The notes below the pieces were generated by a model, which was given only the letters and a program-made list of their open reading frames with translations, had not been told where the DNA came from and searched no databases. Below, piece by piece: positions 1 to 64,000 of a stretch of 64,000 nt of DNA. Position numbers and translations under genes: made by a program. Source of the stretch: Clostridia bacterium (GTDB lineage Bacteria; Bacillota; Clostridia; Christensenellales; UBA1242); the NCBI GenBank assembly GCA_900768545.1, contig CAAGDD010000007.1, forward strand, positions 25,709 through 89,708, read 5' to 3'. Numbering within the stretch: position 1 is the first letter of the stretch; the number at the start of each line of letters is the position of its first letter.

Positions 1-1
1 T

Positions 2-859
2 TTGGTTATGATTTTCTTTCTTATGCCAAGAGCAATGGTTTCGGCGAAGAGAATCAACGAAGTTTTGGACACTAAAAATGAAATTATTTCGGGCAGCGTG
101 ACCGAAACTGATGCTGACGACACATCTATTGTGTTTGATAATGTTTCGTTTAAATATCCAACTGCTGACGAATATGTTTTGAAAAATATTTCGTTTGTGG
201 CAAATCGAGGTGAAACGATCGCGTTTATTGGCTCAACAGGAAGCGGAAAGAGCACGCTTATCAATCTTATTCCGCGACTTTATGATGTTAGCGAAGGCGC
301 AATTTTGATCGATGGCGTCAATGTAAAAGATTATGACACAAAAGCATTAAACAAAAAGATTGGATATGTTCCACAACGAAGCGTGCTTTTCAAAGGCAGC
401 GTGCGCTCAAACATCGACTTTGGCGACAACAATGCTGACGACCAAACGATAGACGAAGCGCTTGTTACTGCCCAAGCAAAAGACTTTGTTTCGAAAATGG
501 AAAATGGCGTTGACAGCCCGATTGCTCAAGGAGGAACAAATGTTTCGGGCGGGCAAAAACAAAGATTGTCAATCGCAAGAGCGGTTGCGAGAAAACCGGA
601 AATTTTCATTTTTGATGACAGTTTCTCGGCGCTTGATTACAAAACTGACAGAAAACTTCGCACAGCACTCAAAAAACATACAAAAGACTCGACAAAATTT
701 ATTGTTGCACAACGCATTGGAACAATTAAAGATGCAGACAAAATTATTGTGCTTGAAAAAGGAAATATGGTCGGGATCGGCACGCATGACGAACTTTTAA
801 AGACCTGCCCAGTTTATCAAGAGATAGCGTTGTCGCAGTTGTCAAAGGAGGAGTTGTAA
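2..859 (+). CDS. ABC transporter ATP-binding/permease subunit, C-terminal nucleotide-binding part (5' end outside window)
   Basis: The ORF is open at the window edge. It carries Walker A GSTGSGKST, ABC signature VSGGQKQR and Walker B IFIFDDS. Its stop lies 1 nt before the next ABC gene, the typical layout of a heterodimeric exporter. Confidence 0.9.
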   Translation: MVMIFFLMPRAMVSAKRINEVLDTKNEIISGSVTETDADDTSIVFDNVSFKYPTADEYVLKNISFVANRGETIAFIGSTGSGKSTLINLIPRLYDVSEGAILIDGVNVKDYDTKALNKKIGYVPQRSVLFKGSVRSNIDFGDNNADDQTIDEALVTAQAKDFVSKMENGVDSPIAQGGTNVSGGQKQRLSIARAVARKPEIFIFDDSFSALDYKTDRKLRTALKKHTKDSTKFIVAQRIGTIKDADKIIVLEKGNMVGIGTHDELLKTCPVYQEIALSQLSKEEL

Positions 860-860
860 T

Positions 861-2648
861 ATGAAAAAGAAACAAACAAATCCTCAAGCTTTGCCAAAAG
901 GCTCTTTTAAAACATCAATGAAAAAACTTTTAATTTACAGCAAAAAACAATGGGCACTTATGCTTATTGCAATTTTGCTGGGAGCGATCTCTGTTGTGTT
1001 CCAGATTTTGGGACCAATAAAGATCAAAGACATCACAAACATCATCACAAACGGCGTTATGGCGGGTGAAGTTGATGTTGAAGGTGTTATAAAAATCGCA
1101 TTATTCTTGCTGACCATCTATTTGATTGGACTTTTACTTGGATATTTGCAAAATTATCTTTCGACTGTTGTTACTCAAAAAATTGCAAAACGACTTCGCA
1201 GTGATATCAGCAAAAAGATAAACGTTTTGCCATTAAACTATTTTGACAATCATCAATATGGCGACATTTTGAGCCGCGTCACAAACGATGTTGACACGAT
1301 CGGTCAAAGTATGGACGAAAGCATTGCGGGGCTTTTCTCAAACATTTTGTTGTTTGTGGGAGTGTTGATCGCGATGTTTGTCACCGAGTGGATTTTGGCT
1401 CTCACTGTTATTGCAACAACAATTTTGGGCTTTGGTTTTTCAATGATTTTTATGACAAAAGCACAAAAATATTTTGTTCAAAACCAACAAAACATCGGCG
1501 AGCTGAATGCTCACATTGAAGAAAATTATTCAGGACACAATGTTGTGTCGTTGTTCAACGCACAAGAAACAAACGGCAAAGAGTTTAATAGTGTCAACAA
1601 AAAATTGTTAAACTCGGGCAGAAAATCACAATTCATCTCGGGCGTTATGATGCCAATTATGGGCTTTGTTGGAAACTTTGGATATGTCGCTGTTTGTATC
1701 GTTGGGGCGATTTTGGCGAGCAAGCGTGGCGTTGAATATATCGGCGTAATTTCGGCGTTTATGATTTATGTTCGACTCTTTTCAAATCCTCTTTCTCAAA
1801 TCGCGCAGTCGCTCACAAGACTTCAATCGACTTCGGCGGCAAGTTTGAGAGTGTTTGAATTTTTGGAAGAAAAAGAAATGTCTAATGAGTCAAACAAAAC
1901 TGACCAAAAGATCAAAGTTAAAGGTGATGTCTCGTTTGAACATGTTAAATTTGGCTATAATGAAGATCAAGTCATAATCAAAGACTTCTCGGCTGACGTA
2001 AAAGCGGGACAGAAGGTTGCGATCGTCGGGCCGACCGGTGCTGGAAAAACCACTTTGGTAAACCTTTTGATGAGATTTTATGAAATAAATGACGGGGATA
2101 TCAAAGTTGATGGTGTTTCGACAAAAAGTATGCGACGCAGTGATGTGCACGCGATGTTTGGAATGGTGCTTCAAGATACTTGGCTTTTCCAAGGAACAAT
2201 TAAAGAAAACTTGAGATACAACAATTTAGCTGCGACAGACGACCAAATCGTTGAAGCGTGCAAGCAAGTTGGAGTTAATCACTTTATTCAAACCTTGCCA
2301 GAAGGTTATAACACTATGGTTGATGACTCAATCAATTTGTCAGCAGGACAAAAACAACTTTTGACTATCGCGCGAACAATGATAGAAAATCGCCCTATGA
2401 TGATTTTGGACGAAGCGACAAGTTCGGTTGATACTCGAACAGAAATTTTGCTTCAACAAGCAATGGATAAAGTTATGGAAGGTCGAACTTCATTTATTAT
2501 TGCTCACAGATTGTCAACAATCAAAAACGCAGACAAGATTTTTGTGCTTAAAGACGGTGATATTGTTGAAAGTGGAAATCACGAAGAATTGCTTGAAAAG
2601 GGCGGATTTTATGCCGAACTTTACAATAGTCAATTTGAAGAAGAATAA
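861..2648 (+). CDS. ABC transporter fused permease/ATP-binding subunit (MdlB/type-1 exporter-like)
   Basis: 595 aa. The N-terminal half is a hydrophobic six-helix-type region. The C-terminal half has Walker A GPTGAGKTT, signature LSAGQKQLL and Walker B MMILDEATS. Confidence 0.9.
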   Translation: MKKKQTNPQALPKGSFKTSMKKLLIYSKKQWALMLIAILLGAISVVFQILGPIKIKDITNIITNGVMAGEVDVEGVIKIALFLLTIYLIGLLLGYLQNYLSTVVTQKIAKRLRSDISKKINVLPLNYFDNHQYGDILSRVTNDVDTIGQSMDESIAGLFSNILLFVGVLIAMFVTEWILALTVIATTILGFGFSMIFMTKAQKYFVQNQQNIGELNAHIEENYSGHNVVSLFNAQETNGKEFNSVNKKLLNSGRKSQFISGVMMPIMGFVGNFGYVAVCIVGAILASKRGVEYIGVISAFMIYVRLFSNPLSQIAQSLTRLQSTSAASLRVFEFLEEKEMSNESNKTDQKIKVKGDVSFEHVKFGYNEDQVIIKDFSADVKAGQKVAIVGPTGAGKTTLVNLLMRFYEINDGDIKVDGVSTKSMRRSDVHAMFGMVLQDTWLFQGTIKENLRYNNLAATDDQIVEACKQVGVNHFIQTLPEGYNTMVDDSINLSAGQKQLLTIARTMIENRPMMILDEATSSVDTRTEILLQQAMDKVMEGRTSFIIAHRLSTIKNADKIFVLKDGDIVESGNHEELLEKGGFYAELYNSQFEEE

Positions 2649-2675
2649 AACAAAAATTAAAAAAATGTTAGAAAT

Positions 2676-2699
2676 ACAGGCAAAAATGCCTGTTTTTTT
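2676..2699 (+). terminator. Rho-independent terminator after the ABC pair
   Basis: Stem ACAGGCA / TGCCTGT with loop AAAA, followed by a T-run. Confidence 0.75.
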
Positions 2700-2762
2700 C
2701 TTATTTTTAAATGATTTTTTGTAATTTTGTTTATAAAAATGTATTTTTGCAAAAATTTTATT

Positions 2763-3419
2763 ATGGATTTTGTGCTGCTGGCATTTGTAATATTATTTTT
2801 TTTGAAAGGTTTTTGCAAAGGTTTTGCAAACATTATTTTTTCACTTTTATCCACAGTTTTTATATTTTCAATATCAATAAAATTTTGTCAACAACTTGGA
2901 CAAATATTGCAAAACGCAAATTTATTTGATTTTGAAGGGGCGGTTTCAAAAGTTTTAAATTCGATATCAACTCAAACTTTTTCAAGTGTTGATGAAGTAA
3001 GTGGAACGTTAAATTCGAATGTGATTTTAAGTGTGTTTTTGAAAAAACTTTTGTCAAACATTACCTTCGACGGAGAAATGACGCTTGCGCAAATTTTTGC
3101 GCCAACACTCAACGTGTTGATTTTTAAAATTCTTGCGTTTGTGCTGATTTATTTTGTGAGTGTCGTGATCTTTAAATTTTTTGGCGTGATTTTGTCAAAA
3201 ATGCTCAAAAAACTCAAACTTGGAGTTTCAAACAAGTTATGGGGCGGTGTTGTCGGGCTTTTGAAAGGTATGATTGTGTTTTCGATAGTTTATGCGGTCG
3301 TTTTAAACATTGGAAATATACTTTTAAATGAAAATATGATTGCTTTTTGCAATCAAGGTGTGATCTCAAAGTTTTTGTATAACAATTTTACAGAAAAAAT
3401 AATCAGTCTGTTTTATTAG
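2763..3419 (+). CDS. cvpA: CvpA-family membrane protein
   Basis: The N terminus MDFVLLAFVILFFLKGFCKGF and multiple TM helices resemble colicin V production protein family members. Start chosen at the internal ATG 2763 rather than the ORF-track start 2727. Confidence 0.55.
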   Translation: MDFVLLAFVILFFLKGFCKGFANIIFSLLSTVFIFSISIKFCQQLGQILQNANLFDFEGAVSKVLNSISTQTFSSVDEVSGTLNSNVILSVFLKKLLSNITFDGEMTLAQIFAPTLNVLIFKILAFVLIYFVSVVIFKFFGVILSKMLKKLKLGVSNKLWGGVVGLLKGMIVFSIVYAVVLNIGNILLNENMIAFCNQGVISKFLYNNFTEKIISLFY

Positions 3420-3430
3420 ACTGATTTTTT
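3402..3430 (+). terminator. Rho-independent terminator overlapping the cvpA stop
   Basis: Stem ATCAGTCT / AGACTGAT (3402-3409 / 3418-3425) followed by TTTTT. Confidence 0.7.
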
Positions 3431-3575
3431 GATATTTGTATGGTGTTTAATTAAATTGTATTTGTCAAAATGTTACTTTGATGCTTTTGATTTGCTCTTT
3501 TTAAATTTGTGACAAAGTTTATAAAACAAAGCGTCGAATTACATTTAGGGTTTGATCAAATTGTTTTGCTGTAGT

Positions 3576-3800
3576 TTACAATTCGATCAAAACTCTATCT
3601 TTTGTGATTTTGATATTTTCAAAGCCTTCGCTTTGTGCGTTTTCGTCATCTTGAGTTATTTCGTCATTTTTCTTTTTTGTGTCGTCAGTTTTGCGTTTAA
3701 GGTGAACCATAATAGGAATTTGGACTATTATTGCTACAACAAAAATTGCAATCAACACAAATGAAGCTATTTGAAAAGCGCTATATTTTTTGTTTTTCAT
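3576..3800 (-). CDS. Small single-pass membrane protein in the position of divIC/ftsB downstream of yabP-yabQ
   Basis: ATG at 3800 is preceded by AAGGAAAG. One TM helix (FQIASFVLIAIFVVAIIVQIPIM) is followed by a charged tail. The function is assigned only from the gene order yabP-yabQ-divIC known in B. subtilis. Confidence 0.4.
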   Translation of the reverse strand: MKNKKYSAFQIASFVLIAIFVVAIIVQIPIMVHLKRKTDDTKKKNDEITQDDENAQSEGFENIKITKDRVLIEL

Positions 3801-4125
3801 TTTTTCTTTCCTTGATGATATTGTAGCATTTTGCGATAGGTTTGGCAAGAAAATTTTGTGAGAAAAAGCGTTCAATAACAAAAGAAAGTGAAAATCCTAA
3901 AATACAAAAAAATCTTATTTCTCCAAAATTATATTTTAAATTTAAGAAAAAACACGCAAAAAATGTTAAAAAAATGCAAAAAAAGTCAAAAAAATGTGCA
4001 AAAATTCGTTTTTTCTTTATTTTAAAAAGAAAAATTTGTTTTAAATCAAACAAAAATCCGCATAAAAATCCACCGAAAGAAATATAACAAAATGTTAATA
4101 TTTGTTTGCTTGTTTCATAAAGCAT
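3781..4125 (-). CDS. yabQ: Spore cortex biosynthesis protein YabQ-like membrane protein
   Basis: Small polytopic protein with the YabQ-type pattern FGGFLCGFLFD ... FFDFF ... NFGEIRFF. Its start overlaps the yabP stop by 1 nt. Confidence 0.65.
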   Translation of the reverse strand: MLYETSKQILTFCYISFGGFLCGFLFDLKQIFLFKIKKKRIFAHFFDFFCIFLTFFACFFLNLKYNFGEIRFFCILGFSLSFVIERFFSQNFLAKPIAKCYNIIKERKNEKQKI

Positions 4126-4373
4126 TATTTAAACAGCCTTTTAATTAGTCCAACTTTTTCTGGTTTGTTTGAATATTTCAAACTTGAAAATTCACCGGCA
4201 AAACAAACTTCTTTGTTTTCAAGATCCAATTTTGTTACTTCAATGTTGCTTCCGCTCAAAATCAAATTGTTTTTGTCAATTTCAACAACAGCTTGATTTG
4301 CGGTTGAAGAAACAATTTTTGTTGCGCCTTTTATTGTGACTTTTTTGCGGTCTTCGATATAAACACTTTCCAT
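4125..4373 (-). CDS. yabP: Sporulation protein YabP
   Basis: 82 aa from MESVYIEDRKKVTIKG to GLIKRLFK, resembling B. subtilis YabP including the C-terminal motif. AGGAGA lies upstream of ATG 4373. The ORF-track start 4439 is rejected. Confidence 0.8.
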   Translation of the reverse strand: MESVYIEDRKKVTIKGATKIVSSTANQAVVEIDKNNLILSGSNIEVTKLDLENKEVCFAGEFSSLKYSNKPEKVGLIKRLFK

Positions 4374-4424
4374 ACAATCTCCTATTTGTTTGCTTTTAGC
4401 AAAAAGATTATGTATAATATGTTT

Positions 4425-5240
4425 ATGATTAAAAAACAAGTTTTAGTAGATAAAGATAAAAAAATTGATAGATTGCTTCAAGATTTCGGCTTTTCTTATG
4501 CCGATGTGCAAAAAATGTTGCGAAATAAAGATGTTCGCGTCAATGGCGTAGCACAAAAACAAAATGTTTCTGTTTTTGCGGGCGATGAGGTGACTTTTTA
4601 TTATTCACAAGATATGCTTCAAAAAAAATATAAAAAGATTTTTGAAAGTGACAATGTTCTTGTGATTTACAAATACAACGGCATAGAAACTGAAGGCGAA
4701 AACGGGCTTGAAGGCGTTTTGAAAGCAAAAGCAGTGCACCGCCTTGACCGAAACACCGAAGGATTGATGGTTTTCGCCAAAAATGACAAATCGGCAAAGA
4801 TTTTGGAAAATGCGTTTAAAAATCATATTGTTCACAAATTTTATGTTGCGGAAGTTGTTGGAAAACTTGACACAAATCAAACATACAAAGCGTATCTTTT
4901 GAAAGATAAAGAAAATGCTCAAGTCAAAATTTTTAAAAATCCAACTAAAGGTGCTGTCGAGATTCAAACAAAAGTGAAAACTTTGAAATGTTCGCCTGTA
5001 AGTTCGCTTTTGGAAATTGAATTGTTGACCGGGAAAACTCATCAAATTCGTGCTCACTTGGCGTATCTTGGATATCCAATAATTGGCGATGGAAAATATG
5101 GAAAAAACGAAATTAACAAAAAATTTAAAGAAAAAACGCAAAAATTGGGCTGTTTTAAGTTAATTTTTGAAAAAATAGGAATTTTTGAGCTCGATGGAAA
5201 GTGTTTTGAAGAAAAACCAAAGTGGTTTGTTTTGAAATAA
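4425..5240 (+). CDS. RluA-family pseudouridine synthase with N-terminal S4-like domain
   Basis: Catalytic motif HRLDRNTEGLMVFAKN and C-terminal GKTHQIRAHLAYLGYPIIGDGKYG. Start set at ATG 4425, downstream of a TATAAT-like box. Confidence 0.85.
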   Translation: MIKKQVLVDKDKKIDRLLQDFGFSYADVQKMLRNKDVRVNGVAQKQNVSVFAGDEVTFYYSQDMLQKKYKKIFESDNVLVIYKYNGIETEGENGLEGVLKAKAVHRLDRNTEGLMVFAKNDKSAKILENAFKNHIVHKFYVAEVVGKLDTNQTYKAYLLKDKENAQVKIFKNPTKGAVEIQTKVKTLKCSPVSSLLEIELLTGKTHQIRAHLAYLGYPIIGDGKYGKNEINKKFKEKTQKLGCFKLIFEKIGIFELDGKCFEEKPKWFVLK

Positions 5241-5260
5241 TTTTGTGACAAAAAATAAAA

Positions 5261-5294
5261 GTCTTTCATACAAAATGTTATGAAAGATTTTTTT
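5261..5294 (+). terminator. Rho-independent terminator after the pseudouridine synthase gene
   Basis: 9-bp stem TCTTTCATA (5262-5270) / TATGAAAGA (5279-5287), 8-nt loop, then T7. The 3' arm contains ATG 5280 of the next ORF. Confidence 0.75.
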
Positions 5295-5741
5295 AAAACC
5301 AATTCTTATTATGAAGGATTGATTCAAAATTTGCTGGGTGGGAGCAAAGGTTGTTTTTCAGTCTTTATGCATTTTTTCTATCAATACAATCAAAGTCGAG
5401 TGTTTTTTGACGACTGGGCGCCATGTTTTAAGACGCTTTTTGAAAAAGAACTTGAAAATTGCCAAATTTTGAGTGAACTTATTTTAAAACTTGGTGGCGA
5501 CAACAAATATTTTTCATCTTCACGAAAATTTTTGTCAGGAAACAATATTGAATATCTTAAAAACAGTTCAAAAATCTTTCTTTTGGACGTCGAACTTTTG
5601 GAAATTGGTGTTTTGGAAACAAAAAGTTTGATAAATAAAATAGAAGATGGTGATATAAGATTTTTCTTAAATTTGATATTAAAAAACAAAAAGCAAGAAT
5701 TAAAAATATTGAAAGAAAATTATTTTAAAATTCAAAAATAA
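5280..5741 (+). CDS. Ferritin-like four-helix-bundle protein, degenerate Mn-catalase/CotJC-like
   Basis: LIQNLLGGSKGCFSVFMHFFYQY and KELENCQILSELILKLGG resemble the LGG-GELS-YxxQ and EExxH helices of the CotJC/Mn-catalase family, but the canonical Glu/His ligands appear to be replaced. No obvious SD. Confidence 0.45.
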   Translation: MKDFFKTNSYYEGLIQNLLGGSKGCFSVFMHFFYQYNQSRVFFDDWAPCFKTLFEKELENCQILSELILKLGGDNKYFSSSRKFLSGNNIEYLKNSSKIFLLDVELLEIGVLETKSLINKIEDGDIRFFLNLILKNKKQELKILKENYFKIQK

Positions 5742-5929
5742 TTGAAAAATACGAAAAAATATTGATTTTTTTAATAAAAATTGATTTTTTGATGATTTTT
5801 TATTATTTTTTTAAAAAATTAAATATTCCCCATATTATCTAGCAGAAAAACATTTTTAAAATTTTTTAAAATGAATTTTTGCTATTTTTTTATTATTTTA
5901 TATAATATTTATTTTCTTTTGATTTTTAT

Positions 5930-5959
5930 TTGATAAATTGACAAAAAAAGTGTTAAAAT
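5930..5959 (+). promoter_or_regulatory. Candidate sigma-A-type promoter of giant lipoprotein gene
   Basis: TTGATA (5930-5935), 18-nt spacer, then TGtTAAAAT extended -10 (5951-5959). The -10 context TAAAATAAT is shared with the second giant gene. Confidence 0.35.
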
Positions 5960-6074
5960 AATCATAGATTATTAAGCTCAAAATTTGACGCAATTTTTAA
6001 TGTGACATTTTAATCAAATTTACACTTATTTCAAAGTTTGCAAAATTTGCGAATTTTTAAGAAGAGAGGAAATT

Positions 6075-6143
6075 ATGAAGAAGATCAATATTTTTGTTTT
6101 GTCTATTCTTACTTTGTTTTTTGGAGTTGCGCTCAGTGCGTGC
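6075..6143 (+). other. Lipoprotein signal peptide with lipobox L-S-A-C
   Basis: Basic N terminus, hydrophobic core, and ALSAC with Cys at residue 23. Confidence 0.8.
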
Positions 6144-9100
6144 TCATTTAAAAACCCAGAAGTCGAATTTACTTCAAACGAACTTGTTTTGACTATTGGC
6201 GAACAAGTTAACTTGAGGGACTATATCAGTGCAAAGCAAGTTGAGAAAGAAGATGTTGAATTTAGAATTTCAAACACCACAATGTTTGATATTGATTCTT
6301 CTTCAATCAAAGCCAAAAAGTCGGGCAAAGCTATGGTTTATGCTACATATCAAAAAAATACGCTTGCTTCAATGAGTGTCGTTGTTAAAAAATCTTTTGA
6401 AGCACCTCGCGACTTCGCGCTCGACGATCAAGGAAATCTTACTTGGCAGGCTTGCTATGCTTATCTTGAAAACGAAACAGTGCCAACAAAAGCAGAAAGT
6501 TATTTGGTGAACGGAACTTGCAAGATTTACTCTCCAACTGATGCGACAGAAGTTGTTGAAACAAAAACGATTGAAGAAACCGTTTTGGAAAACAAATTTA
6601 AATTGCCTTATCAAGGTGAATACACTTTGACAGTAAAGGCGCTTAAAAGTGGATATTTTGATGAGAGCTTGACTTCAAGCGCTTACACATTTTTGTATGG
6701 GAGTGTTGACAAAGCACAAAACTTGACTTGGACAGCTGACGGAACTTTGACTTGGGACGCTGTCGCAGGTGCAAAATATAAAGTTTCGGTCGATGAATAT
6801 GTTTTGAACGATTTTCAAACCCAAACAACAAAAGACCTTTCAAGTTATTTTGAAAATTTGTCGGCAGGAGATCATGAAATTAAAGTTTTGACTTTTGATA
6901 GCAGCGAACAAAAAATTCCAAACAAAAGTGACGCGATTGTTGTAACAAAACTTCAAAAAGCACAAGCGCAATATCAAGAAGACGGCACAATCAAAATTTC
7001 TTCGACAGAAAATGTTGAAAAATTTAAAGTTGTTTTGACGGCTCAAAACGACAGAAAAGAAGTTGTGCTTACAGCTGATCAAAATCAAGCAACAACAAAT
7101 TTTGCTGGGCTTGATAGCAAGATTTATTCAATAAAAGTGTTTGTTCAAAACGAAAGTGGAAACTTTTATAGCAGTGACGCTTTGGAATTTGGAAAAATTT
7201 ACAAATTGCCAAAAATTTCATTGAGTGGCAGTGGAAATAATGCAGAAAACGGAACATCAATTTCGCTTGTTGCAAGTGCAAATGAAAGTTTGTTTGCGAC
7301 AAAGTTTAAAGTGATTGGACTTGATGTTGAAAAAGAAGGATTTGCAAAAGAAGAGTTGAAAAAGACTTTTGATTTGACACTTGAAACTGCTCAAAAAACA
7401 AACATCAAAGTCACACAAATTGCTCAATCTCAACAAAACGAACTTGACGGCGAAAATATTTGTGTTGTTTCATCGGACGAAAGTGATGTTATGTCTTTGA
7501 CAAAACTTGCAGACTTTGAAAATACACCTATTCATAGCGTTGAAAACGAAAAGTCAGTTTTGGCTTTTGATTTGATTGAAAATGTGGCTGCCTATGAAAT
7601 TTATTTGAAAAATGGTGAACAAACTTTTGAAAAAATCGACGAAGCAAAATATTCGATTGACCTTGAAAATCACAAAATTGTTTTTGTCGATAAAATTGAA
7701 AACTTATTTGCTTCAATTCTAGAAAACGGGAACAAATATTTTGAATTTAAACTTGTTGCAAAAACTGCTGACGATACCACAGCAATCAATTCTTCGATCG
7801 AAAAAAGTGTTCAACTTTTGGCTGCTCCACAGTCTGCTGGCAGTGGAAACTCAACAAACAAAACTTACTCTTGGGCAGAAGTTTTTGGTGCTAGCGGATA
7901 TAAATTTGGATATTTAAAACTTTCAAAAGAAGAGTTTGATTTGTATCAATCTAGTCAAATAATTCCAGAAAGAGAAATGACTTTTGCGACCGTTTCGACA
8001 AATTCGTTTGAGTTTGAAGAAGTGGGATACTATCTTGTCAAAATCTTCGCGATCTCTGCTGATCAAAATCTTTATATTTCATCTTTAGACAGCCTTGACG
8101 AAGCGTTTTTTGTTGCAAAACAACTTCAATCTCCAGACGCAGTTTTAGGAAAAAATGAAAGTGGATATTTTGTTAAGATAACCCAAGTTGATGATGCTGA
8201 CGAATATCAAATCACAGTTACTGGCGGCGCGGGCGAAACACACAAGGTTTCAAAGGGTGAGCAAGCACAATTTGTTTATCCACTTTCTGAAAATTTTGAA
8301 AATGGCGACTACACAATTTCAATTACAGCAAAAGCAAACGATGAAGTGATTTTCAATGCATCAAACGAAAAAACTTTGACTGTTAAAAGACTTGCAAAAG
8401 TCGGTTTTAATGATATCGACATTGACGCTCTCACAAGCCAAGTAAAAGTTGAAGCAAAAGAAGGAATTTCGACAATTTCGATTGTTGACAACACTAGCGG
8501 CGATAGTTGTGTTAAAGACGGCGTAGACGCAATTTTGCCAATCAAAAACAAATCAAATTTCGAACTCGAAATTCAACTTTTCGGTTCAAAACTCAAATCT
8601 GACAACACCTTTGCCGGCGAAACAATTTATCTTGACAGCGATAAGAATGTTTTGAAGTTTACAAGACTTGTGACCCCAACCGAACTTCAATATTATGAAA
8701 ACAAATTGACATTCACTCATGCAACTCGCGGCGAATATTATATGGTTGATTTTGTTTGCAAAACTGTTGACGAGACCAAATTCAATATCACAATTGGGCT
8801 CGACGCTGTTCCTTTCGCGATTGTTGATGCCGTGAAAATGCCTTTGACCGATCTCGACGGCGCAGAAATCATTTCAATTTCGGGCAGCAACGTTTCCATC
8901 GATATTTCAGTTTTGACAGAATATATAAAAAATTCGACTCTTTTGAAAGATGTTTATCAAAGAGCACACACAATCGGCTTTGAAGTGACTTCTTACAAAA
9001 AAGAAATCAATTCGGCAAACACAATGATTTTGTCTTCACTCGCAGCGACAACAAAAGCTGACGCGACCAAGACCACTTTGTATATTGAAAAAATGCAAAC

Positions 9101-12100
9101 TCCAACACTTGCTTTTGACGGAAAAACTTATACACTTTCTTGGAACAAAGTAGGGCAAACAACCGAGATTGAAAACTCAACAAAATACAAAATTTTCGAC
9201 TCAAACAATGACCTTATCAAAACTGTTGAAGGCACTTCTCAAACAGGACTTGACGCAGAATTTGCAAAAGCAACTTATTATGAATTTTATGTTGTTGCGA
9301 CAAACCCTTATTATTTGGATTCAGCAAAGTCAAACAGCGTTAGATTCTTCAAATTGAGTGGCCCAACAAAACTTTCGACAATTACAAATGGAAATGTTGC
9401 AATCGAAATCGACTCACTTGAACAAAACTTTGTGACAGCGGTCGAAGTGAGTGTGGATAGTGAAGATCCTTACACAGTGACTGACAAAACAATTTCAGTT
9501 TTGAAAAACGGAACATACAAACTCAAAAGCATCGGCAAAACTGTTGAGCAAGACGATATGACAACATATTATATCGACAGTGAAACAGCAAGTTGGACTT
9601 TTGAAGATATGGCATCTTTAAAACCTGCCGATTTGACACTTGGCTATTTGAACAACAAACTTTCTTGGAGCGAATTTGCAAACGGAATTGGGCTTTCAAA
9701 TCTTGCATATTTCGTTATGCTCAAAGACGCTGATGGAAAAGTTGAAATCTTTGAAACGACCGACCTTTTTGCAGACTTTATAAATGATTCAAATCTTGCC
9801 GAAAAAGCAAACAATCTCAAAGACGGTGAAATCACAGTTGAAGTTTATGCAAAATTGAAAAACTATTCAGTTTTGGCTGACCAAACTCTCTATTATAGCA
9901 AATCTCTAAGTTTGCTTAATGGCAATGAAGAAGCAAACTGCTTCAAATATGAAACAAAAACTTTGAAAAAATTGTCAGCGCCAAAGGTTGACAAAGTTGA
10001 ATTTGTTTCAACTGATGAGACTGCTTTGACACCAGAAATCAAGGTTACATTCTCTGGAAATTTTGTTGAAGGTGACAAATATTTTGTATATTTAAATGAT
10101 CAAGAAATTCCTGTTTTGAGCAAAACACTTCTTGCAAGCGACATTGAAAATTCAAGTGCAAGTTTTGTTCTTACAAGCGAATATTACAACAACGGCTTTG
10201 TTGTTGACGGTAAAATGAAAGTAAGAATTGTCGTTTCAAGCGAAACGGCTTTGCCATCAAGCGAAGGTAATGTTGAGATATTTAGAGCAAACAATTTGAA
10301 ATCAATCTCACTTGTTGAAGGCGACACAATTTCACAAAAATTACATATCGAATTTAACGGAAGAGCGAGTGACGTAGTTGGCGGAGTTGTTTTGAAACTC
10401 GATATCACATCTGCTGCCAGCAAAACAATTTACAAAACGATTTCTGTTGCGGGCGAAGGTGATAGTTTTGACTTTGATTTGAGCGAAGTGTTTAAAAAAG
10501 AACTTTCAAGCGGAACAAATATCAAAATTTCAGCGTTTGTAAACAGCTTCTCAAACGATACTGATAAAACTTATTATCTTGCTTCTTCTCAAATGATTGA
10601 AACCACTCTTTATGATGTTTTGTCATCTGTGACTGACGGCGATATGACAAAAGTTTCGGGCGGATTTGAAATTCGCAGCGACTTAAACAGTCAAGACACT
10701 ACTTATATAGTAGAGTATGGCACAGAAAAATTTGAAGTAAAATATCAAAACAATAAATTCTATTTTGAAGTTCCAAACGAATGGAAGGCAGACGAAAGTT
10801 ATACGCTCACCATTTATGCAACTCAACGCGGCAAAGTAGATTCTGTCAAAACAAACTATACTTATCAGTTGCAAAGAGTAGGAAAAGTGACCGAGATTGT
10901 TGCGACTCGTGATGAAAACAATCTTGAAAAAGTCAAACTTTCTTGGGCAGCTGTTGAAAACGCAACAGGATATTTGCTTAAAATGTTTGACGGCGACACA
11001 CTTTTGTTTGATTATCAAATCTCAACAAATGAAGTTTATGTTGAAGATATCTTTGGCGAGAATTATGACTCGCTCACAAGCAAAAATATTGATGTAAACT
11101 CTTTGAAAACAAAAGAAAATCTCAATTTCAAACTTATCACTATTGGAAACAATCAATACAACAATTCACTCTCTTATGACTTTACAGCAAACTTTGAAAC
11201 AAACACAATGCTCAACCAAAATATCGAACAAGTTTACAAAGTTGATGAATATGGATTTATCACTTTTGAAAGTGTTGCGGGGCAAACCTATTTATATAGA
11301 TTTGTTGACAATGAAGGCACAGCACTTCAAAAATGGACAAAAGTCACCGCTGACGGCGAAACTGTTAGAGTTGACGCAAGCAAGATTGACGCTACGATTT
11401 TGCCAAGCAACACCGCTTACAACATTGAAGTCAAACTTGTTGGAAACTTAAATTCTTCAAACGATTTCAAATTTGAATTTGACTCATTGAAATCGACCAC
11501 TCACAAAAGAGATGTAAACTTTATTATAAACAGCGACATCATAAGCGTGGGCTACAACGCAACATTGTCATCATCTTTGGCCTTCGTTATGGCACCAAAC
11601 TCATTTACAAAACTTTATGTTGGACTTGAAGAAAATTCAATCCAAAATCCACAAAAAGTGTTTGAGTTTGTTCCAGAAAAAACAGATATCGCTGGCGATC
11701 CGGGACAAGAAACTTATGCTTATCCTGTTGACAAACTTATTGATATGTTGCGCTCTCAAGACTGGCAAGCGGGAGCAATCAAACTTCACTTCTGGTCATT
11801 TAGAGAAACAACAAGTATCGACAACAGTTTTACAATTTCGCGTTGCAGCACATTTGAATTTGATTTGACAAATGACGCTGGCTTTGATGGACTTGTAAAA
11901 ATGGGGCTCAATGATGAAGGAGGCACAAATACAAACTTTGTCGGACTTGATTATCCAAAAGGTTTTGAAGATTTTTCAAACACTTTTGCAAAATTTGCTG
12001 ACACAGAAGCGAACACTGTTGGAATGATGATCAAAATCACTCAAATTGAAGACTCGGGCGAAGGCTTTTCGACAACAAAATTTTTGAGTGTTACACAAAT

Positions 12101-15100
12101 GACAAGCGACTATTTTGCAAACACAAAGGTCGTAAATCTCACAAAGATTTTCGATGACGAAGATTTGCAAAAATTGAGCGGAAAGTTTAAAGTAGAATTT
12201 GCACGCATCAGTCTTGTAGACATTGCAAGTGGGAAGATGCGTGTAAGTGACTGGACTGGTCTTGGCACTGACGAAAATGGCGAAGAGAGATATTTGTTAA
12301 GACTTCCACAAGTTGACACTTTGAGTTTGTATAACGGAAATCTCACTTGGACAAATTCTAGCGAAGATGTAACAAAATATTATGTTCACTTCGAAGAAGA
12401 GACAGAAGGAAAAGATACTTATATGGTTTCAAAAACAACATTCTTTGACGCAACAAAATTTGTTGGCGAAGGTGTGAATTATTTCATCTCTGTCGAAACT
12501 GTAAACGAAAATCCTTATGTGATTTCTTCAACAAAAAAATATATTTCACTTGACGGAAAGAAAGTTTTGATTTACAAAAATCAAATCAAGCACGAACTTA
12601 AACTTGAAAACGGAAAACTCTTTATAAATTGGGACGTAAGCGACGATTTTTATAAAAAACTTTTCAGTAATGAAGATTATAGCACAATCGCAAATGCCCT
12701 TGCTCAAGATACACATCATGCACCATTTTCATTTACAATGAAAGACTTGATCGACAATAAAATTGTTGTTAGATTTAGACTTACTTCTCTTGAAAATGGC
12801 AGCGAAGGCACAAGCCAATATGCAGATGTCAATGCAAAGAAATTGCTTGAAAACTTGTCACTTTTAAACAATCAAGTTAAAGACAAACTTAAAGAACTTT
12901 ATGAAAACGCAATTTTCGAAGGCTCAAACAAAGACACATTTAGAAGATTTGTTGACTTTGTTGAAAACGGAAGCCACGGAATAGCAAATTACAACACATT
13001 GTTTGACGAACATTTTGAAAATATCCAAACAGGATCTTACAAACTTGAATATTGCTTGCTTGGAAATGGCACAACATTAAATTCAAAATGGTATGGCTTT
13101 AAAAACGAAAACGGCGTAAACAAAATTTTTGTAAATGCCGAACCTTCAATTCAAGTTTTGAAAGAAGCGGACGCAACAAATTTGAGTCTTAACACTTACA
13201 AACTTTTGATTAAAGAAAGCGACATTTACGCTTACAGCGGCGTAAGCGGAATTTATGGAAAAACAAAAGCAGAAAACTATGTTTTAAGACTTGTTGGCGA
13301 AAGCGTGTTTGTGTTTAACATCACAAAAGGCGAAAGCGCATATTCGTTGACACTTAAAGATGACAAAAATTCGAAGAGTGTTTCAGTTTATCGCACCAAC
13401 GCAAGCGGAGTTGTGGCTGACGACGGCGAATATTTGATGATTTATATCAATCTTCACAACGGTGACTCAATTTTGGGACAATTTAGTGACGAAGAATACA
13501 AACTTATCAAAACAAGTTACAAAATGGAAATGTATGCAGTTGGAAACAATTATTCAGCGTCGAGCAAGTCGGGCTTCTACAATCTTACACTTCTCGGCTT
13601 TGGACAAAGTTTGAATATGGTTGACGGCGTGTTTAGTTGGACAGCTCAAATGAACAGACCTACAAGCATAATCACAAAGAGTTCAAACTCTTCTCGTGAA
13701 GAAGAACAATCAGTCACAGGCGAAAATCAATATTCGACTTATGATATGTCAGGACTTGGCGACGGCGATTATGATTATGTTAGATTTGTTATGAAAGGTG
13801 AAATTGTTGCAAATCGAATTTATATCGACAGCGAAGTTTACACAATCGAAAATGTCCACAAACTTATTGCTCCAACACTTGGTGTGAAGTTTGGGGAAAT
13901 CGAAATTTCTGACCAAAACAAAAAAACTCTTGAAAACTGTTACACTGATCCAAACGAAACTGCTCAAAGATATCAAATCACAAACAATGCAGCGAAAAAC
14001 AAATATTATATTGCTTTAAACACAAATGGCGATGATTCGATTTGTTATCAAGTCGGCACAACAGACATTGACGAAACCAATCAAGATTATGAATACAAAT
14101 CGACCGAAGTTTCTGCAAAAGAATTTTATGTTTCAAGCCTTGGCACAACAGCAAACTTAAAAGCACAAAAGCTTGATGTCAAGATTGAAAATTATCACTT
14201 GTATAAGCTTGTATGCGCTTACACAAACGCAAGCGGCGAAGAAGAAATTTCTAACAAAGATGTCGCAGTTGAAAGTTCGAAATCAATCTTGAAAGGTCAA
14301 ATGCTTGACCAGCCAATCGAACCTTCTATTTCAAACGGAATTTTGAGTTGGAAGGCTGTTGAAGGTAAGAATACTGACGGCGGATTGATTGGAATCAACA
14401 AAGACAACAGAGAAAAAGTTGTTTACAAATTGACAATCGACCAATACAAAATTTCTTACACCGAAACCGGCACTGGCGAAACAGAAACAAATATTTGTGA
14501 AACACAATATTATTACACAGCAAATACAGAATTTGACTTTGCGATCATCGAAGAAAATATGGAAAATCCAGCAAACGAAGTGACATATATCAAAGTCAAT
14601 ATCCAAGCACTTGCTTTGAAAGTTTCTGAAATTTCTCGCACAAACAGCGTAACTTTGGTCGAAGGTGGATATGCTTATGACAATGCAAACTTTGTTGAAG
14701 AAAACGGCGCTTGCTTGAAGTCAAATGCAGAAAAATTAAACAAAATCGAAAGAGTTGCTCCAATCGATCAAGATTCGTTGATGACTGATATGGGCAGTTT
14801 GAGATGGACTTACACCACAAAAGTTTCTATCAATGATGAAGAAATTGATGCAACAAACTTTGCAAAATTTTATAGTTTTGTTGTCACTGACGACGCCGGA
14901 AATGTTGTAAACGGCGAGTTCTCGGTTTCTTTGATTGAAACTTCGACAGATTATCGAAGATTTGAAATCAAGTTTATTGAAGAAAAAGGTTATATGCCTT
15001 ATGGTGACAATGTAAAACTCAAAGTTTATGCTTATTCAGTTTTGACTGACAGTCTTGCGATCAAGTCTTTTGCAAGAGATATCACTGTTACAAAATTGAA

Positions 15101-17219
15101 AACAATCGACGAAAACGATTTTGTTGTTGAAACAAGAACAGAAGAAAATAACGGTCAAAGTGATGTTTATGAAGCGATTGATTTGACAAATTATTTTGCA
15201 AATGACAACAATGCGACAAACAGAGTTGAAGCGTATGTCGAAATAAATGGTCAACCTATTAGAGAAGACGCGATCGTTTTGACGAAAGCAAGAAACAAAT
15301 TGAAAGTTTATTACTCTGTTCCTTCATTTAGCATGGACGGATATAGCTTTGTTGTTGGAAAGAGCGACGTCGCAAAAATTACCTTCAAAGTTAAACCTGT
15401 GAGAGATAATGTTAGTGGCGTATTGTATAGCGATTTGAGCGATGATGTTGTTATGCAACGCTCGGCTCTTGAAGAAGGATCAATCACTTGGGACGCGGAT
15501 AGTCAAACTTTCAAGTGGGACTATCTTGGACAAAACGCTCTTGAAAAAGAATGTGAAGCTCAACAAGTTCGCTTGGCGACAGTTCTTATTAGAAATGTAA
15601 ATCTTTATGAAGATGAAGCGTTGAAAACTGTAACAGACAAAACTTTAAGCAGGGGAAGCGAAATTGTTATCTTGAAAGATTGTGAAAAATCAGTCAAGAT
15701 TTCAGTAGAAAATGTTGAATATTATTTGGCAAAAGATGCAGCAGAACAACAATATGTAAATGTTGCCGCTCAAAAACTTGCAGCCGGGACTTTATATACA
15801 ATTTCTCAATCTTATGGCGAATATACAATCATTTTGGCAAACGAAAAACTTTATAAAATCAATAGAGAAAGTGTAAGTATGCCAATCTACACAATCGATG
15901 CGATTTATGGAAAAGACATAAACTCGATGATTAGACGCACTTACACCACGACCGACAACTTCTTTAAGCCAACAATCATCGGCGATGTAAGTATCTCGGT
16001 TAGAGTAAAACTTGGCTCACACAATCTTCAATCACAACCTGTAAATTTTGTTGACGGCGAAGAATACACAAACGAAGAAGGCGAAACGTTATATTATGTT
16101 AGGTTTGACTTGTTTGAAGCGGGCGACGGAACAGCAGCAAATCCTTATCAAATCACAAATGTTTATCAGTTTAAAAACATTTCAAAGAGAATGAAAAAAG
16201 ATGAAAGTTTGAAAAACTTTGTTTCAAACAATGTTTTGGTCAATGAAAACGAAGTGTTCAATTTTCAAGTGATGAACGATATCGAACTTTGTTACAACGA
16301 AACTGACGGCACAGTTGCTGGTGAATTTAATGGAATATTATTTGGCGGCGAATTTGATGGAATTATCTGCGGTAAAAATCTTTCAACAGACGCTGACCCA
16401 ATCTATCCTTTGATTTCTTACAAATCAACAGGCGTGTCAAAACTTCAAAATTCTATCACTGTCAAAGACGGAAACGTTTTGAGTTCATCAACAGCAGTTT
16501 CTACAACATTTGAAACCGGCACGGCACTTTTTGAAAGCTTTTCGAGCAATTCGAAAATTTCAAATTTGCGTCTTTCTGCAAAATTTCAAAAAGAAGACGC
16601 TCTTGTTGACAAGTCGGCACAAATTGTTGATTACACAAAGGCGATTCCACAAGATTCACTTATCAGCGGGCTTGTTATCTCAAATGCGGGAATAGTTGAA
16701 AATGTTGTTCTTGAAAGTTTTGTAAACAGTTTCTATGGCTTTATCGGTTCAAATACAAAAATTATGATGGTGTATAGCGGGCTTGTTTCAATAAACAGCG
16801 GCGCGAGTGCAAACATCACAAACTGCCAAAACAAATCAAATATGAATGTCAGCGACTTGTCGCGTGCACAAACAATTTTTGTTGGCGGAATTTGCTACAC
16901 AAACTATGCAACAATCAGTGGCTGCGTTGGCGGAACAATTGAAAACACAATTTCGATTGACTGTCAAGCAAGCAACGAAGCGATCCAAGCGGCAGGCATT
17001 GCGATCACAAACACAACATCGGGCAAAATCGAAAATTGCACAAACAATTATGACATAACTGTTTCTGCTGCAAGTGTCGATGTTACTGCTTTCATTGGCG
17101 GAATTGTTGACCTTGGCGCAGGCAATTTGAGCAACAATAAAAACAATGGAAATTTGTCAGCAAACAATATCCAAACACTTTACAAAGGTGATATTGCTGC
17201 CACAACAAAAAGACCTTAG
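6075..17219 (+). CDS. Giant surface lipoprotein (3714 aa): Big_2-like domain, many FN3-like modules, C-terminal GLUG/beta-helix-like module
   Basis: Uninterrupted 11,145-nt ORF with GAGAGGA upstream of the ATG. Lipoprotein signal MKKINIFVLSILTLFFGVALSAC. Domain evidence is listed in the sub-features. Confidence 0.95.
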   Translation: MKKINIFVLSILTLFFGVALSACSFKNPEVEFTSNELVLTIGEQVNLRDYISAKQVEKEDVEFRISNTTMFDIDSSSIKAKKSGKAMVYATYQKNTLASMSVVVKKSFEAPRDFALDDQGNLTWQACYAYLENETVPTKAESYLVNGTCKIYSPTDATEVVETKTIEETVLENKFKLPYQGEYTLTVKALKSGYFDESLTSSAYTFLYGSVDKAQNLTWTADGTLTWDAVAGAKYKVSVDEYVLNDFQTQTTKDLSSYFENLSAGDHEIKVLTFDSSEQKIPNKSDAIVVTKLQKAQAQYQEDGTIKISSTENVEKFKVVLTAQNDRKEVVLTADQNQATTNFAGLDSKIYSIKVFVQNESGNFYSSDALEFGKIYKLPKISLSGSGNNAENGTSISLVASANESLFATKFKVIGLDVEKEGFAKEELKKTFDLTLETAQKTNIKVTQIAQSQQNELDGENICVVSSDESDVMSLTKLADFENTPIHSVENEKSVLAFDLIENVAAYEIYLKNGEQTFEKIDEAKYSIDLENHKIVFVDKIENLFASILENGNKYFEFKLVAKTADDTTAINSSIEKSVQLLAAPQSAGSGNSTNKTYSWAEVFGASGYKFGYLKLSKEEFDLYQSSQIIPEREMTFATVSTNSFEFEEVGYYLVKIFAISADQNLYISSLDSLDEAFFVAKQLQSPDAVLGKNESGYFVKITQVDDADEYQITVTGGAGETHKVSKGEQAQFVYPLSENFENGDYTISITAKANDEVIFNASNEKTLTVKRLAKVGFNDIDIDALTSQVKVEAKEGISTISIVDNTSGDSCVKDGVDAILPIKNKSNFELEIQLFGSKLKSDNTFAGETIYLDSDKNVLKFTRLVTPTELQYYENKLTFTHATRGEYYMVDFVCKTVDETKFNITIGLDAVPFAIVDAVKMPLTDLDGAEIISISGSNVSIDISVLTEYIKNSTLLKDVYQRAHTIGFEVTSYKKEINSANTMILSSLAATTKADATKTTLYIEKMQTPTLAFDGKTYTLSWNKVGQTTEIENSTKYKIFDSNNDLIKTVEGTSQTGLDAEFAKATYYEFYVVATNPYYLDSAKSNSVRFFKLSGPTKLSTITNGNVAIEIDSLEQNFVTAVEVSVDSEDPYTVTDKTISVLKNGTYKLKSIGKTVEQDDMTTYYIDSETASWTFEDMASLKPADLTLGYLNNKLSWSEFANGIGLSNLAYFVMLKDADGKVEIFETTDLFADFINDSNLAEKANNLKDGEITVEVYAKLKNYSVLADQTLYYSKSLSLLNGNEEANCFKYETKTLKKLSAPKVDKVEFVSTDETALTPEIKVTFSGNFVEGDKYFVYLNDQEIPVLSKTLLASDIENSSASFVLTSEYYNNGFVVDGKMKVRIVVSSETALPSSEGNVEIFRANNLKSISLVEGDTISQKLHIEFNGRASDVVGGVVLKLDITSAASKTIYKTISVAGEGDSFDFDLSEVFKKELSSGTNIKISAFVNSFSNDTDKTYYLASSQMIETTLYDVLSSVTDGDMTKVSGGFEIRSDLNSQDTTYIVEYGTEKFEVKYQNNKFYFEVPNEWKADESYTLTIYATQRGKVDSVKTNYTYQLQRVGKVTEIVATRDENNLEKVKLSWAAVENATGYLLKMFDGDTLLFDYQISTNEVYVEDIFGENYDSLTSKNIDVNSLKTKENLNFKLITIGNNQYNNSLSYDFTANFETNTMLNQNIEQVYKVDEYGFITFESVAGQTYLYRFVDNEGTALQKWTKVTADGETVRVDASKIDATILPSNTAYNIEVKLVGNLNSSNDFKFEFDSLKSTTHKRDVNFIINSDIISVGYNATLSSSLAFVMAPNSFTKLYVGLEENSIQNPQKVFEFVPEKTDIAGDPGQETYAYPVDKLIDMLRSQDWQAGAIKLHFWSFRETTSIDNSFTISRCSTFEFDLTNDAGFDGLVKMGLNDEGGTNTNFVGLDYPKGFEDFSNTFAKFADTEANTVGMMIKITQIEDSGEGFSTTKFLSVTQMTSDYFANTKVVNLTKIFDDEDLQKLSGKFKVEFARISLVDIASGKMRVSDWTGLGTDENGEERYLLRLPQVDTLSLYNGNLTWTNSSEDVTKYYVHFEEETEGKDTYMVSKTTFFDATKFVGEGVNYFISVETVNENPYVISSTKKYISLDGKKVLIYKNQIKHELKLENGKLFINWDVSDDFYKKLFSNEDYSTIANALAQDTHHAPFSFTMKDLIDNKIVVRFRLTSLENGSEGTSQYADVNAKKLLENLSLLNNQVKDKLKELYENAIFEGSNKDTFRRFVDFVENGSHGIANYNTLFDEHFENIQTGSYKLEYCLLGNGTTLNSKWYGFKNENGVNKIFVNAEPSIQVLKEADATNLSLNTYKLLIKESDIYAYSGVSGIYGKTKAENYVLRLVGESVFVFNITKGESAYSLTLKDDKNSKSVSVYRTNASGVVADDGEYLMIYINLHNGDSILGQFSDEEYKLIKTSYKMEMYAVGNNYSASSKSGFYNLTLLGFGQSLNMVDGVFSWTAQMNRPTSIITKSSNSSREEEQSVTGENQYSTYDMSGLGDGDYDYVRFVMKGEIVANRIYIDSEVYTIENVHKLIAPTLGVKFGEIEISDQNKKTLENCYTDPNETAQRYQITNNAAKNKYYIALNTNGDDSICYQVGTTDIDETNQDYEYKSTEVSAKEFYVSSLGTTANLKAQKLDVKIENYHLYKLVCAYTNASGEEEISNKDVAVESSKSILKGQMLDQPIEPSISNGILSWKAVEGKNTDGGLIGINKDNREKVVYKLTIDQYKISYTETGTGETETNICETQYYYTANTEFDFAIIEENMENPANEVTYIKVNIQALALKVSEISRTNSVTLVEGGYAYDNANFVEENGACLKSNAEKLNKIERVAPIDQDSLMTDMGSLRWTYTTKVSINDEEIDATNFAKFYSFVVTDDAGNVVNGEFSVSLIETSTDYRRFEIKFIEEKGYMPYGDNVKLKVYAYSVLTDSLAIKSFARDITVTKLKTIDENDFVVETRTEENNGQSDVYEAIDLTNYFANDNNATNRVEAYVEINGQPIREDAIVLTKARNKLKVYYSVPSFSMDGYSFVVGKSDVAKITFKVKPVRDNVSGVLYSDLSDDVVMQRSALEEGSITWDADSQTFKWDYLGQNALEKECEAQQVRLATVLIRNVNLYEDEALKTVTDKTLSRGSEIVILKDCEKSVKISVENVEYYLAKDAAEQQYVNVAAQKLAAGTLYTISQSYGEYTIILANEKLYKINRESVSMPIYTIDAIYGKDINSMIRRTYTTTDNFFKPTIIGDVSISVRVKLGSHNLQSQPVNFVDGEEYTNEEGETLYYVRFDLFEAGDGTAANPYQITNVYQFKNISKRMKKDESLKNFVSNNVLVNENEVFNFQVMNDIELCYNETDGTVAGEFNGILFGGEFDGIICGKNLSTDADPIYPLISYKSTGVSKLQNSITVKDGNVLSSSTAVSTTFETGTALFESFSSNSKISNLRLSAKFQKEDALVDKSAQIVDYTKAIPQDSLISGLVISNAGIVENVVLESFVNSFYGFIGSNTKIMMVYSGLVSINSGASANITNCQNKSNMNVSDLSRAQTIFVGGICYTNYATISGCVGGTIENTISIDCQASNEAIQAAGIAITNTTSGKIENCTNNYDITVSAASVDVTAFIGGIVDLGAGNLSNNKNNGNLSANNIQTLYKGDIAATTKRP
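6400..15550 (+). repeat. Divergent array of FN3-like modules (protein-level repeats)
   Basis: A recurrent signature (Trp, then about 6-9 residues, then an aromatic-x-hydrophobic strand) appears repeatedly. Examples are LTWTADGTLTWDAVAGAKYKV (about 6720), YSWAEVFGASGYKF (about 7870), LSWNKVG..TKYKIF (about 9140), LSWAAVENATGYLLKMF (about 10940), LTWTNSSEDVTKYYVHF (about 12345), LSWKAVEG (about 14345) and ITWDADSQTFKWDY (about 15485). I saw no long exact DNA repeats by eye. Confidence 0.6.
16122..17216 (+). other. C-terminal NPY-start module plus GLUG/parallel-beta-helix-like repeats
   Basis: GDGTAANPYQITNVYQFKNI is followed by repeated G-rich turns: SGLVISNAGIVENV, FVGGICYTNYATISGC, AAGIAITNTTSGKIENCTNN and FIGGIVDLGAGNLSNN. 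Confidence 0.6.
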
Positions 17220-17254
17220 GCATATTTGAAAAATCAAAAGAGTATAAATAGATT

Positions 17255-18091
17255 GTGAAAAAATCTGTTTATATTCTTTTATTTTTGTGCATAATTTGTC
17301 TGTTTTCGTGCTTTGGATTTACTTGCGACGCTCAAAAGACAAATTGTCTTGAAAAAAACGCATTTAGAATAATTCGAAAAACAAATTATGAAGGCAAGAT
17401 TTCGCTTTCTTATGTTTTTCCGCTCAACCAAGAGAAGTTGAAAGAACAAAATGTCGATGAAAAAGATATTTCAAGTTATAAGTTTTATTTGACAAGTTAT
17501 GTTTTTGGGCTCTCTCAAAATTCAAAACAAAAAGAAACTGAAAATGTTGCTGTGAGTGGCGTGAAATATTATCAAGATATTGACGGCGTTGGCTACACGA
17601 TTTATTTTGACGATATAAATGCTCAAAAAGAATATTTTGGAGTGACTGATGAAGGCGAGAACTCAAAGCCAAAAAGCAGCGGATTTTTTATGAAAAAAAC
17701 GGTTTATGAATCGACTTTTCCAGTGTCAAATCAAAATGTTGCGGGCAGTTTGAAACTTGTTTGTATCACTTCGATAAACGCGTGGGCGCAAAATTGCAAT
17801 ATCACCAGCGCGGTCAAAAAATCGATGATTGACGAACTTTCAAAAAGTGTTTATATTTATGACTTTGCGATGCAATCCGATGTTTTGAAGTCGCAAAATT
17901 TTTATGAAGACGAATATTTCTGTCACAATGTTTTTGTCAAAACTTTTGACGAACTTGACGACAGCACAATTGAGTTTTACACGATTTATCCAAACAAGCC
18001 GGTGTGGTATTTGACCGCGACGGGTGTTGTTTTAGTGGCAATGGCGACTGCTTTTGTTGTTTTGAAAAGAAAAAAGTTGAAAAAAATCTAA
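17255..18091 (+). CDS. Type-I membrane protein of unknown function, immediately downstream of giant lipoprotein gene
   Basis: GTG start. Signal peptide MKKSVYILLFLCIICLFSCFG, C-terminal TM helix and basic tail (PVWYLTATGVVLVAMATAFVVLKRKKLKKI). The gap from the upstream gene is 35 nt with no terminator. Confidence 0.7.
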   Translation: MKKSVYILLFLCIICLFSCFGFTCDAQKTNCLEKNAFRIIRKTNYEGKISLSYVFPLNQEKLKEQNVDEKDISSYKFYLTSYVFGLSQNSKQKETENVAVSGVKYYQDIDGVGYTIYFDDINAQKEYFGVTDEGENSKPKSSGFFMKKTVYESTFPVSNQNVAGSLKLVCITSINAWAQNCNITSAVKKSMIDELSKSVYIYDFAMQSDVLKSQNFYEDEYFCHNVFVKTFDELDDSTIEFYTIYPNKPVWYLTATGVVLVAMATAFVVLKRKKLKKI

Positions 18092-18119
18092 AAAAAATTA
18101 AAAAAGTTTTTTCTATATA

Positions 18120-18148
18120 TTGTGTTTTTTATAAAAAAATGATAAACT
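18120..18148 (+). promoter_or_regulatory. Candidate promoter of typA
   Basis: TTGTGT, 17-nt spacer, then TGaTAAACT extended -10. Confidence 0.4.
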
Positions 18149-18180
18149 ATATAAGTTATTATAGTATAAGGAAGAAAATT

Positions 18181-20013
18181 ATGGAAAACACACAAATTAG
18201 AAATGTTGCGATTATCGCGCACGTTGATCACGGCAAAACATCGCTCGTCAACGAACTTTTAAAACAAGGAAATGTTTTTAGAGAAAATCAAGTCGTAGAA
18301 GATAGAGTTATGGATAGCAATGCCCTTGAAAAAGAAAGAGGCATTACTATTTTATCAAAAAACACATCTTGCTTTTATAATGGAGTAAAAATCAATGTTA
18401 TCGACACTCCAGGACACGCGGACTTCGGCGGCGAAGTAGAAAGAGTTTTAAAGATGGTTGATGGCGTTTTGCTCGTTGTTGATGCTTATGAAGGACCAAT
18501 GCCACAAACTCGTTTTGTTTTGGAAAAGGCTTTGGCTTTGAAACTTAAAGTTATCGTAGTTATCAACAAAATTGATAGACCAGATGCTCGTGTTAAAGAA
18601 GTTATTGACGAAGTTTTGGAATTGTTCTTGGAACTCGACGCTGACGAAGACCAACTCAACTCTCCATTTGTTTTTGCTTCTGCAAGACAAGGTATCGCAT
18701 CTGTTGACCAAAATGTTGTTGGCACTGATATGAAGCCTTTGTTTGAAACAATTTTGAAACACATTCCAGCACCACAAGGTGATGTAAATGGGCCTTTGAA
18801 AATGCTTGTTTCATCTGCCGAACACAATGACTATGTTGGAAAACTTGCTGTTGGAAAGATTGAAAGAGGTGTTATTAAAGTTGGACAAAATGTTGTAGTT
18901 TGCAACTATCACGACGAAAGCAAAAAAGTTAAGTCAAAAATCGTTAGTTTGTTTGTTTATGAAGGCTTGAAGCGTGTGCCTGTTGAAAGTGCAAGCATGG
19001 GTGAAATCGTTTGCGTTGCTGGTCTTGAAGATGTTACAATCGGCGACACAATTTGTGACGATCAAGTGATCGAACCTGTCGAATTTGTCAAGATTGCAGA
19101 ACCTTCTGTTGAAATGACATTTATGGTCAATGACAGTCCGTTTGCAGGTCAAGAAGGAAAATTTGTTACATCTCGTCACCTTAGAGATAGACTTTATAAA
19201 GAAGCAGTTAAAGACTTGTCTTTGAAAGTTGAAGACGGCGACACAGCCGACAAATTTAAAGTTCGCGGAAGAGGCGAAATGCATTTGTCTATCTTGATCG
19301 AAAATATGAGAAGAGATGGCTATGAATTTCAAGTGTCACAACCAAAGGTTTTGATCAAAGAAATCAATGGTGTAAAATGCGAACCTATCGATCGTGTTTA
19401 TCTTGATGTTCCAGAAGACTGCGTCGGCACTGTTATGAACAAAATGGGTGTTAGAAAAGCAGACCTTCAAAATATGACTCCACACGGCAGCCGTATGAGA
19501 TTGGAATTTTTGATTCCATCTCGTGGTCTTTTTGGCTTTAAGTCAGAATTTTTGACCGACACTCGCGGTGAAGGAATTATCAACTCAATTTTCTATGAAT
19601 ATGAACCTTACAAAGGCGAAATCAATCGTCGTGACTTCGGCGCTTTGATCGCTCACGAAGAAGGAAAAGCGATCGTTTATGGACTTTTCAATGCTCAAGA
19701 AAGAGGTGAATTGTTTATTGGTGCTGGCACTCCTGTCTATGCGGGAATGGTTGTTGGAATCAATCCAAAAGGCGACGATATTGTCGTAAATGTTTGCAAA
19801 ACAAAACACCTTTCAAACTGCCGTTCATCTGGCTCTGACGATGCTCTTCGTCTTACACCACCAAGAATTATGAGTCTTGAAGACTGCATCGAATTTTTGG
19901 GCGATGACGAATATTTGGAAGTTACTCCAAAGTCAATCCGCATTAGAAAAATCATTTTGGACGCAAATATGCGTTTAAGACAAAAGGGAAAAATGCTCCG
20001 CGGAGAAATTTAA
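18181..20013 (+). CDS. typA: Translational GTPase TypA/BipA
   Basis: [18 protein letters not shown] (G1), [12 protein letters not shown] (G3), NKIDR (G4), and the EF-G-like domain order. AAGGAAG lies upstream of ATG 18181. The ORF-track extension to 18004 overlaps the previous gene and is rejected. Confidence 0.95.
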
Positions 20014-20017
20014 TTTA

Positions 20018-20046
20018 AAGCCGACTTTTTATGTCGGCTTTTTTGT
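20018..20046 (+). terminator. Rho-independent terminator after typA
   Basis: Stem AAGCCGAC / GTCGGCTT with loop TTTTTAT, then a T-run. Confidence 0.85.
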
Positions 20047-20127
20047 TTTGTTACTATCAAAGCATAAGAACCGAAGCAAAAGCGGCACAATATAATATTA
20101 TTTATATATCATTGTTATAATATAAAA

Positions 20128-20156
20128 TTGACAAATTTGAAATTTGCTGTTATACT
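20128..20156 (+). promoter_or_regulatory. Near-consensus sigma-A promoter upstream of the small membrane protein/dnaB operon
   Basis: TTGACA (20128-20133), 17-nt spacer, TATACT (20151-20156). Confidence 0.6.
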
Positions 20157-20179
20157 ATTGACAGTAAAAGGAATTTTTG

Positions 20180-20434
20180 ATGAAATCGACAGAAAAACAA
20201 GAGCTTAAAAGAAAAATTGGACGAATCGGCATATTTTTGTTGGTTGTGTTTTTCCCTATGTGTGTTATTGGCGTGCTTTTAGATTATTTCACACCACTGC
20301 CACAAGGTTGGCTGATTACGATTTTGGTTATTTTGCTGTTTTTGCTGTTTGGTGTTTTTGCACTTATTTGCGAAAAACTTGATCGAAGAAAAAAAGAGAG
20401 AATGTCGAAAAAGAAAGACCCTTTTTCGGATTAA
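20180..20434 (+). CDS. Small two-TM membrane protein with basic C-terminal tail
   Basis: 84 aa. AAGGAA lies upstream of ATG 20180. Two hydrophobic helices are followed by RRKKERMSKKKD. Confidence 0.6.
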   Translation: MKSTEKQELKRKIGRIGIFLLVVFFPMCVIGVLLDYFTPLPQGWLITILVILLFLLFGVFALICEKLDRRKKERMSKKKDPFSD

Positions 20435-20446
20435 CGGAGGATATAT

Positions 20447-21817
20447 ATGGCTGATTACAAAATTTTACCAAACAGTTTGGAAGCAGAACAAGCGCTTTTA
20501 GGCTGTGTATTGCTCGACAGTGATGCCCAACTTGATATTTTGCAAAAATTGTCTGCCGAAGATTTTTATTCGGAAGCGCACAAGAGCATTTTTGATAGTA
20601 TGTCAAAAATTTTCAGCAAAAGTATTCCTGTTGACTTTGTTACTTTGACAAACCAACTTGAAGTTGACAAAAAACTCGACTCTGTTGGCGGAATTGATTA
20701 TGTTACATTTTTGACAAACGTTGTGCCATCTTCGGCAAACTATCAACACTATCTTGACATTGTTAAAAACAATTCGATTCGCAGACACTTGATTTTCGAA
20801 GCGCAAAACATCATCAAAGAAACTTTCGAAGCAGACAGCGGCGAACAAGCAATGAATGTTGCTGAAAAGAAAATTTTTGATCTTTCTCAAAAAGATATCA
20901 CGTCTGATCTCGAACTTGTTGGAAAACCGGGAGGAACTCTTACTCGCGTTTTGAAAGAAATGTCAGAACTTTCTGAAAGCAACGGCAAAATGCGTGGTAT
21001 CCCTACTTATTATAAAGAATTTGATAATATCACAAACGGCTTGCAAAAAAGTGCACTTATTTTGCTTGCTGCTCGTCCTGGTGTCGGAAAAACATCTTTT
21101 GCGATGAACATCGCAGTAAATTCGGCTGTTAATGACGGCAAAAAAGTCGCTATCTTCGACCTTGAAATGTCAAGAGAACAACTTATGCAAAGAGCGTTAT
21201 CATCTTTGGCAAAAGTTCCACTTTCAAATGTTTTGAAAGGACAAATGTCAAACGAAGAATGGAAACGCATCTGGACTGCCGAAAAGAAACTTGCTCAAAG
21301 CAGCATTTATGTTGATGACTCTTCAATGGTTACACCTTTTGAGATAATCTCAAAATGTAGAAAACTTAAAATGACAGACGGACTCGATTTGATTGTTATC
21401 GACTATCTTCAACTTATGACGATGGGGAAACAAAACAGAGAATCTCGTACTCAAGAAGTTTCTGACTTGACCAGAACATTGAAAATTGCTGCGAGAGAAC
21501 TTGATGTGCCAATCATCTTGCTTTCACAGTTGTCGCGTGCGGTTGAAATGCGTCAAGATGACCACAAACCAAAACTTTCAGACCTTAGAGAATCAGGTTC
21601 TATCGAACAAGATGCTGATATCGTTTTGTTCTTGTATAACCCTGAAAAATACAACGATATCACCACAAACGACGAGCCGGGCACTGTTTATCTTCTTATC
21701 GCAAAGCACAGAAGTGGGCAAACTGGCGAAATCAAACTTCGTTGGGTAGGCGAATATACAACATTCTTAAACTACGACGAAAAGATTGTTGTTGAAAACG
21801 CACAAAAAGGAGAGTAA
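20447..21817 (+). CDS. dnaB: Replicative DNA helicase DnaB (DnaC in Bacillus nomenclature)
   Basis: N-terminal LPNSLEAEQALLGCVLLD, Walker A ARPGVGKTSFA, Walker B LIVIDYLQLM and SQLSRAVE. GGAGG lies upstream. Confidence 0.95.
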   Translation: MADYKILPNSLEAEQALLGCVLLDSDAQLDILQKLSAEDFYSEAHKSIFDSMSKIFSKSIPVDFVTLTNQLEVDKKLDSVGGIDYVTFLTNVVPSSANYQHYLDIVKNNSIRRHLIFEAQNIIKETFEADSGEQAMNVAEKKIFDLSQKDITSDLELVGKPGGTLTRVLKEMSELSESNGKMRGIPTYYKEFDNITNGLQKSALILLAARPGVGKTSFAMNIAVNSAVNDGKKVAIFDLEMSREQLMQRALSSLAKVPLSNVLKGQMSNEEWKRIWTAEKKLAQSSIYVDDSSMVTPFEIISKCRKLKMTDGLDLIVIDYLQLMTMGKQNRESRTQEVSDLTRTLKIAARELDVPIILLSQLSRAVEMRQDDHKPKLSDLRESGSIEQDADIVLFLYNPEKYNDITTNDEPGTVYLLIAKHRSGQTGEIKLRWVGEYTTFLNYDEKIVVENAQKGE

Positions 21818-22663
21818 ATGAAAAGAAGAAATGGTTTTTTGATTATTTTGTTTATTGCGATTGTTGCAGTTGTGCTTACGATCGTGTTTGTAAATCTTTT
21901 TAGAGATCGTTCGACCACCGATTTGTCACAAGATGTAAACACTGTCATCGAAGAAGGTTATTTGAATGACGAAGGCGAAACTTACACTCAAATTCAAAAC
22001 TATCTTTCAATGATGGAAACAAAACTTGATTCAAACGAAGAAACAAAATCTTATGCAATCGAAGCGGCAAATTATATCAGTTTGTATAAGAGCACAAGCA
22101 AGTTTGCAAAATTTGCAAACAAAAACTTGGCGTTCTCGTCTTACAACAATGTTTTTAAAGCAAACAAAAAAGCGATCAAGAAAGGAATTGCGGGCGCGAA
22201 TGCTTCAGCAAACATCCTTGCAAGAAAAATCGAAGCGGATAAAGAACTTTATAGCGGAAGCGATTTTTGGACAATCGAAACTTGGAAAACTTATTCAAAC
22301 GAATTGAAGTCAGTTATGAATCAAACTTTTAACACTTTCGACAAGTTGATTATCGTTTACAAAGCGTCTGTTGATTCATCAATTTACAACAATGACTTTA
22401 TCGAAATCGTGTTCGACCGCACGCAATATCTTTTGAAAGATGTTGAAGCGAATGTTGGACAAGACAAAATAAGCGGACAAAAACTTGAAAGTTTTGTAAA
22501 CAGTTATTTAAACACACAATATTTTGAAGATTATATTTATGACGAACATTTACAAATTGCTGTTGACCACTTAAAAAGAGAAAAAGAAGAGAGTGGATTT
22601 TGGCAATATTTTGTAATAAGTTATGACCAACTTATGTCACACTTGTTGACCGTTGAATGCTAG
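21818..22663 (+). CDS. N-terminally membrane-anchored helical protein of unknown function
   Basis: The ATG directly abuts the dnaB stop (TAAATG). One TM helix (FLIILFIAIVAVVLTIVFVNLF) is followed by a polar, helix-prone sequence with no recognised motif. Confidence 0.75.
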   Translation: MKRRNGFLIILFIAIVAVVLTIVFVNLFRDRSTTDLSQDVNTVIEEGYLNDEGETYTQIQNYLSMMETKLDSNEETKSYAIEAANYISLYKSTSKFAKFANKNLAFSSYNNVFKANKKAIKKGIAGANASANILARKIEADKELYSGSDFWTIETWKTYSNELKSVMNQTFNTFDKLIIVYKASVDSSIYNNDFIEIVFDRTQYLLKDVEANVGQDKISGQKLESFVNSYLNTQYFEDYIYDEHLQIAVDHLKREKEESGFWQYFVISYDQLMSHLLTVEC

Positions 22664-22671
22664 GAGGAAAT

Positions 22672-23772
22672 ATGAAGAAAAAAAGTTTATTGTTGTGTTT
22701 TATGCTGATTTGTGCTTGTGTTTTTCCAGTGTTTGCACTTGTCGGCTGCGGGAATGTTTCGATTGAAACAATCAAAGAAAATTTTGTGAAAATGGACGCA
22801 AAATTTGACCAATATGACACAGTTTTCATAAAAGACCAAAGTGTTGAAGGTTTTAAAACCGACTATGCGATCTCTTATGGGGCGCAAATTGATGCTTATA
22901 TTCAAGAAAATAAACAAGGTTATGGCGAACTTAAAGCGAAATACAATCTCACTTTGGCGATCGCTTGTGACCATATCAAAAACAACAGAACATACATTGA
23001 AAACTTGGGCGAATCAGAACTTGACAAAGCTCAAAGAAACTCACTCGATGAGTTCAACTCAAAACTTGTTGATTTCACAAATTATGTTGATGATTTTGTA
23101 AGAGCGAAAAACAACGCAAACAACTATTTCACCGAACACCCAGCTGCTGACGCTGAAGAAACAGAAGCGGTTTTGAGAAAGTTTAAAAACACTTATGCTG
23201 ATTTTGTTGGCAAGAGTGTTGAAACTTCAAGAAGCCTTGCAAAGGTTATTGAAAGCGTTGACTTGCTCGCAATTTTGGAAAAGACTCAACTTATTCACAA
23301 CGACCTTGTGATTTTGAAAGAATATTTGAGAGCAAAATTGTTGCCAGTTTATAGCGATTTGATGATCACAACAATGGAGAAAAACTTAAACTGGAGCGGC
23401 TCTGAAAACAACGAAACCAAAGCGCGCATTGACAATATGTTGACCGTTTTGCAGGCGGATTTTTCAAATTATAAAGATGTTTTTGTTTTGTCAAAAGACG
23501 AAAATGTAAAAAATGATGAAGAATGCAAAACTTTGTATATCGGCGATATCAAAGATCAAATCAATGCGTTCTTTTCAGAAACTGACGATTGTTATTTCAA
23601 AGCACTTGAAGGGCTTGATATTAGAAAATTGGCAGTAAATTATCACAATGATTTAGGAAATTATAAAAAAGACAACAAATTGGCAGAAGTTTATCTTGAA
23701 AAATTGGAAAATTATATAAGCGTAACTTTGCCAAAATTTATCACAAATATGAAAAGCACACTTTTAAAATAA
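22672..23772 (+). CDS. Lipoprotein of unknown function
   Basis: AGGAGGA lies upstream of ATG 22672. Signal MKKKSLLLCFMLICACVFPVFALVGC has the lipobox LVGC. The remainder is polar and helix-prone with no recognised motif. Confidence 0.75.
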   Translation: MKKKSLLLCFMLICACVFPVFALVGCGNVSIETIKENFVKMDAKFDQYDTVFIKDQSVEGFKTDYAISYGAQIDAYIQENKQGYGELKAKYNLTLAIACDHIKNNRTYIENLGESELDKAQRNSLDEFNSKLVDFTNYVDDFVRAKNNANNYFTEHPAADAEETEAVLRKFKNTYADFVGKSVETSRSLAKVIESVDLLAILEKTQLIHNDLVILKEYLRAKLLPVYSDLMITTMEKNLNWSGSENNETKARIDNMLTVLQADFSNYKDVFVLSKDENVKNDEECKTLYIGDIKDQINAFFSETDDCYFKALEGLDIRKLAVNYHNDLGNYKKDNKLAEVYLEKLENYISVTLPKFITNMKSTLLK

Positions 23773-23792
23773 AGTGAAAAATGGGAGTTATT

Positions 23793-25424
23793 ATGCAAGA
23801 AATAGCAGACCTTTTGTATCCTGGCGCAAAACCTGTTAGTTTTTGGGAGGAGAAGTTTCCTAGAAGAAACTTAAACGCAAAACAAGAAGTTACAAGATAT
23901 GCTCCAAGTCCAACAGGATTTATGCATATTGGAAACTTTTTTCAAATGTTTTTATCTTACAATCTGGCACGAAACAGTGACGGAGTATTTATCAAACGCC
24001 TTGAAGACACTGACGCAAAGCGTGAAAACAAAGACGCTTTTGGCATAATCAAAGCGGTTATGGACAGATTCAATATCATTCCTGATGAATATCAAGAAAA
24101 GGGCGAAGAACCTGTTGGAAACTATGGTCCATACATTCAAAGTTTGAGAAAAGATATTTATGCGTCTTATGCAAAAGAATTGGTCGCAAAAGGCAAAGCT
24201 TTTCCATGCTTTTGCAAGGCAACAACAGGAAAGGAAGAAATTTTTAAGGCCCGTGAAGAAAAGTTTGCTGTAAATGACGATTATGAATATGATCCTTGCC
24301 GTGACTTGACTGTTGAAGAAGTGAAAAAACATCTCGAAAACGGCGACAAATTTGCCATTCGTTTAAAAACATCTGGCACAGGAAAAGAAAGAGTGAAGTT
24401 TATTGACCTTATCAAAGGTGAAATTGAAGCTCAAGCAAACGCAAAAGATGTTATTTTGATGAAGCAAGATGGCATTCCACCTTACACATTCGCCCACATT
24501 ATCGACGATTATTTGATGGGTGTAACAACTGTTGTTCGTGGAGAAGAATATATCGCATCGACTCCTGTTCATATCGAAATCGTAAATGCACTTGGCTTTA
24601 AGCCATTTAGATATTGTCACAACCCACTTATTTGCAAAATCCCTGAAAATGGAAACAAGAGAAAGATTTCAAAAAGATACGATCCAGAAGCAAATATGAT
24701 GTATTATTTCGAAAAAGGATATCCTAAAGAAGCGGTTTTGGAATATCTTTTGAACCTTCTTTCATCTTCATTTGAACCATGGCGGGCGCAAAACCCGCAA
24801 AAAAGTTGGAAAGAGTTTGAGTTTACAATAAATGATATTACTGCAGTTTCTCCAATTTTGGACATGGTCAAATTAAATGATATGGCAAAAAATGTTGTTT
24901 CTCGTTTGAGCGCGTCGCAAGTGTATGATTACACTTTGGTGTGGGCGGAAGAATATGACGCAGATTTTGCCAAATATTTGAAAGAAAACAAAGATTATTG
25001 CACAAAAGTGTTTAACATTGACCGTGAAACTCCAAAACCAAGAAAAGACATTTATATGTGGTCAATGATAAAGGATAAAGATTGCTTTGGATATATGTTT
25101 GAAGAGCCAACATCTACCGAACTTGATATGGCTGAAAAAGACAATTACAATGAAGCAATCAGCGAATATGCAAAAATATATCACAAATATGACACAAAAG
25201 AAGAATGGTTTGCTGGCGTAAAAGCGTTGGCTGAAAAACTTGGCTATGCCACAGACAACAAACTTTACAAAGCAAATCCACAAGCTTTCAAAGGCAATAC
25301 TGCCAAACTTTGTGAATATATTAGGCTTGCAATTACTGGCAAAAAGAATGCGCCAGACCTTTATGAAATTATGACAATTTTGGGAGAAGACAAAGTTTTA
25401 AAACGACTTGCAAACTTAAAATAA
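23793..25424 (+). CDS. gltX: Glutamate--tRNA ligase
   Basis: The class-I HIGH region RYAPSPTGFMHIGN, LEDTDAKR and the KMSKS-equivalent KISKR. GGGAG lies upstream of ATG 23793. Confidence 0.9.
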   Translation: MQEIADLLYPGAKPVSFWEEKFPRRNLNAKQEVTRYAPSPTGFMHIGNFFQMFLSYNLARNSDGVFIKRLEDTDAKRENKDAFGIIKAVMDRFNIIPDEYQEKGEEPVGNYGPYIQSLRKDIYASYAKELVAKGKAFPCFCKATTGKEEIFKAREEKFAVNDDYEYDPCRDLTVEEVKKHLENGDKFAIRLKTSGTGKERVKFIDLIKGEIEAQANAKDVILMKQDGIPPYTFAHIIDDYLMGVTTVVRGEEYIASTPVHIEIVNALGFKPFRYCHNPLICKIPENGNKRKISKRYDPEANMMYYFEKGYPKEAVLEYLLNLLSSSFEPWRAQNPQKSWKEFEFTINDITAVSPILDMVKLNDMAKNVVSRLSASQVYDYTLVWAEEYDADFAKYLKENKDYCTKVFNIDRETPKPRKDIYMWSMIKDKDCFGYMFEEPTSTELDMAEKDNYNEAISEYAKIYHKYDTKEEWFAGVKALAEKLGYATDNKLYKANPQAFKGNTAKLCEYIRLAITGKKNAPDLYEIMTILGEDKVLKRLANLK

Positions 25425-25518
25425 ATTTTTATTAAAAACCAAAAATCAATAAAAATTGTTTAAAAAATCGAAAAAAATGCAAAAAAACACGATTTTTTAA
25501 TGAAATAAAGGAAAATTT

Positions 25519-26529
25519 ATGAAAAAAATAGCATTAACAGGAATCAAGCCTACGGGCTTGGCACACTTTGGAAATTATTTTGGCGCGATAAAACCTGCAA
25601 TCGAAATGAGTAAAAAAGATGACTTTTTGAGTTTTTATTTCATCGCAGATTATCACGCGTTGACAACTTTAAAAACAAAACAAGAAATGATTGATTATTC
25701 TTACAACATTGCGTGCACATGGCTTGCTTGTGGGCTTGATCCAGAAAAAGTTGTGTTTTATAAACAATCTGACGTGACTGAAACTTTCGAACTTGATTGG
25801 ATTTTAAACAATGTTACTCCAAAAGGTCTTATGAACAGAGCACATGCCTATAAAGCTTGTGTTGAGAAAAACGAACTTGAAGGCGTAGACCGTGACGCTG
25901 GCGTAAATATGGGACTTTATTGTTATCCAATCTTGATGGCTGGTGACATTTTGCTCTTCCAAAGCGATTATGTTCCAGTTGGGCTTGATCAAAAACAACA
26001 TGTTGAAATTGCGCGCGATATTGCCACATTTTTCAACAATAAATATGGAAAAACTTTCAAATTGCCAGAACCTTATATTCAAGAAGATGTCTGCACTTTG
26101 CCAGGTCTTGACGGAAGAAAAATGAGCAAAAGTTATGGAAATCAAATCCAACTTTTCACCACAGAAAACGAACTTAAAAAAAGCATAAACAAAATCGTTA
26201 CTGACTGCAAACTTCCGGGAGAGCCAAAAGATCTTGATTGCACAATAAACAAGTTTTATAAATTGTTTGCCACAAAAGAACAAGCGGCAGAATTTGAGAA
26301 AAAATTGAGCGAAGGTCTTGGCTGGGGCGAAGCGAAAAAACAACTTTTCGAACTAGTAAACGCATATATTTCACCAATGAGAGAAAGATATTTTTATTAT
26401 CAAAATCACCGTGAAGAAGTGGACAAAATCTTGCAAGAAGGCAGCAAAAAAGCTCGTATGATCGCTCAAAAAACCTTGGCAAAAGTGAGAAAAGCGATAG
26501 GGGTGAGCGAATATCCAGTGCAAATTTAA
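25519..26529 (+). CDS. trpS: Tryptophan--tRNA ligase
   Basis: 336 aa with GIKPTGLAHFGNYFG (HIGH-type), GLDQKQHVE and KMSKS. Confidence 0.9.
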   Translation: MKKIALTGIKPTGLAHFGNYFGAIKPAIEMSKKDDFLSFYFIADYHALTTLKTKQEMIDYSYNIACTWLACGLDPEKVVFYKQSDVTETFELDWILNNVTPKGLMNRAHAYKACVEKNELEGVDRDAGVNMGLYCYPILMAGDILLFQSDYVPVGLDQKQHVEIARDIATFFNNKYGKTFKLPEPYIQEDVCTLPGLDGRKMSKSYGNQIQLFTTENELKKSINKIVTDCKLPGEPKDLDCTINKFYKLFATKEQAAEFEKKLSEGLGWGEAKKQLFELVNAYISPMRERYFYYQNHREEVDKILQEGSKKARMIAQKTLAKVRKAIGVSEYPVQI

Positions 26530-26607
26530 TCAAAAATTTGCCAAAAACACAAAAATTTTTTAAATTATTTTGATTTAAAAAGTTGTCAAATTTTCAATAA
26601 AATATCA

Positions 26608-26640
26608 AAAAGACGAGATAAAAAATATTTCGTCTTTTTT
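26608..26640 (+). terminator. Rho-independent terminator about 80 nt downstream of trpS
   Basis: AAAGACGAgATA / TATtTCGTCTTT imperfect stem, followed by T6. Confidence 0.65.
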
Positions 26641-26837
26641 AAAAATCGTCAAAAAATTGTTAAAAAATCAATATTTTTTTGAATTTTTTATGATTTTTTG
26701 ATATTTTTTATTATTTTTTAAATTTAAAAATTATTTTTAGAAAAAAATGTTTTAAAAATATTGTTTTCTTTCGATTTTTACGATTAAAAAAATGATTTAT
26801 ATATATATTAAAATATATATATTTTTTCTTATTTTGT

Positions 26838-26866
26838 TTGCGAAATAGGCGGGTTTGTTGTAAAAT
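26838..26866 (+). promoter_or_regulatory. Candidate promoter of the 6340-aa protein gene
   Basis: TTGCGA (26838-26843), 17-nt spacer, TAAAAT (26861-26866). The -10 context TAAAATAAT also occurs upstream of the first giant gene. Confidence 0.35.
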
Positions 26867-26926
26867 AATTATGTAAAAAATTAAAAAACAATTTTGTGCC
26901 GAATTTGCAAATTTTGGGAGAATAAT

Positions 26927-29900
26927 ATGAAAAGAAAAATTCCATTCGTTTTGATGTTGATTTTTGCGTTCTCATTTTTGGGAGCGTATTTTGTCTGCGA
27001 CAATTCAAAAACTAGCGACGCGGGTGATGCTTATGCTGTGAGCGTCAATGCTGACACTTGGGACGGCGTTTATCCAACATCGATCTCGGATTATGATTAC
27101 AAGCGTGACGGCGACACAAACAGATATCGCATTTATACGGCTCGCGGTCTTGCATATTTTTCTCACCTTGTAAATGACAACAACACACAATTTTCTGGCT
27201 GCGACATTTATTTGGAAACAAACATCAATCTCAATTTCAAAGAGTGGACTCCTATCGGCAACAATTCAAACAGCCCATTCAAAGGCAAATTTTATGGAAA
27301 CGGCTACAAAATTTACAATCCAAAACTTGCAACAACAACTGACAGTTTGACTTCGGGCTTGTTTGGATACACTGGTGGTGGAACCATCACAAACCTTACA
27401 CTTGAAAATGTTGACCTTTCACTTTTGGCAAATATTGAAACTGTCGGGCTTCTTGTGGGCAACGCAACAGATACATATATTCAAGGCTGCACAACAAATT
27501 TGAGAAGCGAGCCGATTTTTGGAAACAACTTCCAAGCTGAAACTTTTGGCGGCGTGGTTGGAAAGTTTGCAATTTCAAACAGGGGCGAACTCAAACAATG
27601 CGGACTTGAAGGAAAACTTCTTGCAAAAAATATCACTCAAAACTTTGGTGGCATTGTCGGTCGTTATGTTGCAAACGGAACAGCGATTTCGCAGTGTTAT
27701 ACAAATGGACAATTCGCTCTTGACAATAGTGGCATCGACGCGTCACAAACTTTTGAAAATCCTTTGGCAGTCGGTGGCATTGTGGGCAGAAGTGAAGCTT
27801 CTCAAAATGTTGCCTTTTCGCTCGACAACAGCTATGTAAATTGTGACCTTAAAATGACAAATCTCAAAACAACAAGTTATGTTGGCGCTTTTGCCGGTCA
27901 CACACAAAAAGTTAATATCAAAAATGTTTACTTCAATGGCAGATTAAATTATACAAGTTGCCGAAATATGACTTATTGCGACAGCGTTGGCTTGATTGAC
28001 CCAGATACAACTGTTCAAGGAAAGACAACAAAAGGCACGGGCTATTACACCGAACGAGAAAAGCAAATAAGATATAGATACAAAACTGACGAAAATGGCG
28101 AGTATGTTTTAGACGAAGATGGAAACAAAATTCTCGAATCTTATGAAGTTTGGGTCAATGTTCAAAAAGCAAATCCATATTCTTATGTGAGCAAATTAAA
28201 CCTTGGCACAATCACAAACTTCCGTTACAAATATGTTGATTATGGCTTCAATAGTGGCACAAACAATGGATATTATTATACAAACAAACATCGTCTTGCA
28301 AGAAACGGAAGCTTTTTGTATTATGGCTATGACCCAACAAATTCAAACACTTTCAATTATACAAGAGAATTGGACGAAGTTTATAGAGTGCGCCCAACAA
28401 GCGGGGATATAAACAAATCTCCAAACTATGCTTATTTGGCTGAATATTCTTTGACATCAAATTCAAATGTTTCACAAGTTTTGCCAAGTTATAAAGATTT
28501 TTATGAAGATTCACCATCGTGGGATACTTGGAGCACTAGCGTTTGGAAAAACAATCCTTACAACAACAACGGACTTATCTATTTGCGCTGGACTGACAAT
28601 GTGCGAAAGGCTAACAACGAGCCTTATTATTCGGCGGACGACAATCAGTTGAAAGGTGAAGGAACTCAAACAAATCCTTATCTTATTTCGACCGCGGGCG
28701 ATCTTGGATACTTTGCGACAAACTATGAAAATGTTTATTCGAAGAAAACAAACGCTTATTATGTTTTGACAAATGACATTGACTTGTCGGGCAAAAACTG
28801 GCTTCCAATCGGCAACGAAAAAGCACCATTTTCTGGAGTTTTTGACGGAAATAACTATACAATTTCTGGCTTGACTTGCACCTTCCAACAAGCGAAAAAA
28901 TATCAAGGTTTGTTTGGAGTGACCAAAAACGCAGTAATCAAAAATATCACAATCGAAAAGTCAAAATTTATCAATGCGACAAGTGATGGAACTTATGGTG
29001 TGTTTGCTGGAAAAGTTTGTGAAAATTCATACTTTGTAAACTGCAAATCTGTTTACAACTATCAATATTTTGACGACGAAAAAGACGACAGCGACCCAAA
29101 CAAACCAAAAGTGCCAATCTTTGGCTGCATTGATGCAAACGCAAATCTCGATTCAAACATTTATGTTGTTTATGGTGTGAAAAACTGTTCTCAAACTTAT
29201 GACCTTCAAAAAGACAACTTCATAAACCCAGAAGACGAAGTTTTGCTTGGCAATAGCAATGTTGTTGCTTCAAGCGTTTTGCATTTTGGATATGATGTCA
29301 AAGTTTATCGAAATGGCGGAACTTTCTATAAGGCAAGCGAAGCCAACGATATCACTTGGGGCAAAACAACTTATCGCTATGCAAAATTTGAATATACAAA
29401 TTCAAACGGCGAAACAAAAACAAGTAGCAATCCATATTATGGCAAAATCGATATCGATTATCACTTTATGATTGAAAAGGTTGATGCTGGCTGGAATTAC
29501 ATTCAACAAAGCATCGACTCGACAATTGGTCAAAACCTTCCAGCACTTTCAAATCGTTATGGCGAAAAAGATATTTTGATCAAACAAGGCTATATTTTGA
29601 CAGGATATAAACTTGCTGACGAAACAAATCAAGTTTTACTTAGCAGTTCAAACGATGATCATACATTCTCACTTATTGACTTTGATCCTTTCCAAAACAA
29701 GATTATCGCAGGGCTCAAGCCACAATGGAAATATCAAAGAGCGAAAGTTAAACTTTATTTAAACCTGCTTGAAAAGTCGTGGTATAAGACCGAACTTACA
29801 AAATATGCATATGACAGTATTTTCAAAGTCGATGACCGCGGTGAAGTTTATGTTGAATATGATTGCGAATATGACACTTTTTTTAACAACTTGTCATTTA

Positions 29901-32900
29901 AAAATGAATTCAACAAAATTAGAAACGGCGACAGCGAAATTGACGATTTGTATTTGATGAGCTATGGCTATGACAGCTCTGGCTTTGCGACTTCAATAAA
30001 TTCGCCAGAATACGATTGCAGCGGCTATGTGTTTGTAAACAATCTCGACGCGAACAATCCTTTCTTGTGTAAGGCAGAATGGCGAGCAGACAGCCAAAAC
30101 AATGATTACAAAGTTGATTTCAATTTCGAACTTGAAAACTTTTCAGACAAGATTTATAGTTATGACTTTTTCGATAGCATAACAAGACAAGATTATCTTT
30201 ACAATTCATCAAATCCAACCGACAGCGAAAAATATCTTCTTTTAAATGATGACGGAAAGTCGATTTCGACCACTTACAACACAAGATTTTCTGACAGACG
30301 CAGCAGAAAAATCGTGTATGAAATAAAACTCAGCCCTGGATATAGACTTGATATGAGCGGCATTTCAACTTCACCAGACGCAAAAGAATTAAACGACAAC
30401 GGCGTGTTTGTGACAAACTATTTTGATGAAGGCAATAACGGAGATTTAAACTTTGGACGTCCTTTGATTAGTTGGAAGTATTCGACAATCAAGACAAAAG
30501 AAGTCGATGGGCGCACTTACAAATCTCAAAACCAATATGTTTATAGATTTGTTTTCAACAATCTTGTTGGCGACTATTTGGCAAACTTGAAAGTCATTAG
30601 AGAAAGTCAAAGCATTGACACAATCATAAACGGCGATATCGCGTTTGGCATTGGAGCGAAAGTGACAGCCGACAAGATTTTGATTTTTGACAAAGAAGTT
30701 GGCGATTTTGTTGAATTCAACACCGCGTTTGGCGTTGATATGGATACAAAAAAACTTTATGTGGCTTATGATTATCAAAACAATCGTCTTGTAACATCAA
30801 GCAATCAATTTGACTCAATCACTTTGGCTGACAAGTGGTTTGACGACGAAGGAAAACTTCGACTTTGTTATCAAATAAATGTTAACGGAACTTTGAAAAA
30901 CGAATATTATGTTTACAAAAAAATCGAAGCGGGCACGAGTGACAATTTGTGCTCTGCATCGAGCAATCCAATTACACTTTCGGGCGGTGTTGACCTTTAT
31001 CTTTCAGACGGCGCGGGAACTTTGGATAGCTCAAACTTTATCGCAAGTTGGGCAAGAAAAACTGACGGAACATCTCACATTCATTATTACACAAGTTCAA
31101 GTTTCACATTCTTGTATTCGAGCGAAAACAGTGACGCTTTGTTTGGAAAAATCTATCCAAATTCAAGAGAACTCAATCTTTCGAGCGACGAAACAAAGAT
31201 TTATGACAGCGAAGTTTACAATGTAACAATTCAAAACACAAAAACAAAGGTCGAAACAGATGTCAGCGGCGTTGAAATTGTTTCAATCTTGAAGGGGGCA
31301 ATGTATTTTGACCATATCGGTCAATTCTTCCCAAAAGGCTTGACAAGCACATCTTCACCAACACCAGAAGCGAAGATTGAATTGTTGACAAAATATACAA
31401 ACGCATCTTTCCAATTCCAAGCAGTGAGAAAAGCGGTCGCTGACGGCGAAAGCGAAGAAGTGATTTATTCAAACGCAGCATATTCGCCAATGCAAGCCGT
31501 TTCAATCTTGCAAAGTGGTGGAAGATTTACTTTTGATATTGTTGCGACAGACTACTTTAGATTTATGAATTTTGACGGATCAAATCCTATCAAAATCAAA
31601 TCGAGTGCGACTGACACATCGTGGAATTTGAAATTTGTTGTTACAAATCCAACATGTTCGAGCGAAGCGGAAGAAAAAACTTATACAGACAACTTCAATT
31701 TAAACAACACAAACATTTTGTCTTATCATTCAAGTTCATATTACAAAAAGGGCACAGTAGAAAATGGCGAAACTTTTGCACAAGATACTTATCGTGTGAC
31801 GCTTGAATATTCTGGCGAGTTGAAGCCGGGTGGATATTTGTGTTCGTTTGTTTGCGAAGATGTCAAATATTCGGTCGATTATGACACAAAGTTTGTTGAC
31901 CACGACGAAAACTTAAAATACTCTAACGAAGAATTTAATATCACAGAGTCAAATTTTGTTGACGAAAGTGCGGCTGACAGTCAAATCACAACAACACTTT
32001 TGAGAAACGACGAAACAGACGCTTTGCCAAATCACAGCGACAACATCTTGTTCTCTGACAATATCAAATTCAACACAACGATTGGACAATACAAAGGATT
32101 TAGTTTCTTGTGCTGGGCTTTTAATGACGGAAGCGGACTTCAATATCTTGAAAATTCAAACGAATTTGAAAGACTTTTCAGCATTTTAAATGCTCAAGAC
32201 GAAAAGACTGGCGATGATCGTTTTAAGATCAAATTTTATGCAATTTATGAAAGAAAACAAGCAAATATCACTTTTGAAAGTCAATATTTCTTTATTGAAA
32301 ATCAAGACGAAACTTATGAAGAAAATTATACAAATATTCAAATTTCTTTAAACAAACCAAACATAACTTATAAATATTCGACCGCAGACACTCAAAGCGG
32401 TGATTTGTCAAATTTGAAATTTGAAAAACAACTTGGCGACGAATATTATTTTGTGGGCTACAAGATTTTGCTCAAAGGTGAAAACGGCTTGGAAGACGTT
32501 CTTGTGACCAAAGATTGGCAAAGTGATGCCCCAGATGTATTTTCAATTTATGAGTTTATGAAAAACAAACTCTCTACTGACGAAACTATCGAAGCGGGCT
32601 CATCTTGGAAGATTGTCCCTATCTTGAAAAGAAAACTTGCTGATGTTTATTTTCACAGCGGCACAGGCATTTTGGCTGACGGCAAAATTTGTCTTTACAA
32701 CGACGGCTTAAACGGAATTGTTTATGACGAAGCCTCAAACGAATCAACAAACAGAGTTTTTGCTGTTAAAGACCAAATTGCAAACTCATCTTTAACTCTT
32801 TATAGTTTCTTGCAATGGCGAGAACTTGGCTCATCAATGGATATCGAGAATTTTGAAGATTATTCTGGCAGCATCGAAAAAGTGTTCAACAAAAGAGTTG

Positions 32901-35900
32901 GATATCATTCGCCAAGCAAATATTATTGGGGGTATCATGTCTATAGTGAAGATGACAGTGTTATCACAGGTGGCACGATCGACCTTTCGACAATCAGTTT
33001 GGACGATACATATTTCTATCGCGGCAGTTTGACAACAAAAATTCATTTTTACAGAATTTGGACACCAAGCACTTATACTATTTATTTCAATGCTGGAAAA
33101 GGTTATTATCAAGGCGACAACGCAGCACTTGAAATCGATTATGACACCGACTTCAACAACACTCTTATCGGCGAAGAAAACTTGAGCGAAGCAGTGAAGA
33201 GAGTTGGCGCAAACACCTATCGTGAAGGTTACAAACTCGTCGGCTGGAATTACAACGAAACACGCATTTTTGACAATGACGGAAATTTGAAAGACGATGA
33301 TGTTGTCTTTATCGGCGGAAGATATAAAGTCGTTGGAAATATCACTCTTGATGCAGTTTGGATTGAAGGTAATTATGATGTCGAAATTGTCACAAATGAC
33401 GCTGATAGTGCAAAACTCAATGGTCAAGATTTGACAAACACAAAATTTGTTATCAAATATGCTCAAACTTTTGAAAATCTTTCTCAAGATGGTGAAAACT
33501 TTAATATCTCACTTGACGATTTTGCTTTTGAAAGAAAAGGATATATCTTTGACGGATTTTACACATTAGACGGCGGTGTAAAAACAAAAGTCACCACCAA
33601 AACAGAATTTGACCGAAACTTGAAAGGTGCAAATTTGAGCAGTGGAGTTATACTTTATGTCGGCTGGAAGTTTGACGAAAGTTATTTGGCTCTTGACTTA
33701 AATTCGACCACTTTTGAAAACAAGACTTTTGACAAAAAGATCTCGACTTATTATTTAGGGAGTATGTTTGACAGCTCAAACATCGTCAAAATTGAAAACT
33801 TTATAAATAGTTCTACTCAAACTCAATTATCTTTGTCGGCAAATGTCACAAAGAGCACACTTGGCATAAGCATTTCATCAACTAACGCTTCTGTCAATAG
33901 CGAACAAATGAGCTTTGTTGTTAAAAATGCAGGAACTTATTATATTACACTCAAATTTGTCATCATTGATGATGCAGAGTTTTTGAATTTGGGAACAGTG
34001 TATGAAAAAACCATTACTTTCTCTGTTACTTGCGAAAAAGCAGTGATTGACGCTGAAGAAATTGAAAAAGCGTTTGGCGACGAAGCAAAACTTAAAAATC
34101 TTCAACGCCTTGCTGAAAATCTCGTAAGCAAAGATAGTGCACTTTTATCTTGCGAAACACTTACAGCATTTATAAATGAATATAAAAAACTCGATTCGAC
34201 AATTGCTGATGAGACAAACGACGAAGTTTACAATTATATTAAAACCAAATATTATTTGTTGTATCACACAAACGGCAATGAATTTAAGAAGTATAAAGAT
34301 TGGACTTATCAACAATTTGTTGACGAAAGATTTGCAGAAAGTGAAGAATATGCTCAAATTTTGAAAAAATCTATGTTCTTCGATTTTTATGACAGCGAAA
34401 ACGAAGTTACTCAAATGATTTTGGACAATGACGCGACAAAATACAACACACTTTCACTTCTGTCAAAACACGGTGCGGATATTTTGTCAAATGTTGAAGA
34501 TGTGACAATCTCGGCAGTAAGATTATTTAATTACACAAATTTGACAGCTCTTTCAAGTCCGTCAGTGAGAATTTATTTTGAAGATGAGTTGAAAAACTAT
34601 CAAACAAGTTTTGACGAAAATGGTGCTTATATTCAAGTTAATGCGGGATATGTTTATCCACAAGTCTTAAAAATTAAAAACAATTCGACCAGAAAATCTA
34701 CATATTTCAATGGTCAAAGCGATAAATTTGAAATCGAATGGCAAGCAAATCAAGCGCCTGTTGAAATTGCTGGTCAAAATGGACAATATTATCGAATTGG
34801 ACAAACAAAATATTTTGTTTCAGCAAAACTTTACACTAGTGGTGCTGGGCAAAATGACATAGACACAGACTTCTCTTGGACGGGCGATAAAAATTATTTG
34901 TATTTTGATGAAGTGCGAATTTTTGAAAATGACGGCGATAATTACACCGAAGTGACCGACCTTTATCGCTTGGCACTTGACGAAGATGATATATTCTCAA
35001 TTTTGGGTGTTAAAGGGCTTGTTCGGCTCAACTTGTATAGCAAATATCGAACACTTTTGGAAAATTCAATCGAGATTGGTGATGTTGACAGAAAAATGGC
35101 TCAAAGGTCAAACCTTTTGAAGGTTTCAAGCGTGACCTACACAGACCCAGACACAAACAAATCTGTCACAACAACCGATACCAAAGCGTTGAATGTTGGA
35201 TCAAGATTTGAAGTTTCAAATATTTTGATGTTTGAAATTTTGAGCGACAGCGACAACACACTTTCAATCTATGCAAATAGACTTGTTACAAAAATGACAT
35301 TTGCTATTGAAGATAGATTTATTGGCACAAACAAATATTTTGGCTTCAATCGTTGGGCAGACAATAACTCAAACAATTTTGAAGACGGTGAAGTAAATCC
35401 TTCTTATACAAATCTTGCAGATGTGACAGATGTGACTTTTAATTTCACTTACGATACCACAGACGACACAATCGCAGCCACAACAACTGCGGGACACAAA
35501 TATCAAGGCGAAGTTGACAGCTTGTTTGAAATTGACTATTATGCATTCTTCACTGACCTTGTTGAAGCGGAATATAAGTTAAATTTCAAGGGCAAAGAAG
35601 ACCGAACAGACATTTTGAAATTGGGATATTCAACACAAGACAACATTTATATTCCTTCTCAAACAGGTTTTAGCGCTTCAAGCATTAAAGTTGTGGGACT
35701 TGATTACACAACAAGACTTGATTATAGCGAAATTTTTGTAGGCACTGACAAAGTGTTTAGAGGGTTGAATATCGGCTTTGACGCTAGCACAGCGACCGGG
35801 CAAGAACTTTTGGACGGACTGAAAAATTATCACCAAAAAGTGATTTTTGAAATGCTTTGGACAATGAACGATATCAAAGCAGAACAATATTTCACAACTT

Positions 35901-38900
35901 ACAAAACTTCGACCGGCAGTTTGGAATATTTCACTTATGACAGCGTGGCAAATATAACAAATTACAATGACGAATTCTTCTCATATTCTTATACTTGGCA
36001 AAAATTTGACAGCGGAATTTGGACAACTTTGTCAAACGGCGAAAGATTGACCTTCCAGTCAAACGGAAGATATATCGACAGCGGAAGATACCGTTTGAAG
36101 ATTGTTGCACAAGTTTTGCCAGCATATACAAGTTCGATTGAGTCGGGCGCAACTTCAAAATCTTTGGATCTCAACTTTGAACTTCAATTTATGAGATATC
36201 AAGTGACCGAAGTTTCGCTTCCAGAAAATCGCTCGGCGGACTATGATGCAAAAGACCACTTGACAGACTTCACTGTTGGAGCAAGATACAAATCTTATAA
36301 TCGTGAAACTGACAGTTATGACACCGACCTTCAAATTTCTTCTCAATATTCAAAAGTTGGAAATATGATTTTCTCAGCATTGTCAAATGGCGCAGCTGTT
36401 GAAAAAGCGATAAATGTTGGCACTTACAATATCAGTTTTGTGTTTGATGAAGAATTGTTTGATGTTTCAAACATTTCGACTGACAATATGAAATTTGACT
36501 TTGAAATTTTGCCAATTGATGTCGATTTGTCAAAATATAAGTCGACACTCGACGCCTTTTCAAAAATCTTCAACGAAACAGATCCAGAACTTTCGATCAT
36601 CATTTATGAAACACAAGAAAACATCAAAATAAATCTTTTGCGACAAGCGGGCGAAGATTTGGGTGTTTATGAAATTTATTTTGCGGGCGTAAGTCAAGAA
36701 GTTAAAAACAATATAAATTACAAATTTAATGATGTTATGTTGTTTGAAAACGGATCTTTGACCGCAGCGGCAAGCACAACAAACATTGGAAAGTTTGAAA
36801 TTAAACAATCGCTCGAACTTGAAATCTATTATGAAGAAAGCGAAGCAGCAAATTTGCAATTTAATTTCAACAATTTTGATTATCAATATGAAATCACAAA
36901 CAATGCCCAACTTGTTATTAAAAACAATTCAATCACTGTTAAAACAATAAGTTTGAAACTTTATGACAAGGCGCAAAAGAAAGATGTTTCGGGAGAACAA
37001 TTAAACATTTTGAAAGCACTTTTGGGCTCGATTGTTCCAAACTTTGCAGGCGGAACAAACGCAGTTAGAACAAGCGGAACTTATTATTACAGCCCAGTGG
37101 CGAGCGACGAACTTAAAAATTATTATCCAACAATCAAGTTTAGAGATGGATATTCGATCACAATCGTTGCAAACTCTGTTGATGACTTTGTTGTTGAAAA
37201 AGTGTTTGACGGAAATGATATGCAATATTTTGATCTCGACAAAAACGAAATTTTGGATATTGACTCTTATAGCGGAGTTTACATTTGCGCAAGATATACA
37301 TCTGTTCACGTGGGTGAAAATATCAAAGTTGTTTTGTGGCTTGAATCGAAAAACACAAGCGAAGATTTGTCAAATTATCAACTTGCAAACACTTCAACAA
37401 CAGGAAAAATTACAAAACTTAAAACAAACTTGAATGCTACACTTGACAAATCAAGTTACACTTTCACCGAAGTGACAAAATCAAATGTTGATGAACTTTT
37501 GAGTTTCACTTTGACATCAACCGACGGAAATGATGTAACTTCACTTTTATACACGGGCTATTATTCAATAGATTTTCATTTGAAAAATGCAAATGTTGAC
37601 CAATTTGACTATGTTTACAAAGGTTCTTACAATTTTGAAGTAACTGCGACATTTGGTGACTTTGAGATATTAAGTTACAATTTGCCAACACTTCAAATCG
37701 ACCTACTTTCTGTTGAAGTTTCACTAGGCGAAGGCTATGTAACAACAAATGCAGGTCAAACAATCGCGGCTTCTTATGAAAGACAAATCACTTATGACAA
37801 ATTCAATTTGAATATAAATCTTTTGGCTTATGACGGCGACACTGCTCTTGCAAACACGACCGCAGTCGAAGGAAAATATAAACTTGTTTTGGCGCAAAAT
37901 TTGTTTGAAAACGATAGTTTAAAAATTGTTTTGAAAGACAACGAATCAAGTTTTGTTGTTTTGAAAATGGCAGGCACTTTGTTTGCTAGACTTGACGACC
38001 AAAGCGTTTTGACAGACAATGTTTACAACAAAAAAACTTACAAATTTGTTGGTGACGCCGAAAACAAAACTTTAAAAATTTATCAAGATGACACACTTTT
38101 AAAACAAACAACGATTTCGTTCTTCACCAAAAATGATGAAGGCGTTGAAACGATTGACAATGATGTAACATTCACCACACTCAGCATTTTGACTTTTGAT
38201 GGATTAAATCAAGTGACTTTGGCAGGGAATTATTTGTTGAAGATTTCGACTGTTTCATCAAAATATGCAAACTCGGCAGTGTTTGAAATCGAAAACAATT
38301 TTGTCATCGATCAAAAACAAATTGATGTGACAAAACTTGATCTTACAAAAAGTTATGACCGAAGAACGGACAAAAACATAACTCAAATTGACGAAGTTGA
38401 ACTCGGCGATAGCGTTGCGATTTTGGCAAGATTCGATAGCGTCAATGTTGGCGAAACAAACGGAAAACTTTTGCTTCAAGGCACAGATTTGAAAAACTAT
38501 GCTCTGTCACAAACTACATTTACAAACGGAATGATAAACAAAGCAGACGCAACATTGACTTTGACAAGCACAAAGTTTGTTTATGGTGACTTTAAGTCAA
38601 GCGCAGACATTGCTTTCACAATCACAGCTTCTTCAATCGTTTTGCCAAGCGAATATACAGTTTTGTTTGATATTGAAAATGCTCAATATTCATCAGCAAA
38701 TTATCTTTACGCTGGCACTTACAATGTTTTGGCAAATATCGAATCAGATTTTTACAATGTTTCATACACGACCGCACAAATTGAAATTTCAAAATATGTT
38801 TGGAACTTGAATTTGACCGAAAATGGTGGAATGACATTGCATTATGGCGATAGTGATTGCTTTAAAAATACATTTGTTCAACAACTTATCTCAACAATCG

Positions 38901-41900
38901 GCGAACATGTTGATATCAACTTTGAAAGAGAAAGCGGCTCAACAATCGGCTTCTATCGCGTGACTGGCGGAAATATCGACGGCTCGACAAGTCAAAACTA
39001 CACATTTAGCGTGATAGATAGTTCGGCTTATGGATATTTGCAAATCAAGCGTGCAAACAAAGGCTATTATATGCTTTTGAGCGACGAGCAAACTGTTTCG
39101 GCAGACGACCTTCAAACTGGCGCAACAGCAAAACTTTCATACAGCGGAATCGCTTATGACCAAGTGAAACTTGTTTCACAAAACGATCAATATTATATGA
39201 GAGTTTCAAGCCTTTCATATCTACAATATTTCCAAGATTTTGCTTTGAATTTGTATTATTACAATGCAGAAACTTTGCTTTACGAACTCGTGACCGACGA
39301 AAAAGTTGAAGGCTTTGGCACAAACTTCAGTTTGGTCAACAATGAAATCAAAAACATCGGCACATATTCTGTTCAAACAAGCGACACAACTTGCGAAAAC
39401 TTGAATTTGAGAATGGGCAAGCAAAACGCAACGCTTTACACATTCTATATTCAAATTGTTCCAAAACAAATTTACTTCAAAAACAGTGTTGTTTCAAAAG
39501 TGTTTGACAACAAAGACGCAATCATAAATTATGATGACGCAAACACAATCTTTGACGGAATTTACACAAAAGACACTTTGAGCGCAACTATTACTTTGAA
39601 GAAAGGTGACGCCGTGGCTCGATATGTTGGCTCATCTTTGATTTGTGAAGCAAAACTTATCGGCGACGCGGCAGAAAACTATGAAATTGTTTACAAATCG
39701 ATTGATGACAGCGATGTTACAGGGCGAATTGATAGGGCAAACATTAAAGTGATCTTAAATTCTTCTACTTACACCTATGGCGAATTTACAAAAGACACAA
39801 AACTTAAATATGAATATCAAACAGATGTTGATTTGACTGGCTATGACAATTCTTCTCGAAACGGACTTGTTATCGCTTTGAATTTGAACGCACTCGATGA
39901 AAATTATTCAACATCAAATTGCTTAAATGCTGGTGTTTATTCTACTCGTCTTGCATTTGGTGGTGAAGACTTTGTTTTGCAAAGTGTTATCATCGATTCA
40001 AAAGAATATAGTCTTGAAGACATTGATTTGACAAATTTGACTTGCGTTGTGACTGTCGAAACAAAGACTTTGCAGATTGCTCAAAAGAGCGGCGGACAAA
40101 GTTTGAGCGAAATCTTCACAAAGACTTATGACGGCGAAACAAGCGCAAACATCACCGACAGCGACAACAATTTGTTATTTGACATTGTTGGAATTGTAGG
40201 CAGCGATGTTGTGAAAGTTGGCTCGGCATATTATGCACAAGCCACAGTTGGAAAATCTATCAAAGTCAACTTTGATTTGCTTGGCGCAGACAGAGCAAAT
40301 TATGTTTTGGATTCACTCGATTATGGAACAATCAAATCAATCATTGTTGGACTTGAATTTGATTATTCAAAAGACGGCTACAACATCATTTCAAATGTTA
40401 AGAGAGATAGTTTGCAAGAAATTTCAAGCCTTGCGTTCCCATTTATGACAGTGTCATATTTGACATCAAATTCGGCGGACGCAAACACAATCTCGACACG
40501 AAACTTCCCAACTTCGTTGTCGGGCTATACAGGGCACTCTTTCCAATATTGGATTATGACCTTTGATGTTCAAGACGGCTCGACTGAAAAGTCACAACTC
40601 GAATCATTGATAGAAAAATATTCTCTTCAAGCGCAATACAATTCGCTCACTGAAATTTATAGCGTAAGAGTAGATAATGACGAAAAGTCAGTTAGATTTT
40701 TGAATGCTTTAATCGGTGAAGAAAATCTTTTGGGATATTATTACAAACAAAACAACAATATTAAGATCAAATTTGTTCCACAATGGGACGAAAACAGATA
40801 CACATTAAAAGTTGTGATTGCTGATTGGCAAACCAGAAAAGAAATCACAAACGGCAGTTTTGATGTTGTGATCGGCTCAAACACAATCACAAATCAAACT
40901 TCTTGGATCAACAATGATATGAAGTTTGACAGCACTGTTTCGATTATGTTTACAGCAGGCGACCACACATATTATAGAGAATTTTCTTCAAAAGCAGGTA
41001 AATCTTTGTTTGGACAAGAAGTTGGCTCAAGATACATCTTGTCGGCATACAAGATCGACAGTGATGACACAATCACAATTTATGTTGAAAATCAAAAAGT
41101 CAATGTTGTGCTCAAAATCGATGACTCACAGACAAAAGTAGAAAATTCTCAAAACACAAACTTCACAAAACTTGCAAACGGAAATTATACTTGGACAAGC
41201 GATTACTTTGATTTTGTAAACAACAATGTGACATTGAAAACAATCGCTCAAACCATTTCAAAAACAGGCTTCTCACTTGCCACTCTTGGTGGTGTGACCT
41301 ATGATCAATTCGACAGCACGACGATCGCTTCTTTGGTTCGTTCGGCTTCGAGCAAAGAAGAAACAATCACCCTTTCGATGACATTTGGTGCTGAAATGGT
41401 TGAAATCACTTTGGATTTTGGCTATGAATTTGAAGAAGGCGTTTCAACAAAAACTCTTCAAGTCCAATATTCAAGTGCTTTCAATACAGCCGCCGGCTGG
41501 CAAGATGATTTGCAAAGAGAAGGCTATGAATTTGGCGGCTGGTTCAGCGACGAAATGAGAGTGTATGGCACTGATTTGGTTCTCACAACAGACGCTATCA
41601 CTTTGACAGCAAAATGGACAGTTAAAAAATATAGTGTTTCATTTGTGGCAGAAAATGGTCAAATTTTGGACGCAAGTCAAAACTTTGATTATGACGATCA
41701 GACACAAACTTACACATTTAGTGGAGTTCCATATCAAACACAACTCACATTTACACTTTCAGCAAACAGCGGATATGAAATCTCTGACGCGGCTTCGTGG
41801 AGTGAATATTTCACACTTTTGATTAGTCAAGATCGAACATCGGCAGATGTGACATTCACAATGCCAGCGATCGAAGACTTTATATATTCAATGCTTATTG

Positions 41901-44900
41901 AAGCGAAAAACAATCTCATCACTTTTGCGGGAGAACATATCGAAAATGTTGTCGCAAACGGCACAATCCTTCAAGTGGGCGATGAATTTAGACTCAAAAC
42001 AGGAAATTCTTTGACTTTGAAAGTTACACCTTCGACAGGATTCAAACTTTCAGAAAATGTTTTGATCAGTGATGAAAGTGTTGAAGTTTTGTCAAAAACA
42101 ATCGAAGACGGAATTTTGACAATTGAAGTTTCAAACATCACAAAAGATGTTGAGTTTAGTTTTGAAACGATTGAACTTATAAATTCAATCACAATCACAT
42201 TTGATGACTATCAAAACTTTGATCGTATCGTTGTTGACGGCAGAAGTTATGTTGATTTGACAGCGCTTGAAAACTTTAGCGTTCAAACAGGAAAAGTGTT
42301 TGAATTTTATGTAAAAACTCGATATGGATTTGTTATCAAAGATGCTCAAAGTAATGAGTTTACAGTCACTGCAAGTGCATCGACCGAAGAAGGCTATGAA
42401 GAGTTCACAAAAGTTTCGGTCAGTCAAATCTATGTTGACGGACAAGTTTTGATTTCAAGTGAAAGACAAAAATTTGTCATAAAAGCTGAAGTTGTTTCTT
42501 ATGACGAAAATCAAAACGAAATCTATGAACCAGCAAACGAAGCATTGATCAAAAAACAAAGCTCAGCGGGCGGAATCGAACTTGTAAAAGTTATTGAAGT
42601 TGAATATGAAACAGAAGTTACAATTAAATACAACAATTCAAGCATATTCAGTTTTGTAGGTTGGAGTTATGACAAGACAACAGTCATTAGTCGTGACAAA
42701 GAATTTGTTTACAAAACAGAACAAGATCAAACGATTTATGCTATCTTCTCAAAACTTAAATACACTATCACTTTGAGTGCGGCGGACAACTTTGAGTTGA
42801 CCGAAGAAGCAGGTGGCGTAGAAAAAGTGGAATATCGAAAGGTTTACACTTCGTTCTATCGTCAAGACAGCAACGGAAACAAAGTTGAAATGACATCTTC
42901 TTCATTTGACATTTATTATGGCTCTGAAGAAACAATCTATGTTGACATTCCAAATGGATATACTTATGTTGGATATGGATATATGGAAAACGGAGTTTAT
43001 ACTCAAATCAATTCGACTCCATCTTCGGCAAGACAAATTAAATTTACAATTTCTTCTTATTCGCTCGACAAATCAAAAACAAATCTCGATATTTGTGTTG
43101 TGATTAGAGCACTTTACACAAGCATAAACTTCGAAAGTTTTGTTGATGTCAATGGAGTAAAACTTGAAAACGAAGTTGGCATAATGAAACTTACAAATTC
43201 AAACAGCGACGATGCAAATAGTTATGGATATGCGGTCGGCTCGCGTGTTCACTATCACAGCGACTCGTTTGAAAACGGGGAAGCAAAATCAAACACCGAT
43301 TTTAGAGTGGTTGCTTTCACCGGTGATGAAATTTTTGTTAAAGTTAAGTGTGAAAGAGTCGGCTATGCGTTCAAGAGCATTACTTCAACAAACAAACAGT
43401 TGGCGATTGTTGAAATTCGTGATGTCGGCGAATATAAGACCTTTAAGATTACAAACTTTACGGGGAACGGCGAAGATATTGATTTTGCAACAGTGACAGT
43501 TTTGTTTAAACCAAAAACAAATATTGTTGACCTTTCATTTGTTGATTCAAACGGAAAAGTAAATGCGGGCGCGTTTACAGTTTCGCCAGAAGACGGAAAC
43601 GAAGGAAAGGTTTGGACATCTGGTCGTGAATATTCTGGACTTACTGTTTCGGCTCTCACTGACACCGCGTTTGTGGTCAATGCGTATATTCGTGTTGGAT
43701 ACACAATCGACCTTTCAAATATCCAAATTGTTGACGAATCAAATATTATTGATCGCTCGACAATCAGCGGCACAGTTTTGTCAATCAAAGACACCGGTTA
43801 TGAAGCGAAAGTTTCATTTAAAGTGAACCGATATTTGGGAGTAACAAAGATCAACATTGTTGTTAAACCTTCGACTTACAAAGTTTTGCTCAAAGAACAA
43901 GACAAAGTTTTGGCACAAATTGACAATGTTGAATTTGGAAAACAATTAAATCTTGTAGATGTTGAAAATATCACTGTTTTGGACGATCGACTTGCCATTA
44001 TCGGCGGAAAACTTAAGTCAGTTATTCCAAAACAAAACTTCAATTTTGAAGGATATTTCACTCATCAAAATGGCGGCGGCGTGAGATATATTGATTCAAA
44101 CGGCGACGCAATAAACGCTTGGAACGAAAGCGGATATCAACTCAACAAACAGACAAACAAATATGAACTTGGCGAAGATGTTTACATCGACGAGTCAGGC
44201 GAAGTGGTCGTTTCACTTTACATTTATTGGTCATATTTGAAGACTCGAATTAGTTTTGAATTTGAGCCTGGCATTGTGACAAATTACACCGCTCAAGATA
44301 TGATTGAAGGTGTTGATTGGTCAAATTCTTGGTTCTACAAGACATCTCCAAATTATATTGAAGTGTCATTCAACACAAACATCAAGATCAACGCTCCAAA
44401 GCTTGACGGATATGGCTTCTTCAAATTTGTGATCAGTCAAAAGAATATTGACGGAATTTTGCTCACCGACGCTGTGGCTTACACAGATTCGATTCCATGG
44501 TCAACAAATGACTATGACAAGATTGTTGAGTGCAACATCAAGCTTGTTTACTTCGCACAAATCGAAGTTGAAACTTTTGGTGGCGAAGGAAGCTTCAATA
44601 TCATTCAAGATTACACAGAGCCACAAGCAAAGACAATGCTCGAAAAAGGCTATGCAGACACTTCAAAGACATGTTCGATTGAAGCTGTGCCAGCCGACGG
44701 ATATGACTTTGCTTATTGGATAGATTTGTCAACAAATGTTAGATATTCGACAAAGATTTTGACAAACTTGACCATTAAACAAAAGACAAGTTATATGCTC
44801 ACATTGGGCGGCAAATCTTCGACTCTCAGTTTTGAACAATATAATCCACAATTTGGTCAAATCACTGGCATAATTGTCGAATCTATGGACAATAGTTACA

Positions 44901-45949
44901 ACGAATACACGCTTGGGCACTATGAATGGACTCACTTTATGAAAGATACAAATCTCGTCACTGTTCGCGTGGGCGACAAGATCACATTTGTGATGAAAGT
45001 CGATTATGGCTTTGCTGTTTCGTGGGATAGAAAAGATATTAAGTTTAGCGAATATCTTGGCGACAACACTTATTATTTTACAATGAAGATTTTGCCAGAA
45101 GACGCAGGAAAGACTGTTGAAATCAATCCAACTTTCCAAGACGAACTTTTGTCGATCTATGTAAATGCTGTTTTTGCTGACGGACAAGTGCGCGACGACG
45201 CGATCGATATGAATATCACTTCGGCAGCGGGAGAAGTTTTGTGCAACGGTCAAAAGACAAACTTCTTTACAATGCGTCACGGCATTGATGCAACAATCGA
45301 TCCAAATGTCAAAGACAGATACAAAGTCGAAAAAGTCACTGTAAAAAATTATGGCAGAACTTTTGAAAATGTTGACGGAATGTTTGAAGACGGCGTTGTA
45401 AAACTCAAAGACAAATTCTTGACCGACAATTTGATTATTGGAAATGTTGAAATTACAATCGAGTTTTCAAGAAAAATGTGGGAAGATGTTGTCAGCGATC
45501 ATTTTGTGGGCGAAGGAACGAAAAACAATCCTTATTTAATAAGATCAGAATATGATTTGGCTATGATGATGAAACTTGTAAATTCTGGTGCAGAGAATGC
45601 GGACGGAGTTTTGTATAGAAAATGTTATTATTTACTTCAAAATGACATTGTTCTTGCAGAAAACTTCTGGACGCCTATTGGAACAGACGAAAACCCATTT
45701 GCGGGCAAGTTTGATTTCAAAGATCACAAAGTTTCAAGCATCTATTTGGCTTATATCTATGAAAGAATCTCATATTATGGCTTGTTTGGAGTTATCGCAA
45801 AAGACGCTCAAATCACTTCAACTGGACCATCACTTTGGTATATTTATTTGATAATTTCTATTATTTTGGTGGTTGTTGCGATTTTGGTGTTTATGATCGT
45901 ATATTCAAAACGACGCAAAAAACAAAGAGAAGAGCTTTCAAAAATTTAA
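26927..45949 (+). CDS. Giant surface protein (about 6340 aa): signal sequence, GLUG-type modules, Listeria-Bacteroides-type repeats, MBG/YDG-type repeats, C-terminal TM anchor
   Basis: Uninterrupted 19,023-nt ORF from ATG 26927, with GGGAGA 5 nt upstream. The TTG at 26894 in the ORF track is rejected. N terminus is MKRKIPFVLMLIFAFSFLGAYFV. Domain evidence is in the sub-features. Confidence 0.95.
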   Translation: MKRKIPFVLMLIFAFSFLGAYFVCDNSKTSDAGDAYAVSVNADTWDGVYPTSISDYDYKRDGDTNRYRIYTARGLAYFSHLVNDNNTQFSGCDIYLETNINLNFKEWTPIGNNSNSPFKGKFYGNGYKIYNPKLATTTDSLTSGLFGYTGGGTITNLTLENVDLSLLANIETVGLLVGNATDTYIQGCTTNLRSEPIFGNNFQAETFGGVVGKFAISNRGELKQCGLEGKLLAKNITQNFGGIVGRYVANGTAISQCYTNGQFALDNSGIDASQTFENPLAVGGIVGRSEASQNVAFSLDNSYVNCDLKMTNLKTTSYVGAFAGHTQKVNIKNVYFNGRLNYTSCRNMTYCDSVGLIDPDTTVQGKTTKGTGYYTEREKQIRYRYKTDENGEYVLDEDGNKILESYEVWVNVQKANPYSYVSKLNLGTITNFRYKYVDYGFNSGTNNGYYYTNKHRLARNGSFLYYGYDPTNSNTFNYTRELDEVYRVRPTSGDINKSPNYAYLAEYSLTSNSNVSQVLPSYKDFYEDSPSWDTWSTSVWKNNPYNNNGLIYLRWTDNVRKANNEPYYSADDNQLKGEGTQTNPYLISTAGDLGYFATNYENVYSKKTNAYYVLTNDIDLSGKNWLPIGNEKAPFSGVFDGNNYTISGLTCTFQQAKKYQGLFGVTKNAVIKNITIEKSKFINATSDGTYGVFAGKVCENSYFVNCKSVYNYQYFDDEKDDSDPNKPKVPIFGCIDANANLDSNIYVVYGVKNCSQTYDLQKDNFINPEDEVLLGNSNVVASSVLHFGYDVKVYRNGGTFYKASEANDITWGKTTYRYAKFEYTNSNGETKTSSNPYYGKIDIDYHFMIEKVDAGWNYIQQSIDSTIGQNLPALSNRYGEKDILIKQGYILTGYKLADETNQVLLSSSNDDHTFSLIDFDPFQNKIIAGLKPQWKYQRAKVKLYLNLLEKSWYKTELTKYAYDSIFKVDDRGEVYVEYDCEYDTFFNNLSFKNEFNKIRNGDSEIDDLYLMSYGYDSSGFATSINSPEYDCSGYVFVNNLDANNPFLCKAEWRADSQNNDYKVDFNFELENFSDKIYSYDFFDSITRQDYLYNSSNPTDSEKYLLLNDDGKSISTTYNTRFSDRRSRKIVYEIKLSPGYRLDMSGISTSPDAKELNDNGVFVTNYFDEGNNGDLNFGRPLISWKYSTIKTKEVDGRTYKSQNQYVYRFVFNNLVGDYLANLKVIRESQSIDTIINGDIAFGIGAKVTADKILIFDKEVGDFVEFNTAFGVDMDTKKLYVAYDYQNNRLVTSSNQFDSITLADKWFDDEGKLRLCYQINVNGTLKNEYYVYKKIEAGTSDNLCSASSNPITLSGGVDLYLSDGAGTLDSSNFIASWARKTDGTSHIHYYTSSSFTFLYSSENSDALFGKIYPNSRELNLSSDETKIYDSEVYNVTIQNTKTKVETDVSGVEIVSILKGAMYFDHIGQFFPKGLTSTSSPTPEAKIELLTKYTNASFQFQAVRKAVADGESEEVIYSNAAYSPMQAVSILQSGGRFTFDIVATDYFRFMNFDGSNPIKIKSSATDTSWNLKFVVTNPTCSSEAEEKTYTDNFNLNNTNILSYHSSSYYKKGTVENGETFAQDTYRVTLEYSGELKPGGYLCSFVCEDVKYSVDYDTKFVDHDENLKYSNEEFNITESNFVDESAADSQITTTLLRNDETDALPNHSDNILFSDNIKFNTTIGQYKGFSFLCWAFNDGSGLQYLENSNEFERLFSILNAQDEKTGDDRFKIKFYAIYERKQANITFESQYFFIENQDETYEENYTNIQISLNKPNITYKYSTADTQSGDLSNLKFEKQLGDEYYFVGYKILLKGENGLEDVLVTKDWQSDAPDVFSIYEFMKNKLSTDETIEAGSSWKIVPILKRKLADVYFHSGTGILADGKICLYNDGLNGIVYDEASNESTNRVFAVKDQIANSSLTLYSFLQWRELGSSMDIENFEDYSGSIEKVFNKRVGYHSPSKYYWGYHVYSEDDSVITGGTIDLSTISLDDTYFYRGSLTTKIHFYRIWTPSTYTIYFNAGKGYYQGDNAALEIDYDTDFNNTLIGEENLSEAVKRVGANTYREGYKLVGWNYNETRIFDNDGNLKDDDVVFIGGRYKVVGNITLDAVWIEGNYDVEIVTNDADSAKLNGQDLTNTKFVIKYAQTFENLSQDGENFNISLDDFAFERKGYIFDGFYTLDGGVKTKVTTKTEFDRNLKGANLSSGVILYVGWKFDESYLALDLNSTTFENKTFDKKISTYYLGSMFDSSNIVKIENFINSSTQTQLSLSANVTKSTLGISISSTNASVNSEQMSFVVKNAGTYYITLKFVIIDDAEFLNLGTVYEKTITFSVTCEKAVIDAEEIEKAFGDEAKLKNLQRLAENLVSKDSALLSCETLTAFINEYKKLDSTIADETNDEVYNYIKTKYYLLYHTNGNEFKKYKDWTYQQFVDERFAESEEYAQILKKSMFFDFYDSENEVTQMILDNDATKYNTLSLLSKHGADILSNVEDVTISAVRLFNYTNLTALSSPSVRIYFEDELKNYQTSFDENGAYIQVNAGYVYPQVLKIKNNSTRKSTYFNGQSDKFEIEWQANQAPVEIAGQNGQYYRIGQTKYFVSAKLYTSGAGQNDIDTDFSWTGDKNYLYFDEVRIFENDGDNYTEVTDLYRLALDEDDIFSILGVKGLVRLNLYSKYRTLLENSIEIGDVDRKMAQRSNLLKVSSVTYTDPDTNKSVTTTDTKALNVGSRFEVSNILMFEILSDSDNTLSIYANRLVTKMTFAIEDRFIGTNKYFGFNRWADNNSNNFEDGEVNPSYTNLADVTDVTFNFTYDTTDDTIAATTTAGHKYQGEVDSLFEIDYYAFFTDLVEAEYKLNFKGKEDRTDILKLGYSTQDNIYIPSQTGFSASSIKVVGLDYTTRLDYSEIFVGTDKVFRGLNIGFDASTATGQELLDGLKNYHQKVIFEMLWTMNDIKAEQYFTTYKTSTGSLEYFTYDSVANITNYNDEFFSYSYTWQKFDSGIWTTLSNGERLTFQSNGRYIDSGRYRLKIVAQVLPAYTSSIESGATSKSLDLNFELQFMRYQVTEVSLPENRSADYDAKDHLTDFTVGARYKSYNRETDSYDTDLQISSQYSKVGNMIFSALSNGAAVEKAINVGTYNISFVFDEELFDVSNISTDNMKFDFEILPIDVDLSKYKSTLDAFSKIFNETDPELSIIIYETQENIKINLLRQAGEDLGVYEIYFAGVSQEVKNNINYKFNDVMLFENGSLTAAASTTNIGKFEIKQSLELEIYYEESEAANLQFNFNNFDYQYEITNNAQLVIKNNSITVKTISLKLYDKAQKKDVSGEQLNILKALLGSIVPNFAGGTNAVRTSGTYYYSPVASDELKNYYPTIKFRDGYSITIVANSVDDFVVEKVFDGNDMQYFDLDKNEILDIDSYSGVYICARYTSVHVGENIKVVLWLESKNTSEDLSNYQLANTSTTGKITKLKTNLNATLDKSSYTFTEVTKSNVDELLSFTLTSTDGNDVTSLLYTGYYSIDFHLKNANVDQFDYVYKGSYNFEVTATFGDFEILSYNLPTLQIDLLSVEVSLGEGYVTTNAGQTIAASYERQITYDKFNLNINLLAYDGDTALANTTAVEGKYKLVLAQNLFENDSLKIVLKDNESSFVVLKMAGTLFARLDDQSVLTDNVYNKKTYKFVGDAENKTLKIYQDDTLLKQTTISFFTKNDEGVETIDNDVTFTTLSILTFDGLNQVTLAGNYLLKISTVSSKYANSAVFEIENNFVIDQKQIDVTKLDLTKSYDRRTDKNITQIDEVELGDSVAILARFDSVNVGETNGKLLLQGTDLKNYALSQTTFTNGMINKADATLTLTSTKFVYGDFKSSADIAFTITASSIVLPSEYTVLFDIENAQYSSANYLYAGTYNVLANIESDFYNVSYTTAQIEISKYVWNLNLTENGGMTLHYGDSDCFKNTFVQQLISTIGEHVDINFERESGSTIGFYRVTGGNIDGSTSQNYTFSVIDSSAYGYLQIKRANKGYYMLLSDEQTVSADDLQTGATAKLSYSGIAYDQVKLVSQNDQYYMRVSSLSYLQYFQDFALNLYYYNAETLLYELVTDEKVEGFGTNFSLVNNEIKNIGTYSVQTSDTTCENLNLRMGKQNATLYTFYIQIVPKQIYFKNSVVSKVFDNKDAIINYDDANTIFDGIYTKDTLSATITLKKGDAVARYVGSSLICEAKLIGDAAENYEIVYKSIDDSDVTGRIDRANIKVILNSSTYTYGEFTKDTKLKYEYQTDVDLTGYDNSSRNGLVIALNLNALDENYSTSNCLNAGVYSTRLAFGGEDFVLQSVIIDSKEYSLEDIDLTNLTCVVTVETKTLQIAQKSGGQSLSEIFTKTYDGETSANITDSDNNLLFDIVGIVGSDVVKVGSAYYAQATVGKSIKVNFDLLGADRANYVLDSLDYGTIKSIIVGLEFDYSKDGYNIISNVKRDSLQEISSLAFPFMTVSYLTSNSADANTISTRNFPTSLSGYTGHSFQYWIMTFDVQDGSTEKSQLESLIEKYSLQAQYNSLTEIYSVRVDNDEKSVRFLNALIGEENLLGYYYKQNNNIKIKFVPQWDENRYTLKVVIADWQTRKEITNGSFDVVIGSNTITNQTSWINNDMKFDSTVSIMFTAGDHTYYREFSSKAGKSLFGQEVGSRYILSAYKIDSDDTITIYVENQKVNVVLKIDDSQTKVENSQNTNFTKLANGNYTWTSDYFDFVNNNVTLKTIAQTISKTGFSLATLGGVTYDQFDSTTIASLVRSASSKEETITLSMTFGAEMVEITLDFGYEFEEGVSTKTLQVQYSSAFNTAAGWQDDLQREGYEFGGWFSDEMRVYGTDLVLTTDAITLTAKWTVKKYSVSFVAENGQILDASQNFDYDDQTQTYTFSGVPYQTQLTFTLSANSGYEISDAASWSEYFTLLISQDRTSADVTFTMPAIEDFIYSMLIEAKNNLITFAGEHIENVVANGTILQVGDEFRLKTGNSLTLKVTPSTGFKLSENVLISDESVEVLSKTIEDGILTIEVSNITKDVEFSFETIELINSITITFDDYQNFDRIVVDGRSYVDLTALENFSVQTGKVFEFYVKTRYGFVIKDAQSNEFTVTASASTEEGYEEFTKVSVSQIYVDGQVLISSERQKFVIKAEVVSYDENQNEIYEPANEALIKKQSSAGGIELVKVIEVEYETEVTIKYNNSSIFSFVGWSYDKTTVISRDKEFVYKTEQDQTIYAIFSKLKYTITLSAADNFELTEEAGGVEKVEYRKVYTSFYRQDSNGNKVEMTSSSFDIYYGSEETIYVDIPNGYTYVGYGYMENGVYTQINSTPSSARQIKFTISSYSLDKSKTNLDICVVIRALYTSINFESFVDVNGVKLENEVGIMKLTNSNSDDANSYGYAVGSRVHYHSDSFENGEAKSNTDFRVVAFTGDEIFVKVKCERVGYAFKSITSTNKQLAIVEIRDVGEYKTFKITNFTGNGEDIDFATVTVLFKPKTNIVDLSFVDSNGKVNAGAFTVSPEDGNEGKVWTSGREYSGLTVSALTDTAFVVNAYIRVGYTIDLSNIQIVDESNIIDRSTISGTVLSIKDTGYEAKVSFKVNRYLGVTKINIVVKPSTYKVLLKEQDKVLAQIDNVEFGKQLNLVDVENITVLDDRLAIIGGKLKSVIPKQNFNFEGYFTHQNGGGVRYIDSNGDAINAWNESGYQLNKQTNKYELGEDVYIDESGEVVVSLYIYWSYLKTRISFEFEPGIVTNYTAQDMIEGVDWSNSWFYKTSPNYIEVSFNTNIKINAPKLDGYGFFKFVISQKNIDGILLTDAVAYTDSIPWSTNDYDKIVECNIKLVYFAQIEVETFGGEGSFNIIQDYTEPQAKTMLEKGYADTSKTCSIEAVPADGYDFAYWIDLSTNVRYSTKILTNLTIKQKTSYMLTLGGKSSTLSFEQYNPQFGQITGIIVESMDNSYNEYTLGHYEWTHFMKDTNLVTVRVGDKITFVMKVDYGFAVSWDRKDIKFSEYLGDNTYYFTMKILPEDAGKTVEINPTFQDELLSIYVNAVFADGQVRDDAIDMNITSAAGEVLCNGQKTNFFTMRHGIDATIDPNVKDRYKVEKVTVKNYGRTFENVDGMFEDGVVKLKDKFLTDNLIIGNVEITIEFSRKMWEDVVSDHFVGEGTKNNPYLIRSEYDLAMMMKLVNSGAENADGVLYRKCYYLLQNDIVLAENFWTPIGTDENPFAGKFDFKDHKVSSIYLAYIYERISYYGLFGVIAKDAQITSTGPSLWYIYLIISIILVVVAILVFMIVYSKRRKKQREELSKI
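27053..27960 (+). other. N-terminal GLUG-motif / beta-helix-like module 1
   Basis: YIYTARGLAYFSHLV...WTPIGNNSNSPFKGKFYGNGYKIYN is followed by repeated GLFG, VGLLVG, FGGVVG, FGGIVGRYVANGTAISQCYTNG, VGGIVG and VGAFAG turns. Confidence 0.7.
28655..29060 (+). other. NPY-start / GLUG-type module 2
   Basis: GEGTQTNPYLISTAGDLGYFA...YYVLTNDIDLSGKNWLPIGNEKAPFSGVFDGNNYTISGL...QGLFGVTKNAVIKNI. Confidence 0.7.
33040..33690 (+). repeat. Listeria-Bacteroides (Flg_new/InlB B-repeat)-type modules
   Basis: YTIYFNAGKGYY...REGYKLVGWNY...ITLDAVW, then YDVEIVTN...RKGYIFDGFYT...ILYVGWKF. More degenerate copies with the G-[YF]-x-[FL]-x-G-[WY] signature occur near 29590, 32100, 32450 and 40530. Confidence 0.65.
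36200..40340 (+). repeat. Array of MBG/YDG-type repeat modules
   Basis: Repeated units of the form (V/A/I)G(T/S/V)Y...NY...(I/L)xP/K...K.YD(G/R/N). Examples are NVGTYNISF..FEILP, KVFDGNDMQYF, KSYDRRTDKNI..LKNYAL, AGTYNVLAN..IEISK, KVFDNKDAIINY..AENYEIVY and KTYDGETSANI..RANYVLDSLDYGTIKSI. Confidence 0.65.
41390..45330 (+). repeat. Run of roughly 90-100 aa Ig-like/InlB-B-repeat-like modules
   Basis: Recurrent modules of the form strand, then G-Y/F-x-F/V, then strand. Examples are REGYEFGGWFS..LTAKWTVKKYSVSF, SANSGYEISD, PSTGFKLSEN, KTRYGFVIKD, FSFVGWSY..IYAIFSKLKYTITL, NGYTYVGYGY, ERVGYAFKSI, IRVGYTIDLS, FNFEGYFT, DGYGFFKFVI, DGYDFAYWID and VDYGFAVSWD. Confidence 0.55.
45505..45830 (+). other. 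Third NPY-start module, membrane-proximal
   Basis: VGEGTKNNPYLIRSEYDLAMMMKLV...YYLLQNDIVLAENFWTPIGTDENPFAGKFDFKDHKVSSIYL. Confidence 0.65.
45833..45946 (+). other. C-terminal TM helix plus basic tail
   Basis: LWYIYLIISIILVVVAILVFMIVY followed by SKRRKKQREELSKI. Confidence 0.8.
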
Positions 45950-45993
45950 TATTTAAGACAAGCTTATGAATATAATAGAGCAAGGAGGCAGTT

Positions 45994-46755
45994 ATGCAAA
46001 GTTTCCTTGCTTTATTTTTTTTAGGCATTTTGCAGGGCGTAACCGAGTTTTTGCCGGTGTCATCGTCGGGACATCTCGTGTTGTTTTCAAAAATTTTTGG
46101 AATAGATGAAAGTCTTTTTGTCAGTGTTGTTTTGCATTTTGCGACACTTTTGTCAATTTTGGTCATGCTTCGAAAAGAAGTTTGGCAAATCGTGCGTCAC
46201 CCATTTTCAAAACTCTCGATTCAACTCATAGCCGCAACGATCCCAACTTGTTTGATTGTTTTAATATTAATGCCAATAGTTAAAAAGTCGTTTTCGGGAG
46301 TGATGTTGCCGCTTTGTTTTTTCTTGTGCGCGATTATTTTGCTTGTGGCGGATATGCTGTCAAAAAAGAAGGCACAAAAACCTTTTGATCTTAAAACGGC
46401 GGTTATTATGGGGATCGCACAAGGCTTGGCAGTCTTTCCGGGGATATCTCGCTCTGGGACAACAATCTCTGCGGGACTTTTGGCGGGTGGCGACAAAAAA
46501 GAAACAGCAAAATTTTCGTTTTTGATGAGCATTCCAATCATTTTTCTGTCGCTTGTAATGGAAATTTTTGAGTTTTGCACAGGTGCAGAAAAAATCACTG
46601 TCAAATTTCTTCCACTTGCGTGCTCGTTTGTTGCGGCGTTCGTTGTTGGGATTTTTGCAATAAAAATTATGTTAAAACTGACCGAAAGAGCAAATTTGAA
46701 GTGGTTTTCACTTTATTTAATTTTGATATCGATTTTGTCGCTATTTTTGATTTAA
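45994..46755 (+). CDS. uppP: Undecaprenyl-diphosphate phosphatase
   Basis: N-terminal GILQGVTEFLPVSSSGHLVL and PGISRSGTTISAGL in a polytopic protein. AGGAGG lies upstream. The gap after the giant gene is only 44 nt with no hairpin. Confidence 0.9.
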   Translation: MQSFLALFFLGILQGVTEFLPVSSSGHLVLFSKIFGIDESLFVSVVLHFATLLSILVMLRKEVWQIVRHPFSKLSIQLIAATIPTCLIVLILMPIVKKSFSGVMLPLCFFLCAIILLVADMLSKKKAQKPFDLKTAVIMGIAQGLAVFPGISRSGTTISAGLLAGGDKKETAKFSFLMSIPIIFLSLVMEIFEFCTGAEKITVKFLPLACSFVAAFVVGIFAIKIMLKLTERANLKWFSLYLILISILSLFLI

Positions 46756-46817
46756 AAATATTGTCGAAATTGAATAATCAAACTTTTCAAAAAATATTTT
46801 AAATCACGGGAGATATC

Positions 46818-49427
46818 GTGGAAAATTTTTATAAATGTTCTATATCCGAAAGTTTAAATTTACTTTCGTCAAAAAAATCGGGGCTTTCAAAAAACGAAGC
46901 CGAAACGCGTTTGCCACAAGCAAAAGAATTTGCTCTTCAAAATGAAAAACATTCTTCATTTCTTTCAAAGTTTTTGGCGCAAATTAAAGACCTTATGATT
47001 TTGATTTTGCTTGTTTCGGGAGTTGTGTCGATTGTGATCGGCATTATTGAAAAGGCGAGCAGCGAGATCGTTGACGGCAGCATTATTTTGGGGATCGTTG
47101 TTATGAACGCACTTTTTGGTGTCTTTCAAGAGTGTAAAAGTGAAAAAGCGGTTGATAGTTTGAAAAAGATTTCGCAGCCACAAACGCTTGTTTTGAGAGA
47201 TGGACAAATTTTAAAAATCAAAACTGACGAAATTGTTTTGGGCGATGTAGTGTGCTTGCAAGCGGGCAGCATTGTGCCAGCAGATTTGCGATTGATTGAA
47301 AGTTCAAATCTTGCGATAAACGAATCGACGCTCACTGGCGAAAGCAAAGCGTCAAAAAAATATGCTGACAGCCTTTATGAAAAAGACGTCGCTTTGGCGG
47401 ATCGAAAAAACATAGCTTATGGAGGAAGTGCTGTCGAAAGTGGACATGCCAAAGGCGTTGTGTTTGCGATTGGCAAAGAAAGCGAGATTGGAAAGATTGC
47501 TCAAAGTTTGAAAGAAACAAAAAAAGAACTTACACCACTTCAAAAAAACATTCAAAGCGTTGGAAAGATTTTGACATATATAATTTTGCTTATGGCGGCG
47601 GTTGCTTTTGTTTTGGAAACGATATCAAACCCAAATCAAATTTTGCGTTCGTTTTTGACGGCGGTGGCGATCTCGGTGGCGGCAATTCCTGAAAGTATGC
47701 CGGCGGTCATCACGATCATTATGAGTCTTGGAATTTCAAAATTGTCAAAGCAAAAAACGATTGTCAAGCACATGCCAGCGGTCGAAACGCTTGGTTCTTG
47801 CGATGTGATTTGCTCGGACAAAACTGGCACAATAACTCAAAATTGTATGAAAGTTGAAAAATTTTTCACTTTTTTCGAAAAAAATGGCAAAAATTTTGAT
47901 ATTTTTCTAAAAACAATGATTTTGTGTAACGATTGTTTTGTTGGTGAAAAAGATTTTGTTGGTGGTGCAACGGAAATTGCACTTGTTAAATTTGCTCAAA
48001 GTCAAGGCTTTTCAAAAACAGAATTAGACAAAATATATCCGCGTGTTGACGAGATAGGTTTTTCGTCAGAGCGAAAAATGATGTCAACTTTAAATGATGT
48101 TGACGGCACAAAAGTTTGTTTTGTTAAAGGTGCACTTGATCGCGTTTTGTCAAAGTGCGAATTTTATCTCGATAATGTCACAATAAGACCACTTGACGAC
48201 CAAGTCAAACAAAAAATAATGAGAGAAAACAAATTGATGTGTGATGACGCGCTGCGTGTGATAAGTTTTGCTTTCAAGACAAATAATTCTCAAAAGATTG
48301 ATGAGAGTGGGCTTATATTTTTGGGACTATGCGGACTTCAAGATCCGCCAAGACCAGAAGTTTTTAAAGCGGTCGAAGATTGTAAAAAAGCGCACATGCG
48401 ACCAATTATGATCACGGGAGATTTCAAAGATACTGCTTTTGCAATCGCCAAAAAGGTCGGCATTGCCACAAGGGTTGATCAGGTCATTTCTGGGCAAGAA
48501 CTTGACGGGTATTCCGATGAAGAATTTTTGAAAATCGTTGAAACAAAATGCGTGTTTGCGCGTGTCAGCCCAACTCACAAAGTCAAAATTGTTGAAGCGT
48601 TGAAAAAGTGCGGACACATTGTCGCGATGACCGGCGACGGAGTCAATGATGCTCCAAGTTTAAAAAAAGCTGACATTGGCATAGGAATGGGAAAGAGTGG
48701 AACAGATGTGGTCAAAGATGTTGCGGATATTTTGATTACTGATGACAATTTTGCAACAATTATTATTGCGGTCAAAGAAGGAAGAAAAATTTATAGCAAT
48801 ATTCAAAAGACGATCAAATATTTATTCTCGGCAAATATGGCGGAAATTTTGGCGTTGTTTTTCATCTCAATTATCTTCCCAGGAAAGACATTTTTGTTGC
48901 CGGTTCAAATTTTGTTTGTAAATCTTATCACCGACTCATTGCCGGCGATCGCGCTCGGCGTCGAGCCAGTTGAAGAGTCTGTTATGTATGAAAAGCCGCG
49001 AAGCAAAAATCAAACGCTATTTTCAAACGGACAAGGCGTTTCAATTTTGATTTTGGGCGCGATTCAAACAATTTTGACACTGTCGGCATATTGTTATGGA
49101 CTCTTTGTTCACAACGAGCAAATCGCGATCACAATGGCGTTTTACACGCTAAATTTTATCCAACTTTTTTATATGTTTACAGCACGCACAAAGGGGAGTT
49201 GTTTCAAAACAAATCCTTTCAAAAACAAGTTTTTTAACGCTGCACTTTTTGTCGGATTTGGACTTTTGGCACTTATGATTTTCACCGATCTTGGTAGTCT
49301 TTTAAAACTCCAACCATTGTCGCTAGGGTGCTGGCTTGTGGTGCTTTCGCTGTCAATTTCGATCATCTTTATTGGCGAAATTTACAAATTGATTGAAAAT
49401 AAAACAAGAAAACAAAAATTGCATTAG
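46818..49427 (+). CDS. P-type cation-transporting ATPase (P2/Ca2+-type likely)
   Basis: GTG start with GGGAGA upstream. TGES, phosphorylation site CSDKTGTITQN, TGDGVNDAPSLKKADIGIGMG, and 10-TM-type topology. Ion specificity was not determined. Confidence 0.9.
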   Translation: MENFYKCSISESLNLLSSKKSGLSKNEAETRLPQAKEFALQNEKHSSFLSKFLAQIKDLMILILLVSGVVSIVIGIIEKASSEIVDGSIILGIVVMNALFGVFQECKSEKAVDSLKKISQPQTLVLRDGQILKIKTDEIVLGDVVCLQAGSIVPADLRLIESSNLAINESTLTGESKASKKYADSLYEKDVALADRKNIAYGGSAVESGHAKGVVFAIGKESEIGKIAQSLKETKKELTPLQKNIQSVGKILTYIILLMAAVAFVLETISNPNQILRSFLTAVAISVAAIPESMPAVITIIMSLGISKLSKQKTIVKHMPAVETLGSCDVICSDKTGTITQNCMKVEKFFTFFEKNGKNFDIFLKTMILCNDCFVGEKDFVGGATEIALVKFAQSQGFSKTELDKIYPRVDEIGFSSERKMMSTLNDVDGTKVCFVKGALDRVLSKCEFYLDNVTIRPLDDQVKQKIMRENKLMCDDALRVISFAFKTNNSQKIDESGLIFLGLCGLQDPPRPEVFKAVEDCKKAHMRPIMITGDFKDTAFAIAKKVGIATRVDQVISGQELDGYSDEEFLKIVETKCVFARVSPTHKVKIVEALKKCGHIVAMTGDGVNDAPSLKKADIGIGMGKSGTDVVKDVADILITDDNFATIIIAVKEGRKIYSNIQKTIKYLFSANMAEILALFFISIIFPGKTFLLPVQILFVNLITDSLPAIALGVEPVEESVMYEKPRSKNQTLFSNGQGVSILILGAIQTILTLSAYCYGLFVHNEQIAITMAFYTLNFIQLFYMFTARTKGSCFKTNPFKNKFFNAALFVGFGLLALMIFTDLGSLLKLQPLSLGCWLVVLSLSISIIFIGEIYKLIENKTRKQKLH

Positions 49428-49450
49428 AAATAATGCAATTTTATTTTTGC
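49419..49450 (+). terminator. Rho-independent terminator overlapping the ATPase stop codon
   Basis: Stem TTGCATTA / TAATGCAA with loop GAAA, then a T-rich run. Confidence 0.7.
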
Positions 49451-49475
49451 ATTTTGGCTGAAATTGTGCTAAAAT
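49447..49475 (+). promoter_or_regulatory. Candidate promoter of holB, with the -10 ending 6 nt before the ATG
   Basis: TTGCAT (49447-49452), 17-nt spacer including TG, then TAAAAT (49470-49475). The ATG is at 49482 and there is no SD in between. Confidence 0.4.
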
Positions 49476-49481
49476 CATATT

Positions 49482-50438
49482 ATGAGTCTTACAGAAATAA
49501 TAAAAAATCAAGATTTTTTTAAAAATATTGTTACAAAGCACGAAAACAAAACATTGGCAAACGCAATGCTGTTTTTTTGCAACGATGAAAAAACGAGTGA
49601 AGTTTCGATGATTTTGACCGCGTTGATGATGGAATATCAAATGTTTGATTTGTTCAATGAAGAAAGTGCTCAATTTTTGAAAATTCAAAAGGGACTTGAT
49701 CTTGATATAAAAGTTTATCCAAAAAACGACGAAAAGTTGTTGGTTTCAGATTCGAATGAAATTGTGAGCGAAACTTTTATCAAGCCGGTCAATCTTGAAT
49801 ATAAAATTTTCATTATCAAAAATTTTGACAATTCGACCGAAGAAGCGCAAAACAAACTTTTGAAAGTTTTGGAAGAACCACCAGAAAATGTTTATTTTTT
49901 GTTGAGTGCAAAAAGTGAAGAGAGAGTTTTGCCAACGATCAAAAGCCGCTGCGACAAAATGACGATTTTGCCACTTTCACAAGAAGATATTTTGAAAATT
50001 TCGACCGATCGAAACGCGGTTATTTTGGGTGACGGCTATGCGGGGAAAACTGCATCGCTTGCTCAAAAAGACAATCTTGGCGATCTTGTTGAGTTTGGAA
50101 TAAGTCTTTTCACTGTGCTTAAATCGAGCAAACAAGTTTTGCAATTTTCGAAAAAATTTTTGGATCAAAAAGACGATCTTGATTTGATTTTGGAGATTAT
50201 GTCTTTGGCGATCGAAGATATCATCAAAATCAAGTGCGAAAGCGAAAATTTGTGCAAGTTTAAAAATTACACCGAAGACTTGAAGTCTGTCGAACCCGAA
50301 TTTTCTGTTGAAGCACTTTGTGAAATCTCAAAACTCATTCTCAATTTGAGAGAAAAAATCGAATTTAACGCAAATTTAACTGTCGCAGTTGACAATTTTT
50401 TGCTTAAAATTTTGGAGGTTAAATATATATGCAAGTAG
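49482..50438 (+). CDS. holB: DNA polymerase III delta-prime subunit (HolB-like, degenerate P-loop)
   Basis: 318 aa with the clamp-loader fold pattern (NKLLKVLEEPPENVYFLL, LPTIKSRC). It lies directly upstream of yaaT, as in B. subtilis. Confidence 0.75.
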   Translation: MSLTEIIKNQDFFKNIVTKHENKTLANAMLFFCNDEKTSEVSMILTALMMEYQMFDLFNEESAQFLKIQKGLDLDIKVYPKNDEKLLVSDSNEIVSETFIKPVNLEYKIFIIKNFDNSTEEAQNKLLKVLEEPPENVYFLLSAKSEERVLPTIKSRCDKMTILPLSQEDILKISTDRNAVILGDGYAGKTASLAQKDNLGDLVEFGISLFTVLKSSKQVLQFSKKFLDQKDDLDLILEIMSLAIEDIIKIKCESENLCKFKNYTEDLKSVEPEFSVEALCEISKLILNLREKIEFNANLTVAVDNFLLKILEVKYICK

Positions 50439-51250
50439 AAGTAGTGGGCATAAAATTTAAAAATTCAAATCATATTTATTCGTTTGAGCCAAACGGGCAC
50501 GAACTGAAAAATGGTGATTATGTTTTGGTTGACACCGAAAAAGGCACAGACCTCGGCGTTGTTGTCAAAGAAAAATATCAAATCGACGCGACAAGTCTTT
50601 CTTCGCCACTCAAAAAAGTTTTGAAGATAGCGTCAAAAGAAATGGTTGAAAAGGCCGAAGAGTATGACAAAGAAGCGCAAAAACATTATAGTGAAGTCAA
50701 AAAAATCGTCAAAGATTTTGGTCTTGAAATGAAAATTGTTAAAATCGAAGCAAGTTATGACAACAGCAGATATATCATCAATTTTACATCAGAAAATAGA
50801 GTTGATTTTCGTGAACTTGTCAAAAAACTTGCCGAAACACTCAAAAAGCGTGTTGAACTTCGCCAAATTGGAAGTCGTGACGAAGTGCGAATGCTGGGCG
50901 GCTTCGGTCCTTGCGGAAAGGTGTGCTGCTGCGCTCAAAATATGGGTGAGTTTGATCACGTTTCGATGAAAATGGCAAAAAATCAAAGTTTGTCACTCAA
51001 TCCTGCCAGCATTAGTGGTCTTTGCGGAAAGCTTATGTGCTGCATCGCATATGAAAACAATGTTTATCAAGAAGCAATCAAACTTATGCCAAAGGTTGGC
51101 ACAATTGTTTCGACCAAAGACGGCAAAGGTCAGGTTGTTTACAACAATCTATTGAAAAAACAAATCGATGTCAAGTTTGTCAAAGGTGAAGATGTCGAAG
51201 TGAAAACTTATCCACTTGAAGAAGTGTCATTTAAAAAGGAAGAAAAATAA
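50429..51250 (+). CDS. ricT: PSP1-domain protein YaaT/RicT (stage 0 sporulation protein)
   Basis: VVGIKFKNSNHIYSFEPNG at the N terminus and the Cys cluster CGKVCCC...GLCGKLMCCIAYE. GGAGG lies upstream. It overlaps the holB 3' end. Confidence 0.85.
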   Translation: MQVEVVGIKFKNSNHIYSFEPNGHELKNGDYVLVDTEKGTDLGVVVKEKYQIDATSLSSPLKKVLKIASKEMVEKAEEYDKEAQKHYSEVKKIVKDFGLEMKIVKIEASYDNSRYIINFTSENRVDFRELVKKLAETLKKRVELRQIGSRDEVRMLGGFGPCGKVCCCAQNMGEFDHVSMKMAKNQSLSLNPASISGLCGKLMCCIAYENNVYQEAIKLMPKVGTIVSTKDGKGQVVYNNLLKKQIDVKFVKGEDVEVKTYPLEEVSFKKEEK

Positions 51251-51969
51251 TGATTTTGCAAGACGGAGAAAGACTTGAAGACTTGCAATGCGGCGGGCTG
51301 AAAATTTTGCAAAACAAAAATCTATATACTTTTACAAGTGATAGCGTGATTTTGGCAAACTTTGTCAAAACAAAAAAGAACGATTTTTGTGTTGAAATTG
51401 GCGCAGGCAGCGGAGTGATTTCGATTCTGGTCAACGCCAAAAACAATTTGAAAAAGATTGTCTGCTTTGAAATTCAGCCACAAATGGCACAACTTTGTCA
51501 AAAAAATATCGAGTTAAACAATCTTGTCGAAAAAATTGAAGTGATTTGTTGTGACGCAAAGAAACAAGGTGTGGTCGCAAAAGAAAGTGTTGATATAATT
51601 TTTTCAAATCCGCCATATTTTAAAGAAACAAATTTTGTTCAATCTCAAGTCAAAAAAATCGCAAAAGAAGAAGTTTGCCTGTCTTGCCAAGATTTGGTCT
51701 TGACCGCGTCAAATTTGCTTAAAAGTGGTGGGGTGTTTTATGCGTGTTACAGCGCCGAGCGCTCGTGCGAACTTATTTCACTTTGTCAAAAAAATCGACT
51801 TATGGTCAAAGAAATGTTTTTTACAGAAAACGGAAAAGGTGATGTAAAACTTGTTTTTATCAAGGCTGTCAAAGACGCAAAAAGTGGCGTTAAAGTTTTG
51901 AAAAATCTTGTCACAAATGATCAAAATGGAGACTATCTTGAAATTTTAAAAACCAAATATTTTATATAA
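51250..51969 (+). CDS. SAM-dependent N6-adenine methyltransferase (YabB/TrmN6-like tRNA methyltransferase)
   Basis: SAM-binding VEIGAGSGVISI and catalytic IFSNPPYF. The gene order holB-yaaT-yabB matches B. subtilis. Confidence 0.75.
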   Translation: MILQDGERLEDLQCGGLKILQNKNLYTFTSDSVILANFVKTKKNDFCVEIGAGSGVISILVNAKNNLKKIVCFEIQPQMAQLCQKNIELNNLVEKIEVICCDAKKQGVVAKESVDIIFSNPPYFKETNFVQSQVKKIAKEEVCLSCQDLVLTASNLLKSGGVFYACYSAERSCELISLCQKNRLMVKEMFFTENGKGDVKLVFIKAVKDAKSGVKVLKNLVTNDQNGDYLEILKTKYFI

Positions 51970-51981
51970 AATATCAAAAAA

Positions 51982-52015
51982 ACACAAAAAAATCGAAAAT
52001 TTTGTGTTTTTTTAT
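51982..52015. terminator. Terminator between convergent methyltransferase and spmB genes
   Basis: Stem ACACAAAA / TTTTGTGT with a 10-nt loop, then T7. Confidence 0.6.
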
Positions 52016-52053
52016 TAAAAATTAATGTTTTTTGTCAATTTTTTATTTTTTTG

Positions 52054-52560
52054 TTAAATAAATCTGCAAATATAGCAAGCAAATATTGTGCCAACAAATG
52101 AGCAAACCAGAGCAACAGGAATTGCATATAAAAGTTTTTTCACTTTTGTTTGAGAGATGTAAACTGTGGTCACATAAAAAATTGTTTCGCTGCAACCCAT
52201 TATCACACATGCGCATCTTGAAATGTAACTATCGACGCCATAGGTTGTGAAAATGCTATCCAAGATCCCATAACTTCCACTGCCGGTGAAAGGGCGAAGC
52301 AAAACAAGTTCGCACAGCTCGCTGGGAATTCCAAAAAAATTAAAAATCGGCGACAATAGTGATGCTAAAAAATCTGTTATCCCACTTACTCTCAAAAGTG
52401 CAACGGCGATTAAGATTGATGCGATAAAAGGAAAGATGTCGATTGACAATTTTATTGCACCTTTTGCACCTTTGACAAAACAGTCATAGGTGTTGATTCT
52501 TTTGAAAATGCAATAAACAAACAAAAACAAAAAGAAGATTGGCAAGATGTAGCTGCTCAT
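52054..52560 (-). CDS. spmB: Spore maturation protein B
   Basis: 168-aa polytopic protein with TYDCFVKGAKGAIKLSIDIFPFIASILIAVALLRVSG, resembling B. subtilis SpmB. It overlaps spmA by 4 nt. Confidence 0.8.
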   Translation of the reverse strand: MSSYILPIFFLFLFVYCIFKRINTYDCFVKGAKGAIKLSIDIFPFIASILIAVALLRVSGITDFLASLLSPIFNFFGIPSELCELVLLRPFTGSGSYGILDSIFTTYGVDSYISRCACVIMGCSETIFYVTTVYISQTKVKKLLYAIPVALVCSFVGTIFACYICRFI

Positions 52561-53132
52561 TTGCGTCTTCTCCTTTTACGGAGAATTTTGTCAATCAAAT
52601 GCACCAAAACGATCCCTAAAATTGTGGTCAAAATCGTGGCAAGAAGTGTCGGCAAAATTATGTCGGCGGGATTTGTCGAGCCGGCACTTGTGCGAAGCCC
52701 GATGATAGTTGTTGGCAAAAGTTGGATCGATGTTGCGTTTATGACAATCAGCATAATCATTGAAAAATTTGCTTTTCCGCTTTTGTCGTCAAGACTTTGC
52801 ATTGCCTTTATCCCCATTGGAGTTGACGCGTTTCCAAGCCCGAGCATATTTGCGGACAGATTCATCGCGATATATTTTTGTGCTTGCTCGTCTTCGACTT
52901 TAAAAACTCTTCTTATAATTGGTCGCAAAAGTTTTGCTAGTTTTTGGCTCAACCCGCTCGCTTCGAGAAGTTCGAGCATTCCAAGCCACACGGCATAGAC
53001 GGCGCAAAGTTCTATGCAGAGTTTGAGCGAACTTGCCGACGCACCGATCATCTCTGACAAAACTGCACTTGGATTTGTAATAAGCAAGACCAATATGCTT
53101 GAAAGCATCATCAAAAGCCAAAAAATGTTCAT
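52557..53132 (-). CDS. spmA: Spore maturation protein A (nucleoside-recognition/Gate domain)
   Basis: MNIFWLLMMLSSILVLL start typical of SpmA, in a polytopic protein. Start 53132 is preferred over the ORF-track start 53240. The start is uncertain (alternative at 53168). Confidence 0.75.
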   Translation of the reverse strand: MNIFWLLMMLSSILVLLITNPSAVLSEMIGASASSLKLCIELCAVYAVWLGMLELLEASGLSQKLAKLLRPIIRRVFKVEDEQAQKYIAMNLSANMLGLGNASTPMGIKAMQSLDDKSGKANFSMIMLIVINATSIQLLPTTIIGLRTSAGSTNPADIILPTLLATILTTILGIVLVHLIDKILRKRRRRK

Positions 53133-53238
53133 ACTAGATTTTATGAGAAAAAAAGATAAAAAAGACATATTTTGGCACTTTTTGTTTTTCGAAAGCAAAG
53201 ATGTTGACATATTTTTATTATTTTGATAAAATTTTGAC

Positions 53239-54000
53239 ATGGAATTTGTGGATACTCACGCACATTTAAATGATGCGGCATTTGAAGATTTAAACGAAGT
53301 TGTCAGCTCGGCGGAAGAAAATTACACAACGAAAATCGTGTGCTCTTCGGTTGATGTTTTGTCGTCACAAAAGGCGATTGAAATCGCGCATAAATTTTCA
53401 AATGTTTGGGCGACGGTCGGCATTCATCCAGAAAATCTCGAAAATTTTGATGAAAAAATGCTTTTTGACATAAAAACTTTGGCAAAAGATGAAAAAGTTG
53501 TTGCGATTGGCGAGATTGGTCTTGATTATCATTTTTCTATCGACACAAAAAATCTTCAAAAAGAAGTGTTTGAAAAACAAATAAATTTGGCAAATGAGTT
53601 GAATCTTCCAATCGTTGTTCATAGTCGTGATGCAATGGGGGACACGATCGAAATTTTGCAAAAAAACACACCAAAACGCGAAAGTGTGCTTCATTGTTAT
53701 GGTGGCAGTGTCGAAAGTGTAAAAATTTTGCAAAAACTTGGCTTTTCGTTTTCGTTTGGTGGTGTTTGCACATTTAAAAACGCAAAAACTATGGTTGAAG
53801 TGATAGAATTTTTGCCTATTGAAAAAATTTTGCTTGAAACAGACTGCCCTTATCTTGCACCAGAGCCATTTAGGGGAACAAAAAACGAGCCTAAAAATGT
53901 AAAATACATTGCTGACAAAATTTCAAAAATCAAAAACATTTCTTTGGAAGAAGTCGCGCGTATTACATCACAAAACGCTAAAAGGATATTTAATATATGA
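53239..54000 (+). CDS. tatD: TatD-family metal-dependent DNase/hydrolase (YabD-like)
   Basis: MEFVDTHAHLND, GEIGLDYH, PIVVHSRDA and ETDCPYLAP. Confidence 0.9.
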   Translation: MEFVDTHAHLNDAAFEDLNEVVSSAEENYTTKIVCSSVDVLSSQKAIEIAHKFSNVWATVGIHPENLENFDEKMLFDIKTLAKDEKVVAIGEIGLDYHFSIDTKNLQKEVFEKQINLANELNLPIVVHSRDAMGDTIEILQKNTPKRESVLHCYGGSVESVKILQKLGFSFSFGGVCTFKNAKTMVEVIEFLPIEKILLETDCPYLAPEPFRGTKNEPKNVKYIADKISKIKNISLEEVARITSQNAKRIFNI

Positions 54001-54782
54001 AAGATTTTGTTTTCAAAAAAAAGTTTGGACAAAACTTTATTAGTGACAAAAATTTGTTAAACGCTATCGCAGACGATGCAGAAGTGACCAAAAATGACCA
54101 AGTGCTTGAAATCGGTGCTGGTGCGGGAAGTTTGACTTCAATTTTGAGTGGAAAAGCAGAAAAAGTTATCTCTTTTGAAATTGACAAAGATTTGACTGAT
54201 CATCTTTTGGGACTAAACCTTAAAAACGTCGAATTTGTTTTTGACGATTTTATGAAAAGTGATATGAGCGAAATTGAAGCGAAGTTTGACAAAAATTATA
54301 AAGTTGTTGCAAACTTGCCATATTACATCACCACACCAATCATCTTTCGTTTTTTTGAAGAAGCTACAAAACTTGATAGTTTGACAATTATGGTGCAAAA
54401 AGAAGTTGCCGAGCGTGTCTGCGCAAAAGAAGGTGGAAAGGATTATGGCATCTTGACTGTTATGGCAAATTTTTATGGCTCGCCAAAAATTGCACGCATC
54501 ATAAATCGTCAAATGTTTTATCCACAGCCAAATGTTGACTCTGCACTTTTGGTGATAAAAATTGACAAAAACAAATTTCAAGATATTGACAAAAAACGAT
54601 TTTCACTTTTTATAAAAACTTGTTTTTCAATGAGAAGAAAAACTTTGTTAAACAATCTTTCATCGCTTTATAGCAAACAATTTTTGACCGAAACACTTGA
54701 TGAAAAAACTTTGAAAAAACGCGCCGAACAATTTTCGCTTGATGAATTTGTTGAGATTTTTAAAAAGTGTGAAAAAATATAA
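53997..54782 (+). CDS. rsmA: 16S rRNA (adenine1518/1519-N6)-dimethyltransferase
   Basis: KKKFGQNFISD, VLEIGAGAGSLT and ANLPYYITTPI. It overlaps the tatD stop by 4 nt. Confidence 0.9.
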   Translation: MKDFVFKKKFGQNFISDKNLLNAIADDAEVTKNDQVLEIGAGAGSLTSILSGKAEKVISFEIDKDLTDHLLGLNLKNVEFVFDDFMKSDMSEIEAKFDKNYKVVANLPYYITTPIIFRFFEEATKLDSLTIMVQKEVAERVCAKEGGKDYGILTVMANFYGSPKIARIINRQMFYPQPNVDSALLVIKIDKNKFQDIDKKRFSLFIKTCFSMRRKTLLNNLSSLYSKQFLTETLDEKTLKKRAEQFSLDEFVEIFKKCEKI

Positions 54783-54930
54783 TTTTTAAAAAATCGCCAA
54801 AAAATATAAAAATTTACAAAAAAATGACAAAATTTTTGATTTTTTGGCGTTTTTTATTGTTTTTTTGATTTTTTTATATTCTAAAAATATTTTCTGTGAC
54901 AAAAAACAAATTTTTAAAATATAAAAATAT

Positions 54931-55119
54931 ATGGATTGTAAAGAAGAAAAACTTGTGCTTTTTGCAACAACGATCGTTTTGCAACTTGCGCGCGGGTGTG
55001 ATTTTGAAGATTTGGAAGATTTGAGAATTGTTATCAATCAAATGTCGTGCACAATAAATTCTCTTATTGCGAGTTGTTATTGTTCGCAAAAACGAAAAAA
55101 TAAAAACCAATCAAAATGA
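54931..55119 (+). CDS. Small Cys-containing hypothetical protein (62 aa)
   Basis: The sequence MDCKEEKLVLFATTIVLQLARGCDFEDLEDLRIVINQMSCTINSLIA resembles a class of small clostridial proteins (M-D-x-C-E..L...A.G....DL..L......L...L..I.A). There is no SD, and the stop lies inside the terminator hairpin. Confidence 0.4.
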   Translation: MDCKEEKLVLFATTIVLQLARGCDFEDLEDLRIVINQMSCTINSLIASCYCSQKRKNKNQSK

Positions 55120-55135
55120 TTGGCTTTTCTTTTTA
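55107..55135. terminator. Bidirectional terminator between small ORF and rplI
   Basis: Stem CCAATCA / TGATTGG with loop AAA, flanked by an A-run on the left and T-runs on the right. Confidence 0.7.
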
Positions 55136-55140
55136 TATAT

Positions 55141-55180
55141 TAAATTATTCAGCTTCGAATTAAATTATTCAGCTTCGACG
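55141..55180. repeat. 20-bp tandem duplication spanning the rplI stop codon
   Basis: TAAATTATTCAGCTTCGA occurs at 55141-55158 and again at 55161-55178. The second copy encodes the last four codons and the stop of rplI on the minus strand. Confidence 0.9.
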
Positions 55181-55608
55181 CACAAAACAAACTTTGCAGA
55201 AATTTCTGGATAAACTTTTGCAACAAGATTATAATTTCCGGTAGCCTTAATAGGTTCTTTCACTTCAATTTTTTTCTTGTCGAGTGTTATGCCGATTTTT
55301 GCAAGAGCGTCAGCAACTTCTTTGCTTGTAACAGATCCGAATGTTTTTCCGTTTTCGCCACATTTGATTTTGAGTGTTACACTTTTGCCCTCTATTTGTT
55401 TTGCTAGTTTTTTCGCAGCGGCAATTTCTTGCGCTTTGTGATATTTTGATGCTTCACTTTGATTTGCGTTTTCGTTCATTGCACTTTTGTCGGCAAGACG
55501 AGCGAGATTGTTTTTAAACAAAAAATTTTTTGCAAATCCGTCAGCAACTTCTTTTATTTCGCCTTTTTTCCCAGTTCCTTTAACATCTTTCAATAATACA
55601 ACTTTCAT
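55165..55608 (-). CDS. rplI: 50S ribosomal protein L9
   Basis: [30 protein letters not shown], 147 aa. AGGAGA lies upstream. Confidence 0.95.
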
Positions 55609-55687
55609 CGCGTTCTCCTTTGAAGTATTTTACAATATTGTTGTTTGTTTTGTCAACATTTGGACAAAATTAAACTTGGAGGATTTT

Positions 55688-55999
55688 ATGGATATTAGAT
55701 GCCGCAAAACAAGTTGCAGATTCAACGACAGTTACACCTGCAAAGCAAATGAAATTTTGATTAAAAAATCTTGCGTTTGCAATGGTTATGAAAAATCAAA
55801 CAAGCCGCCACAAGACAAAACAAAATGGCTTTTTTCTGAAACTCCGCCAAAGTATGCTCCACAAAGAGATTCGGCGACTATCATTATTGATTGCAAGGCG
55901 GACTGCCTTTTCAATCTAAACGGCAAGTGCGTGGCAAACGGCATAACGTTAAACGACATAAAAGAAAAGCCACTTTGCATTACTTTTTTGAAAAATTAA
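55688..55999 (+). CDS. Cys-rich DUF1540-like protein
   Basis: GGAGGA lies upstream of ATG 55688. There are two copies of a C..C....C.A..I pattern: IRCRKTSCRFNDSYTCKANEILI and DCKADCLFNLNGKCVANGITL. The ORF-track start 55487 is antisense to rplI and is rejected. Confidence 0.65.
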   Translation: MDIRCRKTSCRFNDSYTCKANEILIKKSCVCNGYEKSNKPPQDKTKWLFSETPPKYAPQRDSATIIIDCKADCLFNLNGKCVANGITLNDIKEKPLCITFLKN

Positions 56000-56060
56000 A
56001 TTTAATTTTTTCTTTTTGAAAAATGTTGCAATAAAAAAAAATGTATAGTATAATAACATT

Positions 56061-57359
56061 ATGAAAACAAATACAAAAGATTTGATGAAATTTGCTGTGG
56101 CAGAAGGCGGGCAAACACCTGCCCAAACCAATGCCGACGCAATTTTGAGGGATTTTCAAAAGATTTTGTATATCAAAAGAAAGCGTAACAACGATTTGCT
56201 CGGCGGTTTCAACGACAAAGGGGATTACAAAATCACTGACAAACTCATACTCAAAAAACTGCTCGAAGTTCCAAAGAAATTTGGAGAAAAACAAGACGAT
56301 GTGGTGTATGCAAGTGCCGTTTATGACACTTTGGTCTTAAATTTTAAGATCGTTTTTGAAATGTCGTCAGAATTTTGCAACGCTTATTTATATTTTATTG
56401 AAGTTGAAAATCTTGCCGAAGAAGATATCAAACATGTCACACTTCTTGACACGATTTTGGACGTTTATTCGCCAACTTTCAAACAAAAGGTGTATGAAGA
56501 ATGGCGTGTTTATCTTGACGAAGAGATTTATGAAAAAGACGACTTCTTGTTTGAGATTTTGAAAAAACAACAAGACGACAATCAATTCACCAGCGAATTT
56601 GACGCCATTTTGGCACAACTTTTTGTTTTGAGAATGCTAAAAGCTCTTGAAAATTGTGACGAAGTTGGAAAAGAGATTTTGGACGAATACAACGAATTTT
56701 TGCAAAAGGCGATTTTAAAAGATCCAAGCCTTGCGCAAGATGACCAAAGATTAATTTTCATTTTAAACAAAATTATTTTAAAACACAATGGTTATGAAGC
56801 ACTTTTGAAAACTCCAGAAGGCGTGGCCGTTTTGACTGGATACATAAAGCCAATGCAACGTGTGCTCGGCGTTGGCGGTCAATCGATTTTGGACGCGGTT
56901 GGAAAAAACGCTAAAAAACTTGAAGGTGACAAAAAGACCGAGAAAAAAGCAGAAAAGCCAAAAGTTAAGGCGAGCGTAAAAGCAAAAGGCAAGGGAGCAA
57001 AAAAGGCAGCCAAAATTGATGCATACGATATCGGCGGCGCGTTCAGCGCTCCAAAGAAGGCTGACGCTCCAGTGAAAAAACCTTTGCTTGTTACTGCAGA
57101 GTTGCCAAAGAAAGCTGAAGCGTCAAAAGAATCTTCAAAAGCTTCACAAACTCCAAATGTCAAACAATCTCCACAAGTTTCAAAAGCACCGAAAGCTCCA
57201 ACACCTGACAAGCCAAAAGTTCCAGACGGAAAACTTGAAAACATTACTTTCAATTCGCTTTCAAACTGGGAAGGAAGTTTTAAAACAAACAAAAACAAAT
57301 TTATAACTCCAAACACGAATTATTCTCCAGAGCCTAAGGATTTGAACAAAAACTTATAA
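56061..57359 (+). CDS. Hypothetical cytoplasmic protein with Lys/Ala/Pro-rich C-terminal low-complexity tail
   Basis: 432 aa with no signal peptide. The helical N-terminal 280 aa are followed by KKTEKKAEKPKVKASVKAKGKGAKKAAK...KAPKAPTPDKPKVP. Confidence 0.75.
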   Translation: MKTNTKDLMKFAVAEGGQTPAQTNADAILRDFQKILYIKRKRNNDLLGGFNDKGDYKITDKLILKKLLEVPKKFGEKQDDVVYASAVYDTLVLNFKIVFEMSSEFCNAYLYFIEVENLAEEDIKHVTLLDTILDVYSPTFKQKVYEEWRVYLDEEIYEKDDFLFEILKKQQDDNQFTSEFDAILAQLFVLRMLKALENCDEVGKEILDEYNEFLQKAILKDPSLAQDDQRLIFILNKIILKHNGYEALLKTPEGVAVLTGYIKPMQRVLGVGGQSILDAVGKNAKKLEGDKKTEKKAEKPKVKASVKAKGKGAKKAAKIDAYDIGGAFSAPKKADAPVKKPLLVTAELPKKAEASKESSKASQTPNVKQSPQVSKAPKAPTPDKPKVPDGKLENITFNSLSNWEGSFKTNKNKFITPNTNYSPEPKDLNKNL

Positions 57360-57390
57360 AATAATGATTGTCAAAATAATACACAAACAA

Positions 57391-57420
57391 AAAAAACTCC
57401 AAATTTTGGAGTTTTTTGTT
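57391..57420. terminator. Bidirectional terminator between convergent hypothetical genes
   Basis: AAAAAACTCC / GGAGTTTTTT stem with loop AAATTTT. Confidence 0.8.
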
Positions 57421-57428
57421 TTTTATCC

Positions 57429-58085
57429 TTATTTTGTTTTGACATTGATATCTGTAAGAGATTTTTTAAGATCTGACTTTCTCAAAAATTGACGAGATTC
57501 CCAGTTTTTAACGACTGATTGATCATAAGGAAACACCGGCTTGCTGCGATAATCTTCTTCAATAATCTCTTTTTCTTTGCCTGCGCGTTTCATATAAGTT
57601 GTGTAAAGATTTTTGCAGATATCATAGCATTGCATAAAGCACAAAATGTATCCTTCGGTGAGCAAATCTTTTTCGTGTTCAGCATCAAATTCTGACAACT
57701 TCCCTTCATTTTCAAGTTTTTCGATTTTTACCCAACGATCTGCATAAGCACTATAATCAGGGATAACAAATTGTTTGATGTTGTTGTCACGGAATGCTTT
57801 GAGATATACATCAATATAAATTGAAACTTTTGAAATCATTTTTGAGCCATAGCGTCTTGAAACCCCGTCTGCCAACGCACTAAATTTCGAGCACAAGTGG
57901 CTTGCAAAATTGTAAGTTAATTGGCTGTAAGAGTGTTCTCTGCCGTCGTCAAGTAAGTTGAACATTCGAAGCATCTCGTCTATTTGTTCTTGAACAGTTA
58001 TTTTTGAAATTTCGACCCAAAAAAGATTTTTTTCTGGAATTTCAAAGTTTCTTTCATTCTCTCTTGGAATTTTTGAATTTGGCAT
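57429..58085 (-). CDS. Hypothetical cytoplasmic protein
   Basis: 218-aa ORF with coding-like composition and no recognised motif. Confidence 0.7.
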   Translation of the reverse strand: MPNSKIPRENERNFEIPEKNLFWVEISKITVQEQIDEMLRMFNLLDDGREHSYSQLTYNFASHLCSKFSALADGVSRRYGSKMISKVSIYIDVYLKAFRDNNIKQFVIPDYSAYADRWVKIEKLENEGKLSEFDAEHEKDLLTEGYILCFMQCYDICKNLYTTYMKRAGKEKEIIEEDYRSKPVFPYDQSVVKNWESRQFLRKSDLKKSLTDINVKTK

Positions 58086-58194
58086 AAGAAATCTCCTTTT
58101 ATATTTTCGAATATATTATAACATGAAATTTTTTGTTTGTAAATACCTTTTAAAAATATATTTTTTTGACAATAGTTGTTTTGGGTGAAAAATA

Positions 58195-59717
58195 TGAAAT
58201 TTTCAAAAGGTGTTGGCACTGGTGCGGCTGTTTTGATTGTTAGTGGCTTTGTTTGCAAGGTCTTGGGAGCATTGTTTAGACTTCCGCTTACAAACATTTT
58301 GTCGATTGAAGGAATTGGGATTTTTCAACTCATTATGTCGCTTTATGCTTTTGCGCTTGTGATAACTTGCGGCGGTGTGACTGTCAGTCTTTCAAAACTT
58401 ATAAGCAGCGCGCGTGCAAATGAAAGAGAAGAAAAAATCAAGATATTTTTAAATCGGGCGATTTTGACCAGCATGATCGCTTCACTTTCTCTTGGCGTTT
58501 TGTTTTTGCTTTTGGGAAGATATGTTTGCGCATTTCAGGGAATTTCAAACAATTATAGTTATATGCTCTTCATTTTGCTTTTGCCTTTTGGCGCACTTTT
58601 GGCGGTCTTTCGTGGATATTTTCAGGGTTATGAAAAAATGACGCCGACGGCGGTCAGCCAAATCTTGGAACAAGTGTTTAAGTTTTGTTTTGGAATTTTT
58701 TTTGCTTGGCTTTTTGCAAAAACAAATATGCAAATGGGAGTTTTTGGTGCGTTTTTGGGGATTGTTTTGAGCGAAGTTGTTGCGGTGATCTTTTTGTTTA
58801 TTTTGTATCTTCGTCACAAGGATAAAAAGCTGCCGTGTGATTTTTCTTCATTTCAAATGGCACAAAAAGAGTTTGACAGCACAAATTTCACGCTTATGTT
58901 GACCGCTTCCGTGCTGCCACTCGTCAATGCTTTTGACGCGCTCATTGTTGTGCCGCGATTGGTCGGCGCTGGTTTTTCAAACGGATATGCCACCACTTTG
59001 TTTGGACTTCAAAGTGGGGTTGTTGGAGCGATTTTAAATATTCCACTTGTCATTTCAATGTCGGTCGCTACAGCGTTTTTGCCAAACTTGTCATTTATCT
59101 TTTCAAAAGGAGGGAGTGGTCGCCATATCGTCGAAAAGGGGTTGAATCTTCTATTATATTTGGTCTTGCCGACTGCGTTTGGGTGTGTGGCTGTTGCAAG
59201 ACCGCTTTTGAGCGTGCTTTATCGCTCGTTGACTGTGCAGACTCTTGATGTGGCAATAAACTTGATGATTTTTGGCTCGTTTTCGATCGTGTTTATGGCA
59301 ATTATGCAGTTTTTGGTGATGCTTTTGCAGTCGCAGGGGCAGTTTAAATTTATCTTAAAAAGTTTTGCAGTCGGCGGCAGCGTCAAAGCAATCTTGACCT
59401 TCGTTTTGTCAGGTGTGGCACAAGTAAACATCTTTTCAATCGTTTTGGGGAATATCTGCTTGTCTTCAATCGTGTGTGTTATGTCGCTTTTTAAACTCAA
59501 AAAGACTTTGGCATTTAAGTTGAATTTAAAAGATTTGTCAATTTTGATTTTTGGCACGGCTATGATGTTTATGGCGGTGAATATGTTTTTAAGATGTGAT
59601 TATTTTTCAACAGCCACAAATCTTTTGCTTGCGGTCTTGATTGGAATGTTTGTTTATGGCGTTTTGACCTTTTCACTTTTATACAAATTTTTCGCAAAGA
59701 AGAAAGTTAGTGTTTAA
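58195..59717 (+). CDS. MOP-superfamily flippase (SpoVB/YabM/MurJ-like polysaccharide or lipid II flippase)
   Basis: About 507 aa and about 14 TM helices, with N terminus MKFSKGVGTGAAVLIVSGFVCKVLGALFRLPLTNIL typical of SpoVB/MurJ-type proteins. Confidence 0.75.
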
Positions 59718-59756
59718 AAATGCTTGTTTTGTAAAACATTTATTTGGAGGGAGTTA

Positions 59757-60031
59757 TGAATAAAACAGAATTTGTTGAAGTTATGTCAAAAAAGACCAAA
59801 CTTTCAAAAAATAAATGTGACTTGTTTTTGAATGAGTTTAAGGCTTTGATTTTGGAAGTGTGCTCAAAGGGCGAACATATCAATTTTCGAAATTTTGGCA
59901 AGTTTTCGATGGAAGAAACAAAAGCACGAAAGTTTTTAAATCCGCAAACGATGAGATATTATGTTTGCGCGCCAAAAAAGTTGATTGCATTCAAAGGTTA
60001 CAAAAATTTTAAATATGCAGTAAACAAATAG
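59757..60031 (+). CDS. hup: HU-family DNA-binding protein
   Basis: MNKTEFVEVMSKKTKLSKNKCDLFLNEF...FGKFSMEETKARKFLNPQT...IAFKG. GGAGGGAG lies upstream of ATG 59757. Confidence 0.85.
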
Positions 60032-60041
60032 ACAAAACTTC

Positions 60042-60066
60042 AAAACGAGAGAGATCTCGTTTTTTC
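60042..60066 (+). terminator. Rho-independent terminator after the HU gene
   Basis: Stem ACGAGA / TCTCGT with loop GAGA, then T6. Confidence 0.8.
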
Positions 60067-60144
60067 TTTCCAAATTTCAAACTGGTGCATATATAAAAAC
60101 GCCGAATAGTTTAAATTTTGTTTTAATTTAAAAGAAATATTGTT

Positions 60145-60175
60145 TTGACAAAAAAATGTTTTGTGTTAAGATAAT
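60145..60175 (+). promoter_or_regulatory. Candidate promoter of dusB
   Basis: TTGACA (60145-60150), then either TAAGAT (16-nt spacer) or GATAAT (19-nt spacer). Confidence 0.4.
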
Positions 60176-60181
60176 AGTGCT

Positions 60182-61105
60182 ATGAAAATAAAAGATTTAG
60201 ACTTTTCAAGTGATCCCTTGATTTTAGCACCAATGGCAGGAGTGACAGATGTTGGCTTTCGAGCAATCTGTTCTTCTTTTGGCGCAGACGCAACGGTGAC
60301 TGAAATGCTTTCGGCGCGCGCTATGGAGCACAACCCTAAAAAGACCGAATTTATGACACTTACAACGGAAGCGGAAAAGATAAAAATTGCACAGATTTTT
60401 GGTCACGAAGCAGACTTTATGGAAAGAGCAATAAAAAATCCACTTTTGCAAAAATTTGATAGTTTTGACATCAATATGGGCTGTCCTGCACCAAAGATAG
60501 TCAAAAATGGCGAAGGTTCGGCACTTATGGACAATTTGTCACTTGCGAGCAAGATTATTTCAGCATGTAAAAACGCTACAGACAAACCTGTTTCAGTCAA
60601 ATTTCGAAAAGGAAGTAAGAGCGAAAATTTTCGTGAGTTTGCTCGAATGTGTCAAGATAGCGGTGCTGATTTTGTTACTTTCCACGCCCGCACTGTTGAG
60701 CAAGGTTATAGCGGGAAAGCCGACCTTGAAGCGATCGCCACGGTTAAGGCGGATCTAAAAATTCCTGTTGTTGGAAATGGCGATGTGATTGATGTTGACA
60801 GTTATCACAAGATGAAGCAAACTGGCGTTGACGGAGTTATGATTGGCCGCGGTGCGACTGGCCATCCTTGGATTTTTTCAATTTTAAAAGGGGGAAACGA
60901 AAAAATTGACAAATATGAAGTTGTCAAAAAACACATTGAGATTTTGAGAGAGCATTTTGAAGAAAGTTGGCTAAAATTGTATATAAGAAAACATCTTTTG
61001 TGGTATGCGAGCGATCTTCCAATGTCGGCAAATTTGCGTCTTAAACTTGCTACTTGCGACGATATTGACCAATGCTTAAAAATTTTGAAGGAATCTTTTG
61101 CTTAA
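60182..61105 (+). CDS. dusB: tRNA-dihydrouridine synthase
   Basis: LAPMAGVTDVGFRAI, DINMGCPAPKIVKNGEGSALM and HARTVEQGYSGKAD. Confidence 0.9.
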   Translation: MKIKDLDFSSDPLILAPMAGVTDVGFRAICSSFGADATVTEMLSARAMEHNPKKTEFMTLTTEAEKIKIAQIFGHEADFMERAIKNPLLQKFDSFDINMGCPAPKIVKNGEGSALMDNLSLASKIISACKNATDKPVSVKFRKGSKSENFREFARMCQDSGADFVTFHARTVEQGYSGKADLEAIATVKADLKIPVVGNGDVIDVDSYHKMKQTGVDGVMIGRGATGHPWIFSILKGGNEKIDKYEVVKKHIEILREHFEESWLKLYIRKHLLWYASDLPMSANLRLKLATCDDIDQCLKILKESFA

Positions 61106-61121
61106 AACTATCAAAATTGTT

Positions 61122-61149
61122 TTGAATAAAATTTTAAATGTTGTAAAAT
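61122..61149 (+). promoter_or_regulatory. Candidate promoter of pgk
   Basis: TTGAAT, 16-nt spacer, TAAAAT. Confidence 0.4.
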
Positions 61150-61170
61150 AGAGCTGAAAGGACTGTGTTT

Positions 61171-62340
61171 ATGAGAAGAACAATTAGAGATTTGAAAAAT
61201 ATTCAAGGAAAACGAATTTTGCTTCGTTGTGATTTTAATGTGCCTTTAAACAAATATGGTGATATTCAAGACGACACCCGAATTGTCGCAGAAATCCCTA
61301 CTATCAAATATTTAAACGAAAAAGGAGCAAAACTTATCGTTTGCTCACACCTTGGCAGACCTGACGGCTATGACAAATATTTGTCATTATTTCCTGTTGC
61401 AGTTTATTTGATGAAGTATTTTCCAAACAAGGTTAAATTTTGCAGCAAAGTAGTTGGTGACGAAGTTGAAAATGCTGTTTCAAAACTCAAAGACGGCGAA
61501 ATTTTGGTGCTTGAAAACTTGCGTTTCTTGCACGGCGAAGAAGAAAATTCGCCAGAATTTGTTGAAAAACTTGCCGCTCTTGCAGATATCTATGTTGACG
61601 ACGCTTTCGGCGTTGCTCATAGAAAACACGCTTCAAACTATGGCGTGGCATTAAAACTTCCAAACGCAATCGGCTTTTTGATTGAAAAAGAACTTTCTGT
61701 TTTTGAAAAGGCGTTTTCAAAGCCGGTTCACCCTTTTGTTGCGATCTTTGGAGGATCAAAAGTTGAAGACAAACTCAAACTTATAAACAATGTTTTGGAT
61801 AAGGCTGATTCAATCATCATTGGTGGAGGAATGGCATATACCTTCCTTCAAGCGATGGGGCAAAATATTGGTGACTCAATTGTTGCGCTTGATCAAGTTG
61901 ACAATGCAAAACAAATTTTGAAAACTGCCAAAGAAAAAAATGTAAAAATTTTGCTTCCAGTTGATCATGTTGCTTTGGTCAAGTCTCGTGATAGAGCGAT
62001 TTATACAAAAACTCTCGAAAAAGGTCTTGTTGGACTTGATATTGGAAAGAAAACTATCAAAATGTTTACTGAAGAAATTATGAGAGCAAATCAAATCATC
62101 TGGAATGGACCACTTGGCAAATATGAAGATCGTCGTTTCAAAAAAGGAACAATGAAAATCGCAAAAGCAGTCGCAAATAGTAAAGCTTATTCAATCGTAG
62201 GCGGCGGCGACAGTTTGAGCGCAATCAATGAATGCGGAGTTGCTGACAAGATCAATCATCTTTCGACCGGCGGCGGCGCAAGTTTGAAACTTATGGAAGG
62301 AAAATCTTTGCCAGCGATTGATGTTATCGACACTTTATAA
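61171..62340 (+). CDS. pgk: Phosphoglycerate kinase
   Basis: RCDFNVPL, SHLGRPDG and GGGDS...STGGGASLKLMEG. ATG 61171 is preferred over GTG 61165. Confidence 0.95.
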   Translation: MRRTIRDLKNIQGKRILLRCDFNVPLNKYGDIQDDTRIVAEIPTIKYLNEKGAKLIVCSHLGRPDGYDKYLSLFPVAVYLMKYFPNKVKFCSKVVGDEVENAVSKLKDGEILVLENLRFLHGEEENSPEFVEKLAALADIYVDDAFGVAHRKHASNYGVALKLPNAIGFLIEKELSVFEKAFSKPVHPFVAIFGGSKVEDKLKLINNVLDKADSIIIGGGMAYTFLQAMGQNIGDSIVALDQVDNAKQILKTAKEKNVKILLPVDHVALVKSRDRAIYTKTLEKGLVGLDIGKKTIKMFTEEIMRANQIIWNGPLGKYEDRRFKKGTMKIAKAVANSKAYSIVGGGDSLSAINECGVADKINHLSTGGGASLKLMEGKSLPAIDVIDTL

Positions 62341-62363
62341 AAATCAATTTTCAAGGAGAAATT

Positions 62364-63113
62364 ATGAAAAAACTTTTAATTGGAAATTTCAAAATGAACA
62401 CAACTGCAGGCGAATTTAAAACTTATGCTATGTGTTTGGCGACAAAAACAAAAAACAGCAAAAATGATATTGTTGTTTGTCCACCATTTACACATTTGGC
62501 AGTTGCAAAAGAGATGCTTTCAAACACAAATATCGCTTATGGCGCACAAAATATTTGTGATGAAGAAAGCGGTGCTTTCACAGGCGAAGTTTCTGCTCCA
62601 ATGATAAAAGATCTCGGCGCTGAATATGTCATTTTGGGACATAGTGAACGCAGAGCAAAGGCAAAAGAAAACGACAAACTTATAAACAAAAAAATCAAAA
62701 CTGCCTTGGCAAACGGGCTTAAAGTTGTTTTGTGTGTTGGTGAAAATGCTCACATAAGAGAAGATAAACAAGCAAACGCGTTTGTTAAAAAACAACTTGA
62801 TGATGACCTTAAAGGCATTTATGAAAACGAACTTGACAGTGTGATCGTTGCTTACGAACCTATTTGGGCGATCGGCACGGGAAAAGTTGCAACAAACAAA
62901 GATATCGAAAAAATGGTTGACACAATTCGAAAAGAAATCGAATACAACTATTCACAAAAAGCGGGCGAAAACCTGACTGTTGTGTATGGAGGAAGTGTAA
63001 AACTTTCAAACTACAAAAAAATTTTGTCGGCTCGCGGAGTTGACGGAGTTTTGATTGGCGGCGCTTGTCTTGACTGCGACGGCTTTGCTCTTATGGCAAA
63101 CGAAAAGTTTTAA
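62364..63113 (+). CDS. tpiA: Triosephosphate isomerase
   Basis: GNFKMN, ILGHSERR, AYEPIWAIGTG and YGGSV. Confidence 0.95.
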   Translation: MKKLLIGNFKMNTTAGEFKTYAMCLATKTKNSKNDIVVCPPFTHLAVAKEMLSNTNIAYGAQNICDEESGAFTGEVSAPMIKDLGAEYVILGHSERRAKAKENDKLINKKIKTALANGLKVVLCVGENAHIREDKQANAFVKKQLDDDLKGIYENELDSVIVAYEPIWAIGTGKVATNKDIEKMVDTIRKEIEYNYSQKAGENLTVVYGGSVKLSNYKKILSARGVDGVLIGGACLDCDGFALMANEKF

Positions 63114-63131
63114 CAAAAATTTGGAGAAAAA

Positions 63132-64000
63132 ATGAATCATATTGCACTTTATAGAAAATATCGTCCAAAGACTTTTGATGAAGTTATCGGCGAAAACCAT
63201 GTTACAAAAACTCTTCAAAATCAGATTATGACTGGTCAGATTGGACACGCTTATTTGTTTACTGGCTCGCGTGGAATTGGAAAAACCAGCATTGCAAAAA
63301 TCTTTGCAAAGGCTGTAAACTGTCTTTCTCCAGTGAATGGCTCTGCTTGCGGAAAATGCGAAAACTGCTTGCGACTCGAACAAGAAAACGATATCAACAT
63401 CATCGAAATCGATGCTGCGTCAAACAACAAAGTTGACGATATTAGACAAATTAGAGAAAAAGTAAAATTTATGCCTGTTGGGGCAAAATATAAAGTATAT
63501 ATTATCGACGAAGTTCACATGCTTTCAGACAGCGCGTTCAACGCACTTTTGAAGACATTGGAAGAACCACCTTCTTATGTGATTTTTATTTTGGCAACGA
63601 CCGAAGTGCACAAATTGCCACAAACGATTTTGTCAAGATGTGTGAGATTTGATTTTAGACTTGTGTCTGTTGCCGAACTTGCAAAACACCTTGCGAAAGT
63701 TTTTGACAATGAAGGCATAAAATATGATGAAGAAAGTTTGAAGATCATCGCTGGTGCTGGCGAAGGCAGCGTGCGTGACACACTTTCAATCGCAGATTCG
63801 ATTGCATCGTTCTGCCAAGGTGATATAACAAAAGAAAAAACTTTGAGCGTTTTGGGCACTGCCGATCACGACCTTTTGATCAAATTTTTTGATAAAATTC
63901 AAGACAAAGATGTTGGCGGAGTGTTGGAACTTATTGACCAAATTGAAAAAGCGGGCAAAAACTTGGCTGTCTTTTCAAAAGACTTGTCAAAACACGCAAG
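63132..64000 (+). CDS. dnaX: DNA polymerase III gamma/tau subunit, N-terminal part (3' end outside window)
   Basis: This ORF is absent from the ORF track because it has no stop within the window. Translated by eye it reads MNHIALYRKYRPKTFDEVIGENHVTKTLQN...HAYLFTGSRGIGKTSIAKIFAKAVNC, then the zinc-module Cys residues, VYIIDEVHMLS and LKTLEEPP. GGAGAA lies upstream. Confidence 0.9.
   Translation, partial: MNHIALYRKYRPKTFDEVIGENHVTKTLQNQIMTGQIGHAYLFTGSRGIGKTSIAKIFAKAVNCLSPVNGSACGKCENCLRLEQENDINIIEIDAASNNKVDDIRQIREKVKFMPVGAKYKVYIIDEVHMLSDSAFNALLKTLEEPPSYVIFILATTEVHKLPQTILSRCVRFDFRLVSVAELAKHLAKVFDNEGIKYDEESLKIIAGAGEGSVRDTLSIADSIASFCQGDITKEKTLSVLGTADHDLLIKFFDKIQDKDVGGVLELIDQIEKAGKNLAVFSKDLSKHA

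Follow-up and report, generated by a model that had tools for sequence, protein, structure and literature searches.

What kind of protein is encoded by a single 19-kb gene of an uncultured gut clostridium, and what might that protein do at the cell surface? The gene (here called giant) lies in the middle of the window, that is, the whole stretch of 64,000 nucleotides from contig CAAGDD010000007.1 that was analysed. The group concerned, UBA1242 and its relatives, occurs widely in the gut, has not been cultured and has reduced genomes. UBA1242 genomes were reported to be mostly smaller than 1 Mb, with no biosynthesis of amino acids, nucleotides or lipids and none of the standard uptake transporters, and an obligately symbiotic or parasitic life was proposed for the organisms (PMC12306168). 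In another study, UBA1242 and its relatives were associated with host growth. The MAGs behind these reports are fragmented (N50 of 6-20 kb in one study) and would not show a gene of 19 kb in one piece.

The sequence supports a Sec-exported, membrane-anchored surface protein, built partly of modules that are known in large Gram-positive surface proteins. With a probability of roughly 0.6, giant is considered to be a C-terminally membrane-anchored surface fibre or adhesin, attaching to a gut surface. Its topology, its fibre shape and any binding function we infer from the sequence.

Reading frame, termini and integrity

A sequence-only reading of the window had described one ORF of about 6340 aa covering 30 percent of it. 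This was confirmed (29.7% of the window; Table 1), the product being a protein of 716 kDa with a pI of 4.6 in which His and Cys are both scarce (0.6% each). An alternative TTG start is located at 26894 on the + strand. The GC content of the gene equals that of its flanks, and the gene is therefore regarded as native. Its promoter presumably lies within the AT-rich intergenic region of roughly 290 nt at its 5′ side (26642-26926); this placement is inferred, because promoter-like matches upstream of the gene were no more frequent than in shuffled sequence. At about 26604-26641, 3′ of trpS, a hairpin followed by a T-run was seen by eye, which was missed by the terminator scan.

Table 1. Positions of the features in the window (nucleotide coordinates; aa numbers refer to the protein encoded by giant).
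Feature	Position	Strand	Remarks
giant ORF	26927 (ATG)..45949 (stop)	+	6,340 aa and a single terminal stop
Ribosome-binding site GGGAG	26916..26920	+	6 nt 5′ of the ATG; read directly from the sequence
Predicted Sec-type signal peptide, aa 1-37	26927..27037	+	MKRK and a 19-aa hydrophobic core
Putative head module 1, aa about 53-430	27083..28216	+	NPY-type module 53-181, then five GLUG-like turns
Putative head module 2, NPY-type, aa 571-698	28637..29020	+	GEGTQTNPYLISTAGDL...; 51% identity to orthologs
Region without matches, aa about 760-3100	29204..36226	+	Collinear in orthologs, 22-36% identity
List-Bact-like modules, aa about 2011-2250	32957..33676	+	GYKLVGW at 2101, GYIFDGF at 2205
Conserved segment, predicted alpha-helical, aa about 2376-2481	34052..34369	+	34-36% identity, almost gap-free
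YDG/MBG-type repeat region, aa about 3100-4490	36224..40396	+	Four YDG domains with related units interleaved
Listeria-Bacteroides repeat, aa 4845-4898	41459..41620	+	TIGR02543, 23.0 bits vs 20.95 (aa 4864-4898)
Most conserved part, aa about 5500-6100	43424..45226	+	Close to the membrane; up to 58-63% identity at aa 5700-5900
Flg_new_2 (PF18998, InlB-B-like), aa 5908-5950	44648..44776	+	35.2 bits vs cut-off 23.6
Third NPY-type module, truncated, aa 6189-6296	45491..45814	+	Runs directly into the TM helix
C-terminal TM helix, aa 6303-6326, and basic tail, aa 6327-6340	45833..45946	+	Tail SKRRKKQREELSKI; hydropathy
giant2	6075..17219	+	3,714 aa, 414 kDa; 9.7 kb upstream of giant
orf278	17255..18091	+	278 aa; N-terminal signal, C-terminal TM, KRKKLKKI tail

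The predicted signal peptide ends in an A-x-A site at aa 35-37, both alanines of which (A35 and A37) are the same in all 27 orthologs aligned; in the alignment of these orthologs the site is directly followed by a conserved (S)VWDG. Cleavage is predicted after A-Y-A. A lipoprotein was considered and rejected, since the YFVC at aa 21-24 is non-canonical, its Cys is not kept in the ortholog alignment, and the A-x-A site is conserved instead. At the other end, a TM helix with a K/R-rich tail was also present in five of the orthologs, and apart from those at the two ends no further hydrophobic segments were detected in the protein by hydropathy. Of the features of sortase-anchored (MSCRAMM-like) proteins, giant shares the hydrophobic helix and the basic tail. 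Sortase anchoring was discarded all the same: ahead of the helix there is no LPXTG (SPVAS at 3389 and NPFAG at 6256 are the only loose matches in the protein), and no sortase is encoded in the window. Likewise, an RTX/BAP-type adhesin secreted by a T1SS (LapA, SiiE or MpIBP type) was discarded, as the RTX nonapeptide GGxGxD is absent from the protein, T1SS genes are not adjacent, and an N-terminal signal and a C-terminal TM are found.

The gene is a member of a 90% cluster of 59 sequences, in which no interruption was found. Alleles among the 15 listed, derived from different samples and assemblers, were full length (6,331-6,351 aa). When aligned, these 15 shared 95.6-99.4% identity and differed by only three internal indels of 1-2 aa, and the polymorphism was evenly spread, without hypervariable blocks. 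Values of dN/dS were 0.11-0.18, versus 0-0.13 for most of the flanking housekeeping genes; giant is under purifying selection. No evidence for an assembly artefact or a decaying pseudogene was found; a 200-N gap lies inside the gene in one scaffolded assembly of a related species, and the gene is cut short in one other contig. Given the full-length alleles, the dN/dS values, the intact orthologs in other species and the absence from the gene of tandem DNA repeats that could mislead assemblers, this explanation is effectively refuted. Frameshifts and stops, named beforehand as findings that would speak against the gene, were not seen in independent assemblies.

Modules along the protein

At the N-terminus, a signal sequence and two GLUG-type modules had been read from the sequence, and both were recovered. 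The GLUG-like turns of module 1 are GLLVG (174), GGVVG (208), GGIVG (241), GGIVG (283) and GAFAG (320). With Pfam Glug (PF07581) the window copy scored a borderline 19.6 bits against a cut-off of 20.5; 18 of the 27 orthologs passed (best E 1.2e-9), and the assignment holds for the ortholog family. Peptidase_M26_N (PF05342) matched 7 of the 27 (best E 9.4e-8). In the PDB, an ortholog profile of module 1 (positions 115-397) matched the N-terminal domain of IgA1 proteases (7jgj, 6xjb, 6xja and 7uvk; E 7e-19 to 1e-14), and module 2 matched 3n6z, a 'putative IgA1 protease' (E 1e-5). Judged by these profile matches, module 1 shares homology with the beta-helix domain found at the N-terminus of M26 IgA1 proteases. 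To our knowledge, the function of the GLUG/M26-N module has not been established in any protein. Within the N-terminal third, conservation is highest in module 2. The third NPY module and the TM anchor that had been claimed at the C-terminus were found as well; this module is kept in six orthologs, and the three copies are mutually related (BLAST E 3e-15 to 2e-6; hhalign 96-99%).

Between the second module and the YDG/MBG-type region, no Pfam, NCBIfam or PDB match was obtained, and no internal repeats were detected by profile or hhalign apart from those at aa 2011-2250. For aa 1-3200 as a whole, no Pfam or NCBIfam match was found at E<=0.1. The least conserved and most gap-rich part of the protein is aa 1000-1700, not the tip. 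Long regions of degenerate Listeria-Bacteroides modules, as had been proposed for 29.1-35.9 kb, could not be upheld: the strict motif occurs three times there (four times in the whole protein, versus 0.7 expected by chance), without a Pfam match at E<=0.1 and without a repeat array. Of the few modules of this type, aa 2011-2180 are weakly related to aa 4824-4913 (profile, E 1e-5 to 6e-6), and in one ortholog Flg_new was matched at E 0.0015, under the Pfam cut-off. The segment at aa 2376-2481 is the only long non-beta stretch. Helices were placed there in both AF2 runs; because pLDDT was below 50, the helical reading is only a hint.

The MBG/YDG array that had been described at 36.2-40.3 kb coincides with a repeat region that contains four YDG domains (aa 3425-3497, 3808-3872, 4191-4270 and 4399-4463, by motif and hhalign), with Pfam YDG (PF18657) at 35.2 bits versus a cut-off of 25 in two stretches and with repeats at 88-98% (profile/hhalign). 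MBG_2 (MBG domain PF18676) matched one of four orthologs (E 2.7e-6) and not the window protein. Besides the NPY modules, this is the only internally repetitive region. The 4-kb block of Ig-like/InlB-B-like modules expected next was reduced to one Flg_new_2 and one List-Bact domain (TIGR02543), its remainder being without assignment; much of aa 4500-6190 is neither recognisably repetitive nor assignable. At aa 4845-4898, Pfam Flg_new (PF09479) scored 16.4 bits against a cut-off of 27 in the window protein and matched four of four orthologs (best E 3.2e-6), as did Flg_new_2 (best E 5.7e-14). YDG and Flg_new_2 domains together cover about 6% of the residues. The families GLUG/M26-N, YDG, Flg_new and Flg_new_2 all occur in annotations of large bacterial surface proteins, and the repeat families that had been recognised as known from large Gram-positive surface proteins (GLUG/M26-N, YDG, List-Bact and InlB-B-like) are present.

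For about 60-70% of the protein, no homolog was found in Pfam, NCBIfam or PDB, also when ortholog profiles were used; a full-length match to a characterised adhesin family, sought in the same three libraries and named beforehand as evidence against the reading, was not found either. With about two thirds of its length unmatched in domain and structure libraries, the protein may serve as a source of unclassified extracellular folds. This part could also hide a non-adhesive function. A surface-tethered enzyme or toxin, in which a protease, glycosidase or effector domain would be concealed in it, shares its N-terminal module with M26 IgA1 proteases and could draw on the large stretches without a match in every library tried and on the conserved, possibly helical non-beta insert mentioned above. 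It is nevertheless regarded as highly improbable. HExxH, HxxEH and GxSxG do not occur in the 6,340 aa, no match to Peptidase_M26_C or to any other peptidase or catalytic Pfam/NCBIfam family was obtained in the window protein or in eight orthologs, His and Cys are rare, and the C-terminus is a membrane anchor rather than a toxin domain. An M26 metalloprotease in particular was rejected: the N-terminal region is shared, but HExxH and the M26 catalytic domain are missing. The earlier statement that an enzymatic motif and an LPXTG signal are absent was thus borne out.

Orthologs, gene neighbourhood and the second giant gene

At least 33 related species, all uncultured gut Clostridia, carry an ortholog of giant in the context typA-dnaB-gltX-trpS, giant, uppP. 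These species are relatives of Ca. Caccovivens (GTDB Christensenellales, UBA1242), which corresponds to GTDB UBA11517 in family UBA1242. In 33 related species, the conserved block reads giant2-orf278-typA-dnaB-orf281-orf371-gltX-trpS-giant, with uppP downstream. Ortholog lengths are 6,246, 6,363/6,369, 6,370 and 5,914 aa, at identities of 28-42%, versus 80-91% for TypA and 63-68% for UppP. Single collinear HSPs spanned aa 533-4533 (30% identity) and aa 3011-6339 (31-42% identity), and the architecture was collinear in regions sampled from eight orthologs, which together represent nearly the whole length. The word 'mosaic', used earlier for the protein, suggests shuffled or variable blocks, which is contradicted by this fixed order and nearly constant length.

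The second giant gene announced 9.7 kb upstream was confirmed. Its product, giant2, carries a canonical lipoprotein signal (LSAC), is without a C-terminal TM, and contains an NPY-type module near its C-terminal end (aa about 3344-3494; hhalign A6 vs A1, 97% probability, E 8.6e-11); the only Pfam match is a weak one to Big_2. It is kept upstream of typA in about 40 species. Directly 3′ of giant2, orf278 is conserved; it is anchored in the same style as giant and gave no Pfam match. The 90% clusters of the two giants contain 59 and 60 members, against 46-65 for the uppP and orf278 neighbours, and by this measure both giant genes are core. Giant and uppP are separated by 44 nt, without a terminator-like site in this gap.

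Sortase, secretion or glycosyltransferase genes adjoining giant were not found, in agreement with what had been read. A Polysacc_synt (flippase-like) ORF, 12 kb downstream at 58176..59717, is the window's only match related to polysaccharides, and ABC transporters are located upstream at 2..2648, not adjacent to giant. The suggestion that giant and giant2 form a dedicated system is plausible in view of their synteny in about 33 species and the NPY-type module in both, but housekeeping genes lie between them.

Proposed function and comparison with known systems

Giant would be exported via Sec by its N-terminal signal peptide and held in the cytoplasmic membrane by the C-terminal TM helix and basic tail, acting as a stop-transfer sequence (N-out/C-in). 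The ectodomain of ~6,260 aa would then extend from the cell as a long fibre, mostly beta-rich and made up of several dozen non-identical domains; two AF2 runs gave models of low confidence (pLDDT 29.6 and 38.5). The N-terminus would lie farthest from the membrane, and its two beta-helix modules of M26-N/GLUG type may constitute a binding head; the most conserved region (aa 5500-6300) would adjoin membrane and wall. Its most probable task would be to attach the cell to a gut surface made of glycans or protein, for example mucus, food particles or the surface of another microbe. In giant2 the arrangement of anchor and modules is mirrored: an N-terminal lipobox is combined with a C-terminal NPY module, where giant combines a C-terminal anchor with N-terminal NPY modules. 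Since the NPY modules lie opposite the anchor in both giants, this counts for a distal head. The third NPY-type module, next to the membrane, does not fit a simple picture with the head at the tip.

Typical adhesin stalks consist of tandem repeats that vary in copy number. With its fixed length and unique domains, a structural or ruler role fits giant at least as well. As such a membrane-anchored scaffold or spacer, it would order the wall or an outer layer, in a role comparable to that of S. aureus Ebh, whose C-terminal TM and basic tail it resembles. Length is near-invariant within the species and ranges only from 5,914 to 6,370 aa across species with 63-68% identical UppP, the architecture is non-repetitive and collinear, polymorphism is even instead of concentrated in hypervariable blocks, and the gene is a core gene among housekeeping genes, immediately before uppP. 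Against this role stand the distal modules, which are of kinds typically seen in binding proteins, the fast divergence between species relative to TypA, as is typical of exposed interaction surfaces, and the lack of any Pfam wall-binding domain (SLH, LysM, CWB or similar) in the protein, and we consider the structural role unlikely.

A different target is named in a more specific version of the adhesin reading, in which giant and the giant2 lipoprotein form an organelle that tethers a genome-reduced, dependent bacterium to a microbe or host cell from which metabolites are obtained. The relationship to Ca. Caccovivens, the small genomes and missing pathways of UBA1242, the core status of both genes and their synteny are consistent with this, and at 30.2 kb the two genes together would fill about 3% of a genome of 1 Mb. 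Such a role has been proposed for giant surface proteins in Patescibacteria, DPANN archaea and Omnitrophota. Against it, the dependent lifestyle is a genomic deduction at family level, the sequence gives no sign of a ligand, and free-living gut Firmicutes commonly have large surface proteins too. Partner attachment is put forward tentatively, as a possibility on the low side. Its fullest form is rather doubtful, namely that both giants are a family-wide, core, length-conserved fibre pair serving as the attachment apparatus of obligately partner-dependent UBA1242, with folds largely absent from Pfam and PDB; if true, this would be the Bacillota equivalent of what Patescibacteria and DPANN possess in their giant surface proteins.

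Two surface proteins, of 716 and 414 kDa, are kept whole across the clade, encoded by syntenic core genes under purifying selection. Both are concrete candidates for cell-cell or cell-host contact machinery, and the conserved N-terminal beta-helix heads would be a target for binding assays or antibodies. Even if giant turned out to be just another adhesin stalk, some 33 species would gain a useful annotation.

Among known systems, the N-terminal module and GLUG repeats are shared with the M26 IgA1 proteases of streptococci and Gemella (6XJA, 6XJB, 7JGJ, 7UVK/7UVL) and with Bacteroides 3N6Z. In contrast to these, giant is without the M26 catalytic domain and LPXTG, and the module makes up less than 10% of its 6,340 aa, in three copies of which one is truncated at the anchor. 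With Bacillota surface proteins of the MBG/YDG and InlB B-repeat-like (Flg_new_2) types, four YDG domains and one Flg_new_2 are shared; we know of no characterised protein of these types with the same overall architecture.

Ebh of S. aureus and Embp of S. epidermidis are Sec-exported, near-megadalton proteins with a C-terminal TM and positive tail and without LPXTG or sortase, and both are proposed surface fibres; Ebh affects envelope integrity in S. aureus. They consist of many near-identical alpha-helical FIVAR/GA repeats. Giant resembles them in predicted export, in anchoring and in its proposed fibre nature. Unlike them, it is non-repetitive and appears beta-rich; no FIVAR/GA match was found in Pfam, no tandem repeats were detected, and no sequence match was obtained in the PDB, so that no sequence homology was found.

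The likeness to the giants of Patescibacteria, DPANN (nanohaloarchaeal SPEARE) and Omnitrophota is functional only, in that a few percent of a ~1-Mb genome are devoted to such proteins in partner-dependent organisms. There is no sequence relationship, the phylum here is Bacillota, and partner dependence is inferred there and a family-level proposal here.

Giant proteins of 10,000-30,000 aa with List-Bact repeats have been described from mammalian-gut Clostridia and proposed to be adhesins that bind other cell surfaces (West-Roberts et al. 2023, bioRxiv 10.1101/2023.11.21.568195). Giant likewise comes from gut Clostridia, carries a List-Bact repeat and is proposed to bind cell surfaces. The proteins of West-Roberts et al. 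are larger and, by that description, contain numerous repeat domains. In giant, one List-Bact repeat lies above the curated cut-off and a few others score weakly; outside them the sequence is unique, and the length is fixed. Judged by its sequence, giant is unusual among giant surface proteins in being non-repetitive and fixed in length.

Integrity and selection of the giant gene

A 19-kb uninterrupted ORF encoding a surface protein had been described by the sequence-only reading, and this description held. A single open frame extends from 26894 to 45949 (+), with its first ATG at 26927 (ORF listing) preceded by GGGAG at a spacing of 6 nt. Translated from this ATG (26927..45949), the gene, hereafter the giant, yields 6,340 residues with one stop, which is terminal. 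The product has a mass of 716 kDa and a pI of 4.6, and the gene occupies 29.7% of the window. Its GC content (0.35-0.38) is the same as that of the flanks and no tandem DNA repeats were found within it using TRF.

Copies of the locus in public assemblies were located via the flanking trpS and uppP products. The same locus was recovered from numerous metagenomes of the human gut, sampled in the Hadza/Nepal and several further cohorts, and from one NCBI MAG, GCA_964315605.1. The giant was 6,331-6,341 aa long in all public-assembly copies, save one truncated at a contig end; this spread is due to differences in start-codon choice. At 90% identity the exact protein falls in a cluster with 59 members; the 15 listed measure 6,331-6,351 aa. 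Alignment of these 15 alleles gave identities of 95.6-99.4%, internal indels (1-2 aa) at only three sites, and 565 polymorphic sites, distributed fairly evenly. For 12 strains compared with the window allele, dN/dS was 0.11-0.18, against 0-0.13 for most neighboring housekeeping genes.

Frameshifts or stops in independent assemblies, and a full-length match to a characterized adhesin family, were the two outcomes that the sequence-only reading had set against itself. Both were absent, because the gene is intact in the public assemblies and in the 59-member cluster, the 15 listed alleles differ by only three short internal indels and dN/dS lies at 0.11-0.18. On the same evidence an assembly artefact is excluded and a pseudogene ruled out.

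Orthologs, neighborhood and lineage

A direct scan of species-genome contigs with the giant returned no match; ortholog loci were reached using TypA as anchor and later using UppP homologs. Scanning GTDB species genomes with TypA gave 80 loci (TypA identity 80-91%), all from uncultured Clostridia MAGs of human, rabbit, deer, chicken and mouse guts, among them 'uncultured Catabacter sp.', 'Christensenella sp.' and 'Candidatus Caccovivens sp.'. In 33 related species, trpS or gltX is followed by an ORF matching the N-terminal profile of the giant and extending past the end of the fetched locus. Ahead of typA, approximately 40 species carry an ORF matching the second giant (giant2, 3,714 aa), with a length of at least 2,800-3,000 aa and identities of 20-41%. 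The 278-aa gene directly after giant2 (orf278) is kept in that position in approximately 40 species.

Using the N-terminal profile of the giant, a metagenome scan retrieved mostly unrelated GLUG proteins, the only orthologs lying on loci L097, L098 and L099. On two metagenome contigs the ortholog is syntenic, with a length of at least 4,455 aa on one and at least 3,985 aa on the other. One metagenome ortholog is collinear with giant aa 533-4533 (30% identity, one HSP, 1,394 bits) and the other with aa 1763-4336 (28% identity). On L099 the ortholog is a single reading frame (at least 3,985 aa). On L098 it is divided between two ORFs (1,474 aa; at least 2,517 aa), either by a frameshift or by a sequencing error in this single assembly. 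With UppP as anchor, the 3′-terminal 10 kb of the ortholog was retrieved for six further species. Gene lengths in the UppP-anchored species were 6,246, 6,369/6,363, 6,370 and 5,914 aa; one ortholog is contig-truncated and one contains a scaffold gap. All four tested 3′ halves aligned to giant aa ~3011-6339 in a single HSP each, with 31-42% identity. These collinear single-HSP alignments and similar lengths indicate that length and domain order are kept while the sequence diverges fast; for scale, the related species sampled share 80-91% identity in TypA.

Protein-library searches returned little. The query aa 701-2200 gave no match and was itself absent from the results, and a profile of aa 1900-3099 likewise gave none. 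Against 1.84 billion representatives, aa 720-1919 retrieved only a fragment from the same species and one spurious match, to a tandem-repeat protein. Giant proteins seem to be invisible to these indices. Since the exact giant is in the collection yet was never returned, the empty searches were discounted, and 'no homolog' results of such libraries should not be trusted for very long proteins. An orphan status of the giant was rejected, as tblastn on the fetched loci shows clear orthologs.

All neighbors of the giant are housekeeping genes: typA, dnaB, gltX and trpS upstream; uppP, a P-type ATPase gene, holB, PSP1/yaaT and a methyltransferase gene downstream; and, farther downstream, spmA/B-like genes, tatD, ksgA, L9, dus, pgk and tpi. 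No tRNA or Rfam match was found in the whole window. The flank-like GC content, the housekeeping flanks and the conserved synteny rule out that the giant derives from a prophage, a mobile element or another foreign source. The two genes between dnaB and gltX (281 and 371 aa) have no Pfam match, and most relatives carry them at this site with 23-46% identity.

Other features of the neighborhood were as follows. Compared with loci L018-L056 from relatives, the window TrpS (25519-26529, +) is 73-77% identical to that of two relatives (L027 and L049) and only ~33% identical to the same-position TrpS of most others, which suggests that trpS was replaced in place by a different TrpS type. The giant stop and the uppP start are separated by 44 nt (45950-45993) containing no terminator-like site, and promoter-like hexamers are present inside the last 120 nt of the giant (45835-45905); transcription of uppP may continue from the giant or start inside it. 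The AT content of the window is highest around a ~1-kb stretch (3419-4386) flanked by genes for a CvpA-like protein and a pseudouridine synthase; 2-kb windows covering this stretch have a GC content of 0.27-0.32. The stretch holds no ORF of at least 150 aa and no Rfam or tRNA match, and a search for an origin or DnaA-box cluster there found none.

Candidatus Caccovivens is GTDB genus UBA11517 of family UBA1242, order Christensenellales (PMC8035907). Genomes of UBA1242 are reported to be mostly <1 Mb (PMC12306168; cf. PMC13155120). [quoted passage not shown] To judge from the relatives found, the organism of the window probably belongs within or beside UBA1242. The sporulation-type genes of the window agree with the published remark that UBA1242 unexpectedly keeps such genes. 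Given this background, the giant and giant2 could together be the apparatus by which an obligately dependent lineage of Clostridia attaches to its partners, a tentative and rather improbable reading.

Architecture of the giant proteins

Features of the window and of the giant protein (aa numbers refer to the giant)
Feature	Position	Strand	Remarks
giant2	6075..17219	+	3,714 aa, 414 kDa; ends 9.7 kb upstream of giant
orf278, 278 aa	17255-18091	+	N-terminal signal, C-terminal TM, KRKKLKKI tail
281-aa gene and 371-aa gene	21818-23772	+	between dnaB and gltX; N-terminal TM (281 aa), canonical LVGC lipobox (371 aa)
'Gate' protein pair (spmA/spmB-like)	52054-53240	-	sporulation-type
DUF1540 protein; Polysacc_synt (SpoVB/MurJ-like) protein	55487-55999; 58176-59717	+	sporulation-type
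Signal peptide	aa 1-37		MKRK and hydrophobic core
Head module 1	aa 53 to ~430		NPY-type module, then five GLUG-like turns
Head module 2	aa 571-698		NPY-type; PDB 3N6Z match, E 1e-5
Conserved segment, possibly helical	aa ~2376-2481		low confidence
YDG region	aa ~3100-4490		only repetitive part of giant
Third NPY-type module, truncated	aa 6189-6296		abuts TM helix
TM helix	aa 6303-6326		followed by tail SKRRKKQREELSKI

At the N-terminus of the giant, 27 orthologs show no variation at A35 and A37, directly ahead of a conserved VWDG. A lipoprotein signal was rejected, the lipobox Cys not being conserved among orthologs. Head module 1 begins with an NPY-type module. The Glug score of the window copy of head module 1 falls just under the Pfam cut-off (19.6 versus 20.5 bits); among 27 orthologs, Glug was matched in 18 (best E 1.2e-9) and Peptidase_M26_N in seven. 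The ortholog profile of this module matched the IgA1 protease structures 7JGJ, 6XJB, 6XJA and 7UVK (E 7e-19 to 1e-14).

The following region (aa ~760-3100) is dark. No Pfam/NCBIfam match at E<=0.1 was obtained, in the giant or in orthologs, nor any PDB match, ortholog profile included. Profile and hhalign scans found no internal repeats there, List-Bact-like modules at aa ~2011-2250 excepted. Within this region, at aa 1000-1700, conservation of the giant is at its lowest (22-26% identity, many gaps). Single-sequence AF2 predictions, made without alignment, gave pLDDT 29.6 for aa 1900-3099 and 38.5 for aa 2330-2510, and these models were unusable. For the central and C-terminal parts, PDB searches with profiles from 3-, 4- and 7-sequence ortholog alignments returned nothing beyond the NPY-type module. 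The motifs HExxH, HxxEH, GxSxG, LPXTG and the RTX motif GGxGxD are all absent from the giant; that it hides an enzyme is very unlikely.

Four YDG domains begin at aa 3425, 3808, 4191 and 4399 (Pfam 35.2 bits; motifs; hhalign 88-98%), and one ortholog matched MBG_2. The MBG/YDG array proposed earlier at 36.2-40.3 kb agrees in its limits with this repeat region. A first iterative HMM gave six 160-aa repeats over aa 2770-4996; this was distrusted as drift, because a cleaner profile and hhalign scans back only the YDG region. Between aa 4490 and 6190, one List-Bact repeat (TIGR02543, 23.0 bits) and one Flg_new_2 domain (35.2 bits) were detected, each confirmed in four of four orthologs; the remainder of this part matched no assigned domain. 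The stretch aa 5700-5900 is the most conserved of the protein (58-63% identity). The truncated third NPY-type module, the TM helix and the tail are each conserved in orthologs.

A second giant gene upstream had also been proposed, and giant2 was confirmed as an ORF. Its product carries a canonical lipoprotein signal (LSAC, aa 20-23), has no C-terminal TM and contains almost nothing recognized by Pfam. A profile of its last 420 aa (30 orthologs) matched NPY-type module 2 of the giant with 97% probability in hhalign (E 8.6e-11), and also PDB 3N6Z (E 6e-4); this link went undetected by plain hmmsearch and by Pfam Glug. The profile match and the anchor positions place an NPY-type module in both giants at the end opposite the membrane anchor. 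In orf278, which has no Pfam match, signal, C-terminal TM and K/R tail reproduce the anchoring design of the giant. Judged from sequence, the three genes are consistent with a functional set.

Proposed role and comparison with known proteins

The giant is probably (about 0.6) a Sec-exported, C-terminally anchored surface fiber with a distal M26-N/GLUG binding head. Following export via Sec, the C-terminal stop-transfer helix would retain it in the membrane. An ectodomain of ~6,260 aa would then project from the cell as a fiber whose numerous domains differ from one another and are mostly beta-rich. Its distal binding head would consist of the conserved M26-N/GLUG beta-helix modules, and the conserved membrane- and wall-proximal base would anchor the fiber. 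The fixed length, lack of tandem repeats, even polymorphism and extra NPY-type module beside the membrane fit a classical adhesin stalk poorly and leave room for a structural 'ruler' role, which is rather improbable.

With M26 IgA1 proteases the giant has only the N-terminal domain in common, and it does not classify as one by their defining test. It likewise falls outside the Ebh-type repeat proteins, LPXTG proteins and RTX adhesins as these are defined. Modules are shared with YDG/MBG proteins and with List-Bact/InlB-B-like proteins, and the anchoring style is that of Ebh/Embp. Giant List-Bact-containing proteins of gut Clostridia were noted earlier (bioRxiv 10.1101/2023.11.21.568195). New here is a defined ortholog family of ~6,300 aa with a fixed, non-repetitive architecture, with about two-thirds of its sequence unmatched in current libraries. 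The family belongs to the core and keeps its synteny in 33 or more species of a gut lineage whose genomes are reported as reduced, and it is paired with a second giant gene.
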